Positions 1 through 64,000 of a stretch of DNA of 64,000 nt are shown here, piece by piece. The stretch spans positions 122,264,001 through 122,328,000 of the forward strand of contig CM097886.1 in the NCBI GenBank assembly GCA_044892525.1, in the 5' to 3' direction. The notes under the pieces are model-generated. The model saw only the letters and a program-made list of their open reading frames with translations, did not search any database and was not told the origin of the DNA. The stretch is from Schmidtea polychroa. Lineage: Eukaryota. Positions within the stretch are counted from its first letter, which is position 1. The number at the start of each line of letters is the position of its first letter. A program made the position numbers and the translations under genes.

Positions 1-394
1 CTTTTAAATTTTTATAATCGAAAATTATTTCATTTTCTTCAATATATACTTTAAAGGCAAAATGCTTATATTATCATTTATTTAACATTTAATTAATGCT
101 GCTAACAAGAAATCATCAGTTTATACTAATAGTGGATTAATTTTACATATATTTCTTATTGTCATCCTATATGGCTCCCACACTCTCCTTCCCCACTTCT
201 CATAGCTACGCTAATAGAATATATAATTGGAAATGATCTGCCAACTATCATATAAACCTAAAAATTCGAAAATTCTAATGCAAATTGATAATTATTATTC
301 AGTTCAAAGTGGTAACTAATAAGAGTCATGTAATAATAAATCAAAACAAAACAAACGATAAATTATATCTTTATTGGAGAAAAGTACGAAAACA

Positions 395-658
395 TTAAAC
401 ATTTCCTCCTACTGCTCTTCGAAAAAAGACCAATATGTACATGAGAAACGTAATTAAAATTAAGATGTCATCTAATATTCCGAGTACTCCGAATCCCGAT
501 TCGGGAATAATGTCGAGAGGCGATAAACAATAACCAATTACGATAATTGAGAGAACAGTGATCCTCAACCGATGAATAATACTGATACTGCTTCCATCAA
601 GCATATGGCGAATTCCGTGCCGTAAAATAACAGGAATATCGTAAACTTGTTCAATCCA
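395..658 (-). CDS. RNF170: RNF170 exon 4 (DUF1232-like membrane C-terminus)
   Basis: After the acceptor TTTCATTAG: WIEQVYDIPVILRHG...YCLSPLDIIPESGFGVLGILDD...stop (human [22 protein letters not shown]). The spliced product is about 240 aa. Confidence 0.9.
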   Translation of the reverse strand, partial: WIEQVYDIPVILRHGIRHMLDGSSISIIHRLRITVLSIIVIGYCLSPLDIIPESGFGVLGILDDILILITFLMYILVFFRRAVGGNV

Positions 659-2876
659 CTAATGAAATATCATGTGAAATTATGTGAATATGATTGAAAA
701 TTATAAATCTACACGTTTTAACCGGGAAGGATAGTTCTACCTGTATAACTGATTTATATTTGGGAGGTCGATATTTCCTACAAATTTTAATTTAATGGCG
801 GAAAATTAATAAAACCAAATTATTTAAATGGATGTTAATTTCGTCAAAATGGATCAAACTGCACTGACATGACGTAAGAAGGTAGAACAATCCTCCCTCG
901 TAAACAGCGTTAATATAAGAATAAAACCGAGACCTGATTATATAGATTAGTTGAGTAAAAACCCCCATTTTAAAGATAAGACCAAATTGTCCATAATGTT
1001 GCACAGTTGTCAGTTCTGGTGAGAATTTTAAAACAATAATTAAGAAACCAAAATATAAATTTGGTTGAAAAAGTAAAAATAAAGTTTCAATTAGTCTGAA
1101 GGATTCGATTTTCAGATTTTATCTAAAAAAAGGAAAATGCAATTCTTATAAAAAAATAAAAAGAACTTTTTTTCCAATTTCACCACTGATTTTTTTTTCA
1201 TTGAATTTATTAAAGAGCTTGAAGACTATAAATCAGTAATATATCGATGTTTTTGATAACTACTATCAACTCTTTTAATAATATTAATAAATAATAATAT
1301 TAATATTGAGCTAGAACTAACGAAGTAAGGAAAGTAGGTTGAGCTCTAGGATACTAAAGGAAGTACTCCACGAAGTTGAGTTAAAATCATAAGGAAAAAA
1401 CCAAATAAATACGAGTAAAAAATAAGTAATCAAAGAAAATAAATAGACATATCTAATAAAATGCAATTAATAATAAACATATATTAGCATAATCAAAAAG
1501 AATAAAAAAGCGAAAAAAATCGCTGAAATATCCGGGAAAATGGATGAGAAATCCAACATGGCGACCAAAAAAAGATGGCTGAGAAAAAAAAGTAAAAAAT
1601 TATGGAAAATAAGAAAAATCAATCACGAAGAGAAAATTTAAAAGAAATTATTGGTTAAGGAACCCCAAATGCGGGGCCAACCAACAATGATTGGCCAGAA
1701 AGCATGCACGCATATATAAGCCCGGAGCTCAAATCGAAAATCATCCAAAATCTAAATCAAAATATCTGACCATAAATTTTAAATTATTACTTTACTTATT
1801 TAAAATCAATTACTTATTTTTAAAATAATATATTAATTTACTTTATTTTACTAAATTTTAAATTAATACCTTAATGTCTCAATATCTTTTGGTTTTTCAA
1901 AATATTTTACTAAAAAGTTTAAGCATATTACTTTGCCTTAAAATATTGTCTTAATTTACTACATTTTACTTAATTTTTAATTATTACCCTATTATCTCAA
2001 TGCAGTGGCGTAGTGAGCCAAAGTGTCTCCCTTGTTCATTTTTACCTGGCTACTGTACAATATGCACTGAGCAAACTCTATCAATTAATGCAATTTTATT
2101 TAAACCTAGTGTTTTGGGACTAATAAGTAACAGACTAGTAACAAATTAAAAAGTCTAACAATATTATTTATTAATTTAACATCATATTGTTGGGTATTTA
2201 ATGTAAGTCGGTATTACTGTCTGACTCCTTTGTCTTCTTTTCAAAATAAATAAACGACCCAACACAAAATCTTTATTTAAGACCGATATAGTTACACTTT
2301 TTAATAATTCAACCACACTTGATGCAAGCCTTTTTGGCCTGCACTTTTCAATAGACTATCAATCTCACGAAGGGATAAATCTTCTAACGGAAGATGTCTT
2401 ATTCTGGTACGTTCGATTTGAATTATTTAATTGCTTTAACGTTTTCTGATCGTTCTCGCTGAACTTCTTGATTTCTTTTCCTTCCACCAACTGGCAAATT
2501 TGTTTTCTTGCCAGTCACTTTTATACCCATTTTGTAATTGATTCCTACTAGGGACCCCCATTGATTCTATTTTATTATAGTTGAACTCGTCTCATTATTT
2601 AGCATCCACCCATACCAGTTTCATCCGGAAATATTCATTTTTAAAATTTTTTGATTAATATTTTGTACTTTAAATTTTTATTGTTTTTACTAATTTTCAC
2701 CTCATTTTTGTGCCTCTCCTATTGAACCCCAACAATATCAACAATCAAGTTATCGATTTATCAACATCAAAATTTCACTTTCTTGCTTTCAATGTTGCAA
2801 AATCTGAAATGACTGTGTCAAAGTTAATATTTTTGGATAACTCCCATTAAACTGAAAGAATTTCTAAATTGAAAAG

Positions 2877-3006
2877 TCATGATTCACTTATTTTAGTTCT
2901 TAGATAAGTTTTGATCAGTTTAAGTTTAGAAAAACTTCTTTCACAGCTAGCAACGCTTATGCAAACTGTTAAAAGAATTCGGAGTGCAATGACTAAGTTA
3001 GACAAA
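2877..3006 (-). pseudogene. hAT transposase C-terminal dimerisation-domain fragment
   Basis: NLVIALRILLTVCISVASCERSFSKLKLIKTYLRT, closely similar to the C-terminus of the intact transposase at 19222-21873. Confidence 0.85.
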
Positions 3007-3951
3007 GATTTTGCCAGCTCTATTAGTTGATAATGGTGGTGCGGGAAAACATTATCTTCCCCCGCGATGGGGATGTCGACGATCTTCTTCGTGATAGACG
3101 CCTGCACATAGACTTTGTGCAATGCCTCTGACTGCTCCTTGATCAGCGCTCGCAACGCGCGGCTCTCTTCGATCAAGTCATCGCGGCATCGTTCTGCGCA
3201 AGTCAATTTCAGTCTTATCTCCTTCATTTGGGCGGGGGAGAAGTAGGTCCTCTCTAGATGATTGGATTTTTTTAGAAGACCGTTTTGCGTCTGGAGAGTT
3301 TTAATCAAGGTGTTTTTAACTTCCTAAAAATATAAATTTATATTGACTATAACTTATAAATTATAACTCTAAGTTGATTATAAAAGTATAAATTATAATC
3401 TTAACTTCATAAAAATATAAATTATAAACTTAAAGGTATAAATTATAAAATTATATTAGCCTTAAATATGAACTATAAATTATAACTCTAAGTTGATTAT
3501 AAAAGTACAAATTATAATCTTAACTTCATAAAAATATAAATTATAAACTTAAAAGTATAAATTATAAAATTATATTAGTTTTAAAATTATAAACTATAAA
3601 TTTAATTTCATAAAAATATAAATTATAAACTTATATTAGCTGTAAGAGCATAAATGATAATCTCAATTTGGTCATAAAAGTATAAAGTATAAACTACGTT
3701 AGCGATAAAAATATAATCTATGATCTCATAATAAGTTGTAAATTTTTTATCAACAACCCCCCCCCATTAACTCTATAGTCGTTAACTACCATCTAAATAT
3801 TTATCTTATATACTTATCTTATATTATATTTAAAAGATGTAAATTGTAAATTTTTATGAATGACCCCCTCCCCCTCAAATTATATATCTATCCAAATTTA
3901 CACCAAGATAGACTGCTTATATGTATGTGTATATATATGTATATATATATA
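3007..3951 (-). mobile_element. Fragment of the giant-LTR family seen at 24138-28198 (orphan ORF piece plus AT-rich upstream)
   Basis: Near-identical to about 24744-25727, ending in a (TA)n tract. Confidence 0.85.
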
Positions 3952-4891
3952 TGTTGAGGTCTCGATATTCGGGAACACTCAACTTACTGGTTCTTATATA
4001 TATAACAAAACAAATAAAGACGTATATAAAGGTTTATTGAAAGTAAAATTTACCAAATATAATCCAATTACAATTCTGAAAAAATCGATACTCGTTTGTT
4101 AAATTCTCCAACTAAAATGCGTGCAAAAGAAAGTATGTTTATTGTTATTTGTTGTATATGCGTGTTGTGTCTTCGTAAGCTTTTACTATTTGTGAATCGT
4201 TTTGTGCTGATTCAAATGATTGAATTATCCTCAGGATTTACCTTCGAATATAAAATCGTTGCGCTATTTTTGGGCGACTAAAACTAATTTTTCGTCGCTA
4301 TTTATATAAAATTTTAGGGCAGCTGTTATTTTATAAATTAATTATTATTATTTTTTATAATTTAAATAATTAGTTTTCGTTTTATTTCAAGAGGCACTTA
4401 TTAATTATTCAATTTTTTCCATACGACTATTATCTTGTTTTGAAGAACACTTATTATTTCTAGAATATTTTTTCAGCTGATTATGAATAAAATTTTCCAA
4501 CTGTTTAAAGAAATTATAAAATTTTTTGTTATATTGAATATCGAATTAAAATTAATTGTTATCAAATTAAAATTATTAAAATATTTTTCCCTTGTATATA
4601 ATTAAGATGTTAACTAATAGAATCTATTAAATACATACACCCGATAAAATATTAACATTCTACATAAATATTCAGACGGAAAATAAGATAAAATATACAT
4701 ATAAATAAGATAAAATATACATGGATTGTCACAATTGTTAATAAGATAGAATAGTCAATTATATTTACACAATTGTTGATAAGATAGAATATGCATAGTT
4801 TGCTCGACGATTTAGTCAGTTTTCAGATTGCTGGGTTGTCTTTGGGTTGAATTGATTTGCTTGAAATTGGGTTGTTTGTTGGAATATTTAT

Positions 4892-5200
4892 CTATCTGCG
4901 CTCTTCGGCGTACACATTTACTCTATATTTTTTGGGCCCTGTCCTGTAGTATTTGTCTAGGGTAAATGTAGTGATGGGCCTACCCTCATCATCTAACATT
5001 CCTCCCTGGACCGTTAAGATAATGTCCGCATTATCTCTTATACTGCGTACCAGCTCGATTTCGCTGTCTCTTATCAGCATCCTCGTTTTGTTGAACCCTT
5101 TTGCCAATGCGAGATTCAATGTGTCGCCATCATTTATACGCCTTCCAAAATGTCGGGTCAATTCCTTTTCTGTAATCTGCTCCTTCTCCTTGGGTATGAT
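4892..5200 (-). pseudogene. 5'-truncated orphan ORF (retroelement accessory gene?)
   Basis: Coding-like open frame with no ATG, joined to the repeat boundary at 5205. No recognisable domain. Confidence 0.35.
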
Positions 5201-7079
5201 AAAATTGAAATTAATTTACTTTTAAAACTAGGGTTGAGATGAGGTACCCAAAGGATACCGTCCCACCCACTAGCGATATAAATAAATAATAATAATTGCC
5301 GGTTTATTTAAATAATTGTTGATTTTTGTTTTCAAAATTAATTGAGTTTTATGAATTTAACCCGCCTTTAATACCCTTATGAAAATTTCCGTAACCCCTT
5401 TACTCTCCCCCTTAACACAGCGCTAACTAATCAAATTGATACTTTCATTTTATATTGAAAAGTGCAGATCCACAAAAATAAAATAAAATGTTGATTATAT
5501 CCATGATGAAATAAAATATTAATAATATCCATAAAATATCTGTACTATATTACTACTACTACTTTATCAATTTTGCATGCAAAGTATTTATGTCTTACTA
5601 CACAAACGTTTCTTCATAGACAATTCAAGGTCTCGTAATCTCGGATCGATTCGTAGAAGATTTGGGTATTGATCGAAATTCAATTAACACAGTGATGATG
5701 AGAATAATGAGAAAGATTGTTATAGCGAGAGTAGTTATTAATAATGTTACACACACAATTTCATTGTCAGTTTTTAATGACGATATGGTTTTCGTTATTG
5801 GTCATTGACTCATTGATGCTAGAAAAGATGATTCCGTTGGCAGAACTTGGGGTTCAGTTTGACTTAAACAGCTAAATCTGGACCATTTTAAATCAAGTTA
5901 TCTAGGTGTACATGTTTCCGTTCATGATATTCAAGTTCAATTGGTTCATCTGACTGATTATCGAGAACATTCATATCATGGATATCAATATTTTCAATCA
6001 TATCATTCGACTGATCTTGATTACTAAGCTCAGCAGAATCAGCCCGAGTTGGCAGATCATCTGGCAGAAAATCATCATTATGGGCATAATAAGATAAATC
6101 AACTGCATCGCCACGATTATCCAAATCAGATAGGCCAACAACTGTTTTAGTGTTATGAAGTCGAATAAAAAATGCCTTATAGTAGCAGAACTAGCGGCAT
6201 CTTGTGTTCGAGCTTCTTTGCGTTTCTTGTATTCATATCCACTTAGCTTTTTCCTTTTTTTGTTAAACATCGCAATAGTCTAGAATTGGAATATAAAATA
6301 ATGCTGAAAATCAAAATTAGTTTACTCTAACTTTTAATCTTAGTATAATATATAGTAAATATGGTAAGAGGAAATGAAACTTATAAATAATCACTAAAAT
6401 TTATTTTCTTTTTAAATTCTGCTTAATCAAAATGGTATTTAGATAATCACTTTTCATGAAAATTTGTATATTTAAACAAAACTTTCATTTTCAATATAAT
6501 TAATACACACATAATATGCAGTATAGTACTCTTCGATAGTATTAGTCACAGTTGACGGTTGGTGTCACTTTGTGAATTGTTAATTTAAAATAATTTGATT
6601 TTTTAAAACCGAAAATGCCGCATGGGGCGGTTCGCCTAATCTGCCCCCTCACTACGCCAGTGTCTCAATATCATTCTAAATATCTTACTAAAATTTTAAA
6701 TCTATTACTTATTACTTGTATTTTAAATATTACACTGATTTACTTTAATTTACTTTATTAATTATTACCTTCATTTATCGAATCATATCGATTCATCAAA
6801 ATCTATTACTTATTTTTTTAAATATTACACTAATTTATTTCATTTTAAATTATTGCCCTTAATTTACTTTAATTTTTAATTATTACCTCCATTTCTCAAA
6901 TGTGATGGATTCATCAAAATCCATTTCTAATTTTTAAAATATAGCCCTTTTATCATGTACAAAAATTTAGTGTGAATTTGAAAAAATAGTGTAGCCCTTT
7001 GGAGGAACTAAAAAAGTTTTTCTAAAAAGGGATGGTACACCGGATGGTCTTCTCTAGAGAGCCACTAACTACTTACTAC

Positions 7080-7415
7080 TTAAATCCTCCACATGAAGTC
7101 TCTCCGCGACTTCCACGATGTGAATTTTCTCACTTCCCACCATACTTTATTATCATTTGCCAGTACTTCTACTGTACCCTTGATCACATGCAGGTGATAT
7201 TCTTCTCTCTGTGATATCTCAACTTTGTCTGTCAATCGTAATTTCGACTTTCTCATTATCGTGAACATTTGAATCTTCATTTTTCTGTCATCGATTCTCA
7301 AATGCTTTGGGATTAGAAGATTATCATTGATCAGGTATACTTGTTGTCCGGCATGATTATTTTTCATTTTGATATAACTGTCGTAGGTCGATCTTGCCCA
7401 TTGTATTTGTTCCAT
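7080..7415 (-). CDS. Orphan 111-aa ORF (copy 1), likely retroelement accessory gene
   Basis: ATG directly after a TTTTAG acceptor (ttttag|caaaaATG). Lies downstream of the glycoprotein C-terminus of a gypsy relic. Confidence 0.4.
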   Translation of the reverse strand: MEQIQWARSTYDSYIKMKNNHAGQQVYLINDNLLIPKHLRIDDRKMKIQMFTIMRKSKLRLTDKVEISQREEYHLHVIKGTVEVLANDNKVWWEVRKFTSWKSRRDFMWRI

Positions 7416-9317
7416 TTTTGCTAAAATAGTTATAATTAAAATTTGAAATTAATTTACTTTTAAAACTAGGGTTGAGATGAGGTACCCAAAGGATACCGTC
7501 CCACCCACTAGCGATATAAATAAATAATAATAATTGCCGGTTTATTTAAATAATTGTTGATTTTTGTTTTCAAAATTAATTGAGTTTTATGAATTTAACC
7601 CGCCTTTAATACCCTTATGAAAATTTCCGTAACCCCTTTACTCTCCCCCTTAACACAGCGCTAACTAATCAAATTGATACTTTCATTTTATATTGAAAAG
7701 TGCAGATCCACAAAAATAAAATAAAATGTTGATTATATCCATGATGAAATAAAATATTAATAATATCCATAAAATATCTGTACTATATTACTACTACTAC
7801 TTTATCAATTTTGCATGCAAAGTATTTATGTCTTACTACACAAACGTTTCTTCATAGACAATTCAAGGTCTCGTAATCTCGGATCGATTCGTAGAAGATT
7901 TGGGTATTGATCGAAATTCAATTAACACAGTGATGATGAGAATAATGAGAAAGATTGTTATAGCGAGAGTAGTTATTAATAATGTTACACACACAATTTC
8001 ATTGTCAGTTTTTAATGACGATATGGTTTTCGTTATTGGTCATTGACTCATTGATGCTAGAAAAGATGATTCCGTTGGCAGAACTTGGGGTTCAGTTTGA
8101 CTTAAACAGCTAAATCTGGACCATTTTAAATCAAGTTATCTAGGTGTACATGTTTCCGTTCATGATATTCAAGTTCAATTGGTTCATCTGACTGATTATC
8201 GAGAACATTCATATCATGGATATCAATATTTTCAATCATATCATTCGACTGATCTTGATTACTAAGCTCAGCAGAATCAGCCCGAGTTGGCAGATCATCT
8301 GGCAGAAAATCATCATTATGGGCATAATAAGATAAATCAACTGCATCGCCACGATTATCCAAATCAGATAGGCCAACAACTGTTTTAGTGTTATGAAGTC
8401 GAATAAAAAATGCCTTATAGTAGCAGAACTAGCGGCATCTTGTGTTCGAGCTTCTTTGCGTTTCTTGTATTCATATCCACTTAGCTTTTTCCTTTTTTTG
8501 TTAAACATCGCAATAGTCTAGAATTGGAATATAAAATAATGCTGAAAATCAAAATTAGTTTACTCTAACTTTTAATCTTAGTATAATATATAGTAAATAT
8601 GGTAAGAGGAAATGAAACTTATAAATAATCACTAAAATTTATTTTCTTTTTAAATTCTGCTTAATCAAAATGGTATTTAGATAATCACTTTTCATGAAAA
8701 TTTGTATATTTAAACAAAACTTTCATTTTCAATATAATTAATACACACATAATATGCAGTATAGTACTCTTCGATAGTATTAGTCACAGTTGACGGTTGG
8801 TGTCACTTTGTGAATTGTTAATTTAAAATAATTTGATTTTTTAAAACCGAAAATGCCGCATGGGGCGGTTCGCCTAATCTGCCCCCTCACTACGCCAGTG
8901 TCTCAATATCATTCTAAATATCTTACTAAAATTTTAAATCTATTACTTATTACTTGTATTTTAAATATTACACTGATTTACTTTAATTTACTTTATTAAT
9001 TATTACCTTCATTTATCGAATCATATCGATTCATCAAAATCTATTACTTATTTTTTTAAATATTACACTAATTTATTTCATTTTAAATTATTGCCCTTAA
9101 TTTACTTTAATTTTTAATTATTACCTCCATTTCTCAAATGTGATGGATTCATCAAAATCCATTTCTAATTTTTAAAATATAGCCCTTTTATCATGTACAA
9201 AAATTTAGTGTGAATTTGAAAAAATAGTGTAGCCCTTTGGAGGAACTAAAAAAGTTTTTCTAAAAAGGGATGGTACACCGGATGGTCTTCTCTAGAGAGC
9301 CACTAACTACTTACTAC

Positions 9318-9653
9318 TTAAATCCTCCACATGAAGTCTCTCCGCGACTTCCACGATGTGAATTTTCTCACTTCCCACCATACTTTATTATCATTTGCCA
9401 GTACTTCTACTGTACCCTTGATCACATGCAGGTGATATTCTTCTCTCTGTGATATCTCAACTTTGTCTGTCAATCGTAATTTCGACTTTCTCATTATCGT
9501 GAACATTTGAATCTTCATTTTTCTGTCATCGATTCTCAAATGCTTTGGGATTAGAAGATTATCATTGATCAGGTATACTTGTTGTCCGGCATGATTATTT
9601 TTCATTTTGATATAACTGTCGTAGGTCGATCTTGCCCATTGTATTTGTTCCAT
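9318..9653 (-). CDS. Orphan 111-aa ORF (copy 2)
   Basis: Identical to 7080-7415. Confidence 0.4.
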   Translation of the reverse strand: MEQIQWARSTYDSYIKMKNNHAGQQVYLINDNLLIPKHLRIDDRKMKIQMFTIMRKSKLRLTDKVEISQREEYHLHVIKGTVEVLANDNKVWWEVRKFTSWKSRRDFMWRI

Positions 9654-10084
9654 TTTTGCTAAAATAGTTATAATTAAAATTTGAAATTAATTTACTTTTA
9701 AAACTAGGGTTGAGATGAGGTACCCAAAGGATACCGTCCCACCCACTAGCGATATAAATAAATAATAATAATTGCCGGTTTATTTAAATAATTGTTGATT
9801 TTTGTTTTCAAAATTAATTGAGTTTTATGAATTTAACCCGCCTTTAATACCCTTATGAAAATTTCCGTAACCCCTTTACTCTCCCCCTTAACACAGCGCT
9901 AACTAATCAAATTGATACTTTCATTTTATATTGAAAAGTGCAGATCCACAAAAATAAAATAAAATGTTGATTATATCCATGATGAAATAAAATATTAATA
10001 ATATCCATAAAATATCTGTACTATATTACTACTACTACTTTATCAATTTTGCATGCAAAGTATTTATGTCTTACTACACAAACG

Positions 10085-12740
10085 TTTCTTCATAGACAAT
10101 TCAAGGTCTCGTAATCTCGGATCGATTCGTAGAAGATTTGGGTATTGATCGAAATTCAATTAACACAGTGATGATGAGAATAATGAGAAAGATTGTTATA
10201 GCGAGAGTAGTTATTAATAATGTTACACACACAATTTCATTGTCAGTTTTTAATGACGATATGGTTTTCGTTATTGGTCATTGACTCATTGATGCTAGAA
10301 AAGATGATTCCGTTGGCAGAACTTGGGGTTCAGTTTGACTGATTTGATTTATTTCGATTTCCATACTGCAAGTTGATTGATGGAATTTGCACAATTTTAT
10401 TTTCCACTAGCGTTAATTGCCATATATTTGAAAATAGAGAACGTTTATAATATTTTATTTTGATGAACACTAATTTTAACGTCAATATTGGTGAAGTTGA
10501 CGAAAAGTTAATTTTTGAAATTTATTTTTTCATATAATATTGATTGAATCTTTCCATAATAATATAAAATAGCTCTTTGATTGGGCTCCGTTTGTCGAGT
10601 AACATTCACTGTTTGATTGAAGATATGAAAGGTAACTCGGTTGGTTTCATTAACTAATCGTATGATATGTTGACTAGAGTGGATTCTGACCCATTGATTA
10701 TTAATCTCAGTTCCATTTTCATATAGGGATTTTTCATAATAATGAATCAGAATATTATAGTTGTGATGTAATTTTAAATTGACATAATTTATAAAGGGTT
10801 TTCTGCAATTCAATGTATCTATCGCATAATTTTGAAAAACTGTTTTTACTTGTTGGGATTCTTGGGGTTTCCAATACACGTCAATCCCATTTACCAGTGG
10901 TTCAATTGATACCCGAATCTCTTTGTCCAAATATTAATGCGTATAAGATTTTGTATTTTTGTATTATTGTTTTCTGAATTCAGTTGCGTAATTAACCATG
11001 GGTATTCATAATTCATTGTTATTTGTTTAGCCACATAAATATTTTTTATTGCTGTTTAACTTTATTTGGGGTTCAAAGTAATTTATTAGATTACTTAGCT
11101 CAATTTCTTCTGATCCCTCAAAATAATAGACCCAGACTATTTGAGTAAATGTAGAGTATATATGAATTTTATCTAATAGGGTAACTGTGTTAATTGCATA
11201 CAATGGGAACACTCTCACGGCCTTCACTGATATTATATTGATAGTCATTACTGTTGTAATTAATAAAACTTTATTGATGTAACTCAATGGAGCAGGGTTT
11301 TTTGTAAATTTTTGTTTAATTACTGGGTTTCCTGCATCTTTATTTGGTTTTGATCTCAACGGATAACGTGATTCATCTTCTGCTATTATCTTTTTGCATC
11401 TATTTACATGAACGATGATTGTCCCAGCCTTTTTATTGTTTTGTGGACGCAATTTTAATTTAGTCTCTGTCGTATCGCATACTAGATATGGTCCTTACAA
11501 TTTCTTTGACAATCCTTTTGTTGGTTCTGGTTTGTTTATATAGACTATATCTCCAATTTTAATTTCATGCGCCCGTGCGCGATTATCATAGCATTCTTTT
11601 TATGCTTCTTGATGATCCCTTATTTTAAGTCCATCTTGGATCCATACTGACTGTAGTCTTTCTTGCATAAATACTTTATAATCTGATACATAGGTGACTG
11701 AAATTCCAGATCGACTGGCATATTGTTTCTATTTTCTATTAATTTTTCTTGCTTAATTTTTTATTAATTTTTCTTATATAATTTTTAATGTGTATATAGT
11801 ATATTACTTTTTTTCTAATAAAACTTTTATATTAATTTTTCTTATAATGTATAATTATTATTCATATTTCTTAACAAATTTTTATTTAGTTTTCTTTACA
11901 ATTTTTTATAAAAAAGTTGAGAGAAAAATATACCTATAGGTAATTGTTTTTATATTGAAATAAAGTGAAATATAATTTGAATATAATTTGGTAAATAATG
12001 CTAGCTATTACGTGTTTAAAATAAAAATACATATACAAAATATGTTTTCTGAACCCCCCCCCATGGATTCATCCTGCGTACGCGCCTGGAAAATGGTGAT
12101 GAGCTGTCTCTGAGTATTCCAAATTCTTTCATCGCCTTGATTTGTCGATCACTTTCGGTTTTATGGATGTATGAGATTCTGTACGGTTTTATTTTAACCG
12201 GGTTTTCATCCAGCAACGGGATTTCATGTTATATTATATTTGTTAGTTCCAAATCACATTCATGTTTCGCAAAATATCTCGAAATCTCCTCAACAATTTT
12301 GTAAATTCTTGTTTGATTAAACTATCGAATGGTTGGATCAGTTTTTTCCCTTTTCTGACAGTATCTCTTCTGATATAATTGTATGACTAGATCCCGAGTC
12401 CACCACAACTTCAACTCTGTTCTTGTTTATTTGAATTACTATTCGTAGTTTTTTGCTAATTTTCGCCAACACCATTAGCACGTAATTACAAGGTAGTCCT
12501 AGCCTGTTTATTCTTTCAATTTCTCACTTGTCGGTTCATTTCTCTCAATTTATAGACTGGATACGCTGGTAGTGGTTGGATAATTGACTTTGGTATGCAT
12601 AGTCTAGTGAACGTATCTTGATTGCTTTTATTCGAGAGTGATTCTTTTAGTAATTGATAATTTTTCAACGTATCAGTATGATTTTGTTCTTCGGAGTACA
12701 ACGGGCTGATTCCTCGATGTTCCCATTGTGGTTACATCAA
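10085..12740 (-). mobile_element. Decayed Ty3/gypsy element: PR, RT start, integrase C-terminus and an in-frame env-like membrane glycoprotein
   Basis: PR motif VVVDSGSS at about 12400; RT start ENPVKIKPYRIS at about 12200; IN GPY/F-like region (HEIKIGDIVYINKP..GPYLV..IVHVNRCK) at 11380-11580. This runs into a hydrophobic signal, an ectodomain rich in N-x-S/T sites (10508-10930) and a TM anchor (IVCVTLLITTLAITIFLIILIITVLI, about 10150-10230). Multiple stops and deletions. Confidence 0.8.
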
Positions 12741-13579
12741 CGTAACTTACCTTTCTCTTTTTCATCTGTCGCGTTTTCAAAGTTTCCAACTCTATGTTGG
12801 TGATGTGTGATAATCTGGCTAACAATGGCACAAACCCAATAATCAATTTCCACGATGAACCCGTAATATCTATGAGTTGATAACAACTGCGATATGATTA
12901 CTTTAAAATGTTTTAAACAAAGACAATGACTGACGAGGGGAATTTTAACAACGAACATGACTCAAGCGACGACTCATTTAATGACAATTTTCAAGGTCAT
13001 TGGATGACTCATTCAAGGTTATTCTTGAGGTCCCATGAGTCATTCAAGGTCATATGAGACGTGCGATGATTCATGCTAAAATATAAATTTACAGAGTTCC
13101 CGCCAATGGATTTTACTGAACCACAGCTCATTCGAAAGGTATTTCAGAGGTCAGTGTGATGGTCATACCCTTGAAGGTGTATGGCGAGTCCTGAACTTTC
13201 AAAGGGTTAAAAACCTTCGAATTTTTTTCAAAGGCCCATTTTAATTTACATTTATCATATGAGAAATTATAGGCGAAATTTTTATATAAAAAATAAGTCT
13301 AATCTTTTTCTATTTTCCATTTTGTTTTAATAATATATTGACCTTCAAACATTTTAAAATATTAAAATTTTAATTTTTTAAAATGCAAATCTGAAAATAA
13401 TAAAGTCCATGCTCATTAACACATAAAATCCATAACTTAGCTTTATAGTATAATTATTGAATAAATAATCCTGATTTTAGTGGAAACAAATTAATTAAAA
13501 TAAATGAAAGTTATAATTTAAATGAAAATTTATAATTATAATTAAATTATCGCCTATTTTTTATAACTATAATAATTAC

Positions 13580-13699
13580 CGTTCTCGGAGCATCGGAATA
13601 GAGTCTATTGAAACAATTTATTTCGTCAACAATGCGTTTTTTACTGTCGGAATTTATTGAATTTTCATTTTGAGAAAATGATTTGACGAGTAAATTAAC
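13580..13699 (-). CDS. RNF170: RNF170 exon 3
   Basis: 120-nt phase-0 exon VNLLVKSF...DEINCFNRLYSDAPRT (human DINDYNRRFSGQPRS), bounded by AG and GTAATT. Confidence 0.85.
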
Positions 13700-13744
13700 C
13701 TAGTTATCAATAAAATTATTAATCCTTTGTCATAATGCCGTTAC

Positions 13745-13991
13745 ATTTGTCCGACACATTGGACAATTGACGTTTCTCACAAAATTTCCAACATGCCAAT
13801 ACAGTGTGAAACAATTTCCACAAAATTCATGTCCACAATTGGTTTCTACTTTAAACTCAAAGCTTTCCAAACATATCGGACAAATTTCTGAATCATAAAT
13901 TCGGATTTCATTTCGACTATGAGAAATAGATATTTGGTCTCTAATTGATGAAACATCTTCAACACTGTCTGGATGGATTCTGGTCACATTT
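13745..13991 (-). CDS. RNF170: RNF170 exon 2 (C3HC4 RING)
   Basis: CPICLESFEFKVETNCGHEFCGNCFTLYWHVGNFVRNVNCPMCRTN matches the RNF170 RING. AG acceptor ends at 13992; GTAACG donor at 13744 opens a 45-nt intron that removes the TGA. Confidence 0.9.
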
Positions 13992-14039
13992 CTTAATTAG
14001 AACGCTTATAAAAAGTGAAGATAATGTTAAATTTTAAAC

Positions 14040-14131
14040 CTTTGAAAAAGCCTGGAAATTATATTTTTACCAAAAATGAAAATTAATATAAATATAATAA
14101 GCGCAACTAAAAGATAAAATGACGAATCCAT
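14040..14131 (-). CDS. RNF170: RING finger protein 170, exon 1 (N-terminal TM segment; start codon tentative)
   Basis: ATG at 14131 gives MDSSFYLLVALIIFILIFIFGKNIISRLFQ. GT donor at 14039 and a 48-nt intron join in phase to exon 2 (...LFQ-R-NVTRIHP, compare human LFRNVHQNIHP). An upstream exon entering at an acceptor near 14107 is not excluded. Confidence 0.6.
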
Positions 14132-16490
14132 ATACGAAATATACAAAATTAAAAATGATATAATTTAATAATTATCAATTCATTTGAAATATTTCATATT
14201 TAATTGATGAGTTAAAACACTGGCATTTACTATAACTTACCTTTAATAAAAAAATACAAAAGTAAGTTATTTACTAATTATATTCAAGGATTTAGTTAAG
14301 AATAGCGTGTTGATACCTCTTTTATTTTACTAACAAACCTATGAATATTATTATATTTTTACAGTTATTTGACGTATGAGAAACCTAACAATATATTTTC
14401 TTAAAGTTCGAAATCATACAGGTTAACGTTGATAAGAAGACATTCGAGTGAAAGATGAGCTTTCCCTTGTTTACCCATGCTTTACCTTTGGTCAGGAAGA
14501 CATTTTTGTTTGAACCTTAAGGACGACCAACAATAAGTTCTTTGATTTCTAGTTACTTCGTGGTGGAATTATTTTTATCTAAAACTATTAACAAAATTTA
14601 TGGAAAAAATTATGGAGTATTGTTAACCTGAAAAGTCTCCCTTTAAAATCATCAATGTGTCAAATCTTCAATGTCCTGATTCTTCAATGTCTACTCTTAC
14701 TCTGATATGCATTTTTCTAATTTCTCACCCAACATTCGATTGACCAATCCAAGTTATCATGTCGCCAAGTTCCGGAGATCAATCACTTTCTCTCCTTTGC
14801 TGTTCTAGTATTTGGTAAGCAGCTTTCATTTGATGAGGCAGAACCACGTTTTATCAATTCCTTTACAATATTCTTTCAATTTATTGTACTTGAGCTGGAG
14901 GTACTAAATCAGATAATAAATTTTGAGTAAATATCAATATTAATAATTACTGTGCAAGAGTCTTTGAGCAATTTTTATGTTTGCTTTTGTATTCTAGTGG
15001 ATCAATTACTAATGGGGTTTAAGCTGATATAGTGCAGTTACGAAAAGGAAAAGACGAACGGCCTACTATTCACAAAGTGAAACGCACAAATTAAATGTTA
15101 CTGGAATATACATGATACGACGAGACTTACCTTAGGGTTTACAAATAGAGGATAAAGAAGCTAAAGACGAAACTAAACCATTAGAGAAACGAGAAAGATA
15201 TAACACTGTTGTTGATCCAGTCAGGGTGGTATATAAATTAAGAATTATTTCCACCCCGCAGAGATCATCTGCGCATAAGCGATTCAAGACCAATTCTTAC
15301 CGTGGAAAAAAAATAAATGCAAGCTGGACTGGGTACAGATGAATCACTGAAGTTAAAGAAAGGAGGCCCAACTTATGATGCAAATGAGAAAGATGATGAT
15401 TGATGCTGGGGCTCGCAAAAATAATCCGTAAACTGATATCTGTAAAATATGATAGTAAATTTATTTTATAGATAAAGTTTTCTTTTCTTTTTCTAATGAA
15501 ATTGTCAATTGAACTAAATTAAATTAATCAATCATGAGAAAATATTTAGAAAACTAGTTCTGCGACAAGTTAGCAAGTTAGTTTACAAGTTGACAAATTT
15601 TTAACTATTTCCAAAAAATGAATTTTACACCAAACATCACTGAGAACCATTTCCTATAATATTACAAAAAAATCAATAATCTTACATTATAGAAACATAC
15701 ATACTTACTTTGATTTCACGTTGATGTTCTCATTTATAGCTCAATGAGATACATCTTATATTATAGAAATCTGAAAAGTGGAAGAAAAAATAAAAACTGC
15801 ACACAAACGCAACACATATTAAAAAACACATACAAACTTTTGATTCGTAGAAAGGTAACGATGAGATACGTTTCTATAATAATTCTATTTTAGACAATTT
15901 TTAGAAAAAATAGATCGTTGAAAATTTTTAAAATTATATTTTTAATGAAAATATCAAGAGCCGATGAATTTGGTTCAATATCTTTTTACTCCAGATTTGA
16001 TTTCCTTAAAGAATCCCCTCATATTGAGCTTAGAAAAAAAATTACAAAAATTAAAAAAATTATTTTAATCAGCGATTTTTCCCAAAATGTTTTAAAAAAA
16101 TACATTATTTTGGTGATTTATTTATTAATTAATTATAAATAAAAATATATCGGACTCACGTTTTTTCGAAATAATTCCAAGATAAATATCATAAAATTTC
16201 TTAAAAAACCCTGAAAATTAATTAAAATTAATTTATAATTATATTGTTGATTAAAGGTAATATTTAAGAACTTGAATAATGATCTCATATCCATATGGAT
16301 CAAAATTCAAGTCTTAAAATTTACTTTAAATTTAATATCTTACCTGAAAACAATTTCTAAAATGGCTAAAATAAATTTCATACGTAAAAAAAATTACTGA
16401 CAACTTTGCTTTATTTATCATCAACATCAGTAGAAAATTCATCAGTAGTAAATTGGTGAGTGAGCAATCGCTCCACACGCAAACCACCAC

Positions 16491-17415
16491 TATACACCCA
16501 ATTCCAAAATTTAATAACTTCTATAATTCACGTTGGTGTGCACATCAGTTGATGTGAGTCACCATTTACGTGAAAATGAAGTTATTAAATTTCAATTACA
16601 TGTATTCAATTTATTAAAAATGGTTTTCAGGTAATTTTTTTAATTTCAATTAACTTTTAAGACTTGAATTTTGATTTTATATAATTATGAGATCATTATT
16701 CAAGTTCTTAAATATTACTGTTAGTCAGCATTTATAATATAACATTAATAATTAAATTGCAGGTGTTTTCTTAGGAATTATATGATATTTTATGCATTTA
16801 TCTGGAATTATTTCGTTAAAATGTAAGTTAGATATATATTTAACTAAATTAATAAACTAATCACCGAATACATTTATTTTTTTAATGCAATCTTCCAAAT
16901 TCTTGGTAATTGTTCCATTTTCAAAGGCATTAATAAGCCGTATTTTGTTATTTTCTGTATATCTATGAAAATATTAATTTATTAAAATAATTTATTTAAA
17001 TTTACGATTTGCGAATTTATTTCTGTAAATCAAAAGATCTCGAAGGACCTTCAATATTTTAATGTTTTGTAATTTAATGAATAAAACTTACATTGTATTT
17101 TCTTCTTTCAAGGTAGAGCTTAAATTAAAAGTAATTTTTTGCATTTTTAATAATTTAAAAAATAATTATATTTTAACAATATGTTAACAGTTATTAATTT
17201 CGGAACAAAAACCTATATAAGAATTTTGCATGCATTTTTCATTATGTGTTTTGTGTTGGTGTGTTCAGTTATTTTTCTCACCTTCACTAAACCTATAATA
17301 AAGTTACTAAATTTCGGAACAATAAATTTCTACACACAGGTAAGTTTGTGTGTTCCTATAATATATATTAATTTTTTTTAATTATAGAAGTTATTAAATT
17401 TCGGAATTAGGTATA
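16491..17415. mobile_element. MITE-like non-autonomous DNA element
   Basis: About 35-bp imperfect TIRs (TATAC..AATTCC(A/G)AAATTTAATAACTTCTATAA). Internal copies of the GTTATTAAATTTCGGAA-like motif at about 16578, 17190 and 17303. No ORF. Confidence 0.55.
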
Positions 17416-18626
17416 GAGAATGTATCTCAGTGGTGTTTGGTGTAAATCCATATTTATATTGATTTGAGTTGTCCGTCTACACAAGTGCTTCCACTCTGTC
17501 AAATCAGAATGCGTGTAATTTTGATTGACTGTACCTGATTAGTATAATTTAATTTTCATAAATTTTTATATTTAATTGATTGTTTAAAACAATCGAATTA
17601 TTTAATAATTTTCATCTTCTATTTTATTTTGATATTTATTTGCGATTTTATTGGAAATTTTTTAATAATTATTTTTTTTATTCTTTTTCCTTAATTTTGC
17701 ACCTTCTGTTATAGCTCCTTCGTATGTAAATACGACTAATAATCATTCTTAATTTTTTATATTATTAATTATTTGTATTTCTTTTATTTTCGATTTGGAA
17801 GATTTTTTTAAAAAGCGCTGTTGATCTTTTAACCATGTTGGTGATTGCAACTTCTTGCGTTTATCAATCTTACTATGTGTTTTATTTATAAATTATAGAT
17901 TTTAATTCAACTTTATGTGGTTTTCATGCTATGTATTTCTTCCTCATTTAAACAAGCTCTCAATTTTTCTGCTCTAACTCCACATTAGTAAGTAATACAA
18001 TTCGGCATTAATTATCGAGAAAAAATTCCTATAAAAGAAACTAAAAACTTAGCCAATTTGGTATGATGATCGAAAACAAAAAGCGAGTAAAAATTCGACC
18101 AACAGAGTAAGTAATATAAAAAAGCGGAATTGGAATGATTGTGATAAGTTGTACTAAAAAAATTAATTGTGTTCTTATTTTGACCAAGAATTGGAATTAT
18201 CCTACCAAGCAATAATTACAAATCAACATATAAGATAATAAAATACCAGTTATATTTTTTGTAATTATATGATATTTATTTTCGCTTAACATTTTCAATT
18301 TGTTTAATTTGATTGAAAAAACATTAAAAAGCGTACAAATTATTTTAATTTTTTCACATATATTTGCAAGTTCAATTTATGGTAGTGCTAAAAGTCTCCA
18401 AATGCCTTAAACTGCATGTGATAAGTAAAATATTTAAAAACATTCTAATTTACTTCTAAACCAAGTATTAGATATTAAGTTTCATTGGCTGGCAGGCCCG
18501 GTTTTAGGCATAGGCGACGTCGGCAGCAGCCTAGGGCGCCGATTTACAAGCGGGCGCCAAATAGTTCTGCTTTTTTTATCAAGTAAATTAAATATTTTAT
18601 AAACTTTCTATCTTTATATTGATATA

Positions 18627-18760
18627 NNNNNNNNNNNNNNNNNNNNNNNNNNNNNNNNNNNNNNNNNNNNNNNNNNNNNNNNNNNNNNNNNNNNNNNNNN
18701 NNNNNNNNNNNNNNNNNNNNNNNNNNNNNNNNNNNNNNNNNNNNNNNNNNNNNNNNNNNN
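18627..18760. other. Assembly gap (134 N)
   Basis: Run of N. Confidence 1.
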
Positions 18761-19221
18761 TTCCATCGTTGTTTTAGTCCGATACCGATTACTTATTTCT
18801 TTTAAAATTTAAAAAAATACAACGGAAAATCGATTTAAAAAAATATTTTGCAAGTTCAAAAAAGTTAACTGAAAAGCGGTTTTAAAAAAAATTTAGCATA
18901 TAGCATGCTCTGAAATTTTTTTAAATTACGCAATAATTTTTAGTTTTATTTTAAAAGAATAAAGTCACATGCAGTAAAGTTTTAAAAGACTAAAGTAAAT
19001 GTTAAAAAAGTTAAAAAATAAATAAACAGAAAGTGAAAAAAAAAATAAAATTTAATTAGTGCAGGGCTCAAATTTTTTTTATTTAAAGTATATATAATTT
19101 CGGTCGTACTTCCAGTATAATTTTTACATATATACAACACAGTAATTTAATTTATATTGGATTTTTCTACACCTATTATTAAATCTATTATATTCTATTA
19201 ATTTTTACTTGAGGTAGCATA

Positions 19222-21873
19222 ATGGCAGATAGAAAAAAATTATCTGGCGCACAAAATAGAAAACGTAAAGCTGAAAAGAAAAATGAAGAAAAAAAGCAAG
19301 AAGGTGCTTTTCTGAAATATATTTGTCGTCAACAATCACAAGATAAAAATCGAAATGAAATGACTCCGAGAAAACAAGTAGACTGCAATTTGGAAGAGCA
19401 AATGGATAGGAACTCTACAACTAGAAATGCAGAGGTGCCTATTTTGACTGAGTTTCCACATACGAATGTGGAAGAAACTATAGAAGAAACTGAAGTTGAA
19501 ACAATTGAAGAAACTGTTGAAGAACCTATAGAAGAAATTGTATTAGAAACTATAGAAGACACTGAAGAAATTTTAATTAATGAAACTTTGGAAATATTAG
19601 AAAGCGTAAATTCGAGTCTTGATTATAGTGATCCGGCAACTTGGTTAAATTCACATGACTTACGTTCTGGCCGTTTGAGGCAAATTTTGGTTGAACACGG
19701 ACCAGAACAAATTGAAGAATTTGATTTTCCTCAAAATGAGAGCCATAGAAAACTTTCAATGAATTTTTATAGAAGGAGACTTGCAAATGGAGAAGAAATG
19801 CGGCGTCATTGGCTACAGTATTCCAAAACAACTAATTCGGCATTCTGCTTTTGTTGCAAAATTTTTAATAATAACCAGCGTGTAATACATCTCTCCGATA
19901 AAGGATCAAGCGATTGGAAAAATATGTCTGTAATTTTAGAAAGACATGAGAAAAATAAGGATCATTTAATTAATTTTCAAACTTGGAAGGAGCTAGAATT
20001 GCGTTTAAAAAAGAATAAAACTATTGACCAGGATAATTTGCGTCTCATAAAACAAGAAGAGAGACACTGGCAACAAGTCTTAGAGCGTCTTATAGGTCTA
20101 GTTAAAGTGCTTGCTACGCAAAATATTGCATTTCGCGGAAGCAATGAAAAATTGTATTCTCCTGGAAATGGAAACTTCCTTAGCTTTGTAGAATATTTGG
20201 CCTCTTTTGATCCAATTATGGGTGAGCATCTTCGCAGAATAAAGAACAATGAAACACAAGTTCATTATTTGGGAAAAGATATTCAGAATGAGTTAATACA
20301 ACTTTTATCTAAGAGTATTAAAACAAAAATTTTAAAATCGATTTCCATGGCTAAATATTTTTCAATAATCCTGGATTGCACACCAGACGCTAGCCATACT
20401 GAACAAATGACGTTGATTATTCGTTTTGTCCATACAAATACAGAAAATTGTGATTTAGATCCCATATGCATAAGAGAACATTTTTTGGGATTTGTAAAAC
20501 TAACAGATACAACTGGTGCTGGTATGACCGATGAAATCGTTCAGATGTTAGCAGATATGTCATTACCTATTGAGAACTTGCGTGGCCAAGGATACGATAA
20601 TGGTAGCAATATGAAAGGCAAAGAAAATGGCGTGCAACGGCGAATTCTGAATCTAAATCCACGAGCACTATTTGTTCCTTGTTCTGCGCATTCTTTGAAT
20701 CTGGTTGTTAATGACGCTGTAAGCTGTTGTTTAGATGCTACATCATTTTTTATGTTAGTGCAACGAATATATGTCTATTTTGCCGCTTCAACACGTCGAT
20801 GGGAAGTTTTAAAACGTCATGCTTCAAACTTGACAGTGAAGCCATTGAGCGATACAAGATGGGAGAGCCGAATCGATGCCCTTAAACCTCTACGCTATCA
20901 GCTAAGTAAAGTTATTGCTGCACTTATTGATATTTTTCAAGATACTTCTCAAACAGGAGTTTCTGGTAATACTTCACGTATAGAAGCACAGGGCCTTGCT
21001 AAAGCTATTTCGAATTTCGAGTTTGTAGTTTCTGTTATTATCTGGTATGATATTCTTTTCAACATAAATATTACAACCAAACAACTTCAATCTGAGAAAA
21101 TTAATATTCAAGATGCTATGAAGCTACTAGAAGATACCAAAAAATTTCTATTCAACTCCCGAAATGATGAAGGTTTTGAAAAAATATTGGTAGATGCGCG
21201 AGAACTTGCTGAAGAATCAGAAATTTCCCCAATCTTTAAACAAACTCAGCGTATCAGAAAACAAAAAAAACAGTTCGAATATGAAGCCAACGATGAGCCC
21301 ATTCAGAACCCAAAAGAAAAATTTAAGATCAGCTTTTACTTCGCAGTTTTGGATAGAGCTTTAAAATCTGTTGAGCAAAGATTCACCCAAATGTCAACGA
21401 TAAATTCAACATTTGGATTTCTATACAACATACATAATTTGCAATATATTTCGTCAAAGAAAATATTAGAGGATTGTCTTAAACTGGAAAATTTTTTACG
21501 GCACGATGATTCTAAAGATATTGATGGTACAGATTTATTGAACGAATTGATATTTATAGCTAGACATATTCCAAAAAACTTATTGCCGGAAGATGTACTT
21601 AATTATATTTGTAAAAATAATATAGTGGACAGCGTTCCAAATATATTTGTTGCTTTGCGAATTTTATTAACCCTACCAGTTTCTGTGGCAAGCGGTGAAC
21701 GAAGCTTTTCGAAGCTTAAGCAGATCAAAACATATATAAGATCTACAATGTCACAAGAACGGCTTGTGGGATTAGCAATATTGTCGATTGAACACGAAAT
21801 GGCGCGTGATATAGATACGAAGTTGCTGCTTGAAGATTTCGCTAAACTAAAAGCACGAAAAATTAAATTTTAA
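19222..21873 (+). CDS. hAT transposase (ZMYM1-like; TTF-type Zn finger, DUF4371, dimerisation domain), 883 aa
   Basis: WLQYS..AFCFCCKIF; IILDCTPD; GQGYDNG; CSAHSLNL; TRWESR; SVASGERSFSKLK. Catalytic D, D and E all present; no stops. Confidence 0.95.
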   Translation: MADRKKLSGAQNRKRKAEKKNEEKKQEGAFLKYICRQQSQDKNRNEMTPRKQVDCNLEEQMDRNSTTRNAEVPILTEFPHTNVEETIEETEVETIEETVEEPIEEIVLETIEDTEEILINETLEILESVNSSLDYSDPATWLNSHDLRSGRLRQILVEHGPEQIEEFDFPQNESHRKLSMNFYRRRLANGEEMRRHWLQYSKTTNSAFCFCCKIFNNNQRVIHLSDKGSSDWKNMSVILERHEKNKDHLINFQTWKELELRLKKNKTIDQDNLRLIKQEERHWQQVLERLIGLVKVLATQNIAFRGSNEKLYSPGNGNFLSFVEYLASFDPIMGEHLRRIKNNETQVHYLGKDIQNELIQLLSKSIKTKILKSISMAKYFSIILDCTPDASHTEQMTLIIRFVHTNTENCDLDPICIREHFLGFVKLTDTTGAGMTDEIVQMLADMSLPIENLRGQGYDNGSNMKGKENGVQRRILNLNPRALFVPCSAHSLNLVVNDAVSCCLDATSFFMLVQRIYVYFAASTRRWEVLKRHASNLTVKPLSDTRWESRIDALKPLRYQLSKVIAALIDIFQDTSQTGVSGNTSRIEAQGLAKAISNFEFVVSVIIWYDILFNINITTKQLQSEKINIQDAMKLLEDTKKFLFNSRNDEGFEKILVDARELAEESEISPIFKQTQRIRKQKKQFEYEANDEPIQNPKEKFKISFYFAVLDRALKSVEQRFTQMSTINSTFGFLYNIHNLQYISSKKILEDCLKLENFLRHDDSKDIDGTDLLNELIFIARHIPKNLLPEDVLNYICKNNIVDSVPNIFVALRILLTLPVSVASGERSFSKLKQIKTYIRSTMSQERLVGLAILSIEHEMARDIDTKLLLEDFAKLKARKIKF

Positions 21874-24137
21874 ATGGTTTTTGTTTTGATATATATTTTT
21901 GTGTAATAAATAAATGAAGTATAGTTATTTAATTTTCATTTACTTCTTTAATTATTGGGTTTGTTTCTAGACTAGAGGCACCATTTTTTTAGTTTGCCTA
22001 AGGCGCCAAATACTCTAGCGTCGGGCCTGTTGGCTGGTTATTTATGCCAGCAAAATGTGATTCGTCAATCCTTCATTATAAACAAAGACATCCAATTAAA
22101 ATCAGTTTTTCAAAATCCAATCTAAAAATAAAAAATTAAATTAACTATCTATTTAAATATAATTCAGTTTTCTTTATTTATTCAAATTTCAAATAGAATT
22201 CAACAAGCAATCTAATTTTAATATTTTCTTTGTTTAATTATAATGTAAAGTTAAAAGATTTGTTTATCTTATTTGTAAATCCAGGTTATAATTAGCATAT
22301 TTGGAATATTTATCATGGTAATTATTTCATGATTTCATTATTAATTCTGGTGAAATCGCGAAGTTAGTTTTTGTTAGTTATTTACTATTTTAATCATGAT
22401 TTTATGTAATATGTTATGAATTTTTTGATGAAAATTATTTTTATAATTTATTTTTAAGTTACTTTTTTGTCGTGTATTCATAAATCTAAAATGAATTCAT
22501 TTAGATAGTATTGAAGGAAAGATTAATTAAGATTCATTTTTTTCTAATTTTTAAACATCAGACATTTAACATGAAATATTAATTATCATATAAAATTTAA
22601 AGCAAAAGCTTCATTCTAGATTATAATTATTTTTGGTATTTTGATAATTTGGTAAATTATTTAAATGCTATTTCAAATTTATTTTATATTGAAAATTGTT
22701 ATTTTTCATTCAAATAATTTAAGCTTGAATATTTCTTTCTTCCTAAGAAGAATTTTGGTCAATTTAAAAAAAAATGTAGGCTAAATCTTTGTAACATTAA
22801 TGTTAAAAGTGCAAAATAGAATAAATTTTCAGTAATATTTGTATTGAAAATTTTGAGTTTCATCTTCGAGTGTCCATTTTATTATATGATTTTAAATATA
22901 TTAAGATGTTTTGTTCTCGATTTAAAGATTTAAAAGGAAAAATGGTGAAGAATGGGTGACGCAGAAAATAGCTATGGGTATTTTGGCCAAATATTATTTT
23001 GAAAATGCATTTATTTTTTTAAAAACGAGTATTAATGATATGATATCAAATCAAATATAATATTCAAATATAATAATTTTTGTGGCATTTCTAATTCACA
23101 TGGTGATCTTTATCACCATAATAAATCTGATCAACATTAAATTATTGTCATAAATAGATAGTGTTGCCTGACTTTCAAATTAATAAATATATTAATTTAA
23201 TAATTAAATTGCAAATACATTATTAAATTAAATTAGAATACATTGTTTTAATATTCATATAAGTACATTTTTAAAAATCTACATCTTTTTGATCAATAAA
23301 ATGTGATCAAAACTCTATAATTGGAACAATTTGTGGATTACGGAAATGCTATACCTATATATCGAATGGGCATTACAAATGATAAATCTTGTAAAGCTAC
23401 TGCTGGTACCCCTACTCGTCGTCAGATCACAGAACAAGCAGTCAATAGATACGTTAAGTTCAAATCAATAATTATGCTTGGATCATGGATACTGCACCAT
23501 CGCAATTGAATATCCAAACAACCCGAAATCAGGAGAGTCGTATTCAATGAAATGCAATGCTATTCTTAAATTCGCACATATCAGTTACACTTAGTTCAAA
23601 GATGTGGAATCCAATAAATATATTTTACAGATTATTATGTTCCTACAAATAGGTACTTAAAATGAAAATGAGTGTATGAATATGAATTTCTGTATTATTA
23701 TTCGGTTATTTGAGCCTAGACAAGATATCATTACTTTGGCGATCAATTCTTTCCAGGGCGTGAATCTTCTTTGCTTATATATTGTTTGTGGATGCTCAGT
23801 ATGTATATATTAATCGTTTTCTTACTTTTTACATAGAATGTCAAATTTGTATGATAATTTATAATTGAATGTTCTTTTTATAAACATCTTCGTTTTATTT
23901 ATCCCTGATTATGCGATGTAATTCCACAATGATGTAAGTAAAGTAGATATTAAGGAGAATAATGGGGGTTTTGTGCGATGCTTTACGTCCGCTGTTGAAT
24001 GAGAAGTAGAATCAGGATATTTAGCGGGTGGCTGTCAGTAAAATGTTGGCGTTTCAGGGATGATTTACCTAACGATGAAAACATAACAAGATACGAATGG
24101 GGTATGAGCATTCATCTGAGCGGTAAATTCATAGAAT

Positions 24138-27100
24138 TGTTGGGTAGTTGGTCGGGTCTGCAAGAAGTCTCCAAGTAATTGGGGATGTTAGTCCTCAACG
24201 CAAAGTTATCATACTACATTCACGGCGGGCCCCTAACCAAACACCCACACGATAACTAAGTCGATACCATCACCAAAGGGTTTTATATAGGTAAATCTCA
24301 ACATCAACGAGGTCATTTAAACTCATTTAAACTCATCATTCAACAACAAGTAGTATATTTAAAATTTACAATATGATAATAATCACACATCATAAAGTGT
24401 TCGGCGAAGTCCCCGCAAAAATCTCGTCGAGATCGAAGAAATCCCGGGTGTTCGTAGGAGGTACTACTCGAAACACAGGCGGAGAGCGAGATGTCACCTC
24501 TGCTGGGAGTGGGCTGCGGCGATCAAGTTCGCCCCTCTTTCGGCTTGGAGAGCCTTTCGTTTCTTGGTTCGCTCGGCCCGAGACGGTTACCGGCGTTTGG
24601 TAGTCTTTGTCGCGTCCGGGAGAGTGACCGGGGCCGGTGTATGGGTTGCTTGCGGAGCCGCTTGGCTGATACCGGTAAAAATGACGTCGGATGAGGTCGT
24701 TGGCCGCGGGGCGTCGGAATTACTAACACTTGCCCGATTTGTGGATTTTGCCAGCTCTATTAGTTGATAATGGTGGTGCGGGAAAACATTATCTTCCTCC
24801 GCGATGGGGATGTCGACGATCTTCTTCGTGATAGACGCCTGCACATAGACTTTGTGCAATGCCTCTGACTGCTCCTTGATCAGCGCTCGCAACGCGCGGC
24901 TCTCTTCGATCAAGTCATCGTGGCATCGTTCTGCGCGAGTCAATTTCAGTCTTATCTCCTTCATTTGGGCGGGGGAGAAGTAGGTCCCCTCTAGATGATT
25001 GGATTTTTTTAGAAGACCGTTTTGCGTCTGGAGAGTTTTAATCAAGGTGTTTTTAACTTCCTAAAAATATAAATTTATATTGACTATAACTTATAAATTA
25101 TAACTCTAAGTTGATTATAAAAGTATAAATTATAATCTTAACTTCATAAAAATATAAATTATAAACTTAAAGGTATAAATTATAAAATTATATTAGCCTT
25201 AAATATGAACTATAAATTATAACTCTAAGTTGATTATAAAAGTACAAATTATAATCTTAACTTCATAAAAATATAAATTATAAACTTAAAAGTATAAATT
25301 ATAAAATTATATTAGTTTTAAAATTATAAACTATAAATTTAATTTCATGAAAATATAAATTATAAACTTATATTAGCTGTAAGAGCATAAATGATAATCT
25401 CAATTTGGTCATAAAAGTATAAAGTATAAACTACGTTAGCGATAAAAATATAATCTATGATCTCATAATAAGTTGTAAATTTTTTATCAACAACCCCCCC
25501 CCCATTAACTCTATAGTCGTTAACTACCATCTAAATACACTGGGTTGGCTTATCATAATATATATTTATCTTATATACTTATCTTATATTATATTTAAAA
25601 AATGTAAATTGTAAATTTTTATGAATGACCCCCTCCCCCTCAAATTATATATCTATCCAAATTTACACCAAGATAGACTGCTTATATATATGTGTATATA
25701 TATGTATATATATATATATATATATATGTGTATATATTCATCTTATATTTGATTCTAAAATGATAACTCTAAAGGTTCCTAAATGACCCCCAAACGGTAT
25801 GCCCTTGGTAATTTTACATTATTAATATTATTATTTTAACACTACTGCTACTACCAGTACTACTACTACTCTTACATTTTATTATTATCATTACTTTATC
25901 ATGATTAATCTTATTAATTTTATCTTCCCCGGTAACCCCACTAAACTGATTGTATTATTAAAGTAATTATTATTTCTTAGAAATAAAATTTTAAACAAAA
26001 TTATCGATTTTGGGATTCCCCTAATGACAAATTTAATTTTGGAACATTTACACCCAATAATATTGAAGCAGATCCCTGAGGTTTATTTTTAGTGATTATT
26101 AGGTATATTTCTTATAAAATCTACTATTAAAATAAAATGGGAAGATATCGGTGATGAAATAATTGAATCCCTCAGTGGACAGGAGCTATGACTGTAACAT
26201 TTTTTGTAACAAAGGTGTTTTTTCTACTAGTAGTCATCACAACAATCATCATACCCAATCACACTTCGTGGTATAACGGTAGATTTTAAAATAAAATAAA
26301 GAAAACAATCACCCTCGCATCCACACATGTCCCAGAGAAGTCTCGGAGTTTGGACAGTTCTAGCCCGTAGGCCTATTAAATTTTACCTCATTAATTTATT
26401 TATACATTTAAATTTTCTCCTACTGACTGGTACTGCAAACATTCGCAGAAAACGATGGGTTTCCAGGTTAAACCAAACAAAAATGTATACAATCAATTTT
26501 GTAATCCAATTTTCTCTGGCGCAATACCTATAGTCTTTAACTACACGAGAACAAGCTTCCATAATAAATAAAAATTAATCTTGGTCAGTGATGGAGGTGT
26601 TAATTTTTGACAGAGAGGGTGATCAATAAGGTCATTAGCCTTGTATGCGGCATATGGTATAAGAATGTAGAACAATTAAAGTTTTGAAGAAAATTAAGTT
26701 TTATCTATACTCAGGCTACGCCACTCCCCTACACCAGCGCTACACCGAATTTGGCATTCCGTAGGAAATCCAAATCAAAGTTCGCAATCTCATTCTTAGC
26801 ACGAAGATGATACAGACATCTGAACTACACTAATCTAATTCAGGTATACTAATGTCGTCAGGGGATTTTTATTGGGTATTCAATAGTTGATAAATGTGCT
26901 GATGAAAAGAATAAGTTAAAAACCCGTACTGATAACCGCAACATTTCTTTACGAACTTAAGATCAGTAATGGAGAATAATAAATTTAAAATAGGAAGGAA
27001 AATATTTATATTAAATTCACCATTCGAAACGAATAAAAATATTTTCTTTATATATGACAGTTACCTCGGTCGATTAAATATACCTTTATAAAAACTTTAA

Positions 27101-28198
27101 GAATATGGATTATTTGAAGTTTTCCACAAATTATAATCGGAATAATACTATCTGGTCAATAAACAATACTTCATTTGTTAAATGATTCTAAATTTAGTGT
27201 CTAGCCGTGCCGTTATTTGGATAAGATTAGATCCGCCGGGTTACTGGCTTTACTGATTTACACGATTTACTGATTGGACTTGTGCCGGTATCTCTCACTA
27301 TTTTTCACCCGCTGCGATTAATTTTTGGAATATGCAAAAAAAATTATCTGATAGTTGCCGTGAAAGTTCTCAGGTGTCGATTGGACCCGCGTGCATTTGT
27401 TTAGAAATAGCGAGTAGACATTTGACTTAACATAATCAGTAGATAGATTGGTCCTTATGGCGTTCCCCTATTCGGCTAAAACGTCAATACGCGTGCTTCC
27501 ATATACAACTATATTCGGATCATCTGAGGCCTATCGTTCACGTTACCTGAAAATTTTACCCAACATTCGTGGTACACTCAAAAGTTAAAAGTACAAATCC
27601 GTTGTCACAAATCACGTTGAGATGGTCTGGGTGGTTACACACGTGCAGAAAATTGATTTTTCGTTGGCGATCATCATCCAGGGGTACCCCCTATCCTTAG
27701 AATCTGTCTGAAAAATTTGGTAGTAATTCCTATGACGGATTCATCATGGTTCGAAGTGATGTGACTTGGTTCATTATTTTCCTTCCATCCAACTAACTCA
27801 TAAAAATCTGGTTTTCAGTGGGAGCAAAAATGCTGCATCTTCACATAGAATCTCTAATTCGACGGTAAGACCTTGTGAATAGGGTTCGCGATTGTCCGGA
27901 TCATAGGTTTAGAGTTAGGTAAATTGATGCTAGAAGTAATTCTCGGAAGATCTGTGGTGACGGAAAGTGCCGCTTCTAGAAATCCTATCCTCAGAAAAAT
28001 GAACAAAGTGAGAGTTAGTCATTTTCATTTTTTGTTTTAATTCTCTGTTTAATTTATTATTATCTATTTATGGTGTTTCTTAATTTGTTTTTATAATTTT
28101 TAATTTATTTTTCTAATTTATTTATAATCTTTGTATTGTTTCCTAGTGTTTTTCCTCTGATTTTCTTAGGTTATCTCGTTTTTTATTTCAGCCCAACA
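24138..28198 (-). mobile_element. Solo LTR (4061 bp) of a giant gypsy subfamily
   Basis: Termini TGTTGGG...CCCAACA; 4-bp TSD GAAT at 24134-37 and 28199-202. The minus-strand start TGTTGGGCTGA is identical to the LTR start at 40895/63557. Contains a homolog of the 43390 ORF. Confidence 0.85.
24390..25060 (-). pseudogene. LTR-borne orphan coiled-coil gene, disrupted copy
   Basis: Aligns with 43390-44130 (FSPAQMKE..SRALRALIKEQSEALHKVY; KRR*PSRAER; FFDLDEIF). Nonsense codon at 24587 plus a frameshift; begins at a TTTTAG acceptor. Confidence 0.75.
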
Positions 28199-28571
28199 GA
28201 ATGCCAAACACGGCTGTTGCAATCAACCGCCTGCATACCCGTGTGGATGGGACACGTTGGTACTGCATGCAGGTTTACATGAGTGGCATATGCACCTAGA
28301 ATAATTCGGATAGCCGACAGAATGGCTTACGTCTTACTGTAAAACAAAGGCAACATGCTAAACCAGCTTTAAAGTATTACTATGAAATATTGGGATTCGC
28401 GTGGGTAACCGTTAGTCAAAAAAGAAACAATAAACATAAGTCGATTAGGTTATTTTATGATATAACTTATTCTAACATAACAAATATTTATTAACAGCAC
28501 AACTATTAACTGTACAATATAAAAATGGAGAGCAGTTTATCCAACTGGAAAGTTGGCGCGTTAAGGTTTAA

Positions 28572-28669
28572 TTATTTTTTCATAAGTGGTACAAATTCTT
28601 CTTTAAACCATTCTTCAAACCAGAATGTTGTTATCCAAACTGTTTTTGCGCCCTGTAATAAACGATAAG

Positions 28670-28736
<67 letters not shown>

Positions 28737-29400
28737 TTTTAAATGCTCTCGGTTTTTCATATTTTCCTATTACAAAAAAGGGAGTTTATGGTCATCACTT
28801 GCATTTGAACACAAACCAACTGTAATTATTTCTTTGTTAATTTTATATCACTCTCTGATTTTTCAAATGTCGGAACCAAGGTAGTCCGAAGAAGCATCTT
28901 ATAATTCATAACCGCTCTCGTCCATGTTGTATACTTGTTCTGGTTTTAACCCTTCTACTTTTACATACTCACAAAATTCTGCAATAAACCTTTCTGATGA
29001 ATCATAAACAGCAGATAATTTCTCTCCGTGTATATTTACTGAATGAGTTCCATGACGATTCTTCCAATTGGTCAAACACCAATCACTAGCTGTGAATTCA
29101 TCTTCTGAGCTATCGTTATTGATAATTTTGTTTTTACACATCAGTTTTCTTGATTTAAAATATCACAAACGAGCTTTAAATCATCAATTTCATTGTTATT
29201 ATAATAGTTGGCTCACATGAAAATCCATTGTTAAGAACACTCATTTTATTATATAAAAATAACGCATTTTCCTTTAATATATGTGTCCGCTTATAGGAGT
29301 TCCTCTTCTACGCTCTTGACAAAGCATTATCAAGGTGTCACGTATTTTGACTTCTTCATTGCACTATTTGATTTACTCGATATTTCGCTAGAATCAGCAT
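28572..29400 (-). mobile_element. pogo/Tigger (JRK-like) transposase relic
   Basis: FTASDWCLTNWKNRHG..IHGEKLSA..PEQVYNMDESG; FEEWFKEEFVP. Confidence 0.8.
28674..28733. repeat. (TA)n microsatellite
   Basis: About 30 TA units. Confidence 0.95.
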
Positions 29401-31457
29401 TTTTGATGAAGTTAGAGAGTTTGAGATTTTAATTTAATTCTATGTAGCAAAATAAAAAGGTGAACTCTAACATAAGAACTGCTAATGACCTGATGCGTCT
29501 CTGGGTTCATGGGCTTACCGTAGAAGGTGTAACGCCATATTTTTCTCCTGTTCCCTCTTAATTTTACTATTTATTCCTAGCCTTTTTTCTTTGAGTATTC
29601 TCTTAGATTTCTGTGTTAGGAAAACTAATTTAATGTGATTCTAAAGAGTACGAAATACGATATTTATTTAATCTGTGATCTCTGTAGAAAGGACTGTTTA
29701 GCAATGGAAATGTCGCGACGAAAAAGCTGAAATTTTGTTTGTCCGAATATTCACTCGTCTGTCTCTTAATTTTTTGCCTCTACTTTGCTATTTTGTCAAT
29801 GTTATTCTGACTTGGTCACTAATTTTATCATTTTTTTTTCAAGATTTCACCTGTTTGATTTTTTATTTAAAACGATACTTTCTAATATTTTTTTTAAATT
29901 TCTTGCGTTTTTTTGTTATATAATTAATTTATTTCCCATTTTTCTATTTTCTATTTATTTTTCATTTTTTTTCTTTCCCTTTTGATCTTAATTTATTAAA
30001 TTTTATTTCTTTTTTCCTCGCAGGTTTTCGTTAGAACTTCGTCCCATTTTAACAAAATCATATTTTTCCTTAGTTTTTGCCCAATATTTAGTCTCAATTT
30101 GAGCTCGATTCCTATATTTGATTTTATTTTATATTTGACTTACTTACCATTAATACTGAACAAACAACTAACTTATTTTAACTCTACGTATTAGGAAAGC
30201 AATTGAAACTATTTTTACTTCTTAGCCTAGACTAAACATAATAATTTTATAGAAATCTATAATCATAAAAACCCTAATAAAATATATTTACTGAACAAAT
30301 CCATAATTGCTAATATATATTTCTTACCATTTTCGTTTTAAATGGCCCACAAAAGTCTATTATGGTAGTTTCAAACAGTGCTGGTATTTCGTGTTTCATT
30401 ATCGTCTCTTTGGTAGCTGTTGTTTTTTTGCAGTTTTCACAGCGTTGGATCATCTTTATAACGTCTTCATTTTTATTTTTCATATCAAAATTAGAAGATA
30501 TATAATTATTAACTTTTTTTACTGCTATAATATTCGGTTTTTAAGTAAATTATGTTGTAAAATGTTAAATTAAGTAATACAAGGGATAAATAGGTAAATT
30601 AAGGATAAAAAGTAAATTAAATAATATTTGTAAACAAAGACTAAATTCAGTAAATAAATGGTTAAATTAAAATAAATTAAGATACAAATTTATAATCAGG
30701 TAATCAATAGTTTATAAAATTAAATTAAAGTCATATAAGTAAATTAAAGTTCAAATCTTTCAAATAAAGTCATCACTGAATTTAATTAAGTAAATTATGG
30801 GCAAATATTTTAAGTAAAGTAATAAATAGATTCAAATAAGTAATTTAAGTTTCAAATTTTAAATTAAATTAAATTAAGAGTTTGAAAAATTTAAATAAAG
30901 TAATTAAAGTACAACATTTAAAATTAAAGTGAATTATCGTCCAAATCTCTGAATCAAAGCAAATTAAGGTTCAGATTTTTGAAATAAAGTAAATTATGGT
31001 ATTAATTTTTAAATTAAAGTAATCAGTCAGTTGAATTTAGTAAATTAGGGTCCATAATTTTGAATATAATTATATAAGGTTCAGATTTTTGAATCAGAAA
31101 ATAAATTTTAATTTAACCATTATATTTTCATTATATAAACTTAAATTAAAGTGAATTATCGTCCAAATCTCTGAATCAATAATTAAATTAAAGTAAGATT
31201 TTTAAATTTATTATGAAATATTTTTCAGAATCAATTTAAAATGGAAATTTTTATTAAATTAATTTCAAATTCAATTTAAGATGAAAGTTTTTATGAAATA
31301 TTTTTCAATGTTAATTTTAGATGCAAATCTCTGTTAAGTAATAATTCACTACATGAAATTATTGGTTAAATATGTAAATAAGGGTTATATTCGGTTTTTA
31401 AGTAAATTATGTTGTAAAATGTTAAATTAAGTAATACAAGGGATAAATAGGTAAATT

Positions 31458-32318
31458 AAACTTTGGATTCTTGGTTCATTTTCTCAGATTTTGCACAGAT
31501 TCTTCGGGTTTCAATGGTATTTGGGTTTGGATTCTTTCTTTGATTTTCAAAGATTTTGAAAAAATAATAATTGTTTTTATTAAATTTATTGAAATTTAAT
31601 AAAACTTTGGATTCTTGGTTCATTTTCTCAGATTTTGCACAGATTCTTCGGGTTTCAATGGTATTTGGGTTTGGATTCTTTCTCTGATTTTCAAAGATTT
31701 TGAAAAAATAATAATTGTTTTTATTAAATTTATTGAAATTTAATAAAACTTTGGATTCTTGGTTCATTTTCTCAGATTTTGCACAGATTCTTCGGGTTTC
31801 AATGGTATTTGGGTTTGGATTCTTTCTCCGATTTTCAAACATTTTGAAAATATAATAATTGTTTTTATTAAATTTATTGAAATTTAATTAAACTTTGGAT
31901 TCTTGGTTGATTTTCTCAGATTTTGGACAAATTCTTCGGGTTTCAATGGTATTTGGGTTTGGATTCTTTCTCTGATTTTCAAACTTTCTGAAAATATAAT
32001 AATTGTTTTTATTAAATTTATTGAAATTTAATAAAACTTTGGATTCTTGGTTCATTTTCTTAGATTTTGTACAGATTCTTCGGGTTTCAATGGTATTTGG
32101 GTTTGGATTCTTTCTCTGATTTTCAAAGATTTTGAAAAAATAATAATTGTTTTTATTAAATTTATTGAAATTTAATAAAACTTCGGATTCTTGGTTCATT
32201 TTCTCAGATTTTGGACAGATTCTTCGGGTTTCAATGGTATTTGGGTTTGGATTCTTTCTCTGATTTTCAAACTTTCTGAAAAAATAATAATTGTTTTTAT
32301 TAAATTTATTGAAATTTA
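31458..32318. repeat. 144-bp tandem repeat x6
   Basis: CTT(T/C)GGATTC anchors at 31461, 31605, 31749, 31893, 32037 and 32181; few substitutions. Confidence 0.95.
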
Positions 32319-32478
32319 TTGAAGTAAGCGATGTTGATATGTTGCCTTCATGCGTGTGACCTTGTTCTTCGTTGCTGGTAACGATACGATTTCCTTTTGT
32401 CAGGTGAGATTGGCAGTTGAATCGTTGAAATATCTTGCAGCGCCAATATATCTGTCCATTGTTATTTTCGGGGGACCG

Positions 32479-33260
32479 TACCTGTATCGTAATATGACTT
32501 CTTACCTATATCGTAAAGATAGAAGTGGACCAATATCGTAAAAGTTAAAAATGGAACAATATTGCAAAATTGAAAAATGGACCTATATCGTAATCCTTGT
32601 TTAATCTGTATATTATAAAATAGATGGAAATTGTAATACTTATTTAATATTTATAATGTAAAATCACTCACATAAAATAACTAAAAATAAAATTTATTTT
32701 TCAAACATTGCTTCAAGGACGTCCTTTTCACTTGACTTTGAGTTACACGAATGTTTTTTTGTCTCCAAAAGTACTGAAATGTCTGTGATTGGTAAGCAAA
32801 TCTTGGCACGGCCTTTGCATTTGTAGTTTGAGCCGTAGTGTCTGCACTTTAAATGGAGAATTTTTTCAATGTATATATAATCCTTCACATAGCCATTGTC
32901 TCCACTCCAGTAAAGTTTTGAATTTTTTCTCTCACCTTCAATGATTTTAAACTCCATGTTGAATGAAGGAGTCCCCGATTGAAGTTTATTTATTTCAATT
33001 ATTTATGTTAATAAATTATAATTAATAATTAATAATTAAATTCATTAACAAATGAAAAATTTATTGGATCATTAGTATACTCATTTAATTGGGATTGCAG
33101 GATATTTTTTTGTTTTTTAATTTACGATATTAATTAATATTTCTTGTTACAATATAAAAGAAGAAATTAAATTACGATATTAATTAACATTGCTTCTTAC
33201 GATACAGAATTTTCACGATATAATTCCCATATTACGATAAGTTTTTTTACGATACAGGTA
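32479..33260 (-). mobile_element. Non-autonomous Mutator-like element with FLYWCH fragment
   Basis: Inverted ends TACCTGTATCGTAA / TTACGATACAGGTA with several subterminal TATCGTAA motifs. ORF 32694-32957 reads LYWSGDNGY..LKCRHYG..KCKGRA..H. No TSD found. Confidence 0.7.
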
Positions 33261-33499
33261 GTGGCAATCGTTTTATATATTCAAAATTTCCTCGTATTAC
33301 TGTCGGGCGTCCTTTAGTTGACGCTGCAAAAGTAAAACTTTCCATTTTTACACACGCTTTTTTAAAACAAATTTTATATGATTTAAACAATAAATTAATA
33401 TTGAGGAGCATTAACGCTTACTAAATACCATTCATTTAATTAATAAATCGATAATCAATTATTTGTCATTTTTTGTAAATTTAGAACTTCCCCATTTAA

Positions 33500-34600
33500 T
33501 AATTTTTGACTCTAACTTTTTAAATCATCTAATGCTTTTTAGCTTGTTAATATAATTATTTATTTGTGATTAAGTGTTGCGGGATTATCTGTCGCTATGA
33601 TTAACTGTCAAGGAGCCCCGTATCTAATATAAATTCTTTGGAGAAATCAGGATACGCTAAAATTGGTGTTTTCATAATTTTATTTTGAGACTCTAAAAAG
33701 CGGACTCACACTCCATATTAATTTGTTACTATTACTATCTCAAATTGTTTCCAACGGTTTAGCGAATTATGTATAATTTTTAATGAAAGTATTGTAGTTT
33801 TTTTAATACATTTTTTCCGTCTATATTCCTTTAGTGCACCTATTTTATTCTCTTCCGTTCAAATGCCTTATTTATTTATTATATGTCCTAGGAATTTTGT
33901 TTCTTTTAAAAAATGGCATTTATCTTTACTTAATTTTCACTCCACTTCCTTTATTTTTTCAAATAATTACTTATTCGATTTAAATGTTCTTCTTTTGTTT
34001 GCGAAAAAATTAGTATGTCATCTAAATATACTACAGCTTCCTTCCAATTTAAGAGTCCAATACTTTATTCATCAGCTTCTGAAAGGTTGTGGGAGCTACA
34101 ACAATCCCTAAAAGCATTCCTTTGAAGCAATATTGTTCATTTTTTGTCGCAAAAGCCGTATTTAATTTAGGCTTACTTTAATTATACCTAGTAATATGCA
34201 TTAGCTAATTCTAATGTCGTTAAATATTTTGAGTTGTTCAAAATAACCATAATTTCATTTGTATTGAGTATCGGAAATATTGGGCACTGGGGTTCCAGAT
34301 TAAGAGCTCAAAAGTGCAAACCAATTATAATATCGTTCTTTCCCTTTTTTTAACAGACTAAAGGGGAATTCCATGGAAATTCACACTTTTCGATGATTCC
34401 ATTCTTTTTCATTTCTATAATATTTTCATCGATTTTACTTACTAAATGCAATGGTTGTCCTCTCGGATTAATCGTTATACGAGGTCCTGTCGTTATAATT
34501 TCGTGTTTTACCATAGATGTTTTTTTATTAATATCCCATTTGTGTTTCATAAATATCTTTCAGAAGTTTTTTAATTCTTTCATCTAATATTTCTTTACTC
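33500..34600 (-). pseudogene. Degenerate Ty3/gypsy pol relic
   Basis: RT N-terminus (VKHEIITTG..EMKKNGIIEKCEFPWNSPLV), followed by decayed RT/IN-like sequence with many stops. Confidence 0.7.
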
Positions 34601-34989
34601 TCTTCCATATAATTAATATATTGTTTCCTATCTGTACACATTTTTAGATTAATATTAAGATTAATTTAGATTAATTTCCAATATTTATGATTAATATAGT
34701 CATTGCCAACGCTGTTATCTTGCTTCCGTTTGCACATTTTAATTCCAAATTGGCTTTTTCTATTTATAGTTTTGTTGGTTTTTCTATTACAGTGTTTCCT
34801 CAAATATAAGTCTCGGTCTTATATTTATTTCATAGCCTAAAACGAATTGGGTTTTATTTTTGTGAAGAAAACCAAAAGTACAAAACATGTTTATTATTAT
34901 CAAGATTTATGCAATCAAAATTGTTTATTTTCTAAACAAGAGAATCATTCATTAACAAAAAAACATTTATTAAATAGAAACGTGAAACC

Positions 34990-36230
34990 TTTATTCTAAC
35001 ACCATCATTTCATGCTCTTCTGGGACGTCGTCATAACACATCGAACCTCGAATGTCAAACTGTATTTCTTGCAAATGGATCTCTGTTAACTTTCTTCGAA
35101 GGAACAATTCCTGTCCAAATATCCTGTACGAAGGGTATTGGCAACCCATGAATTATTTACCCATTTCACGATTTGTCAGGTTTTTGTTTAATAAAGTTTC
35201 CACGTTGGTTTCTAACCATTCTATATTCGATGTATTCATTAACTTCAATCCGCAAATAATCCTTGAACGGTTTGTTGATGACAAGATCTAAAGATTATAG
35301 GTATGAAGTAATTCGAGTGTGAATCATTATTTTATCAATTCTTCTCTTGTCCAGAAATTGTTTCATGTCTTTGGCACGATGAGTGCTGGCCGGATCCCAT
35401 ATCAAAAGACCTATTTGAAAACCTCTAAGAATAGATGGCAGAATTAAATGAATCTATTGTCTAGTAATAGCTTAAGTACATCATGCTTTTCCGTTTGAAA
35501 AACATAAATTCCTGAAACCTTTTGCATTTTGTATCTCTTGCCTTTTGCAATTATAAGTTGTGGAACTTTTGTTCCATCAAAGCGAATTGCCAAAACACAG
35601 TTAACTCTTGCACTTTCGTATCCAGTTGAAGAAACGAAGATCGACGACACACCTCTGTTTTCAACAGTAGTTTTTGTTTATTGGCCCATGTATACTGAAG
35701 TTTCATCCATTGCAAATATACTGGAGAGATTATTTTGAAAAAAGTCGATGGTATCAAAGTGCTTGAATGCAAGTGTACGTTTAATCACTTCAACGTCTAA
35801 TTTGAATAATTTTGTCGTTCTACGCAAAGAAAGCTCATATCACTGAAAGAAGTTATTCAACCAACCTTGCGATGCTTTGAATATCTCTGGGGATATATCA
35901 AAATGTGTTGCTGTTACAATAGCAAATGCTTGAATATCCGCTCTGCTTACAACTAAAGCTCTTGATCTTCTGTCCGCAAATGCAATCATAGGTGATATCT
36001 TCTAGTTCTGAAAATGACGGTTGCGGACCTGATCCTAACTTGAGTTTTTTAGCATTTCCCTCCTCCACCTGTTTATTGAGATTATCATACTGTGCTCGCC
36101 ATTTACGAACCAATCGTAAATCCAACATTTTGTAGAAAGCCGTAAGATTTTTATTCTGTGATTCTTCGACGATTCCCTTCTTGTACTTGACGGGATAACT
36201 TTCTTTTTGCACTCATCTTATTGGATGACA
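34990..36230 (-). mobile_element. pogo-like transposase pseudogene (N-terminal HTH plus DDE)
   Basis: SYPVKYKKGIVE..LVRKWRAQ..GSGPQP; IDDTPL; TGYESARVNCVLAIRFDGTK; several frameshifts. Confidence 0.8.
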
Positions 36231-37149
36231 AAATATTATTGTTTCTAAATTTATAATTAAAATAAAGCGTAATTTTATTTAACACTTATGAAACAGCGGA
36301 AAGAACAAACAATAACACCAGCCTTTGATTGACGGGCAGCACAGCGGGTTAAACTTGTGAAAAACACGTCAAGGTTTGATTTAATTTAATTGTTCATTAG
36401 ATCATATTTTCGAAGTAGGTCTTATATTAAAACTATTCTGAATAATCGTTGGTGAATTATGAGCTCAATGCGCGTCTGTGTGCGCACACAGACGCGAGCA
36501 ATGTCATTTTTGTGTTGGGTTGTTAGATGATCTCGCGTCTGTGTGCGCTTTTCTTTTCTTTGTTTTTGGCTGTGTGCGCACACAGACGCGAGCAATAGGT
36601 ATTTCAATATGTTATGAATTAGTTAGTTTTTTTTTTGTAATTTTAGAGTTGGAATTTTATCGACGTTTTGAATGAATGATGATTAATTTGAATACATGTG
36701 ACTATTGCAATAAAGAGAGTTGTTAAAAGATGGCTGCTGTTAATTATGATTCAAACAATATGATCCAGGATAAATGTTCTTTGGAATCGGATAACGTTAA
36801 TGGTGTTTTTGGCCAACTAATATTAAATTTATTTGGTGGATGGATTTCCGTTGGTATTCGATGCAATTATTGTGATGTAGTAGCTACACAAAGAAAGGTT
36901 CCAGATAAAATGATTGAGAAGAGTTCAGCTACAAGATTGTTTAATATTACTGAAAGTACTGGAGGTGTCATGACTGGTATGATCCCTGATTATCGATCTC
37001 AAGTTACTACTTCAAAAATGAAGGTTGTGGGCAATACCACGCAGGAAAACCAGGCTGCCTTGATTTCCATAGCCAGAGACAATATTTTGGATACGTACAT
37101 TGGAGTCACGGTACTTCATTCGACTTGGTTCTGTTGCATAACCACCAAG

Positions 37150-38640
37150 TGATTGATCAATGACGGTGTTCTCTCTTCAGAACATTCAGAAATCTCCATA
37201 GATTTGGGTGACAAGCCCCGACTGCCGATATCATCCTTCGACGCTGTTGTTTGTACGTGACAGATCATTATTGACTCGGCTGTTAATGTTCCAAACTTCA
37301 TGAGGAAATAGCGGAGGAGCTCGGTTGCCTCGCCTTCTTCCAATGTAGTTTTCGAAATAATCGATCACTTTCAGCACGTCATCATCGATTATGGATTCAT
37401 GCAGTTTGTCGAACACATTCAGAAGATCATCAACAGGAACAAATGCGAGACCTGGTATTGTTCTGATTGACAACGAGAATTTTGCATCTTCCTGATATTT
37501 TTGCTGAAATCCAAGAAACTATACCTTGTTGTTAATGATAAATTGCAGCTGAACTTCACTAAAGACTTCGACCACCGAATTCATTGCTGCTTTCTCGTAA
37601 TCCATCATAACTGATGAAGGTGTAATGTTTGGAACCATTGCCTTTATTTCCTGAAACAATCGATGATATGTTTCAGTGGTTTTATTTGGCAAGAGACAGT
37701 AGAGGTAAAGAATGACATCATCACTGACAAGTGCATGAACAGTACACAGCTGGAAGAACAACTCGGGCACCACCGAAAATGTGCTATCCATAAAGCAATT
37801 AGGAGATTGAGCCAATAGGGCAACGGTACGATCAGTGCCGAATATCAATATTATGTTGTCATCTCCAATGCCACTATCAAACTACAGAAAATTTTCTCCA
37901 TTTGCTAATGTCTTGTACTCATCAGATAATTCAACAGTTGCTCGATCAGTTGGAATAGCAGGTGGTGGTCCAGCCGCCTGACGAACTCGTCTTACTTGTC
38001 GACGAATGTGACGTAGTGGTACCATCTGAATTGCAGCTCCTTGTGACTGATACTTTGCATCTCACGACCGAGAATCTGGTACGGTGCTTCTTCTGTTTCT
38101 ATTGCTCTCTTCGTAATGTTATGTCTAACTGTCAACACTTCACACCTCGCTGAATCTGGTGTATGTGTATGGTCATGCAATGAGCCGATCACTACTTCAT
38201 CTTTAACTTTAATCTTCGCGTTGCACTCAGACAATCCTGCACCAGTTCCACGACGTTTCTCACATTCGTAACTAATAACGCCATCAACTAGTTTATTCTG
38301 TGTAACATACACATATCTATTGTACATAATCTTTTGTTTTCCACCTATACTTTCAACTTTATGCATGATTACTTATTTCTAGAATTATTATTTCGATTAT
38401 GTCATGAAATAAATTTTCTGTCTTTATATATAAGTGGAGATGGACTGGAGAGACTTGGTGTCAAATAGTAATTTGAATTTATATACATAAATATTTATTG
38501 ATAAATTTAATTAAATAATACTTTATTGAGTAGAAAACCTGAAATTATTATATAAATGATTGTGAGAAATGGCAAGGGGGAAAAGGGCTGGGGGGGAATG
38601 TCCAGGGAGGAATGACAGGGGCAAATATCCTAGATTCATA
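37150..38640 (-). mobile_element. MULE transposase pseudogene (FLYWCH plus MULE DDE)
   Basis: YNRYVY..YECEKRR..CNAKI..HDHTH; FMDSTF..QLCTVH..MMDYEKA; RTNNSVEG; G-rich terminal repeats at about 38570-38635. Confidence 0.85.
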
Positions 38641-38717
38641 TTAATCACAATATTAAGAGATTTAACAATCATCATAAGCCAATAATTCAAGCATTCAAAT
38701 AATTCAATACTTTAAAG

Positions 38718-39536
38718 CAGGGATGCACAGACTTTTCAGTATGGGTGCCACATTTTCTAATAATACATTCTATGAGGGCCACATTTAGAAAAAAACACCT
38801 AATTTGTAAAATTTTAAATTATAACCCGGTTTCTATATACAAAAAATGCATTTTAATTTAGTTGAAATAATTAATTTAATTTTTTTTTGGAGCAATATGA
38901 CATTGTTTTTTATTAACAATTTTTAAAATATTTGGTGTCAAGTTTGTTGTTGCCAAACGTAGAATTGAATGTAAATTATTATTTGAAAGGCGGTTACGTT
39001 GCTTCGACTTGTTCATGTTCATAACAGAGAACGTTTGTTCGCATACGTATGTTGAACCAAATAAAGATGCAATGTATGCTACTTTTTGAATTAAATTAGG
39101 ATATGCCACTTTTTGTAAACATTTATAGAAATTTTGAAGATCGCTTTCGTTAAATTTATTACGAAGCTGATCAGATGACTGCAAATCGATGAGTTCTAAT
39201 TGGATATCTTGATTAACTTCATCGATATTAACTGAAAACGGATCAGCAAATAGCTGGAAATCAGTTTTCGTTTTTTTGAAATCAGCAAATCTTGATTCAA
39301 AAACATTTTTCAGTAACTGAATTTTACTTACGCAAAAATCATAGTCCGCGGAGTGTCGTGGAAAATATTTTTGACATGTAGGAAAATGATGCAAAATTTA
39401 TTTTTTAGTGCTGCAATTTCTGAAAATTTTTTATATAAATATTTAAATAAATATATTAAATAAATATACACGAAGGCCGCACAAATTATTCAAAAGGGCC
39501 GCATGTGGCCTGCGGGCCGCACTTTGTGCATCCCTG
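38718..39536 (-). mobile_element. Internally deleted hAT (GTF2IRD2/SPIN/Buster-like)
   Basis: TIRs CAGGGATGCACA / TGTGCATCCCTG; perfect 8-bp TSD CTTTAAAG. ORF 38876-39394 is a transposase C-terminus (FGSTYVCEQTFSVMN). Confidence 0.93.
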
Positions 39537-39595
39537 CTTTAAAGGCTAAAAATTTAAACTTGTCCAAAAAGCAAAATTTTTTCTTCCAAAATCAT

Positions 39596-39856
39596 TTAAA
39601 TCTTCATTTCTTTTATTTTCCCCATTATTTTATTGTTAAAGCTTTCAACGTGTTGGGTATGCACTCCTGTAATTGGACACACAAAATGGTATTTGTGAGC
39701 AACTGTGGCATGTTTAAAACAATTTACCGAATTTACTTTAGCATAAGAAGCCCATTCATCAGTGTGAATGATTGAACCTTTTCTAACCACACTGTTGATA
39801 ATGGGCAATAGAATATTCCTTGACTGATTTGGAAAAATTTCAATATAGTAGTTCAA
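39596..39856 (-). pseudogene. Merlin/IS1595-like (ISXO2) transposase fragment
   Basis: GSIIHTDEWASY..HATVAHKYHFV..GVHTQHVES. Confidence 0.85.
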
Positions 39857-41228
39857 ATGTCATAAACAAGGATATTGTACATCTTTAATTAATTGTACAT
39901 CTTATTAAACAAGATTTTATTCTCAAAAATAATTTTATATCAATCAGCCATTTGGATTTAATACATTTATGTGGAAGATGTTTGTTCAAATTTTTTATAG
40001 CTGGGTTGTAATCAAATATTCAATTTTTAGTTCTTCAATTTATTACACAAATCATCCATTGTTCTTTTTTGTTTCATCGTTTATTTTTCAAACTCTTTTA
40101 TTTTACAAAACTATTTTCACATTCACGTTAGTCGGTTAAATGTAATGTCTCGTTTATGATTTACAATTTTTCTGCTTTTAAATATTGTTCCCACACACAA
40201 TTTATCATTTCCATCTAAATAATGCTCAATTAATTCAGTATATAATTCAATTATCCAAACTTCGTATATTTTTGGATTATAGGAAATTTATTATTTCAGT
40301 TAATAAAGAAAGGAGATTTTACCCTGTAATTCTCGGGTAGTTCGAGAGCTGTTCATGATCTATGCTATGTTAGAAAAATAGTATGATGATGGTAAACTTG
40401 ATTAAACAAGATATTAGGGTAATCCTGTAGTTACACATTTCTTGAAGGAATATTTAAATACGATATTCCTAAAACTTTCAAACACCACCTTTTCCATTAT
40501 ATATTATAGTTAACCACTTGTACTGCGTAACTTTATATTATTAAGATTAAATGTACGTTAATGAAATTATTAGTATATATTTCTAATTTCAGTATTAACC
40601 AAATGAAATAGTTTTAAAGATTAAAATTTATAAACATAAAAAATGAAAAGTTTTAATATAAAAATTTTAAATGCCGATTTATATCATCAGTTTCCTGGAA
40701 CCGTGTCTACTTATGATTGATTTTGGATTTACTATTTTGAAAAAATTTAAATTGATAAGATTGTTAAATATTATTATTGATAAAAGATTCACAGCTATTA
40801 ATCAAAAATTAAGGTAATGACTAAATTTAAATTGCTGAATTTATAAAAATTCGTATTACAAATAACAAAACTAATTAAAATTAAAACAAAGAAATGTTGG
40901 GCTGAGTCGAAGGGTATCGGAGAGATTAGGTTAAGCATAACGAAACTAAAATTAAAAATAAAAATAAAATAAACAAATCTACGAAACAAAGTAGAAAGGA
41001 AATAAGAAAAATAATAATTAGAAAATAAGAATTAAAACAAAAAAATATAAAAACACGAAAAATTGAAATAGGACAATAAAATGACGGAAAATGACGTAAA
41101 ATGCAGTAAATAATAAGGAAATTAAAGAAAATAAATAAAAAATACAATAAAAATAAGGAAAATAGGAGGAAATAGCTCAAAAACAAGGAAAACAAATTAA
41201 AGTAATAAAAATAAGCGGTACTCCATTC

Positions 41229-41318
41229 TGATTGGTCCGCATAAATAGAAAACTAATATATAAGCAGACACTAAAATCATAACAATTACCGTTCATCTAA
41301 CCACTACATTAGGTAAGT
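41229..41318 (+). promoter_or_regulatory. LTR promoter (inverted CCAAT, TATA) and splice donor
   Basis: GATTGG at about 41230, TATATAAG at 41257, AG|GTAAGT donor at 41313. Same elements in the 3' LTR (donor at 63975). Confidence 0.55.
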
Positions 41319-43389
41319 GTATTTTAATTAACAATGACCGTTCATCTAACCACTACATTAGAAACCAAAATTCACAGCGACAGCCACAGATTCACCGAAA
41401 TCATTTCAAGGACTATTCTAGGAATCCAGGAAAACTCAACCTATTCTAGTATTAACCATTTCTGTTCAGAACTTTTCGATTCAGCCTATTTGAAAATTTG
41501 GTAAGGGATTTTTTCATTATTTAGGTTTACCATGCAACGATCATGTATATTTATGAATTTATAGTAGTCTAAATTTAACAATAATTTTTCTCTTTTCGTT
41601 TGATTTGAAGGTTTTACTTAATTAAATGTTTTAGTAATTTGGTAATAAACGTTTTATTAGGAATTAAAGGATTTTTTATTATTTGTTGATTTTATGATAT
41701 TTAAAAATTTTGGAGAAACGTGGTGTTGAGATACTCCATGTCATGGTGTGAGGTGCCTTCGGGAGCTCAGCCGGTGGACATGGGGTCTTTTCAATCACGC
41801 AGCTGATTCGGGCCGTAATGTGGGGGCTTCCTCACGGGTCCGTCGCTGAAGGAGTGACTAAATTCTATGAAAAACTCATACGAGGAAGTAGGGTAGGAGA
41901 ATGAATCGATAAATAGGAGAAATTTTGATATGTTCGCGCAGTGATTGAGGGTGTCACACTAGCGTATTATAACAGCGTCTGATCAAGTTAAAAATCTTCT
42001 TTATCATCCAGTAGATCTAGGCAGGTCTTTCGTTAACAAAACCGTCCAACCTTGGTAGTGCTATAGTTGCCATAGTTCTCGAATTCGCTAGAAATTTAAT
42101 CTTGAAGTTTTCAGCTACCGATTTTTGCGAGATCGCTATTCCTATCGGCTATATGTCCTCTCAAGGATGAAATTGTATGAAATCGCGTAATTAAATAGGT
42201 TTAAGTAATCATTAAAAATAAAAGCGAATAACTCCAATCAGTAAAAATGTATTTCTCTAAAAAATAATTCATTAGAATAATGTTTACCCAGTAAAGCATA
42301 AAATGTCCACATCCCGTCGAGTGGAAAATCCAGCATTGGAATAAGTAATAAATCTCCAATTTGACAGCAGTAGCCGGCATACATTGATAGCGATGGAGGG
42401 CCACGAGACGAGCTGGTAAATCATATTTGAGGGATCGTGAATTAATTCCAATATTGATGATGTAGAAATCCGGTTTTTCCAAAATATCCATGAGAGATAG
42501 CAGGCAGCATTTGAGGTAGATACATGGTTCGTCAGTGATGTAATATGTCATAAGGGAAAATACATCTGCATGCATACACAGGCATAGCATAGAGCATGAA
42601 GACATCAGTCAGCGATTATGACTAAGTAGAAGTAGGTGAGAGAAAATTTTCATGCGCCATGCGCTTTAGAATAATCACAGAGGCTACTCGCAATATGTAG
42701 ATTATACAGACTGTTAATCACAGGAAATCCAACCTGACGCGTCAGCTGAAACATAATTCACTGAAACATACTACTGACAGTCACCCGATTTTCTCACCGA
42801 TCAGAAATGATAGATAGCGGCCAGACAGACATTTTGGGTACACGTGGTTAAATTCATTTAAATATTCAACTTTGTCTTAATCATTATTATTTTCTCACAA
42901 CTAAACAAGTGCAAATTAATTTAACAAACTTTTACTCATCACAACAAATAATTGTAGAGCAATTGATAGAGTCTTATTTAGGTTGAATAATTAATTTAAA
43001 GATAAATCGCCTATCCATGCATAAGATCTACACATCCAAATTATTTGTCTTGGGGTAAATCTATAATTTAATTTAAACTCTCTTTAAATGCGAGGTACTG
43101 TTTTCAGGTAAATGGATTTAATTGTAATTTCATCAACCTGTAATTTCCCTTATCCAGGATAATACCTTACTTTCCTTCGGTAAAATCTTGCATGAATGAT
43201 CCACTCTCGTATGAATAATGACCCCAAGCGTACAAGATCTGTAGGGTAACGAAATCTCTTCAGGCTAATAAACTCGTTTTGTCTGTATGATAATCTATGA
43301 TCGGTATGGTATGAGTGTGACTAGATGATGATGTCTCACATTTGCCTTAGTTTGATTTTATTCGCATTTCCTCTTCATAGCTATTCAAG

Positions 43390-44130
43390 ATGTCTTCAAG
43401 TACCAACAACATTCTTAAACCTTGCTTTTCTTGCTCGGACAAGAATTCAATTATCAGGGATCTACAAGCGCAAATTGGAAAATACAAAAGGAAGATCGAT
43501 GAGTTGGAGGGGACATGGTTTAGTCCCACGCAAATGAAAGAGACCCAAAAGAAATTGTATCGAAGCGAGCACTGTCGTGATGCTCTCATTTCCGAAAGTC
43601 GGGCACAGAGGAGCCTGATAAAAGAGCAGTCGGAAGCACTGCATAAACTATACATACAAGCGGCGACCACTAGAAAAATAGCGAAGATCCCAATTAACGA
43701 AGCCAGCAATCTCTTCCCAGCGCACCATGATACTTCCGTCAAGTTTTCGTCTCCACTCGCGAAGTCTTGCCATGGGTGTGTAGAGTCCGAGCTCTCTCCT
43801 AAAGACCCAGAGATTGTATTCACCGGAACCAGTAAGGTCCAGCCAAATCTCGCGTCCTCATCAACCATACAAACGATCACCTCCTCAAAGCCTAAGCGTC
43901 GACAGCTGTCTCGAGCTGAACGCAAACGGAAACAACGGGAACGGGCATCTGTCAAGCAGTGTACATCGTCAATCATCGCTCCAGTCAGCAATATTGATCT
44001 GACGGTGGTCGTCCCAACAACCGGGATCTCCGGGCGAGTCATCTCCGCCGCCGGGGCGACGTGGGAGGAAAACGCCGCCGAGTTCTTTAATCTGGACGAG
44101 TTACTCGCCGACTCGGAGTGGGAGAAATGA
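43390..44130 (+). CDS. LTR-encoded orphan protein, 246 aa (CxxC, coiled coil, basic NLS-like segment, acidic FFxLDE tail)
   Basis: Intact ORF. Diverged homologs at 24390-25060 and 3007-3308 indicate protein-level conservation. Acceptor upstream; AATAAA plus GT-rich tract downstream. Confidence 0.75.
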   Translation: MSSSTNNILKPCFSCSDKNSIIRDLQAQIGKYKRKIDELEGTWFSPTQMKETQKKLYRSEHCRDALISESRAQRSLIKEQSEALHKLYIQAATTRKIAKIPINEASNLFPAHHDTSVKFSSPLAKSCHGCVESELSPKDPEIVFTGTSKVQPNLASSSTIQTITSSKPKRRQLSRAERKRKQRERASVKQCTSSIIAPVSNIDLTVVVPTTGISGRVISAAGATWEENAAEFFNLDELLADSEWEK

Positions 44131-44265
44131 GGATTTCCCCGGAAAATGGCCTCCTTCTCCGTAGAGGATTGAACTTCTTCTGTTGTCGTTTTCTACCTTG
44201 GTGTTATTCAGTTCGTGTAAAATTCCTTGTATAAATTCTCTAGGTGTTTATATAGTAAATTTAAT

Positions 44266-44310
44266 AATAAAAATTTTTCGTTTATGTATGTGTTATCTTG
44301 TGTGTTGAAC
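44266..44310 (+). terminator. Putative LTR polyadenylation signal
   Basis: AATAAA at 44266 followed by a T/GT-rich tract. Confidence 0.45.
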
Positions 44311-44921
44311 TTAGAGAATAATATGAACTTGCAAATGGCACTGAGAGTTGCAGAGAATAAGGAGTATTGGTCAATTGGTAATTCCAGCTAGAAATCTTGC
44401 GATGGGCGACAAAAGGAAATGACGTAAGTCCTTCTATCGGCAGTCAGGGTTAGGAAGTCGAGGCCTCAGTAGGGAGTAGTCCGAAGGAGATGGCTCACCT
44501 GCCTACTGGCGTCTCGCCGGCATAGCACAGTTCCAACGTGAAGCGATTCACGGGTGCTATGTTGGAGGGTAGATTATGTACGGGTCCTGCTCGGCAATGA
44601 CCAGAATCAAGACGAGCGTAATCGATATGGGGCATTCATCCTCTGGACTGAAAGCGGTAATGAAGGGGGTCATCCGGGTAGTCACCCGCCAACAGAAACA
44701 GTATTTTAAAAATATCATGGATATTAATGAATAAGGGAGTAAATAAAAATATAGATTATTACTCAATTGTATTAAACTGAATTTAAATTTAACACGTTCA
44801 CCCCGGCGCGGATCACCGGTGGCCCGCACTAACCTGTCCCATCGGGCGGCGTGTACCACCGGTGGGACGTATTTGATTGTGTTGTTAGACGGTACGTAAC
44901 ATTAAATATTTAGATCTTTAA

Positions 44922-45864
44922 CACTGACTGCCGAAACAGAAGATAGTGCGCAATTTTTTATGAATATACCAAGCATTCGCGAGGGAAGTTACGAATATTA
45001 ATTGTATTACTACTTTTTGATACCATTTTTCGAGTCCATTTCAAAAATTTTACACTGCTACGATTTTCGAAACTCATAATTTCACTACGTTTTTGTTTTT
45101 GTTTTGCCTGCGGTGGAAGGAATTTTTTGTTTATTTTTTTACAGTACCACAAATAAATGTATTTTTCTCTAAAAGTTCTTCACCCAAAGTGACACTTGTA
45201 TAATAATTATTAGTAAATAATATGCGGCCCTCAAATAATAAGCCATTTAGTAATCTCATTACTACATCGTGGGAATATGATTTTTCAATGATCGTTACAT
45301 TTTTTCCGGTATAAATTTCGATATTATAAGTGTAACCTTCAGGCAAACATAATTTGTATAACTTTATGTCATACTTATGTCGCTTGCCTTGGATGTATTG
45401 ACGAAAACCTTGACGTCCTCTCCATTGAACCATACTTTTATCGATAACGATATTTTTGCCAGGTTTAATAGCACTTTTGAAAGTATCCACAATTGCTTCA
45501 ACAATTGTTGTGATATAGTTTGGGTCTATGTTGATAGTGTGGTAATATTAATTAAATTGTTATTATTATTGTTTTATTATAGTTGTGGTAAGTTTGCTGG
45601 AGAGTTTAATAGAGCCCAACCGAGTTTCCTTTAAAAAGAACTGTCTCAGGATAGCTGGGATGTTTGTTTGTAGGTTATTTTATACAAGTAACAACTAAAA
45701 TAAATACGAAATGGGTAAATTACAACAAAAAATAATATTAAACTTTCAAAACGTTTATTTAACAATAAATCAAAGACCTTTATGAAATTCACGGGAGTCC
45801 GTGGATCAGAAGGAATTGTTATTGTTGCTTTGTACTTGGATATTCGGCATGAATTTCGACGTTT
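44922..45864 (-). mobile_element. Truncated piggyBac (PGBD4-like) element
   Basis: TTAA|CACTGACTGCC end at 44922. ORF 45131-45490 reads IVIDKSMVQWRGR..RQYIQGKRHKYDIK..FTNNYYTS. The other end is lost at the LTR junction. Confidence 0.85.
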
Positions 45865-46108
45865 TCGAGGCCTCAGTAGGGAGTAGTCCGAAGGAGATGG
45901 CTCACCTGCCTACTGGCGTCTCGCCGGCATAGCACAGTTCCAACGTGAAGCGATTCATGGGTGCTATGTTGGAGGGTAGATTATGTACGGGTCCTGCTCG
46001 GCAATGACCAGAATCAAGACGATCGTAATCGATATGGGGCATTCATCCTCTGGACTGAAAGCGGTAATGAAGGGGGTCATCCGGGTAGTCACCCGCCAAC
46101 ATAATTTT

Positions 46109-46126
46109 TGGGGGCTCAGCCGGGAT
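46109..46126 (+). promoter_or_regulatory. Primer-binding site, tRNA-Pro
   Basis: TGGGGGCTCAGCCGGGAT, 16/18 identical to the canonical Pro PBS TGGGGGCTCGTCCGGGAT, 7 nt after the LTR end CCAACA. Confidence 0.88.
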
Positions 46127-46353
46127 ATACATCAATTTCAATTAATTAGCGAATGCAAATTGACTAATACTTCTCGAATCTTATTATAAAGTACGGTTAG
46201 AAAATGACGAAGTAAAGATATAAATAAAGCAAATTTAAATTTGGGAAAATAAAATAAAAGTAAAACAACTTATAACAATTCAAAAGGGAAATGTTTGCTG
46301 AAACCACCATGTATTAGCTGTATATTATTAAAATATTTTCTTTTCCAATAGAC

Positions 46354-46839
46354 ATGACAGAATCCACAGAACTGATGAAACAACTAAGCAACTTCGTTGA
46401 TATAGAAAGCGATCCCATAAAAACGCTTACCCAGAAAAGAGAGAGAATTAAGAGCATACAACTACAAACAATGGGACAAGCACCAATCGTACCTAACCAT
46501 ATGTTATTAGCCATAGGCCTAAGTCGTGCAGATAGTAAAGTGAACCATGAAACCATATATCAGTGGTATCAGGAAAGATTGAGACACCCCGCATTGAATC
46601 TAGAATACCATCGACTACGAGATCAATTAGATATTATATCCGACATAATCGAACAGAAGATACAAGAAAAGCTCACTAAATTACGAACCTGTCTGTCCTG
46701 CAAACTTCGTCCTATTCGCGTACTGTTCTTGCCCTGTGGACACCTCAGTCACTGCGAAGAATGTGTAAACGATCTAAAACGGTGCACAATATGTAAGCAC
46801 GAGATAAAAGAGACTCATATGGTTTATTATGGCGAATAA
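46354..46839 (+). CDS. IAP/Mdm2-type C-terminal RING protein, 161 aa, no BIR
   Basis: CLSCKLRPIRVLFLPCGHLSHCEECVNDLKRCTICKHEIKETHMVY at the extreme C-terminus, preceded by a short coiled coil. Confidence 0.85.
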   Translation: MTESTELMKQLSNFVDIESDPIKTLTQKRERIKSIQLQTMGQAPIVPNHMLLAIGLSRADSKVNHETIYQWYQERLRHPALNLEYHRLRDQLDIISDIIEQKIQEKLTKLRTCLSCKLRPIRVLFLPCGHLSHCEECVNDLKRCTICKHEIKETHMVYYGE

Positions 46840-47400
46840 AAGTGTTAAAGATTTAATGACATTTATGAACATCGAATTGGTACTGACGATTGAATGAGAA
46901 TAAATGTAATTGTTGTGTGAAATATTATTAAAGTCTTAATTTTATTTTTATTTTTTTTATGGCAAATAAATTCTTGTTATAAGCTGAGTAATCCATGGCT
47001 TTTAATTCTATTTTATTTTTTTTTGAATCAAACGAAAAGAGAACTAAACTAACGTGGAACTAGTCCCAATATAGGCTGTAAGGGTACAAACCGAGCCACC
47101 TTCGGGCGGTACGTTCTATCATGAGAAAAACCCATTGGGAGGGGATAACCAATCAACCTAAGTGAGGAGCGTAGGGCGGGGTACCATCGCAAATGATGAG
47201 AAGTTTCTGCGGTGTGACTGATCACCATGCCAATGCAGAAGTGGATCATCGCAATCGTCGTGCGTTTTGAGCAAGGGGGGAAAGGGAAAACACTCTCAAA
47301 CGGTAAAGATTAAGCCGACACATTAAAAACAGAGGCAGAGAAAATGACAATTTAGGGTAAAAGAGGAAAGAGAAGTAAGAGCATGCAGAGTGAGAGATAT

Positions 47401-47787
47401 TAAGACCGAGCTGTCGAAAAGTCCAGCCGGTCAGGGAAATTAAAACTGAGCTGTGAAAAGTCCAGCCAGTCGGAGATATTAAGGCCGAGCTGTTGAAAAG
47501 TCCAGCCGGTCAGGGAAATTGAAACTGAGCTGTGAAAAGTCCAGCCAGTCGGAGATATTAAGGCCGAGCTGTTGAAAAGTCCAGCCGGTCAGGGAAATTG
47601 AAACTGAGCTGTGAAAAGTCCAGCCAGTCGGAGATATTAAGACCGAGTTGTGGAAAAGTCCAGCCGGTCAGGATAATGAAGATTGAGCTGTTGAATAGTG
47701 CCAGCCAGTCGTAAGATCGAGCTGTCGAAAAGTCCAGCCGGTCAGGATAATGAAGATTGAGCTGTCGAATAGTGCCAGCCAGTCGTA
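47401..47787. repeat. About 10 tandem 39/40-bp units forming alternating 79-bp dimers in the element leader
   Basis: GAG(C/T)TG..AAAAGTCCAGCC units at 47408, 47448, 47487, 47527, 47566, 47606, 47645 and onward. Confidence 0.93.
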
Positions 47788-49096
47788 AAGGCCTAGAAAC
47801 ATAATGAGATAGCATTTAAGCTAATAGTGATGAAAGAGTATTAAAGCTAGCTAGAAAACGAATTGAAGTTGGTTACGAGAATTTGAATTTAGAGAGGATT
47901 AAACGAGCTCGTGGGAGGTAATAATGAAATCTTTTCAGTAAGAAAGAGAAACTGAAAAGGAAAATGAATTAAAGAGATAATGAAAATACAGAATAAATGA
48001 GAATAAATGATGAGTAAAAGAGGAAGGTGATTAATTAATTAAATGGGATCCCAGATAAGTAGACAAGGTTCTACAGAATTTTTTGGTTTAAACCGGTTAA
48101 ACGAATTTTGTGTTGATACAGAATAGAACCCAATAAGGGGAAATGGAGATGAAAGATTAAGTAAAATAGCGGAACCGCGTAAAAGGATTAAGAAAATATG
48201 GGAGGTAATAAGCAGCAACTGACAACGACCTATCGATATTATAAATGATAACTATAGATAATTGATACGACCATATTGATAATTGTTACTACCCCAAATA
48301 GATAATTTAAAATCGACGAAAACTATGGGTTGATGGGTAATTATACTCCACGAAGAATTGTATGGGGAAATGAAAAGGAGCATAACAGAGGCCCTAAAAC
48401 GGTGTCTGTGCTTGAATGTGGCAAAAAGGAATGATTGATTCGTGTAAGCAAATGCAACACGATATCATTTTTTCATTGTAGATATCAATCCAACCAAGTC
48501 AATTCAGAACCAGCTCAAAAGGAATCCAGAGAATATACAGACAATCCAGTAAAAGCGATTCAGAACCCGCACAAAGGAAAATAAACCCATCCGAACACGG
48601 AGGACGACAACGACATCTTTATCTACGACGGAATTATCGAAATACTTAGCATCGACGTATTAGCAGAAGTCAATCAAGGACTCAGATATCCCCTCCGGAA
48701 ATCAGCCGAGAAATTACGCGGAATATTCCTCGAAGGAAACACTATCAGCACCGAACTCGACCAATTCAGCAGCCTCTAACCGTAGAAAAATCTACGTGAA
48801 AAGACAGAAAGGAGTAAGAAAGAATCACGGATAAACCCAACCTTAGATCTTCAAGTAAGCCAGGAGACGTATTATTTTCAGGAGACGAATTACAACAACT
48901 CAAAAGAGGACGATCCATTAAACAACAAAGAGGAATATCACAAGGGGCACGAAGAACCGATCAAATACCCATATTTGACCAAGAAAATCTCGGGTACACC
49001 CCTAGTCGATCTCGAAGCAGAGAAAGTCTATCCGACATCACTAATAGTTTAGCAACGTCAACCGAAGAACTAGCAGCCCAAAGTCTAGTCACATCA

Positions 49097-52000
49097 TTGG
49101 ATAATTTAAAAGAAACAGACGAAGTTAGAACACCAATCATGACGAATGTCGTAAAGACCGACGAGTATAAAGAGAAGTTCAGAGGAGAGCCTTTCAACGG
49201 GAATGCGAACAAGTTGGCAACGTTCATAACCAATTTTGAAGTCTATATCGATGTATGTGGATGGACGTCCGAAGCAATTAGTAAACGGATGCCGTTGTTT
49301 TTATGCGATAGCGCATTAGAAGTGTACTTAGAAGCTAAAGAAAGAAATACGAAGTTAGACAATTGGGAAAGCATCAAAACATTCTTGAGGAAAACTTTCG
49401 GAGCCAGCAAACCAATAAATCAAGCGCTGAGCGAACTGGCAAGTAGAAAACAAAGAGCAAATGAATCCATAACGTTATATGCGAGTGAATTGCGAAGATT
49501 GGCAAAGAAGGCCATGAACGGAAACTTGCCGGAGGAAAATTTAATTGGTTACTTCATAGAAGGACTGCGCCGAGAAGAGGTAAGGGCCTCGGTGGGATGT
49601 CAAATGTGTAAAACACTAGAGGAAGCCATAGATTGGGCCACGAGATGCGAACTACACCTCCCGGCACAAATGAATGTCATGCAGGAGGAGGGGAGAATCG
49701 CAGCCGCAACGATAAAAACGGAAAATGGAGATAACAACAATCACGAACCAAAGATGAATCAATTTATACCGGGTGCGCATCAAATTTTCAAACCACCGCA
49801 AGGACGATCAAACGGGAATAACAGTGAACGCAACAACTCGAACAATGGGAATAATTTTAATAATCGACGAAATACGAACGATAACAAACAATGCCGAACA
49901 TGCGGTAAACCAGGACATTGGGATAGAGATTGTTACCGAAGCGCAAATTGCAATAGGTGTGGACGACGAGGACACACGGAAAATATATGTCAATTGAGAG
50001 GATGTTTTAACTGTGGTCAACCGGGTCACATCTCAAGAGACTGTCGAACAAGGAGCCAACCACAACGACCACCACAGCGAAATAATAATTATGCACCAAA
50101 TCCGCAACGACAAAGTAATCCTAGTGAGGGAAAGCAAATGAATGTGATGCAAGAGATTTCACAAATGAAGCAGATGATGCAACAAATGATGAGACCGAGA
50201 CAAGAACAAGTACCACAACAAACTCAGAATATACGTATGATGAGGAGCACCGAAAATCTCAACAATTATGAAGTGCAACAACATGCACAAGAATGGCAGA
50301 GACTACAAGCTGAAGAAGAGAGGATAAAAAGAGAGCGAATTCAGCAGCGACAAGAACAACCATTACGAATAAATATGATGAGAATGGTAAAGGAGATAAA
50401 AGAGCAATATTGTTACAATTACGGTAAAAATCCAAGAGTTGTACCTATGAGCGAACCAGAGAAACCGACAGAAACGATTACAGCAGCTAAAAAAGAAAAT
50501 CCAGCAACACCGCTAAAAGGAAATCAGAGAATTCAGAAAATATTTTGGAAAAAGATAAAAGATAAAATCGAAAGAGAAAATGAGAAAACAAAAACAGAAG
50601 CAGAAGCGATAAATGATGGAAACGAGAAACAAACTAGTCATTTAACCCATGAAATGGTACAAGAATTAGAATCAGAAGAATTAACGATATTTGAGAATAA
50701 AAAGCTCAAGAAAGTTCCAAGAATGAGAAATTTACGAATTAACATGATGAGGACGACAAAGAAGGTGTTGTCAACAGATGACGATGAGGATTATGTGAGT
50801 AGCCTTGGTGGAGAAATGTTACAGTTAAATGAAAATATCGACCAACTAAGGGAAAAGATCGGAGCAGATGAGGATGAAAGTGAAAGCGACGTAACAAGCG
50901 AAAGCGAAGACGAGAATATCGAAATGAAATTGAGAAAAGAAAGAGAAGAAGCGATAAAACAAGTAAAGGAAATACTTCCAGTGGTGGTCAGAAACCAGGA
51001 ATTCATTGACAGTATACCATACAGACGCTTCATACAAAAGATAATGAAACTAGAAAGAAACGAAAAAGACCTAATACCAAACGAGGAAAAAGCGATAATA
51101 AAGAAGTATATGGAAAAAATGAAGCAAGCAGAAACAACACGCTATGTAATAAAAATCGGAACGAGTAAAGGACTCGAGAGAATATGGATAAAAAACGCCG
51201 TTACAGACGAACTTTTCGACTGGATAAGAGAACATTTGGGCAGCTCGAGAAAGAAAGAATACCTGTATCAATATCAAGGAGAACAAATCAAACCCGACAT
51301 GCACCTAATAGATGCATTGATCTGGCCAGGAGAAACTCAAATATTGAAGTTGCATAAAGAGAAGCAACCAACAAATGTTCACGAATGGGCTAAAGACGCC
51401 AAGGCGGAATACGATTTTAATATTAAGCTGAAGTTGGAACAAATAAAACAATGCACCTTGCGACGAAATCTAGATAAATTAATCAAACAAATCCAAGAAC
51501 AAGTCGAAGACAACTGGGATTTGCTCATAGCAAGACGAACTCCAGACATGCATGAACTAATGAGCCGACTGCGCGATACAGAATTGCTCCGAATGAGTGA
51601 TTGGAGAACCATAAATTTGATCCACAAATACGGAAGATTAAAAGAAACGCAACCACAGAAGTTGGAAATAACCATATGGTTACCAAACGAGGAGAAACGA
51701 CGAATAAAAATGAGCAACCAGAGTACGGTGGACGATTTAGTATCTAAGATAAACCAAGAGATAACGGAAAGAGTCCGAAGCGAGAGCAGCGATGGTATGA
51801 TAGATGAAGGGCAAACAGACAAAATAATAGACGAATGGAATGAGTGGCTGAGAAACAACGATAGCTCATTACCAAGAACAGATAACGAGAGAAATCCGAG
51901 TTACGAAAGGACAAGAGAAGCTGGAACAATGATGGAGAAACGGGCAAAAGGGAGGCCCAAGAAGCAAGGAGAAAAACCAGAATTTAAAACCAGAGAACAG

Positions 52001-52702
52001 TTGAAACAGGAACAAGGACAAGTCAGATTAGAGAAATTGGATAAAATAGTATGGGACCTAAAAGAAGCACAACCAACAATCGAGAGAGGCGAAAAATGGA
52101 TACGAGAGCTAGTAAAGGATATGTTAATAATAACGAATCCACAATTGAGACGATTATGGCAACGAAAAGTGGCAAGCGTAGACGCCAGACAACTATGGAA
52201 TGTAATATCCGGAATAATTCCGAAATTAATTAAAGAGAAGACAAAAACCACTAAAACCGATTGGGAAGAGACAAGAAGAGTAATTGAGCAATTAACTCTA
52301 AACGCAAACGACGACGAACATCATTTAGTAGTATTAACGTATCTAATGTACAATTTGATGGGATTAGCAGCAAGAAAAATACCTAACAAACAATTCGCAA
52401 ATCATGTAGAAATGACCGTTACAATCATAGAAAATACAATCGAACCACATATTATCCGCGCCGGTGGGTGGAAAAGGCTCATACAAGCACCACGAAAAAA
52501 CGAGCAAGAGAGATCAATGCAAATCAGGTTGAAGAAATTGCTAAACGAGTTAGAATGGGAATTGCCATTGAAAGACCCAGTCAGCAGAAAAGCGTCAATT
52601 AATTCACTAATGATGACCATGATGATATGGATGTTATGCACCAGCGGAGCAGCTGGATTCACAATCTACGACTGTGACAATTCGATAATGGGAGAAAAAT
52701 AG
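49097..52702 (+). CDS. gag: Extended Gag polyprotein: capsid, 3 CCHC knuckles, Ubl, CARD-like, Ubl, Bcl-2-like, internal signal peptide and glycoprotein N-terminus
   Basis: FNG..F..NFE..W..L..RKQ..ESI..Y..EL..YFIEGL capsid; CRTCGKPGHWDRDC, CNRCGRRGHTENIC, CFNCGQPGHISRDC. Frame is open from 48818; first ATG at 49139. Confidence 0.9.
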   Translation: MDNLKETDEVRTPIMTNVVKTDEYKEKFRGEPFNGNANKLATFITNFEVYIDVCGWTSEAISKRMPLFLCDSALEVYLEAKERNTKLDNWESIKTFLRKTFGASKPINQALSELASRKQRANESITLYASELRRLAKKAMNGNLPEENLIGYFIEGLRREEVRASVGCQMCKTLEEAIDWATRCELHLPAQMNVMQEEGRIAAATIKTENGDNNNHEPKMNQFIPGAHQIFKPPQGRSNGNNSERNNSNNGNNFNNRRNTNDNKQCRTCGKPGHWDRDCYRSANCNRCGRRGHTENICQLRGCFNCGQPGHISRDCRTRSQPQRPPQRNNNYAPNPQRQSNPSEGKQMNVMQEISQMKQMMQQMMRPRQEQVPQQTQNIRMMRSTENLNNYEVQQHAQEWQRLQAEEERIKRERIQQRQEQPLRINMMRMVKEIKEQYCYNYGKNPRVVPMSEPEKPTETITAAKKENPATPLKGNQRIQKIFWKKIKDKIERENEKTKTEAEAINDGNEKQTSHLTHEMVQELESEELTIFENKKLKKVPRMRNLRINMMRTTKKVLSTDDDEDYVSSLGGEMLQLNENIDQLREKIGADEDESESDVTSESEDENIEMKLRKEREEAIKQVKEILPVVVRNQEFIDSIPYRRFIQKIMKLERNEKDLIPNEEKAIIKKYMEKMKQAETTRYVIKIGTSKGLERIWIKNAVTDELFDWIREHLGSSRKKEYLYQYQGEQIKPDMHLIDALIWPGETQILKLHKEKQPTNVHEWAKDAKAEYDFNIKLKLEQIKQCTLRRNLDKLIKQIQEQVEDNWDLLIARRTPDMHELMSRLRDTELLRMSDWRTINLIHKYGRLKETQPQKLEITIWLPNEEKRRIKMSNQSTVDDLVSKINQEITERVRSESSDGMIDEGQTDKIIDEWNEWLRNNDSSLPRTDNERNPSYERTREAGTMMEKRAKGRPKKQGEKPEFKTREQLKQEQGQVRLEKLDKIVWDLKEAQPTIERGEKWIRELVKDMLIITNPQLRRLWQRKVASVDARQLWNVISGIIPKLIKEKTKTTKTDWEETRRVIEQLTLNANDDEHHLVVLTYLMYNLMGLAARKIPNKQFANHVEMTVTIIENTIEPHIIRAGGWKRLIQAPRKNEQERSMQIRLKKLLNELEWELPLKDPVSRKASINSLMMTMMIWMLCTSGAAGFTIYDCDNSIMGEK

Positions 52703-52713
52703 TATCAAAGAAG

Positions 52714-55700
52714 GTGTTGGCGTATTACTGTGGACAATACTCATATTCAACCCTCATATTACCTGGATTAGATAAAGAAATAGTACCTATACAACGGGAA
52801 GACTGTAAAGAGCTTTTTAGAACCGGAGCGATGAGAATCCGGGATGGAGTAACAATACACGGACAAAGCGGAATGATCAAGACGGAAAGTATCTACATAG
52901 CCAAACGGGTAAAATCAACCGATGGATCATGCAACGGAGGTACATATACGATCCGAGGAGAGGTAATATCCGGGGTAGTAGTAATCGAGTCCTACACAGT
53001 GGAGTTGAAGGAATACGAAGCGCAATTCGACGCAAATAATTATCAAATGAAAACCAACCCAGCATGCAGAGCTACGGAAAACGTATGTAGAACGGGAATT
53101 TCGACTATAATATATGAAGCCAACACCCAAAAATGCCGTCTCCAATTGTTAAAAAGTGCTTTGTTCAATGAAGTAAAAGGAGAAATTTATGAAAACGAAG
53201 ATGATGATGAAGAGAATGGAAACGTAAGGATGCGAAATGGGAAACCAGTTCCACCATCCCCCAAAGAAAAGAGACTCACAACACAAAAAACAAATACCTG
53301 GATAGCCAACGGAAGTTATATACCCCCAGATATCGTTGGACAACAAGCAGCTCTAACCATGACACAAAATATGTATCCACAGTTACCAAGTCAACCAGGA
53401 GTGAACTATATGCCAACCCGAAGAACGAAAAGCGTAGACCAAGCTGATGACGTCAGAACAATAGCAGTAATGAGTTCACCAGGAGGCGCGGCAGTAACAG
53501 TCATGATCCAAATCAACGGGAAAGAGACAAGCGCAATGATAGATACCGGAGCAAATGTATCAGCAATAGCAATAAACCAAATACCCAGTAAATATTGGAA
53601 AGATATCGAACAAACAACTATCCATATTATTGCATGCAGTAAAGAAACCGTAGACGTAGTAGGAAGATGGTGGACTACGTTACGATATCAAGATAATGAA
53701 ATTGAAACGTATCTAGCGGTGATACCCAAACTGAGCGAACCATGTATAATCGGAACGGATTTAATGCCGGAATTGTTCAAGGAAGTAGTAATCGATTTAA
53801 CAACAATGTGTCTAAAAGACAAAATGGGTAGAATATGCAAGATGAACGCAATAATTAGATGCCCGGAGAAAATAAATGTACCAGCAAAATCACAGATGAT
53901 ATGTCAAATAAAAGTGGATACAGGAATGGAAGGAGAAGCCATTTTTGAGCCAAGCAAATCATTCGAAAAACGACGAGAATTACCATTAGCAAGAGAAATA
54001 ATAACAATAAATGAAGAGGGGGAAATACCAATTAACATCACAAATTTCGAAGAGGAAGATAAGATCATATATGAAAATGAAAGATTGGGTAGATTGACAC
54101 CCATGATAGACATCGAATTGCCAAAAATCACCAATGAATCAACGAAAGCTGAAGAATTATGGATAATTGATAGCACCTTGCTAACGGAAAAGGAGAAGGA
54201 AAGACTCCAACAACTATTGATAGAATATAAAGATATATTCGCAATTTCGGATTTGGATTTGGGAGCATGTGAGGTCACACTACACGCAATACCATTAATA
54301 GACGAAACTCCAATTGCGTTACGACCATACAAACTAGCAGAGAAGCAAAAAGAGATAGCCGAAGCCGAAGTACAAAAAATGCTAGATGCACAAGTGATCG
54401 AACCAAGTTGTTCGCCATGGCAATTTCCAGTAGTCATGGTGAAGAAAAAAGATGGTACTCAGAGATTCTGTATCGATTATCGGAAACTAAATGCAGTAAC
54501 AAAAAGAGACACATACCCGTTACCAGACATCAATGAGATGTTACTTATGCTGCAGGGGGCCGCATATTTTACGTCTCTAGATCTAAAGAGCGGATATTGG
54601 CAGATCAAAGTCAAGGAGGAAGACAAAGAGAAAACAGCATTCACATTGGGCCGAGATCTATACCAATTCAGGAAAATGCCGTTTGGACTAACCAACGCCC
54701 CAGCATCATTTCAGAGATGTATGAATTTTGTCACACACGGGATCAAGCAGTGTATGGTATATATTGATGATTTATTAATATATTCAGCAACATTCGAACA
54801 ACATTTGGAAGACATTAGAAACGTGTTCATCCGATTACGACAATGGAAATTGAAACTCAAACCATCCAAATGTGATTGGGCAAAAGAAGAGGTTACGTTC
54901 TTAGGACACATAGTGTCAGCAAAAGGCAAAGAACCAGATCCAAGAAACATAGAAAAAATAAAAACATGCCCAGCACCAAAAACCGTCACTCAAGTGCAAG
55001 AATTTCTCGGATTATGCGGATATTATCGTAAATTCATTAAGAATTACGCAGGCATTGCGAAACCAATCCAGGAATTAGTGAAAAAAGATATCTCATTTAT
55101 TTGGGGTGCAGAACAGCAAAAAGCATTCGAAACACTACGAGACAAATTGATTGAAGCTCCAATACTAGTACATCCTGATTTCAAAAAACCGTTCCTGTTA
55201 GCAACAGATGCCAGTGGATATGCAGCCGGAGCAATATTAGGACAACTCGATGAGGAAGGAAAAGAAAGAGTGATCGGATATTACAGTAGAACGTTTAAGA
55301 AGCATGAGAAAAACTATTCCGTAACTGAAAGAGAAGCGTTAGCAATAATACAAGCGATTAAACATTTTCGATATTTGTTATGGGGACACGAAATATGTAT
55401 CACAACGGATCATCAACCATTGGTATGGCTCGGACAGCACAAAGAAGCTTCAAGTAGGTTGATGCGATGGGCAATGCAGTTACAAGAATATTCACCGTTC
55501 ATAAAATTCAAAGCGGGAAGAGCAAATGCCAATGCAGATTGTATGTCCAGATTTATTTTTCCAGACTTAGTAGATCACGAAATGCAACGAATATGTCTGA
55601 TGGTAGCAGAAGATTTGGATTTTTGTCAATTACGGAAAGACCAACAAGAGGATGTAGAGTTGAAACAAATAATCGAGTATGTGAAAACCGGGAAAGCAGA

Positions 55701-57138
55701 GGTATATGAGAAGGATCAAAAATTGAAAGAACATATGGATAAACATCGGCATCGATATATTATTGAGAAGGATTGGTTATTGATAATGGATGGGGAAAAG
55801 AGACTGATGTGCATCCCCGAGAATAGATGTAAAGATCTACTAACACAATATCATGATGGAAGACTCGGAGGACATATGTCATCTAAAACAATTGCTGGAA
55901 TACTAATTGCATGGAGGAACCCGATCAAAAACGATTATATGGTAGATATAAACGAAACATTTACCAAAGGAGAAAACACCTTGATGAGAGAAGCGATGAG
56001 AGGACATCACCTATTCGAAATTCCAAATCAACTACTACAACGTGGCATAAAGTTTTCAAATCACAAAGACGAACAACTAATCAGAAAACGAATTACCAAC
56101 TTCGAAAAAGCTATATCTCAATTTACCGATAAAGTACAAGTAAAATTTTGGGAAACCGTGAGTGTATTATATATGATGGAAACTATGAATAACATTCGAG
56201 AAAACTACCTAAGTATTATTCAAGTTCTAACGGCAGAGGAACGCGTTAACAGTTCGAACAAGAAAAAGATAAAAATCAAGAAAATAACAGCAAGAGAGTC
56301 TGAGAAACGAGTCGATCAAATAATAAACGATGTAGCAACAACAAGTAAACCAAAGACAATAAACTCCGACCAAGAGATAGTAGTACGTAAGGCTAAGGAA
56401 GTATTCTTTGAAGAAATGCAAGATCTATCTGATGAAGCGATACTAGCAAAAATAATAAAAACAGTACACACCTACGCAAGAGACCAGACCACAAATTTAG
56501 ACATAGGAAAAATAAAAACATTTATACCACTAGCATTCACCTTACCAACAAAAGATTCAAGAACACCATTACAACAAGCCATTCTAGCAGCAAAGGAAAA
56601 CAGAGCAATAACCATCGTAAGAATTCTTAGAGACTTCGGAGAAGAATCGAATGCAAAAAATGAACAAGGAGAAACAGCAATGATGTATGCAGCAATAACA
56701 AATATACACCCGAAAACCTTACATATACTACACCAATCAGGTTCGAGACTTGACGAAATATCAAACGAAGGAAATTCTACCATGGATTGGGCAACAATAC
56801 AACCAAACTTGGAAATGATTAGATTCATTTGTAAAAATGCTACAAGAACTGAGGTAGAAAATATCTGTAAAAATACGTCACAATTCCAGTGGGATACGAT
56901 ACGGAAAAATTTGGAAGCCATGAAGTTATTGTTAACCTGGAAAATACCACAAAGCAATAAATATGCAATAAACATAAATGAGTTCTACGAAAACGGAGAA
57001 AATGCTATGGTTAAAAATACGCTGACAAAAGGAGGAACTCCGAAAATCATAATGATCATATTGAACAGAGAAGACCTCAAATTCACGCAAAATCAAACGA
57101 ACAAAAGCGAATCGGAAAACATCGTCGAATACAATTAA
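52714..57138 (+). CDS. pol: Glycoprotein fragment + Pol (PR, RT, RNase H, truncated IN) + ankyrin repeats
   Basis: IDTGA at 53539; YIDD at 54758; ATDASG..ERE..TDH RNase H; YHDGRLGGH then loss of the IN core; GETAMMYAA and GNSTMDWA ankyrin-like repeats. Confidence 0.93.
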   Translation: MLAYYCGQYSYSTLILPGLDKEIVPIQREDCKELFRTGAMRIRDGVTIHGQSGMIKTESIYIAKRVKSTDGSCNGGTYTIRGEVISGVVVIESYTVELKEYEAQFDANNYQMKTNPACRATENVCRTGISTIIYEANTQKCRLQLLKSALFNEVKGEIYENEDDDEENGNVRMRNGKPVPPSPKEKRLTTQKTNTWIANGSYIPPDIVGQQAALTMTQNMYPQLPSQPGVNYMPTRRTKSVDQADDVRTIAVMSSPGGAAVTVMIQINGKETSAMIDTGANVSAIAINQIPSKYWKDIEQTTIHIIACSKETVDVVGRWWTTLRYQDNEIETYLAVIPKLSEPCIIGTDLMPELFKEVVIDLTTMCLKDKMGRICKMNAIIRCPEKINVPAKSQMICQIKVDTGMEGEAIFEPSKSFEKRRELPLAREIITINEEGEIPINITNFEEEDKIIYENERLGRLTPMIDIELPKITNESTKAEELWIIDSTLLTEKEKERLQQLLIEYKDIFAISDLDLGACEVTLHAIPLIDETPIALRPYKLAEKQKEIAEAEVQKMLDAQVIEPSCSPWQFPVVMVKKKDGTQRFCIDYRKLNAVTKRDTYPLPDINEMLLMLQGAAYFTSLDLKSGYWQIKVKEEDKEKTAFTLGRDLYQFRKMPFGLTNAPASFQRCMNFVTHGIKQCMVYIDDLLIYSATFEQHLEDIRNVFIRLRQWKLKLKPSKCDWAKEEVTFLGHIVSAKGKEPDPRNIEKIKTCPAPKTVTQVQEFLGLCGYYRKFIKNYAGIAKPIQELVKKDISFIWGAEQQKAFETLRDKLIEAPILVHPDFKKPFLLATDASGYAAGAILGQLDEEGKERVIGYYSRTFKKHEKNYSVTEREALAIIQAIKHFRYLLWGHEICITTDHQPLVWLGQHKEASSRLMRWAMQLQEYSPFIKFKAGRANANADCMSRFIFPDLVDHEMQRICLMVAEDLDFCQLRKDQQEDVELKQIIEYVKTGKAEVYEKDQKLKEHMDKHRHRYIIEKDWLLIMDGEKRLMCIPENRCKDLLTQYHDGRLGGHMSSKTIAGILIAWRNPIKNDYMVDINETFTKGENTLMREAMRGHHLFEIPNQLLQRGIKFSNHKDEQLIRKRITNFEKAISQFTDKVQVKFWETVSVLYMMETMNNIRENYLSIIQVLTAEERVNSSNKKKIKIKKITARESEKRVDQIINDVATTSKPKTINSDQEIVVRKAKEVFFEEMQDLSDEAILAKIIKTVHTYARDQTTNLDIGKIKTFIPLAFTLPTKDSRTPLQQAILAAKENRAITIVRILRDFGEESNAKNEQGETAMMYAAITNIHPKTLHILHQSGSRLDEISNEGNSTMDWATIQPNLEMIRFICKNATRTEVENICKNTSQFQWDTIRKNLEAMKLLLTWKIPQSNKYAININEFYENGENAMVKNTLTKGGTPKIIMIILNREDLKFTQNQTNKSESENIVEYN

Positions 57139-57143
57139 GGGAA

Positions 57144-58508
57144 TTGGTAAAAGAATGGAATAGAAAGAGACATGCAGCAACAGGAAGAAAAGAATTTGAA
57201 TTCGAAGCAAAATTAGCAAGAAATAGAGTGCTAACAGCATATCGCAGATTGTTGAACGATATAAATGTCGAGGACGACATTTTAAACGACAGCGGGGGAG
57301 ATAAAGACGATAAAGACGACAATAATGATGAAACAGGTCAAAACGGGAATGGAGAGAAAGAGGAATCAGAGGAGAATAATCAAGGGAATAACGACTCAAG
57401 TATAAAAAAGGAGGAAAATAAGCCGGGAAACCGAACAAAGGAAGAGGAGAAGACGAATAATGGGAAACAGAGGGTATGCCTACTTTTTACCAACAAGGAA
57501 ATGGAGACAAATATGATGGTAATGATACTCATACTAACAATGGTAGAAATGATAACAGCCCACGGTGGAATGAGAACGATATAGGAAGCCAAAGAAACGG
57601 AAAATAAAGACAACAATGAGGAGGAACTAAAACAAGAAAAGAAAAAGCAAGTACAAGAACAACAATGGGATCTGAAGGAGGAATGGAATCTAAAAGAAAG
57701 GTGCATACTAGGAAGATGTGTGTCGAGAGCATATCAGAGACTAGTGTTAATAAATGAAGATACAGAACCGATAACGGAAGTAAGAATACAAGAAGCGTAC
57801 CGAAATCGAGACGGGAAGAGAATAACGAAAGTCAAAGGGAAGGAGGTACACCTGGGAAAAGGAGGTGAGGTAGTGATAACGCAACTCCAGCCAAGAAAAG
57901 AACACAAAGTCTGCATTTCAAGATTAAGACCGGGTGAAGACTGTCTACAATATGTAACACAGCAACAACCTCCAAAAGAATACACAGTATGCATCTGGAG
58001 AAAAGATACAGCGAGAGAATGTCGACGATACCCTGGGAAAAGAGGGAAGAAAAGAAAAGGCAACGATGAGAAAGAGGAGGAAGAAAAGCGCAAGAAAACT
58101 AGTGAGAAATATCAAGATAATTACGTGTCAGAAGAAGAAATGGAAAAAATACAAAAAATGGCAAAGGAAGGGATCAATGAGGAAATAACGAAAATACGGG
58201 GATTGGAGAAAGGAAAAAGCCAAACAGAGAAAGATGCAGAAACAGCAAGTACAATAACAGGCAATGGAAACTCAGAGACCATCAGTGTAAAGCAGATGAT
58301 ATGGATCAGCGGAATAATAATAATCGGAGCGTTCATAACTATAACGGGGGGGACGATAAAAATAATCCGAGATAAACAACAGCGTAACAAACTCGAAATG
58401 ATCAGAGCTAGAAATTTTCAGCATCGAGTAAAACGACCAAATAATATCAAGCAGGAACAGTGGGTGGAGGCCTGGAATGCTCAGCGCCCTCCAAACTCAC
58501 GTATATAG
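57144..58508 (+). pseudogene. Polyprotein tail: acidic linker, signal peptide, FN3-like ectodomain, TM, short tail (in-frame TAG at 57582)
   Basis: ORFs 57144-57584 and 57720-58508 share one frame with only one stop between them. Signal MMVMILILTMVEMITAHG; ITQLQPRKEHKVCI and QPPKEYTVCI motifs; TM at 58296-58367. Confidence 0.6.
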
Positions 58509-58677
58509 AAAGGATTATGACTGTATATAGATTGTAAAAAGTAAGTATATAATATTTATTTATATAACAGTATTCTATATCTCTATATAAGCGCGGTATC
58601 ACTATTATATAATGATGGGGACAATTAATATAAAAATAAAATTTAGATAAGAGTTGAAAAGTGTATATAAATTAGGA

Positions 58678-59037
58678 ATGGAGCAAGGAAATAACGAAAT
58701 GAACCACAACACAGTAACTGAAGAATTATGGAAGCAACAATGTGCCGTATTAGCACAATTAGTGTCTAATTTACAAGAACAAGGATTGACGATGCAAAAG
58801 AACCTAATCGAGAGTATGAACAGAGGATTTAGTTATTTGAAAATAATTGAAGACCAGAGGTTAAAAATCGAACAAATGCACAGGGAAATAGAGAGGATAA
58901 CCCAATATAGCCGGAGATAGGAAATCGAATTGGAAAGAATGGTGGAGGAAGCAGAACAGACAGAAATAGAAGATTGGTCAGAATGGCTAATGAGTAGAGA
59001 GGAGGGCGGACACGAAGCCGACTCTTCCGAACCATAG
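58678..59037 (+). CDS. Small coiled-coil accessory ORF with one internal TAG (58918)
   Basis: ATG at 58678 after an acceptor. Coding-like Glu-rich frame continues past the TAG to 59037. Confidence 0.45.
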
Positions 59038-59122
59038 ACCAAACCTAAATTAAAATGTAAATAACTGTAAATAAAATCTCGAGCCTGTATCGATAAGAAC
59101 TATATGTATATATAATTATAGA

Positions 59123-60511
59123 ATGGATAAACGACAAAGAGAAGAGTTCAGAGAGATTGTCGAACAAGTCCGAAAATCTACAACGATCAAAATACACAAA
59201 CATGTCATGTGTGGAATATGTGAAAAGTTGTTAAAGGAACCTCACCAAACCCAATGTGGATGTAGATTATGTAAGGAATGTATCAGTGAAACAATAAAAA
59301 ATAGACCACAGTGGTGTCCGGTGTGCAGAGAGACACTAATATCGAGTTTAGAAGACACTAACGAGGATAAAGCCGCAGTGAAAGACATGCTAAATACCAA
59401 TCTGGGATGCAAAAATACCCCATGCGAATGGAAAGGAGTAATATGGAAAGTAGTGCAACATATGGGAGAATGTATGTACAAAATCGGCCAATGTGAAAGG
59501 TGCCATAAAACTATTCGGGCAAGCGAAGAAAAAGAGCATCAAAACCAGTGTGAAGAGAGATTAGAAAGATGCGAACATTGTGGAGAATTAGATACGTGGA
59601 AAAATCTCACCAGCGAACATCACAATGTCCAAGAGGAAAAGGTATGTGCAGAGTTCTGCGGTGAATGCCCGAACAGATGCAACGAAAGGGGAATAATAAA
59701 ATTAGCTCAGCACCTAAAAGAATGTGAAAAGAAAAGAATGATATGTGTGCTAGGTAAATGGGGCTGTCCAACACTATTACACCGAGGAGACCTACCACAC
59801 CACCTAATGGAAAATGTAATAACTCACGCAGAAATGTGGTCAACTGCGTTACAAGAAAGCGAAGAGAAAGTAAAACAAATGAGAATAGAGATAACATCGT
59901 TGAAAGGGTTAGTCAAAGAACTACTAGAAGAAAGAGAAGCGTTCGAAGAAGCCCGAGCTAACATAAAAATGCAAATAAATCGTATAGAAATTAGCAACAA
60001 TCAGGCCAAGGTGCTACATCAAAAGATAACAGAGATAAATCTAAACGAAGTAATGCCAACAGCACCCTACATATGGAAGATAACGGGAATAAAAGAAAGA
60101 ATACGAAAAGCAAAAACCGGAGAAGATACAAGACTAACAAGCCCCGCATTTCATTCCTGGAAAAACGGATACAAAATGAAAATGAAGGTATACCCCAACG
60201 GGGACGGAACCGGATTAGATACGCATTTTTCGATCTTCTTTATGCTCTGTAAAGGGGAGTATGATGAAATATTAGAATGGCCGTTCCAGGCAAAAATCGA
60301 TATTACTCTAATGAACAACCAAAGTATACATGAGCAAAGCTTCAAAACAACGGGGAATCAGATAGCTTACCAGAGGCCCCTCAACGAAGAAGGAGCAGCA
60401 ACAGGAGCACCGACGTTCATCTTACAACAAAGGGTAGAAGATATGGCGAGAAATGATACCGTATATATCAAGATGACGGTTCGGAGGGAAGGAAAGAGTA
60501 GAACCGAGTAA
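59123..60511 (+). CDS. TRAF: TRAF-family protein (RING, Zn fingers, coiled coil, MATH), intronless, element-borne
   Basis: CGICEKLL..CGCRLCKEC..CPVC; C.N..C.W.G..H..C fingers; MATH YIWKI..SPAF..GYKM..YPNGDG..THFSIF..KGEYD..WPF. Confidence 0.95.
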   Translation: MDKRQREEFREIVEQVRKSTTIKIHKHVMCGICEKLLKEPHQTQCGCRLCKECISETIKNRPQWCPVCRETLISSLEDTNEDKAAVKDMLNTNLGCKNTPCEWKGVIWKVVQHMGECMYKIGQCERCHKTIRASEEKEHQNQCEERLERCEHCGELDTWKNLTSEHHNVQEEKVCAEFCGECPNRCNERGIIKLAQHLKECEKKRMICVLGKWGCPTLLHRGDLPHHLMENVITHAEMWSTALQESEEKVKQMRIEITSLKGLVKELLEEREAFEEARANIKMQINRIEISNNQAKVLHQKITEINLNEVMPTAPYIWKITGIKERIRKAKTGEDTRLTSPAFHSWKNGYKMKMKVYPNGDGTGLDTHFSIFFMLCKGEYDEILEWPFQAKIDITLMNNQSIHEQSFKTTGNQIAYQRPLNEEGAATGAPTFILQQRVEDMARNDTVYIKMTVRREGKSRTE

Positions 60512-60688
60512 CCAGGGTGAATAACGTTGTATATAATAAACCTGTATATATCGGTGTATATAACCAGTAAAATAATATATAATAGTAGTATGGGAACCCC
60601 AATTACGATAATCCAAAAATAAAGCGAAAATTTGTTGAATAATAAAATTGATACAAACTGAACTTATCAATATTCCTAATTTAGAATA

Positions 60689-61735
60689 ATGACACAAGAG
60701 CAACCAACCACCAATAATGAGGGCCCAGTGACAATCAGAACTAGAGAGAAACATAAAAGGAAGTGGACTACGGTAATGTCCCAATTAGCCAACTTAACCA
60801 GAAATCACATTGAGGAGGCTAGGGAATATGAAAATAATAGATATCAGTGGACCGTAAATAACTTGAGAGCCGAAGCCGAAGCATGCAAGAGAGCCTCTAA
60901 GTGGGCGTCATTGGAAAATACCCGCCAGGAAGCACACAGTCACTACCTAAAACAATTAGTGCAGGAGGCACGAAAACGGTTGACTGATGAAAATACCAAA
61001 CGAGAAGCCGAAAAACAAAAGGAAGGGAGAAAAATGAATCACCTATTGGCGGAAGCCCGAAAATGGAAACGACAGAACAAAGAAATGAAGAAGGAAATGA
61101 AAGAATTGCCCATGAGATTAGAGTACGAGAGCGAGCAGGGTAAATGGGAGGAAAATCTAGTCATAAAGGAAGAGCTAAAACGGCTAAGAAAGATCGCGGC
61201 TCGGAGTCAAACCTGGCAGACCAAAGCCATGGAGTTTGAAAGACATTTAGCCATGAAACTCTCCATAAGAGAGCACGAGAATGCTGCGATGGAAGAATTG
61301 ATACTCCAGCAGTCAGGGCGAGTCGGGGAATTAATAAATCAAGTCACCGAGCTAAAACGAGATGTCAATGGATATCAGGGAGCTCTAGAACAAAGAAACA
61401 TGGTATTGGTGGGAAAAAATAAAAAACTAGAAAACGAAAGAAAAATGTATAACGAAAATCTCAAAAATCTGGAGATAGAAATCGAGAAATGGAAGGGCGA
61501 CGAAAAGATAAAAGAGTTTGAGAGGCAGTTAAAGGTAAAAGACGAGGAGACGAGATACCTCACCTATTTGCTCGACGAAGAACTGAACACTACCAGGGCA
61601 CTCAGAGATGAAGTTCAGGAACTGAGAGCTCAAATTCCCCAATATTACACCCCTTATGACCCTATTGCCATCCAACTACAGACAGCGGTCGAGAGCGACG
61701 AAGGATACGGGGGTCAGGAGGAAACCTTCGTATAA
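60689..61735 (+). CDS. Orphan coiled-coil protein, 348 aa
   Basis: Intact ORF, E/K/R/L heptad-rich, acceptor before the ATG. Confidence 0.75.
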   Translation: MTQEQPTTNNEGPVTIRTREKHKRKWTTVMSQLANLTRNHIEEAREYENNRYQWTVNNLRAEAEACKRASKWASLENTRQEAHSHYLKQLVQEARKRLTDENTKREAEKQKEGRKMNHLLAEARKWKRQNKEMKKEMKELPMRLEYESEQGKWEENLVIKEELKRLRKIAARSQTWQTKAMEFERHLAMKLSIREHENAAMEELILQQSGRVGELINQVTELKRDVNGYQGALEQRNMVLVGKNKKLENERKMYNENLKNLEIEIEKWKGDEKIKEFERQLKVKDEETRYLTYLLDEELNTTRALRDEVQELRAQIPQYYTPYDPIAIQLQTAVESDEGYGGQEETFV

Positions 61736-61910
61736 GGGCTAATAAAAAATTCAAAAATTGGGACGTATATCCCAAACAAAAAAAAAAAAAAAAAAATTAA
61801 TAGTACAGTAAAAGTATTTGAGGGACTGTAACCCTGTGTAAATAAAAACGATATAAATGTATAAGTATAAGTCGCACTGTAGCGCATGATTAATTGTAAA
61901 TATTATAGAT

Positions 61911-62615
61911 ATGAAGATTGAAGAGATAGTTGAACCCATGAGTGAAATAGAAGAAGGAGAGATTGTAATAGAAGTCGCAGAAACACAAATACTAAAGAGC
62001 GAATTACGAGAAGAGAAACGAGAAAACGAGAGATTAGTGAACAAATATATGGAAGACCGGAAAATGATTAAAGTATTAAAGAAAGAATGCAAAGTGCTAG
62101 GAAAAGTAAAGAGAGAAGCAGAAGAGAGAAATGAATGGCTGCAGGAACAACGAACACGAGGAAGAAATTGGGAAAGGATTGCAGCGGAATTATGGCAAGA
62201 GAGGGCAAGCTTCAAAGCAGAAGAAGTAATCCAAGACTACTGGAAAACAGAGGCGAAAGAACGCCAAACAACTATAAATAAATTAAATCAACAATTGGAA
62301 GAAAAACAAAGAGAAAGTGAAAAAATGAAAAAATGGATCCGCAAATACAAAGAAATCGAGAGACAACAACAACAACGAAACCCTCCACAAGAGAACGAAC
62401 AAGATTTCCTACAAATCGAGTTAAAAAGAAATCTCGACAAGAAACGAGAAGAAATAAGCAAACTAAAAATGGAGATAAGACACCTAAAAAGGGAAGCCCG
62501 TGAAAAGGATCGGCAATTAGAGATGATGTCGGAATTAAGACACCGGGTCATTGAAGCGGAATCTACCCTGATGAGAAATGCCGAAAATAATCCCAAAGGA
62601 GAACCATCTAACTAA
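61911..62615 (+). CDS. Orphan coiled-coil protein, 234 aa
   Basis: Intact ORF, E/K/R-rich, acceptor before the ATG. Confidence 0.72.
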   Translation: MKIEEIVEPMSEIEEGEIVIEVAETQILKSELREEKRENERLVNKYMEDRKMIKVLKKECKVLGKVKREAEERNEWLQEQRTRGRNWERIAAELWQERASFKAEEVIQDYWKTEAKERQTTINKLNQQLEEKQRESEKMKKWIRKYKEIERQQQQRNPPQENEQDFLQIELKRNLDKKREEISKLKMEIRHLKREAREKDRQLEMMSELRHRVIEAESTLMRNAENNPKGEPSN

Positions 62616-62654
62616 AAGCAATTAAAGCCAGTGTAAATAATATAATAATAATAG

Positions 62655-63266
62655 ATGTATATTAGTACAATGCGGTATGGAATCGTGATAACGGTAATGG
62701 TATTGATAAATCACCTGATGGAGAAACAACAATTAAACGCTCAACTGACAAGCATACGAGATCACCGCAATCGAAATCAAAAAGCCAAACCAGAACCTTG
62801 CCAATGCCAATACCCCAGTACAATAAAAACCAACATCCTCCACAGTATCCAGTCAACTCGGTCATATGTTAATAACGTCAGAAGTCTGTGCAAAAATCAC
62901 CCCATATGCCGAATGATGGACCGAAAAATACTCGAACAAGTCCAACACTTCGATCAGTTGGAACAACAAATACAACAAGAAGTGTTCGAAAATCCGGCCG
63001 AGACAACAGAAACACCCTCAAATAACAGCGACACCCACTACCTTCTCTACGTAGTGATCGCAGAAACTATCTTGTTATGCCTCATAACCTTCCTAAAAAT
63101 CCTCGAAGTTAAGAAAAAATGTCAGAGCTCGAAATCCAGAGCCACCGTACAAAACCCAGCCGAAATAACCAATGTTATCCAAACCACAAGCTCACCCAGA
63201 TTAAACCATAAAGAATCTCCTCAACCATCGTTCAATCGCCCAATCTACCATAACACCAGTTCGTAA
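62655..63266 (+). CDS. Orphan membrane protein, 203 aa
   Basis: N-terminal hydrophobic stretch, several Cys, second hydrophobic segment YLLYVVIAETILLCLITFLKIL. Confidence 0.68.
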   Translation: MYISTMRYGIVITVMVLINHLMEKQQLNAQLTSIRDHRNRNQKAKPEPCQCQYPSTIKTNILHSIQSTRSYVNNVRSLCKNHPICRMMDRKILEQVQHFDQLEQQIQQEVFENPAETTETPSNNSDTHYLLYVVIAETILLCLITFLKILEVKKKCQSSKSRATVQNPAEITNVIQTTSSPRLNHKESPQPSFNRPIYHNTSS

Positions 63267-63556
63267 TTGTAGCAGCAAACCCCAACCAGAACCATCAGAG
63301 TGACCAAACAATGCCAGAACTGAACTAAAAACACTATGTTGTGAAAAACTTTGTTGTGTATATAAACCATCACCATAAGTGATGCCTGCTTGGTCTTGAT
63401 TTGACCTATATCTTATTAATAAAATTTTATTGATGTTTATAATTTTGTTAATCACTATGTTATCTTTTTATGAATGTGCTTATTTTTTTCTGAGAGAATA
63501 AGAGTAACTCAAGTATGTAATTGCGGGACGCAATTTTGTCGGGTCCCCAAGTGATT

Positions 63557-64000
63557 TGTTGGGCTGAGTCGAAGGGTATCGGAGAGATTAGGTTAAGCAT
63601 AACGAAACTAAAATTAAAAATAAAATTAAAATAAACAAATCTACGAAACAAAGTAGAAAGGAAACAAGAAAAATAATAATTAGAAAATAAGAATTAAAAC
63701 AAAAAAATATAAAAACACGAAAAATTGAAATAGGACAATAAAATGACGGAAAATGACGTAAAATGCAGTAAATAATAAGGAAATTAAAGAAAATAAATAA
63801 AAAATACAATAAAAATAAGGAAAATAGGAGGAAATAGCTCAAAAACAAGGAAAACAAATTAAAGTAATAAAAATAAGCGGTACTCCATTCTGATTGGTCC
63901 GCATAAATAGAAAACTAATATATAAGCAGACACTAAAATCATAACAATTACCGTTCATCTAACCACTACATTAGGTAAGTGTATTTTAATTAACAATGAC
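63557..64000 (+). mobile_element. 3' LTR (first 444 bp)
   Basis: Starts TGTTGGGCTGAG; matches 40895-41338 with 2 substitutions seen. Confidence 0.93.

Follow-up and report, generated by a model that had tools for sequence, protein, structure and literature searches.

An open reading frame under purifying selection inside the long terminal repeat of a Burro-type giant Gypsy element

Long terminal repeats (LTRs) are usually treated as non-coding, and solo-LTR formation is usually seen as the host disarming an element. Complex retroviruses possess dedicated regulatory proteins, among them foamy virus Tas, HIV Tat and Rev, HTLV Tax, Rex and HBZ, and HERV-K Rec, and we know of none of these that is encoded whole within R. 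The original description of Burro is said to be that of Grohme et al. in 2018. Burro and GYPSM1 are introduced in passages of PMC6431247 as giant Gypsy-like LTR elements of planarians, and passages of PMC8532177 report expression of Burro-type elements upon PIWI loss in the planarian model animal. For MMTV-like sag, the relevant sections of PMC4667437 describe genomic copies that are mostly solo LTRs (490 of 527 contigs), with purifying selection stemming from the replicating phase and none detected after integration. Here we describe an LTR that appears to hold a complete selected gene, for a protein family without known relatives.

The window, i.e. the whole stretch of 64,000 nucleotides of Schmidtea polychroa DNA that was analysed, contains two solo LTRs, LTR A and LTR B, belonging to two families named accordingly (Table 1). 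LTR A is bracketed by a 4-bp target duplication, GAAA (40891–40894 and 44695–44698), and has no PBS or polypurine-tract junction; LTR B starts in the same way and is flanked by a GAAT duplication, and both qualify as solo LTRs. Paired counterparts of the solo sequence exist as well, with 20 5′ LTRs with a PBS and 22 3′ LTRs among 120 family-A copies, and LTR pairs lie at distances of 15–29 kb and share their target duplications. LTR A does not stand alone: the segment 40895–45865, comprising the LTR and the adjoining 1171 bp on its right, is duplicated at 63557–68527 (99.9%). Because the flank is duplicated and a 237-bp LTR stub, a PBS and a 17.4-kb internal region lie in between, LTR A and the neighbouring element were assigned to one insertion site.

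Table 1. Positions of features within the window
Feature	Position	Strand	Remarks
Solo LTR A of Burro-type giant Gypsy element	40895..44694	+	3800 bp, TG...CA ends
Putative U3	40895..41287	+	A-rich, kept in families A and B; boundary from exon-1 footprint
Reverse CCAAT box (ATTGG 41231) and TATA box (TATATAAG 41257)	41231..41264	+	
Exon 1, 25 nt	41288..41312	+	First base is the putative transcription start, TATA+31
Intron 1, 49 nt, GT...AG	41313..41361	+	
Exon 2, non-coding, without ATG	41362..41500	+	Ends at donor 2
Intron 2, 1880 nt, 46 ATGs	41501..43380	+	Kept in every complete copy examined
Conserved structured RNA element, intron 2	41719..41848	+	Fold z −3.4
246-aa orphan ORF	43390..44130	+	Starts 9 nt after acceptor
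Parts of ORF protein			CxxC; helices 15–40 and 46–99 (predicted parallel dimer); Arg/Lys helix 166–192; acidic aromatic tail 225–246
AATAAA and GU/U-rich downstream stretch	44266..44310	+	Putative end of short mRNA and of R; family A only
Conserved U5 block, common to families A and B	44395..44600	+	Invariant GACGTAAGTCC at 44421
Host flank	44695..45865	+	Duplicated again behind 3′ LTR of neighbouring element
Partial element, same insertion as LTR A	45865..64000	+	LTR stub 45865–46101, then PBS
Order inside partial element	45865..64000		RING ORF, Gag, fusion-protein-like stretch, protease-RT-RNase H-ankyrin, TRAF, further ORFs
3′ LTR of neighbouring element	starts 63557	+	
Solo LTR B, family B	24138..28198	−	~40% protein identity, degenerate; ORF remnant ~24400–25055
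Fragment of LTR B type	3007..3952	−	96% duplicate of LTR B 24744–25717; abuts hAT transposase fragment

Pfam searches of the neighbouring element recovered the Burro-type order of Gag, (env-like), protease, RT and RNase H with ankyrin, TRAF and RING cargo, the fusion-protein match (E = 4.6e-5) lying under the curated cut-off. No match to BIR or BCL2 was obtained in the scanned ORFs, and none to the integrase core in this copy. Rather than a single polyprotein of ~4900 aa with integrase after RNase H, the neighbouring copy has a shorter, split one (1187 + 1435 aa); this split polyprotein without integrase describes one damaged copy, the neighbouring element only. The element is a Burro-type giant Gypsy, assigned by domain order and cargo rather than by identity to Burro1-4 or GYPSM1.

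The first-pass annotation had read LTR A as holding, in order, a promoter, a donor, an acceptor, a 246-aa ORF and a poly(A) signal, and this order was confirmed from the TATA box at 41257 to AATAAA at 44266; its donor and acceptor are likewise present, but in place of a single intron there are two (donors at 41313 and 41501, acceptor ending at 43380). The CCAAT and TATA boxes were conserved in all ten family-A representatives, with an invariant TATA box, and also occur in family B. Donor 2 was present in 99 of 100 family-A copies carrying the anchor motif, while the acceptor lay 9 nt upstream of the ATG in 112/118 family-A copies and no more than 14 nt from it in 117/118 (24/25 in family B). 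Both leader exons are free of ATGs, in contrast to intron 2. The promoter boxes, both donors, the acceptor and the ORF have thus been maintained between subfamilies that are near saturation at synonymous sites. AATAAA was found in 102 of 109 intact family-A copies, and at scattered positions in 7 of 25 family-B copies. A short-R model with a TATA box near 44249 was dropped, as this stretch is not conserved. Within the U5 block, which in the LTR A copy folds no better than shuffled sequences (z = 0.04), GACGTAAGTCC is possibly a U1 site or a CRE-like site.

A pattern search built on family-A motifs gave no match to copies without intron 2, and because no such copy was found it is the conserved signals that argue for splicing of this intron. 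Poly(A)-tailed truncated copies were absent from 26 unclassified family-A loci. Contigs from runs presumed to be RNA cover the LTR, at a depth that followed conservation and cannot rank its parts; none of the listed contig joints from these runs spans intron 2. One contig joins 41287 to 41337, which we do not count as evidence of splicing because the same form occurs in genomic copies.

Between six subfamilies, dN/dS of the ORF was 0.09–0.19, as expected for a functional gene under purifying selection and far from the value near 1 that had been named in advance as telling against one. Constraint was strongest in residues 1–110, 166–190 and 226–246 (dN/dS 0.04–0.06), and these blocks contain all 25 columns that are invariant across the two families (~40% identity). 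On this sequence evidence the ORF is almost certainly a real, selected gene.

The coiled coil proposed in the first-pass annotation reappeared in structure modelling: residues 12–94 are predicted to form a parallel coiled-coil dimer, with a model score of 0.55 (best of three controls, 0.00), agreement between runs in at least 96% of contacts and pLDDT of at least 80. The mark for a dimer was reached by 21/30 solved pairs and 0/23 single chains (17/29 and 0/30 for eukaryotes), and the prediction was made without an alignment; a pass may reflect likeness to solved coiled coils. The basic block contains on average 6.7 Arg and 4.2 Lys, and the tail, in which 7 of 22 residues are F, W, Y or L, has a net charge of −7.2 in 109 family-A and −5.3 in 25 family-B copies. 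Nothing exceeded the Pfam cut-off, and no homologue was returned by a word search with single sequence and profile (near lengths only), by a search of 1.84 billion representative sequences or by PDB sequences. The best ESM Atlas value, 0.83, is a lead only, and a Foldseek search of viral structures gave no E below 0.001 with a query model of pLDDT 61. Since no homologue with a function emerged from any search, function is read from composition and analogy. The protein may be a trans-activator, a role to which we give a little less than an even chance; its acidic and basic regions agree with such a factor in composition and constraint. The main rival is an export role, which we regard as less likely.

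The latter role would be that of a Rev/Rex/Rec-like factor, whose Arg-rich helix binds a hairpin in intron 2 and which exports intron-retaining read-through RNA or evades the LTR poly(A) site. Genomic RNA has to keep intron 2, and judging from the sequence packaged RNA would retain it together with the covarying hairpin (41809–41842). Both families possess this hairpin; 99.1% of its cells are paired, and one pair switches in a compensatory manner between C-G and U-A (19 vs 36 sequences). As far as presence goes, the element combines an Arg-rich helix with a structured RNA element in intron-retaining RNA, as a Rev-like factor would require. A covarying hairpin in a retained intron fits the export role at least as well as that of a trans-activator, and the basic block also agrees with it. 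However, only 3 of 12 hairpin pairs covary, largely through one event between families, and a hairpin just behind the major donor could equally be a packaging signal. Leucine-rich export signals follow a consensus to which the acidic aromatic tail is, by eye, a poor fit, and an 80-residue parallel coil differs from Rev. Rfam gave no match for the intron-2 element. Pairing at long range between this element and the U5 block was unsupported (z −2.5 to +1.3 in 14 copies).

It is unlikely that the protein is instead an accessory factor with the host cell or the particle as its target (scaffold, trafficking, anti-silencing, anti-apoptotic) and located in the LTR merely as the 3′-most accessory gene, like sag. 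RING, ankyrin and TRAF domains in the neighbouring internal region (cf. passages of PMC6431247), the host target of MMTV sag (in the sections of PMC4667437 on it) and sub-threshold Pfam matches to the coiled-coil scaffolds Rootletin (0.014) and Lebercilin (0.008) are in line with such a factor. Against it, the basic region and the acidic tail are both present and both strongly constrained, a combination typical of nuclear regulators, and the model shows no evident signal or membrane segment.

The position of the gene within the LTR was deduced from a repeat. The last 25 nt of intron 1 (41337–41361) repeat exon 1 without a mismatch, and a G stands before them at 41336. In 93 of 102 copies the repeat matched exon 1 perfectly across 22 nt (mean 0.996, vs 0.74 and 0.62 between copies), and the boundary of homogenisation fell exactly at +1, with 0/111 mismatches at +1 and 29–66/111 at −1 to −8. 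The G preceded the exon-1 copy in 19 of 111 rows and exon 1 itself in none, the rows not being independent; it may be a copied cap, and a literature search on cap-derived G found no paper. A copy rewritten from exactly +1 points to a transcription start at 41288, which would place the gene downstream of U3 and, likely, within an R of ~3 kb. The footprint fixes the start of R, which extends past 41361, whereas its 3′ end is provisionally placed by the poly(A) signal as the sole basis. The footprints predict that minus strong-stop DNA measures ~3.4 kb and that the poly(A) site of the 5′ LTR needs to be bypassed. Alternatively, and quite improbably, R could be short, ending within a few hundred bases of its start, with the ORF in a very long U5; in family B, indeed, no AATAAA is conserved after the ORF, and the footprint is silent on the end of R, but in family A the sole conserved AATAAA downstream of the start comes after the ORF, and no second conserved signal lies near the leader.

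Among 18 clean same-insertion LTR pairs, only two of which include a solo, 14 changes were counted in 13,338 coding bases and 59 in 52,537 non-coding bases (0.00105 and 0.00112 per base). Of these 14 coding changes, a small count, nine were non-synonymous or stop, with 11.2 expected under neutrality and 1.3 at dN/dS 0.12. In these pairs, small counts notwithstanding, the rate was neutral, so that selection continuing after insertion, as in a host-domesticated gene, was not seen. The ratio climbs towards the tips (0.19, 0.22, 0.27, 0.76). Private substitutions in solos gave 0.32 (103 synonymous, 93 non-synonymous, 5 stops) in a test that mixes changes before and after insertion and relies on a noisy intron-based mutation spectrum; we ascribe this value to unsampled source lineages, while allowing for some later selection.

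LTR B is, as first annotated, a solo LTR with a homologous frame (47% identity to LTR A over 172 aligned residues) and the motifs named at that time, but it cannot be called expressible, with promoter, acceptor and start gone. Relative to a related copy it lacks ~930 bp in which the TATA box, the hairpin and the two leader exons would lie. The acceptor, ATG and first ~19 codons are missing where foreign DNA of 1165 bp (25056–26220) is found, the frame is interrupted by an in-frame stop near 24587, and its tail is shifted. An AT-rich stretch considered as an intron was rejected as foreign DNA absent from related copies. The fragment at 3007, earlier listed as another homologue, turned out to be a local duplicate of part of LTR B, foreign DNA included.

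That the host co-opted solo LTRs as an expressed, host-selected multicopy gene family is very improbable: 834 LTR starts of this type, intact frames in 46 of 51 score-ranked solos and the ratio in private changes speak for it, but score ranking is biased to intact copies, an ORF-blind LTR sample kept the full frame in 8 of 20, older family B retains it in 25 of 62, LTR pairs change neutrally and LTR B is dead. Given the same neutral change, ORF-blind frames and dead LTR B, the idea that each solo LTR leaves an expressible copy had to be abandoned. Solo copies are probably no more than passive carriers of the gene and seem to undergo neutral decay.

The reading we prefer, at a probability of roughly 0.55, is a selected LTR gene expressed from a short, fully spliced mRNA and encoding a dimeric regulator, probably a trans-activator, with solos passive and decaying. 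Removal of both introns and cleavage near 44290 would yield an mRNA of ~1.07 kb, the first ATG of which would be the ORF start, and a place in a fully spliced mRNA would be that of regulatory genes in complex retroviruses. Genomic RNA, judging from the DNA footprints, would lose intron 1, retain intron 2 and continue past the LTR poly(A) site; the exon-1 copy would be rewritten in every cycle by first-strand transfer. The Arg/Lys helix is predicted to bind nucleic acid and to mediate nuclear import, and the acidic aromatic tail to recruit co-activators. Selection would stop once a copy is inserted, as observed in LTR pairs and extended here to solos. As the LTR carries the whole gene, recombination would remove gag-pol and leave promoter, introns, ORF and poly(A) signal until decay. 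More speculatively, and with doubtful odds, the ~3-kb R may hold the element's own regulatory switch, in which a fully spliced early mRNA supplies a Tat/Rev-like dimer; through the LTR promoter or the intron-2 hairpin, this protein would activate intron-retaining read-through genomic RNA, with a few hundred intact LTRs, solos included, supplying it in trans. Should the protein regulate the element, a planarian Gypsy would have independently reached the logic of complex retroviruses, and newly formed solos could be active in trans.

The element resembles Burro and GYPSM1, as far as passages of PMC6431247 describe them, in giant size, multi-kb LTRs, Gag with CCHC knuckles, fusion-protein homology before protease, RT-RNase H, and ankyrin, TRAF/MATH and RING cargo; it differs in the LTR ORF, intron and promoter map, none of which figures in those passages. 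A literature search whose scope lay outside Grohme et al. 2018 and its supplements found no ORF described in a planarian or Gypsy LTR. Plant Ogre elements, according to passages of PMC6431247, likewise belong to Gypsy and combine multi-kb LTRs with additional ORFs of no known function, but there these ORFs sit in the internal region. MMTV sag, in the sections of PMC4667437 devoted to it, shares with our ORF a protein gene within the LTR, a presence mainly in solos and the same selection pattern, whereas sag belongs to a betaretrovirus, is located for the most part in U3 and has host T cells as its target. The ORF of LTR A, part of a Gypsy element, does not lie in U3; it starts 2.1 kb downstream of the putative transcription start, between the second of two introns and the poly(A) signal, and has no sequence match to sag. 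Nor does its protein match Tas, Tat/Rev, Tax/Rex/HBZ or Rec in sequence or fold; as in those retroviral regulators, however, a small protein with a basic helix and an acidic tail or coil would be made from a fully spliced mRNA, with a structured RNA element in the intron-retaining RNA.

LTR A (40895-44694, plus strand) is a solo LTR of family A, with TGTTGGG at its start, CAACA at its end and GAAA flanking either side. The first-pass annotation had described it as holding a promoter, a splice donor, an acceptor, an intact 246-aa orphan ORF and a poly(A) signal in that order, and all of these signals, including a second donor, could be located.

Positions of LTR A signals and of other features observed in the window
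Feature	Position	Context
ATTGG box	41231	LTR A
TATATAAG	41257	LTR A, promoter
Splice donors	41313 and 41501	LTR A
Splice acceptor	ends 43380	LTR A
246-aa ORF	43390-44130	LTR A
AATAAA	44266	LTR A, behind ORF
Intact hAT transposase ORF, 883 aa	19222-21873 (+)	
Tandem array, three near-identical 2238-bp copies	5201-~10000	
Satellite array, 144 bp	31310-32473	

LTR B (24138-28198, minus strand, family B) has its own 4-bp duplication and carries, as previously noted, a frame homologous to the LTR A ORF. Its supposed status as an expressible copy was not borne out: set against a related copy, LTR B is missing the promoter, the leader exons and the hairpin, the acceptor and start are absent at a point occupied by 1165 bp of foreign DNA, and the frame contains a stop and a shifted tail. 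The fragment at 3007-3952 (minus strand), earlier taken for a separate homolog-bearing locus, duplicates a piece of this dead LTR at 96%, with the foreign DNA copied along.

Judged by its substitution pattern, the ORF is a real gene. In a set of 134 intact copies, dN/dS was 0.09-0.19 (dS 0.3-1.7) when six family-A subfamilies were compared pairwise, far from 1. Values were lowest in residues 1-110 (0.04), 166-190 (0.05) and 226-246 (0.06) and reached 0.28 and 0.43 in the linkers. Proteins of families A and B share ~40% identity and 25 invariant columns, with dS saturated. Selection on the ORF weakens towards the tips: dN/dS between a solo and its nearest copy was 0.19 at more than 5% difference (8 comparisons), 0.22 at 2-5% (18), 0.27 at 1-2% (12) and 0.76 below 1% (4). 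Eighteen of 25 listed LTR pairs were clean same-insertion pairs (seven were excluded for truncation or different origin), and their coding divergence (0.00105) equalled the non-coding value (0.00112). Five synonymous changes, eight non-synonymous changes and one stop were seen in these pairs; the nine non-synonymous or stop changes compare with 11.2 expected under neutrality and 1.3 at a dN/dS of 0.12 (p ~1e-5). Private changes in solos gave a ratio of 0.32, at odds with the neutral LTR pairs, which can be explained by unsampled source lineages.

The genome-wide count of solos with an intact ORF, proposed in the first-pass annotation, was approached through samples. A protein search of the species' own genome produced 7130 family-A candidates (best 150 scored, 74-100% identity), and a search with the LTR B frame 4919 family-B candidates (best 150 scored, 50-100% identity). 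From these, 119 and 61 loci respectively were hand-picked, with unplaced-contig duplicates dropped and the lists thinned, and the two window copies were added. Family A (n = 120) comprised 51 solos (46 intact), 20 5'-LTRs, 22 3'-LTRs, one locus with both junctions and 26 unclassified loci, and family B (n = 62) six solos (one intact), one 3'-LTR and 55 unclassified loci, with 25 intact frames overall; both samples were score-ranked, which biases them to intact copies, and segmental duplicates occur among the solos. The family-A start motif occurs 834 times in the genome (control, 0). Twenty starts were taken blind to the ORF from the first 100 listed, avoiding copies already sampled and obvious pairs: eight had a full frame, one a replaced tail, six a broken frame and five no match within 5 kb, and the script could class just three as solo. 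Intact frames in the genome would roughly be of the order of a few hundred, paired LTRs counted. Two more distant homologs (loci L242 and L257), at 33-35% identity to either family, show that there are three families or more. Neutral change in the 18 pairs, the full frames in 8/20 blind starts and the dead LTR B speak against the proposal that every solo LTR leaves an expressible copy. The gene appears to benefit the replicating element, with solo LTRs as mere passive carriers.

The LTR A sequence starts again at 63557. The interval between the two holds a 237-bp LTR stub, followed by a primer-binding site and a 17.4-kb internal region with RING, Gag-CCHC, protease, RT, RNase H, ankyrin and TRAF domains and a weak fusion-protein match. 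This layout matches the giant Gypsy elements known from planarians as Burro/GYPSM1 (PMC6431247), and the neighbouring element is of that type. Together with a GC content of ~30%, it points to a planarian as the host. LTR A and 1171 bp of its right flank (40895-45865) recur at 63557-68527 (locus L061), behind the 3' LTR, at 99.9%, so the solo and its neighbour derive from one insertion. The junction at 45865 shows ~1 nt of shared sequence; candidate explanations are a tandem duplication, template switching from a solo to a full allele or the reverse, and two haplotypes joined in assembly. A mirror-image case was seen at L066/L073. The duplicated flank holds, within 44784-45865, a putative piggyBac-like transposase fragment (minus-strand frame 45131-45433). 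Tandem repeats of 79/74 nt occupy 47389-47785 in the 5' internal leader. A YAG precedes the ATG by a few bases at the internal accessory ORFs 46354, 59123, 60689 and 61911, which suggests that the LTR leader is spliced to them in a series of subgenomic mRNAs.

Families A and B both retain the promoter boxes and the first donor, and donor 2 is present in 99/100 anchored family-A copies. A YAG lies no more than 14 nt from the ATG in 117/118 family-A and 24/25 family-B copies, the surrounding bases turning over, whereas AATAAA is found in 102/109 family-A and just 7/25 family-B copies. The predicted fully spliced mRNA is ~1.07 kb long, its first ATG being the ORF start.

Intron 1 ends in a 25-nt repeat of exon 1, exact over 22 nt in 93/102 copies, and exon 1 itself varies between copies (0.74, 0.62). 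Repeat identity ends abruptly at TATA+31 (mismatches 0/111 there, 29-66 just upstream). A G precedes the intron-1 copy in 19/111 rows, which share ancestry, and never precedes exon 1. The simplest reading of this footprint is that genomic RNA initiates at 41288 and splicing removes intron 1; strong-stop DNA would extend to the cap, then land in the 3' repeat, on its second unit. The G before the intron-1 copy would then be a copied cap. On the genomic-RNA reading the ORF would lie downstream of U3, intron 2 would be kept in packaged RNA and the LTR poly(A) site would be passed. Intron 2 is present in all complete copies, and a pattern search for copies without it found none. Given cleavage near 44290, R would span ~3 kb, its 3' end being inferred. 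A single exon-1 unit with intron 1 absent occurs at L072, L095, L119, L134, L153/L154, L175-L178 and L233, in some pairs in both LTRs. The motif GACGTAAGTCC (44421-44431), located ~135 nt beyond the poly(A) site, does not vary in family A and hardly varies in B; it is a candidate U1 site suppressing polyadenylation, or one for splicing to internal ORFs.

Intron 2 contains a conserved structured block (z -3.4), whose core hairpin occurs in families A and B alike (pairing in 99.1% of 668 cells; slid controls, 39-66%), with two-sided change at 3/12 pairs. Packaging signal and response element are both candidate roles.

Searches found no relatives of the 246-aa protein outside its own genome. The monomer model (pLDDT 61.5) has helices at 15-40, 46-99, 175-193 and 225-240 with disorder in between. 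In agreement with the coiled coil claimed earlier, two copies of residues 8-115 were predicted to pair in parallel and in register, the dimer extending from Cys12 to residue 94 (score 0.55 against 0.00 for the best control; at least 96% of contacts shared; pLDDT at least 80). The same mark was passed by 21/30 solved pairs and 0/23 single chains (eukaryotes, 17/29 and 0/30), and resemblance to solved coiled coils may be the cause of the pass. Residues 166-192 include 12 Lys/Arg, and the C-terminal 22 residues eight Asp/Glu and seven F/W/Y/L. A dimerising coil, a basic helix and an acidic aromatic tail make up a trans-activator layout, and for this reason we place a trans-activator first, at a probability of about 0.4. 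A Rev-like factor acting on the intron-2 hairpin is a weaker candidate, and a host-directed accessory factor is the least probable of the three.

No description of such an LTR ORF was found in the literature searched, including passages of PMC8532177 and PMC11410931; the original Burro description (Grohme et al., 2018), supplements included, lies outside that scope and may bear on the matter. A gene inside an LTR that outlives its element in solo LTRs is already known: according to PMC4667437, MMTV sag lies within the LTR and survives in solo LTRs, reported as passive carriers, and it resembles the present ORF in serving the replicating element. What is new here is the Gypsy host, the position past the transcription start, the two introns, the own poly(A) signal and an orphan protein family. 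The two also differ in placement, sag being located in U3 (same source), whereas the ORF described here would lie behind the transcription start.

Follow-up and report, generated by a model that had tools for sequence, protein, structure and literature searches.

The closest described relatives of the element analysed here are Burro and GYPSM1, giant gypsy-like LTR retrotransposons of planarians, which in the available text of their description combine Gag with CCHC knuckles, an env-like region between Gag and protease, PR-RT-RH, ankyrin repeats, MATH/TRAF, accessory ORFs and very large size (PMC6431247). The same part of that account contains nothing on accessory-ORF expression, leader exons or an intron in R. 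Burro RNA rises when piwi is knocked down (PMC8532177). The adenovirus major late transcription unit has a single promoter, non-coding leader exons, many acceptors and several poly(A) sites (PMC11304566). Complex retroviruses such as HIV-1 and foamy viruses have an LTR promoter, multiply spliced subgenomic mRNAs and a short R region, reported as 15-250 nt, and package unspliced RNA (PMC12789967). Flatworm operons resolved by spliced-leader (SL) trans-splicing have short intercistronic gaps and an acceptor just 5' of the ATG (PMC12582326).

We analysed a 64,000-nt stretch of Schmidtea polychroa DNA (contig CM097886.1, positions 122,264,001 to 122,328,000), hereafter the window; coordinates count from its first letter and all features lie on its forward strand. 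It holds an element with the characters listed above for Burro/GYPSM1, but its TRAF is a separate downstream ORF and the window copy is broken, with no integrase match. The characters listed for the adenovirus unit also recur, although adenovirus is a DNA virus that needs neither full-length RNA nor restoration of an intron through reverse transcription, and use of the element's poly(A) sites is predicted only. Compared with complex retroviruses, which it resembles in its LTR promoter, subgenomic splicing and short R, the element would package RNA spliced at intron 1, its gag-pol apparently depends on splicing, and one of its ORFs sits within U5. It differs from SL-resolved operons, whose gaps and acceptor positions it shares, in having an upstream cis donor shown to work. 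We consider it probable (roughly 0.7) that the element relies on one LTR promoter, two short ATG-free leader exons with two donors and an AG before each ORF, and that the leader seen joined to the LTR ORF in one genomic copy also reaches RING, gag-pol and the 3' cassette by cis-splicing.

Identity and structure of the element

The 5' LTR (TG...CA, 40895-44694) has GAAA on either flank and is 99.9% identical to the 3' LTR, whose start (63557-64000) contains exon 1 (63950-63974) and donor 63975. The LTR-to-LTR span is 22.7 kb in the window copy vs ~26 kb in relatives, plus an LTR of ~3.8 kb, to be set against a total of ~30 kb or more for Burro/GYPSM1. A primer-binding-site-like motif, which we take to be of the tRNA-Pro type, lies at 46109-46126. 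The Gag/env-like/PR-RT-RH/ankyrin region (49139-58508) is fragmented into 49139-52702, 52831-57138 and a tail to 58508, and is followed by AATAAA at 58635. Pfam detected a gypsy-type Gag (retrotrans_gag and CCHC), PR-RT-RH, and ankyrin and MATH/TRAF cargo (Ank_2, TRAF-mep_MATH); the env-like region between Gag and protease matched Monjiviricetes_fusion at E 4.6e-5 and 22 bits, under the 27-bit cut-off. Integrase had no Pfam match in the window copy, itself broken into pieces. A BCL2-like motif likewise had no Pfam match; the late Gag-side region was without a PDB match, and its GGW word was seen by eye only. Rfam returned 0 matches across 40800-64000. Judged by domain content the element is Burro-like, and a continuous polyprotein with integrase was not found in the window copy.

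Promoter, leader exon 1 and intron 1

The promoter head (41231-41264) comprises an ATTGG (CCAAT-type) box and TATATAAG, and 497 such heads were found on the forward strand genome-wide (control 0). The original prediction had placed a TATA box at 41257, where TATATAAG lies, and a strong LTR donor AG/GTAAGT, which sits at 41312/41313; AGGTAA occurs at the expected place in 386 of the 497 heads. Leader exon 1 (25 nt, 41288-41312) begins 31 nt past the TATA T and is likely the transcription start plus R region, the start being placed by a repeat edge and an extra G.

Intron 1 (49 nt, 41313-41361) consists of the donor GTAAGT, a spacer and, at 41337-41361, a perfect repeat of exon 1 with TAG at its end. 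Across leader types, the 25-nt exon is duplicated at the 3' end of its own 44-54-nt intron, and identity between exon-1 copies is 0.99 within one LTR vs 0.55 between leader types (n = 56). The repeat has a sharp edge, copy-to-copy identity falling from 0.89-1.00 over positions -24 to -1 to just 0.38 at the base where the intron begins, and LTRs with three exon-1 copies numbered 0/92. Of 54 types, 19 have an extra G directly before copy 2 and none has one before copy 1, while spacers are 8.8% G. This G may be cap-like; copying of the cap by reverse transcriptase has been proposed for HIV-1 in the available part of one report (10.1101/2024.12.04.626847). Leader exons contain 3 ATG vs 33 expected (15/25 types scored). 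Near exon-1 copy 2, no poly(A) signal that could set the RNA 3' end was identified as conserved. The homogenised repeat supports, indirectly, cis-splicing from the first donor at 41313.

Leader exon 2 and a doubly spliced genomic copy

The LTR had been credited with one strong donor, but a second, G/GTAAGG, was found at 41500/41501. It ends leader exon 2 (139 nt, ATG-free, 41362-41500). Of 56 leader types, 41 have a GTAAG(G/A) donor downstream of the repeat and 11 have none, the other 4 being too short. The LTR ORF (43390-44130; 246 aa with an Arg-rich stretch; 43378-44130 with its acceptor at 43380) is followed by AATAAA at 44266.

L190, a complete LTR elsewhere in the genome, lacks both introns exactly at GT/AG, so that leader, exon 2 and LTR ORF are joined, with the exact junction at the acceptor corresponding to 43380. 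The end of its exon 2 is the point where four relatives read GATAA or AATAA followed by GTAAG, and its next base is the base following YAG in L230, L233, L234 and L150. The leader is cis-spliced to the LTR ORF in this one genomic copy, which is direct support. Donor 41313 is present as predicted but feeds the 49-nt mini-intron; in this sole junction seen, it is the second donor that leads to the ORF. L190 is the only doubly spliced LTR among 40 scored out of 509 candidates, and imprecise deletions of the region spliced in L190 also exist (L197, L230, L232). A TATA-to-LTR-ORF search gave 395 matches; among 30 loci checked, the promoter head adjoined the ORF in none.

Splice acceptors before the ORFs

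TAG ends 2, 2, 1, 4, 2 and 0 nt upstream of the ATGs at 46354, 58678, 59123, 60689, 61911 and 62655, and 9 nt upstream of the LTR ORF ATG at 43390, as had been reported. TAG falls within 0-4 nt of 42 of the element's 512 ATGs, and shuffles of the 40 nt upstream gave 6-16% per site. The proposed null-frequency check, once run, showed that TAG-ATG proximity exceeds chance, with a six-site product of 7e-7 for sites chosen after the fact.

Across copies the pattern is YAG. YAG lies 0-9 nt before the start in 11/11 upstream types for RING, 9/9 for TRAF, 16/16 for the LTR ORF, 10/10 at the 60684 site, 8/8 at 61908 and 6/6 at 62665, although the subfamilies are related and these counts and the P values overstate independence. 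Five of the six ORFs also have types with CAG in place of TAG. The claim of a TAG before every accessory ORF therefore holds for the window copy, but across copies TAG and CAG are swapped and site 58675 is mostly AAG (6/8 upstream types, TAG in 2/8). The ORF at 58140 was rejected as a counter-example, since the ankyrin frame continues into it in L041 and L042.

The RING ORF (46354-46839; 46349-46839 with acceptor 46351) matches Pfam zf-C3HC4_3, has its YAG at a gap of 2 in all types and has AATAAA at 46835, 46899 and 46965 around and after its end.

Gag is preceded by an acceptor at 48481, missing from the original prediction and found in 14/14 copies examined, then by an ATG-free leader and an in-frame conserved ACG at 48827 (48479-49138). 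The gag leader contains 1 ATG vs 108 expected (14 copies). TG is depleted there generally (observed/expected 0.21), yet among 57 NTG just one is ATG, although A stands at 41%. A TAG 10 nt before the gag ATG was dropped as an acceptor, not being conserved. Intercistronic distances for the LTR ORF, RING and gag are 1.6-2.2 kb, beyond the 300-nt operon criterion.

The 3' cassette

The cassette opens with a weak acceptor at 58675 and the ORF at 58678 (58673-58920), which has 80 codons in the window copy and 119 in most copies. Acceptor 59121 and the TRAF ORF follow (59119-60511; RING and MATH by Pfam), then acceptor 60684 with a 348-aa ORF (60682-61735) and acceptor 61908, TAG in all types, with a 234-aa ORF (61906-62615), neither ORF having a Pfam match at cut-off. 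For the last ORF the acceptor proposed at 62654 was replaced: only 6/14 mapped copies preserve its TAG, but all 14 have YAG at 62665, which lies 4 nt upstream of Met 62670. The product of the ORF from this Met (62663-63266 with its acceptor) is hydrophobic at its N-terminus and again in a late segment, and AATAAA follows at 63418.

Pyrimidine tracts of the cassette acceptors are weak (30-65% Y). The gaps, given earlier as 39-177 nt with AATAAA in several, measure 169, 202, 177, 175 and 39 nt, and 4/5 do contain AATAAA; the resulting 39-202 nt lies within the 300-nt intercistronic criterion of SL-resolved operons. AATAAA or ATTAAA follows 8/8 ORF ends. In the cassette the poly(A) signal mostly lies 20-70 nt ahead of the next acceptor, so ending at one gene would compete with splicing into the next.

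Junction searches in DNA and RNA contigs

Searches for spliced DNA copies gave 6 matches for exon 1 to TRAF (control 2; leader-like none), 0 for exon 1 to gag, 11 for exon 2 to RING, TRAF or 60689-type starts (control 16) and 2 for exon 2 to gag, both outside the element. A leader joined to its ORF was seen for 1/8 acceptors, in L190. The predicted cis-splicing of the LTR leader is directly supported for the LTR ORF, while the searches at RING, at gag and, within the 3' cassette, at TRAF and 60689-type starts turned up no junction.

Runs X1, X2 and X7 are RNA by guess and were used as contigs, which may lose 25-nt tips. Across the 3' cassette and 3' LTR, contigs of X1, X2, X7 and X3 contained no GT..AG joint among the joints listed (15 of 39), and their loose ends no foreign or SL-like leader at any acceptor among those listed (21 of 651). 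X1 contigs run unspliced across acceptors 60684 and 61908. A drop in X2 depth after the leader was set aside, as contig depth cannot map ends.

Proposed mechanism

Under common-leader cis-splicing, each mRNA likely terminates at its own AATAAA, with poly(A) site use predicted. Since a full-length RNA can arise only if every internal poly(A) signal is passed over, any downstream acceptor would be reachable by RNA with the capped leader. The packaged RNA would have intron 1 removed and intron 2 retained. Strong-stop cDNA (exon 1 plus U5) would pair with the second exon-1 copy at the 3' end of this RNA, unspliced there, rewriting that copy and restoring the donor every cycle; pairing with the first copy instead would give donor-less LTRs. 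For the full scheme the odds seem about even: an adenovirus-style late unit in which all eight ORF starts are reached via one two-exon leader and alternative polyadenylation, gag starts from ACG, and a spliced packaged genome rebuilds intron 1 each cycle via the duplicated exon serving as R.

Alternative explanations

The strongest competitor, though an unlikely one, keeps cis-splicing for the 5' ORFs and treats the 3' cassette as an operon resolved by host SL trans-splicing. The cassette gaps, with AATAAA shortly upstream of the next acceptor, match the 300-nt flatworm criterion, and one acceptor often serves both cis- and trans-splicing (PMC12582326); SL trans-splicing has been reported from Schmidtea (PMC10899757). 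Flatworm SLs terminate in ATG (PMC12582326), however, and this ATG would be in frame for just 7/52 upstream types of the six non-LTR ORFs, a weak argument given that the types are related. The element also has its own working donors, as L190 demonstrates, and the contig ends listed (21 of 651) held no SL-like loose end. Use of the cassette AGs with a 5' partner other than the LTR leader, from internal promoters or donors, seems more doubtful still: the AT-rich gaps do contain TATA-like words, and leader splicing is demanding in that it would skip 17-21 kb and several poly(A) signals, but the conserved YAG beside the ATG requires a splicing partner, and by eye no conserved internal donor or CCAAT-TATA head was identified.

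We give little credence to the idea that exon 1 RNA serves as the element's own spliced leader, joined in trans to polycistronic transcripts of the same or other copies. Exon 1 is short and probably capped, and a strong donor and a U-rich spacer come after it, yet L190 shows the usual outcome of cis-splicing two introns, with exon 2 retained, the element lacks an Rfam match, and no fixed Sm-like word common to the spacers was seen by eye. That the TAG beside the ATG reflects chance, or a stop codon for termination-reinitiation, is largely refuted and very improbable. AT-rich DNA readily yields TAG at the per-site rates above, but the joint chance is far smaller, CAG takes the place of TAG in several subfamilies, the distance to the ATG varies, and the preceding ORF does not end at this TAG.

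Implications

Common-leader splicing would account for how a single promoter can serve seven cargo genes, some of them related to apoptosis and ubiquitin. The base-level junctions make the model directly testable on planarian long-read or cap data. To our knowledge, LTR elements package unspliced RNA, and any spliced intron is lost. If the model is true, the element would be an exception among LTR elements, its intron being built to persist through reverse transcription.

Element identity and extent

The analysed frames lie in an LTR element that starts at 40895 and extends past the window end, with a 3' LTR beginning at 63557. Its Pfam matches comprise Gag with zinc knuckles, a weak hit to a viral fusion protein 5' of the protease, reverse transcriptase, RNase H, ankyrin repeats, and the RING and TRAF ORFs; this set agrees with what the available text of PMC6431247 describes for Burro/GYPSM1 of planarians. 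The window copy is decayed: its polyprotein region is in pieces, Pfam and ORF searches found no integrase match in it, and most copies carry a longer ORF 58678. The family is large: one accessory protein had 1147 candidates, and a CCAAT-TATA-donor pattern matched 766 times vs 0 in the control.

Directly 3' of the 5' LTR, positions 44695-46101 contain a ~1170 nt copy of 3'-LTR-flanking DNA, and the terminal 237 nt of the LTR recur there before the primer site. This duplication is either a local rearrangement in the window copy or a feature of its assembly. It encloses a minus-strand ORF (45131-45433) that we take to resemble a piggyBac fragment. Outside the element, positions 19222-21873 contain an 883-aa hAT-type transposase ORF (DUF4371, Dimer_Tnp_hAT). 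A tandem array at G000:C2:173675937-173732351 contained ~20 LTR-head-containing units with a spacing of 2.8 kb.

Splice acceptors upstream of the ORFs

All seven TAG trinucleotides that the original prediction placed just before ORF starts were present in the window sequence. TAG preceded 42/512 ATGs in the element by 0-4 nt, and the predicted proximity exceeded the null, with local shuffles giving 6-16% per site and 7e-7 for six sites jointly. Using 20 loci for the 3' cassette and 16 for the 5' part, we tallied the distinct types of 30-nt sequence upstream of each ORF start that was recognised. TAG or CAG (YAG) occurred 0-9 nt before the start in all types for RING (46354; 11/11), TRAF (59123; 9/9), ORF 60689 (10/10), ORF 61911 (8/8), the last ORF (6/6), and the LTR ORF (43390-44130; 16/16). 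Five of the six ORFs had CAG in place of TAG in some types, and the distance to the ATG varied, which fits a splice acceptor and not a stop codon. Two predicted sites were present in the window copy but poorly kept elsewhere: the TAG at 58675 is AAG in 6/8 upstream types, and that at 62654 persists in only 6/14 mapped copies. The conserved site of the last ORF is instead 62665, before Met 62670 (14/14 mapped copies).

An additional acceptor upstream of gag, at 48481, was kept in 14/14 copies. The 507-687 nt that follow it contained a single ATG across these copies vs 108 expected; TG is scarce in this leader in general, yet ATG made up only 1/57 NTG. The acceptor and the nearly ATG-free leader suggest that gag-pol probably requires a splice too. 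The gag frame was conserved for ~104 codons upstream of its first ATG (48827 to 49138), opening in 14/14 copies at an ACG (48827) whose -3 base is A and +4 base is G. Within the first 36 codons of this extension, 12/17 variable columns were third positions; one copy had a stop and another a shorter open frame. The ACG is a likely non-AUG start of an N-terminal gag extension.

Leader exons and a doubly spliced LTR

The LTR had been predicted to carry one strong donor, but we found two. Exon 1 (41288-41312) begins 31 nt past the TATA box, AG|GTAAGT marks its 3' boundary, and the second donor is at 41501. An exact second copy of exon 1 occupies 41337-41361, beyond a 24-nt spacer. Exons 1 and 2 contained 3 ATG vs 33 expected in the 15/25 types with an anchored donor 2.

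We searched for exon 2 adjoining the LTR ORF and retrieved 30 of the 31 matches. Among them, L190 is a complete LTR (~1875 nt) whose TATA box, exon 1, exon 2, and LTR ORF are contiguous without introns. Its exon 2 ends at the base where its relatives L230-L233 carry GATAA|GTAAG, and continues directly with the base that follows YAG in L230, L233, L234, and L150. L190 has U3 ahead of its start site and reaches the terminal CA of the LTR, so it is most likely a product of the element's own reverse transcription of RNA spliced at both introns. It is a single copy, and imprecise deletions of the same region exist in other copies. To produce L190, a chance deletion must have coincided exactly with both splice sites. 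No element match was found in the 30 kb upstream of L190. We place the probability that the LTR ORF is reached by cis-splicing at about 0.95. Equivalent searches found no spliced genomic copies with RING, gag, or TRAF-type starts, a result to be expected since the primer site is lost in those splices. The LTR ORF also encodes an Arg/Lys-rich stretch (43890-43950), found in L190 too.

Probable regeneration of intron 1

Among 115 distinct LTR heads, a biased sample gathered mostly with a donor-containing pattern, 92 had the donor and second exon-1 copy, 23 did not, and none had three copies. The 92 heads represented 56 leader types, with 55% identity between types vs 99% between the two copies in one LTR. 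The repeat unit was 44-54 nt, and copy-to-copy identity was 0.89-1.00 over -24 to -1, dropping to 0.38 at the first intron base. Leaders ended in YAG in 53/56 types. A G immediately preceded copy 2 in 19/54 types and copy 1 in 0/54 (spacer G 8.8%; P 8e-8, inflated by relatedness of types). For HIV-1, the available text of 10.1101/2024.12.04.626847 proposes that a C inserted opposite the cap gives G at -1. We infer that strand transfer would rewrite copy 2, with the capped and spliced 5' end of packaged RNA as the source. Regeneration of intron 1 through replication is very likely.

Pairing with copy 1 instead would yield donor-less LTRs, and 12/30 non-duplicated heads matched the exon 1-exon 2 join of a two-copy relative with 0-1 mismatches per 35 nt. 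Plain collapse of the tandem repeat would give the same product. In L144, another LTR copy, the leader directly follows TATATAAG and the intervening 23 nt are absent, as though a cDNA end that begins at +1 had been transferred to a wrong G. The second exon copy was followed by GTAA in 8/56 types, a ratchet-point-like AG|GT (L078, L081, L082, L087, L103, L111). Exon 2 contains, at 41475-41486, the reverse complement of the LTR start (40899-40912); counting G-U pairs, 13-14 of 14 positions matched in 22/29 types, and control scans reached at most 12. Judging from this complementarity, the match could pair the two RNA ends and aid strand transfer over the 25-nt R.

Expression of the 3' cassette

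The original prediction left cis-splicing of an LTR leader and host spliced-leader (SL) trans-splicing as alternatives. The L190 junction favours cis for the LTR ORF, and we consider cis-splicing the probable route for the cassette ORFs as well. AATAAA or ATTAAA followed 8/8 ORF ends, and AATAAA was mostly 20-70 nt upstream of the next cassette acceptor. This layout is compatible with an operon resolved by SL trans-splicing (PMC12582326, available text) and also with an adenovirus-like unit that chooses among acceptors and among poly(A) sites (PMC11304566, available text). We favour cis-splicing over the SL operon because the element's own donors work, as L190 indicates, because full-length read-through RNA has to exist anyway, and, more weakly, because just 7/52 types would place in frame the ATG that ends flatworm SLs. 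Contigs of X1, presumed RNA, ran unspliced across two acceptors, as genomic RNA or DNA would, and no leader joined at an acceptor was found among the joints (15 of 39) and loose ends (21 of 651) listed.

Relation to known elements

No report dealing with splicing in Burro, or with restoration of an intron through R, was found in the literature text available to our search, which covered neither the original Burro nor the planarian SL papers. The window element is of an already known kind, and its acceptors and leader system are a real feature.

Follow-up and report, generated by a model that had tools for sequence, protein, structure and literature searches.

The 64,000-nt window analysed here (Schmidtea polychroa assembly GCA_044892525.1, contig CM097886.1, positions 122,264,001-122,328,000, forward strand; coordinates below are window positions) contains an LTR retroelement of about 25 kb in total, which occupies 45865 to 64000 and continues beyond the window end. 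We refer to the family of this element as the window family. The features of the locus are as follows:

40895..44694, plus strand: complete LTR, 3,800 bp, TG...CA, flanked by GAAA; 5 mismatches against the 3' LTR
43390..44130, plus strand: orphan ORF in the LTR, 246 aa; dN/dS ~0.12
44695..45864, no strand: host flank copy, 1,170 bp, duplicated from behind the 3' LTR; outside the element
45131-45547, minus strand: piggyBac-type transposase fragment within the duplicated host flank
45865..46101, plus strand: end of the 5' LTR, 237 bp; 2 mismatches against the 3' LTR
46109..46126, plus strand: primer-binding site, 18 nt pairing with the 3' end of host tRNA-Pro(TGG) with added CCA
46354..46839, plus strand: RING ORF, 161 aa, C-terminal IAP-type RING, no BIR
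47389..47788, plus strand: leader tandem array, ~79-bp units
48818..52702, plus strand: polyprotein part 1, Gag to env signal-like segment
49139-49663, plus strand: Gag capsid (part 1)
49886-50053, plus strand: CCHC knuckles (part 1)
50918-51358, plus strand: helix+Ubl unit 1
51374-51649, plus strand: helical unit 2, followed by half of Ubl2 and the deletion at 51806
52034-52564, plus strand: Bcl-2-like domain, followed by the env signal-like segment
52678..57138, plus strand: polyprotein part 2, env remnant to ankyrin repeats
about 52705-53187, plus strand: env remnant, between deletions at 52700 and 53289
53542, plus strand: DTG of the protease (part 2)
54760, plus strand: YIDD of the RT, with RNase H next and the integrase core deleted at 55887 (part 2)
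56584-56841, plus strand: ankyrin repeats (part 2)
57015..58508, plus strand: C-terminal part of the polyprotein in relatives, with signal-like segment (57507-57566), ectodomain and TM near 58290-58350
58509..63556, plus strand: six spacers between the 3' ORFs, with 12 TGTA(A/T)ATA motifs and AG 1-4 nt before each ATG
58678..58920, plus strand: small orphan ORF, 80 aa in the window and 119 aa in 24/25 copies
59123..60511, plus strand: full TRAF, 462 aa, single exon (RING, zinc fingers, coiled coil, MATH); dN/dS 0.12
60689..61735, plus strand: charged, coiled-coil-like orphan, 348 aa; dN/dS 0.08
61911..62615, plus strand: charged, coiled-coil-like orphan, 234 aa; dN/dS 0.10
62670..63266, plus strand: membrane orphan, 198 aa, N-terminal signal-like stretch, one TM; dN/dS 0.29
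63557..64000, plus strand: start of the 3' LTR, which runs on to 3,800 bp past the window end

The originally predicted element of about 25 kb, with 3.8-kb LTRs and visible deletions, was confirmed: the LTRs measure 3,800 bp, with TG...CA ends and a 4-bp target duplication (GAAA; TTAT in a second family copy), and four deletions were found. Inspection of the window sequence before the 3' LTR revealed no clear purine run that could serve as polypurine tract. The 5' end is odd, consisting of an LTR, a flank and an LTR end. The upstream LTR and flank are nearly identical to the 3' LTR and flank (6 mismatches in 4,971 bp), and the GAAA target site is common to both, as might be the case if the assembly had joined a solo-LTR allele to a full allele with no real tandem duplication. 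We regard such a join as plausible but not as the favored account, given that the same layout would result from a real duplication with subsequent recombination between LTRs.

The deletions, at 51806, 52700, 53289 and 55887, are private to the window copy and together amount to about 4.5 kb. They took the integrase core and the larger part of env, leaving a copy that is defective and unable to replicate autonomously. Their ends are not GT-AG and show microhomologies of 2-8 nt, which rules out spliced-out introns and suggests that they likely arose through template jumps. A spreading non-autonomous subfamily was also rejected, as the one junction tested was spanned by the window only (1 of 40 scored matches). 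A frame change near 57.1 kb severs the polyprotein tail, as does a stop at 57582-57584 that is absent from 25/25 copies.

We compared 25 sampled copies of the family, and five fully sampled ones; copies were chosen via TRAF matches and have mostly open frames, so that the intactness counts lean high. The family is young, with LTR pairs 99.7-100% identical in all five copies, and the genome contains at least 569 exact LTR-primer junctions. Full-size copies span 29.5-30.5 kb (n = 3); the family encodes a polyprotein of about 4,730 codons, unbroken in one of the five fully sampled copies, a RING ORF upstream, five ORFs downstream and one ORF in the LTR. Median dN/dS ranges from 0.013 for RT to 0.29 for the membrane orphan, with the Ubl, Bcl-2-like and ankyrin modules (0.02-0.06) evolving as slowly as Gag, and env at 0.06. 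Among the observations that would speak against it, the original prediction had named absence of the ORFs from other copies and neutral dN/dS; instead, 21-25 of the 25 copies carry the modules, arranged in the same order, and every one of these lies far below 1. RING, TRAF, ankyrin, Bcl-2-like, Ubl and env are thus under purifying selection (dN/dS 0.02-0.29), which is evidence of a function, but not of which one. The host genome does harbor many TRAF/MATH genes, some of them single-exon and including a large host cluster, yet the notion that host DNA was caught by chance between two LTRs, or that the additional ORFs travel there as neutral passengers, is refuted by this shared order, by the dN/dS values and by homologues in a sister family, and we consider it negligible.

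The family polyprotein reads Gag, three helix+Ubl units, Bcl-2-like, class III env, PR, RT, RNase H, IN, ankyrin and a type I membrane-like tail, the PR-RT-RH-IN order being present in relatives. The predicted ankyrin, Bcl-2-like and Ubl segments were all confirmed and are common to most sampled copies. The segment described as CARD-like, by contrast, found no support: it is helical unit 2, one of the three helix+Ubl repeats that make up the Gag extension. Sequence searches with it returned no match, structure-search lists were filled by the Ubl, and its predicted 45-residue first helix speaks against the six-short-helix death fold. The helical units resemble TFIIS N-terminal-like bundles, an identity dismissed after a profile search gave no such match. 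Where Burro elements are described as having a dUTPase-like segment, between PR and RT, lies a conserved segment of 82 aa, 71% identical to that of the sister family and with no Pfam dUTPase match. The C-terminal ectodomain, a candidate FN3-like fold from its appearance, had no sequence match in the PDB.

Bcl-2 proteins carry a BH1 motif of the NWGR type. The Bcl-2-like domain of the element is highly diverged, scoring under the Pfam cut-off, and no such motif was seen in the sequence examined, so that BH3 binding is a candidate activity only. A HMMER search of the Ubl-Bcl-2 region against 1.84 billion representatives returned 0 matches, and its single-sequence fold (pLDDT 37.9) was too low in confidence to use. 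In five families the domain directly precedes the env signal; three families that are more remote by RT (48-51% identical) retain it ahead of env.

The predicted env-like glycoprotein proved to be a class III env, mostly lost from the window copy. Both halves of the PF24664 model are matched in the window family and nearly its full length in related families, and the env TM segment precedes the protease. Together with the low dN/dS of env and the two further membrane-type proteins encoded, this conservation could indicate a truly infectious virus that passes through an extracellular phase and whose copies in the genome are proviruses. This reading, already in print and compatible with the one we prefer below, appears to us a reasonable but minority possibility, since env could act only in cell-to-cell passage within one animal.

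Among the accessory ORFs, the anticipated full TRAF is complete. The IAP-type RING was likewise found in the 161-aa ORF, but the window family lacks the BIR (at least one) that defines an IAP. The idea that host single-exon TRAFs were domesticated from the element was not retained: a MATH tree (44 rows) placed both in one clade (100/100), whereas a full-length TRAF tree (14 rows, frames of at least 430 aa only) set the element TRAFs (92/93) apart from those of the host (75/86), so that the two trees favor neither direction of transfer. The 198-aa membrane orphan is the fastest-evolving ORF and comes in two types about 50% identical; a homologue search retained 0 of 26 candidates, and comparison with the last ORF of the sister family showed no similarity (E 0.17). 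Poxviruses, herpesviruses and baculoviruses carry anti-apoptotic and TRAF-directed genes. The element resembles them, by analogy only, in the classes of modules captured (Bcl-2-like, IAP-type RING, ankyrin); unlike in these viruses, the modules reside in an LTR retroelement, whose TRAF groups with planarian single-exon TRAFs in the MATH tree.

The gene set had been put forward as a novel system of a family possibly known as Burro. Only the second part holds: Burro order, size and cargo are all present, and the set is already described for planarian Burro/GYPSM1 (PMC6431247). Burro1/GYPSM1, Burro-2, -3 and -4 are giant gypsy-like LTR retrotransposons of Schmidtea mediterranea (Jurka 2007; Grohme 2018, via PMC6431247). 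According to that source, Burro1/GYPSM1 carries MATH_TRAF_C, BIR, RING, ankyrin, BCL2-like and Ubi/SUMO-like domains, with env in frame between BCL2 and PR; a provirus hypothesis is given, and interference with apoptosis and ubiquitination is suggested. The window family shares with Burro a size of ~30 kb, a single polyprotein (near 4,800-5,100 aa in Burro, about 4,730 codons here), a Gag with CCHC knuckles, Ubi/SUMO-like and BCL2-like domains ahead of an in-frame env between BCL2 and PR, and ankyrin, TRAF/MATH, RING and accessory ORFs. It differs from Burro1/GYPSM1 in having no MATH in the polyprotein and no BIR, its TRAF occurring only as a free-standing full gene 3' of pol. A sister family in the same genome, with RT 88% identical to the window RT, is arranged exactly as published for Burro1: it has MATH within a frame of 4,791 codons, a BIR+RING ORF, and homologues of the extra ORFs in the same order at ~25-45% identity; its LTR is 5.6 kb long, against ~3.8-4.2 kb in the window family. 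The window family thus belongs to the known Burro type, as judged from described layout and this in-genome Burro1-type family; its cargo list is largely published and only details are new. As in a Burro-like element of Dugesia tigrina, for which midasin-like homology is reported, the polyprotein lacks MATH and an accessory ORF holds TRAF/MATH, although upstream in D. tigrina and downstream here (PMC6431247). Gag-env-pol order and a class III (HSV/gB-type) env are shared with Smed_errantivirus_1-6, and the window env remnant is nearest by eye to Smed_errantivirus_5 (~89/161 residues; PMC13524379). The main text of that paper, as far as available, contains no 'Bcl' and its supplement 1 gives no tRNA type for these six elements, whereas the window family has a Bcl-2-like domain and an 18-nt tRNA-Pro site.

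Together, these results make it probable that the window holds a non-autonomous copy, shortened by internal deletions, of a young ~30-kb Burro-type Ty3/gypsy element whose family retains env and host-like RING, TRAF, ankyrin, Bcl-2-like and Ubl modules under purifying selection, likely to blunt stress and death signalling in the cell in which the element replicates. The polyprotein would be cleaved by signal peptidase and the element protease, the TRAF and the BIR-less RING may act as ubiquitin ligases or decoys, and the Bcl-2-like domain might bind pro-death proteins. BURRO1 RNAi in S. mediterranea left the smedwi-2(RNAi) phenotype unchanged (PMC8532177, in the part available), a result that lends no support to a strong host effect. 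The cargo could instead serve the element life cycle (ubiquitin-dependent processing, trafficking and budding of Gag/env, or ER membrane handling) rather than host survival, as suggested by the fusion of slowly evolving Ubl, Bcl-2-like and ankyrin modules into the polyprotein, the position of the Bcl-2-like domain ahead of the env signal, the lack of BIR and the missing support for CARD. We deem this unlikely, although worth retaining, because the full TRAF and the sister-family BIR+RING are free-standing ORFs resembling host signalling proteins.

The 3' region further contains conserved RNA signals. UGUA(A/U)AUA (Pumilio-type) motifs occur in every 3' spacer, on the sense strand only (12 against 0.64 expected), and an acceptor-like YAG precedes the ATG of 5/6 internal accessory ORFs, against a 19% background, and that of the RING ORF in 21/21 copies. 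No run recorded as RNA contains the stretch; contigs from runs presumed to be RNA cover the element, with no GT-AG joint among the matches listed. The conserved AG before each ATG suggests that accessory ORFs may be made from spliced subgenomic RNAs, and the spacer motifs that they may be restrained through Pumilio-type elements. It is conceivable, if rather speculative, that the 3' cargo genes act as a post-transcriptional switchboard, each of them joined by splicing to one leader and equipped with Pumilio-binding elements, in which the stem-cell factor Pumilio gates the TRAF and other survival genes or the element RNA soaks up Pumilio. The spacer motifs were not found in print and may be new, although the ORF maps of PMC6431247 (Figure 2A) may already contain details taken here as unreported.

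The proposal that Burro elements interfere with apoptosis and ubiquitination of the host was published in 2019 and has awaited a test since then (PMC6431247); our analysis adds selection evidence per module, drops the CARD assignment and redefines the Gag extension as three helix+Ubl units. Planarian transcriptome TRAF/MATH counts (121-282 transcripts, PMC7586133) may include element-borne genes, alongside those of the large host cluster. Thanks to the conserved RNA signals, ordinary RNA-seq would suffice to test how the element is expressed and, if the switchboard were true, an enveloped retroelement would couple its anti-death programme to the passage from neoblast to differentiated cell.

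The window, extended by the following 10 kb of contig sequence, was compared with itself, which located the ends of a Burro-type Ty3/gypsy element (window coordinates, forward strand):

40895-44694: LTR, TG...CA, 3,800 bp
45865 (start): 237-bp LTR end, joined to host flank
46109-46126: primer site, 18 nt matching the 3' end of host tRNA-Pro(TGG)
63557 (start): second LTR

A GAAA target duplication brackets the LTRs, and the same 1,170-bp stretch of host DNA, containing a piggyBac fragment, adjoins the 3' side of both. Because the upstream LTR and flank differ from the 3' LTR and flank at only 6 of 4,971 positions, the upstream unit stems either from a recent duplication or from a join made in the assembly. 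The original prediction placed the element's start at 45865, where the 237-bp LTR end begins, with the full LTR further upstream; its size of about 25 kb agrees with the two LTRs plus internal region (about 25.05 kb). Genes for tRNA-Pro(TGG) form a long tandem array of 475-bp period in other sampled stretches (L160-L163; G000:C1:130.90-130.95 Mb), and the tRNA-Pro(TGG) pattern has 2,164 matches genome-wide. The window also holds a 2,238-bp tandem repeat (5201-10340), a dispersed 0.95-kb repeat, 96% identical (3007-3952 and 24744-25717), and a 144-bp satellite (31310-32473).

The window element is genuine and defective, and belongs to a young family that is sister to Burro1. The 31-nt LTR-primer junction occurs at least 569 times in the genome, LTR pairs are 99.7-100% identical in five of five copies, and the length of three full-size copies is 29.5-30.5 kb. 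A TRAF MATH search returned 1,480 candidates, which take in other families too; the 150 scored were all 82-100% identical. Relative to five copies sampled whole, each in separate stretches, the window copy is without four segments, at 51806 (about 1.34 kb), 52700 (0.13 kb), 53289 (1.37 kb) and 55887 (1.67 kb). Lost with them are the integrase core, the greater part of env and some of the Gag extension; the 52700 deletion also shifts the frame. The deletion ends carry 2-8-nt microhomology and are not GT-AG, so they were rejected as GT-AG introns; the single junction searched is spanned by the window alone (1/40 scored matches). In this copy the frame also changes near 57.1 kb, the small ORF is shortened, and a stop stands at 57582 that is missing from 25 of 25 other copies. 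A non-LTR RT element sits inside the LTR of a close relative (L002:2926-8140, another sampled stretch).

The family encodes one long polyprotein and seven small ORFs. Among 25 copies sampled via TRAF hits, which favours intact ones (5 whole; 20 as a 5' and a 3' stretch, leaving out PR-RT-IN), the 3' ORFs and LTR ORF are present in all 25 (one partial), Ubl1 and the helical unit in 22 each, and RING and Bcl-2-like in 21 each. Pairwise Nei-Gojobori dN/dS was taken over defined pairs with dS >0.15, discarding matches of <60% cover. Medians, over pairs not independent of one another, were 0.013 (RT), 0.020 (Ubl1), 0.023 (Bcl-2-like), 0.032 (capsid), 0.046 (helical unit), 0.060 (ankyrin), 0.063 (env), 0.083 and 0.095 (two coiled-coil ORFs), 0.12 (RING, TRAF, LTR ORF and membrane tail each) and 0.29 (membrane orphan). 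Since the same ORFs recur in 21-25 of 25 copies and module medians span 0.013-0.29, chance host DNA as the source of the cargo, which the original prediction had named as a refuting alternative, is rejected. The CARD reading found no support; the segment concerned is a helical unit and belongs to one of three helix+Ubl units in the Gag extension. The membrane orphan (window 62670-63266 and relatives) occurs as two types with about 50% identity; which type a copy carries is independent of the ORFs next to it, which suggests recombination between subfamilies.

Twelve TGTA(A/T)ATA motifs lie in the six 3' spacers, on the sense strand only, against 0.64 expected from dinucleotide shuffles (12 reached in 0/500); the enrichment was repeated in 20 of 20 further copies and in the sister family of this genome (7 versus 0.75 expected). 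None was found in leader, LTR or coding DNA, nor in 2,400 nt of sequence downstream of eight TRAF genes of the host. The motif was picked after sequence inspection, and an unbiased k-mer count put TGTATA/TGTAAA at the top, after poly(A). UGUA is a CFIm 3'-end signal, and on a rival reading the spacer motifs would serve as such signals instead of Pumilio sites. On the Pumilio-type reading, UGUANAUA is the PUF/Pumilio site, and neoblast maintenance needs DjPum (PMC5855632). Outside Burro context, single long frames encode at least ten host TRAF-like genes (stretches L062-L069, L073, L107, L108, L159); in a separate cluster, on C2, MATH occupies an exon by itself.

The second family, 88% identical to the window in RT, has the published Burro1 layout, with 5.6-kb LTRs, a frame of 4,791 codons in which MATH separates Ubl2 from Bcl-2-like, and TRAF, BIR+RING and coiled-coil ORFs downstream. 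Three more gag-env-pol families (RT 48-51% identical to the window's) keep Bcl-2-like ahead of env. These relatives point to a Schmidtea-like planarian as the host. Three smaller gag-(helix+Ubl)-Bcl-2-env-pol families occur at L120, L128 and L132, two of which match, by eye, the env rows of Smed_errantivirus_3 and _2. A Bcl-2 ORF that passes the Pfam cut-off (E 1.3e-7) is also borne by another dispersed repeat (L134-L138; e.g. L138:4860-5315, L134:7232-9770). Close to this ORF lie a TBP-like ORF, an A32-like ATPase and an rve integrase, and the repeat resembles a Polinton/Maverick-type element equipped with a Bcl-2 of its own.

The combined gene set, proposed as a novel system, was already known: Burro/GYPSM1 cargo comprises RING, Smc, MATH_TRAF_C, BIR, ankyrin, BCL2-like, Ubi2/SUMO-like and dUTPase-like modules, with env between BCL2 and PR (PMC6431247 section 7). 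Other papers list six S. mediterranea GAG-ENV-POL elements (PMC13524379), report BURRO1 expression upon PIWI loss (PMC8532177) and TRAF/MATH expansion (PMC6109357; PMC7586133, which has no match to 'transpos' or 'retro'), and name Burro once (PMC11410931). Literature searches on Burro, GYPSM1 and TRAF in retrotransposons, and listings on Burro with Pumilio or splice acceptors, brought up no paper on spacer motifs, helix+Ubl repeats or cargo selection. Added here are evidence of selection on the cargo, withdrawal of the CARD assignment, recognition of three helix+Ubl units, and motifs of Pumilio type.

An acceptor-like YAG stands 0-6 nt ahead of the ATG in five of six internal accessory ORFs in all copies examined (21/21, 25/25); the background over 419 ATGs of the internal region is 19%. 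The exceptions are the small ORF, with mostly AAG (YAG in 7/25 copies), and the LTR ORF, with its AG further upstream (2/25). Accessory ATGs of the sister family show the same pattern. At 22 of the 23 loci examined, the Gag frame (window 48818-49138) begins with 107-115 open codons that lack an ATG ahead of the first Met, a hint that translation starts at a non-AUG codon or at one brought in by splicing. A search for RNA support turned up none: no run recorded as RNA contains the stretch, and among the listed contigs of presumed-RNA runs no GT-AG joint appears. A poly(T) loose end 54-73 nt ahead of the 3' LTR (window 63503; L025:6656), in one contig each from a presumed-RNA run, is possibly antisense polyadenylated RNA. 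In the proposed life cycle, tRNA-Pro would prime reverse transcription, signal peptidase would cut the polyprotein at two hydrophobic segments, ahead of env and of the C-terminal membrane tail, the element's own protease would also cleave it, and env would mediate membrane fusion. Burro/GYPSM1 have been considered possible proviruses, with meddling in apoptosis and ubiquitination suggested (PMC6431247 section 7), and, judging from the protein families involved, the cargo may block death or immune signalling.

Follow-up and report, generated by a model that had tools for sequence, protein, structure and literature searches.

INTRODUCTION

The Burro elements (GYPSM1) of planarians, giant gypsy-like retroelements, are the closest described counterparts of the element analysed here. 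Their published description (PMC6431247) gives a 4,873-aa ORF in which a ubiquitin-like part, a BCL2-like motif, an in-frame env and a protease follow one another, and it credits the BCL2-like motif to Grohme et al. 2018. The domain considered below is therefore already in print as an annotation, a BCL2-like motif before the in-frame env of Burro. Burro1 also carries an IAP, which protects stem cells according to a 2026 study cited in PMC13465017. Among the papers listed by our literature searches, none put the function of the BCL2 motif of Burro to the test; Grohme et al. 2018 and the 2026 Burro1 study may say more about it.

Env is likewise placed between gag and pol in the GAG-ENV-POL errantiviruses with an HSV/gB-type env, which are reported in Platyhelminthes among other phyla (Chary and Hayashi, PMC13524379); they differ from the present element in that the main text of that report mentions neither Bcl nor Burro. 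Divergent Bcl-2 folds carried by selfish elements are known from ASFV (A179L), EBV (BHRF1), KSHV (KsBcl-2), poxviruses (M11L/N1L/A52) and, as reported homologues, adintoviruses (PMC8502044). All these are free-standing genes of DNA viruses, whereas the domain described here is a module of a retroelement polyprotein.

We analysed a stretch of 64,000 nucleotides of Schmidtea polychroa (GCA_044892525.1, contig CM097886.1, positions 122,264,001 to 122,328,000 of the forward strand), hereafter the window, in which an earlier note, made from the letters alone, had proposed a Bcl-2-like domain at the end of Gag. To the existing annotation we add a whole-domain fold prediction, conservation in three element families, purifying selection and a testable topology.

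RESULTS

Layout of the element in the window

The features of the element are collected in Table 1. The peptide singled out by the earlier note sits in the first open frame of the plus strand (48818-52702), about 680 aa downstream of the zinc knuckles in this copy, and the interval it gave (52090-52490) spans the entire predicted domain.

Table 1. Features of the element, in window coordinates
Feature	Position	Strand	Basis or remark
5′ LTR, begins TG, at least this length	40895..45865	+	99.88% identical to 3′ LTR
Accessory ORF, RING finger at C-terminus	46318..46839	+	Pfam
First open frame: Gag, accessory region, Bcl-2 fold, signal, first env residues	48818..52702	+	ended by deletion near 52700
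Retrotrans_gag and CCHC zinc knuckles	49292..50047	+	Pfam
Ubiquitin-like-fold match, weak (PI3K_rbd, E 0.0022)	51641..51778	+	deletion near 51806 follows
Additional predicted helix upstream of the Bcl-2-fold domain	52031..52069	+	alignable across all three element families
Predicted Bcl-2-fold domain, helices 1-8	52085..52501	+	Pfam, fold models, structure searches
Linker with predicted helix, domain to signal	52505..52555	+	model
Basic pair and hydrophobic stretch: likely internal env signal, candidate membrane tether of upstream piece	52586..52657	+	PF24664 starts here in sister families
Second open frame: env remnant, protease, RT, RNase H, ankyrin	52678..57138	+	Pfam
Env remnant, fusion glycoprotein PF24664	52711-53091	+	Pfam
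Protease	53500-53775	+	Pfam
RT	54439-54915	+	Pfam
RNase H	55102-55491	+	Pfam
Ankyrin repeats	56584-56841	+	Pfam
Accessory TRAF-like ORF (RING, MATH)	59075..60511	+	Pfam
3′ LTR start, continues beyond window end	63557..64000	+	LTR pairing

This layout is that published for Burro: one frame of about 4,800 aa with Gag and CCHC knuckles, a ubiquitin-like part, the BCL2-like motif, an in-frame env, PR-RT-RH-IN and ankyrin repeats, MATH/TRAF in the polyprotein or in an accessory ORF, and LTRs of about 5 kb. The likeness is one of layout, as no named Burro1-4 entry came up in the protein databases searched, and the copy in the window differs in being internally deleted. Burro has a single ORF of about 4,800-5,100 aa, in which env follows gag and precedes pol without a change of frame; many sister copies of our element have frames of 4,724-4,817 aa with the same arrangement. 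The BCL2-like motif lies directly before env and the ubiquitin-like part upstream, the matches to the latter being weak (E 0.002-0.065). Burro elements are near or above 30 kb in total; here the LTRs, of at least 4,971 nt with 7 differences between the pair, lie 22.7 kb apart from start to start in the deleted copy. No BIR domain was found in the element ORFs scanned.

An LTR end and a target-site duplication were sought for this copy and not found. The two LTRs cease to match at 45865, where there is no CA end; a nested insertion or a rearrangement may be the cause. A 240-nt stretch of the LTR (44458-44697) is repeated at 45865-46104, and the LTR contains a 249-aa ORF (43381-44130). Upstream of the polyprotein frame lies a tandem array of 74-79-nt units (47389-47785), also present in one sister copy. 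The region 59075-63266, which lies within the element, opens with the TRAF-like ORF; a pair of coiled-coil ORFs comes next, together with an ORF of 203 aa that contains two hydrophobic stretches.

The domain lies inside a single polyprotein

The frame of the window stops 80 aa after the GGW motif of the domain, and the earlier note placed the domain at the end of Gag. This placement did not survive comparison with the other copies in the genome. A search of the genome gave 925 candidates, 150 of which were scored (92-100% identity), and by hand count more than 50 of these 150 lie in frames of 4,724-4,817 aa. Sister loci that were fetched all read beyond the stop of the window into an in-frame env (29/29), and 27 of the 29 are open to the end of the locus. 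Compared with one sister copy, the window is without sequence near 51806, 52700, 53290 and 55888; the greater part of env and the integrase core have been lost. The junction at 52700 is spanned by the window's copy only (1 of 40 scored, from 114 candidates), and the end of Gag is thus an artefact of a deletion seen only here. On the same count we could rule out a deleted variant that spreads with the Bcl-2 domain as its true C-terminus. The domain sits inside a single Gag-accessory-env-Pol polyprotein.

Contigs of four public runs cover the region, although such contigs cannot show transcription; they diverge from the window at 51806, 52700 and 53290. Over positions 55887-62359 of the window, identity to the sister copy falls to 81% from the 91-96% seen upstream, a drop that points to recombination between subfamilies.

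Resemblance to Bcl-2 in sequence profiles and predicted folds

Taken as a single sequence, the domain resembles Bcl-2 weakly. Pfam Bcl-2 (PF00452) is its best family, with 15.5 bits (E 0.027), below the 31.4-bit cut-off, and phmmer with the single sequence did not find Bcl-2 in the PDB. A profile of six Bcl-2 rows from outside the retroelements gave 8.2 bits on the domain, a score reached by 3 of 2000 shuffles, and with this profile the domain was not outstanding among the 1040 six-frame segments of the window. No relatives were found in the large protein databases searched, the sole match among 1.84 billion representative proteins being an unrelated repeat protein. Identity to cellular pro-survival Bcl-2 proteins is 8-15%.

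Support for the resemblance comes from the sister families and from the folds. Alignments of retroelement rows only, searched against the PDB, gave Bcl-xL as top match (E 0.006 and 0.004). With hhalign, the retroelement profile matched the six other genomic Bcl-2 rows at 92.6% (E 4.5e-7). Pfam Bcl-2 matches 7 of the 12 aligned retroelement members, with a best E of 9e-7 in family B (see below), whose scores of about 29-32 bits lie around the cut-off of 31.4.

Two models of the domain were built. The first, made from 7 retroelement rows and no genomic Bcl-2 rows, reached a pLDDT of 49.8; the second, made from 12 retroelement rows and 4 genomic Bcl-2 rows, reached 85.6 and is partly circular because of the Bcl-2 rows in its alignment, unlike the first. 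In Foldseek, the rows shown belonged to the Bcl-2 family for both models, 43/43 for the first (E 0.13-0.37) and 36/36 for the second (TM 0.57-0.74, none with E < 0.001); against a viral library, most matches of the second were Bcl-2 homologues of herpes-, pox- and adenoviruses and of ASFV, with weak E values. VIA-align placed the second model on Bcl-2 folds with Z 14.2 and rmsd 2.6 over 137/139 residues, 36 Bcl-2-fold entries preceding the first unrelated row (Z 6.2). Its best rows are pro-survival proteins (Hydra Bcl-2-4, A179L, Bfl-1 and Bcl-xL). BAX, BAK and non-apoptotic poxviral folds occur in the same lists, so the fold alone cannot tell pro-survival from other uses.

Residues 52085-52501 are thus predicted to adopt a full Bcl-2 fold. 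In the second model, 7-8 helices pack around a hydrophobic helix 5 at the centre, and by its Foldseek matches the weaker, independent first model agrees. Helix 4 is predicted at 52262-52297, helix 5 at 52319-52378 and helix 6 at 52391-52468, with GGW at 52463-52471; helix 3 is short (6 residues in the model with pLDDT 85.6). The resemblance that the earlier note had drawn by eye, helix for helix through GGW, is borne out by this placement (52262-52471), and the Bcl-2 bundle and profile match on which it had staked its proposal were both recovered (Foldseek, VIA-align, hhalign).

An ordinary helical bundle could by chance look like Bcl-2. The weak single-sequence scores and the VIA-align result for the first model, in which generic three-helix bundles came first and Bcl-xL at rank 27 (Z 7.4), would suit such a coincidence. 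We consider it very improbable: family profiles, hhalign, Pfam, Foldseek and VIA-align of the second model all point the same way, as does the published annotation, and the family profile together with the whole-domain match largely refutes it.

BH motifs and the question of an adaptor

The BH3 motif of the Bcl-2 family, in helix 2, reads L-x-x-x-G-D, and in cellular members the Gly-Arg of NWGR in BH1 grips BH3 ligands. NWGR is absent from the domain, as the earlier note had seen. The aligned position reads NANDDEHH in this copy and family A, SEDQNRY in family D and GVNRDKV in family B, so that the motif is lost in A and D and partly kept in B (GVNRD). No G-D or A-D was found in the helix 2 region. 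A BH2-like motif is present, P-[HYW]-I-x-x-x-GGW, in which P, I and GGW are invariant in 12/12 rows from the three families; the first Trp of BH2 (W-I-x-x-x-GGW) is His in this copy (P-H-I-x-x-x-GGW). Family B, with GVNRD at BH1 and PWI-GGW at BH2, comes nearest to canonical Bcl-2.

Compared with cellular pro-survival proteins (Bcl-xL, Bfl-1, Hydra Bcl-2-4; PF00452), the domain shares the complete helical fold, as predicted (Z 13-14, rmsd 2.6-3.0), the GGW of BH2 and a downstream hydrophobic segment. It differs in its low identity, its score below the Pfam cut-off, the lack of NWGR and of a BH3 motif, the short helix 3 and its embedding in a polyprotein, where the hydrophobic segment is the likely env signal.

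With its BH1 and BH3 motifs lost, the domain might instead serve as an adaptor in non-apoptotic signalling, as vaccinia A52, B14, K7 and A46 do, and would then probably dampen TRAF/NF-kB-type or ubiquitin signalling from the ER membrane. The same element has a TRAF-like ORF, a RING ORF, ankyrin repeats and ubiquitin-like parts, and A52, N1L, A46 and B14 are among the structural matches. These poxviral folds score Z 6.5-8.7 in VIA-align, however, below the Z 12-14 of pro-survival proteins, the BH2 GGW is invariant in all 12 rows, and several viral anti-apoptotic Bcl-2 proteins also lack NWGR. We regard an adaptor as possible, if somewhat unlikely.

Conservation in three element families

Pfam and pattern searches revealed two further families of retroelements in which the domain occupies this position, D (with 32% identity to family A, that of the window) and B (19-24%). 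All three keep the order Bcl-2 domain, hydrophobic signal and YDC env start. A pattern covering the three families gave 661 matches, the first 100 being those listed, against 0 in the control. The env-start pattern revealed no fourth family: it had 24 matches, and the control had 14. In family A the TRAF gene forms an ORF of its own downstream, and in family D a MATH domain lies inside the polyprotein.

For the domain, family A has pairwise dN/dS values of 0.03-0.04 (34 copies, picked by protein similarity), family D of 0.07-0.14 (7 copies) and family B of 0.15-0.19 (14 copies). The protein is kept under purifying selection. This constraint is not specific to the domain, since the flanking linker and env have equally low values (0.03-0.07).

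A constraint equal to that of neighbouring structural regions would suit a captured fold that serves as a matrix-like, membrane-facing module of the particle, linking Gag to the env-bearing membrane and having no host target. The domain is made one-to-one with Gag and env, and its site beside the env signal is fixed in the three families. We think this unlikely, given that family B retains BH1-like and BH2 residues and that GAG-ENV-POL elements occur in other phyla, where the main text describing them is without Bcl (PMC13524379).

The env signal as a candidate anchor

The hydrophobic run begins about 40 residues after GGW; in families A, D and B alike, a basic pair accompanies the run, and 68-76 residues separate GGW from the YDC env start. 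The run takes in the start of the Pfam fusion profile, which identifies it as the likely env signal. Over 19 residues its KD is 1.35-1.96, whereas the env anchor of family A reaches 2.53. The domain contains 0 Cys and the next 550 residues of env 13-14, a difference that fits cytosol for the one and lumen for the other.

In polyproteins with internal signals, such as those containing HCV core or flavivirus capsid, the cleaved signal stays on the upstream cytosolic piece, which thereby takes a tail-anchor topology at the ER. By analogy, it is plausible that the run doubles as tail anchor of the Bcl-2 domain, and the location would be the ER. The run is only moderately hydrophobic and could later be removed from the upstream piece.

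Repeated words of the type x-N/C-M-M occur after the capsid, after the knuckles, before the protease and after RNase H, and judged by sequence they are candidate protease sites. We defined the motif once the sites had been seen, and it has 0 matches in family B; looser versions match within the supposed accessory piece.

Other Bcl-2 genes and the origin of the domain

Bcl-2 folds occur in two unrelated classes of mobile elements of this genome, in three retroelement families and two Polinton families. Retroelement profiles score a genomic gene (L042) and a Polinton gene (L053) highest. In a tree of 15 rows, in which the spliced Polinton gene is represented by its first exon only, branch support was weak (55/69) and AU tests rejected 0 of 4 alternative sister groups (p 0.30-0.40); from these sequences, the donor of the domain cannot be named.

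Several Bcl-2-like genes were recorded in passing. A short two-exon gene with a hydrophobic tail lies in Maverick/Polinton-like elements (L074-L103, L104-L109), next to an integrase-chromo gene, an A32-like ATPase and a TBP-like gene, and has 1,359 pattern matches in the genome (G000). A second Polinton-like family (L053-L058, L137, L138) has an intronless Bcl-2-like ORF (32.7 bits) in the same place, between polymerase-like and TBP-like genes. Seven near-identical canonical Bcl-2-family genes with NWGR (L031-L037) lie in one region (G000:C4, about 89.9-90.8 Mb).

DISCUSSION

The reading that we prefer, with a probability of about one half, is that the Bcl-2-fold domain of this Burro-type polyprotein acts as an ER-tethered pro-survival decoy. 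The internal signal would bring the ribosome to the ER, signal peptidase would release env into the lumen, and the signal would be retained on the C-terminus of the cytosolic piece in tail-anchor topology. The protease of the element would likely remove capsid and nucleocapsid, so that about 1,100 aa would remain as an accessory piece with the ubiquitin-like parts and the Bcl-2 fold. By binding the BH3 helices of host death effectors or of Beclin, this piece would keep cells that express the element alive. We infer this anti-death function from the predicted fold and its setting; the loss of NWGR in families A and D, its partial retention in B and the short helix 3 argue against a decoy.

A wider picture, which we put forward as doubtful, would join several of these threads. 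The env signal would do double duty and yield an ER-anchored Bcl-2-fold module without the canonical motif for gripping BH3. Together with the other cargo of the element (TRAF, RING, ankyrin and ubiquitin-like), the module would block signalling in the manner of poxviruses or, beside the IAP of Burro, give planarian stem cells a second survival factor, and the Bcl-2 folds of the two unrelated mobile-element classes might go back to a single divergent lineage of the host.

Should the domain indeed block cell death, a retroelement present in hundreds of copies would have, besides its IAP, a second means of tuning apoptosis in an animal used to model regeneration.
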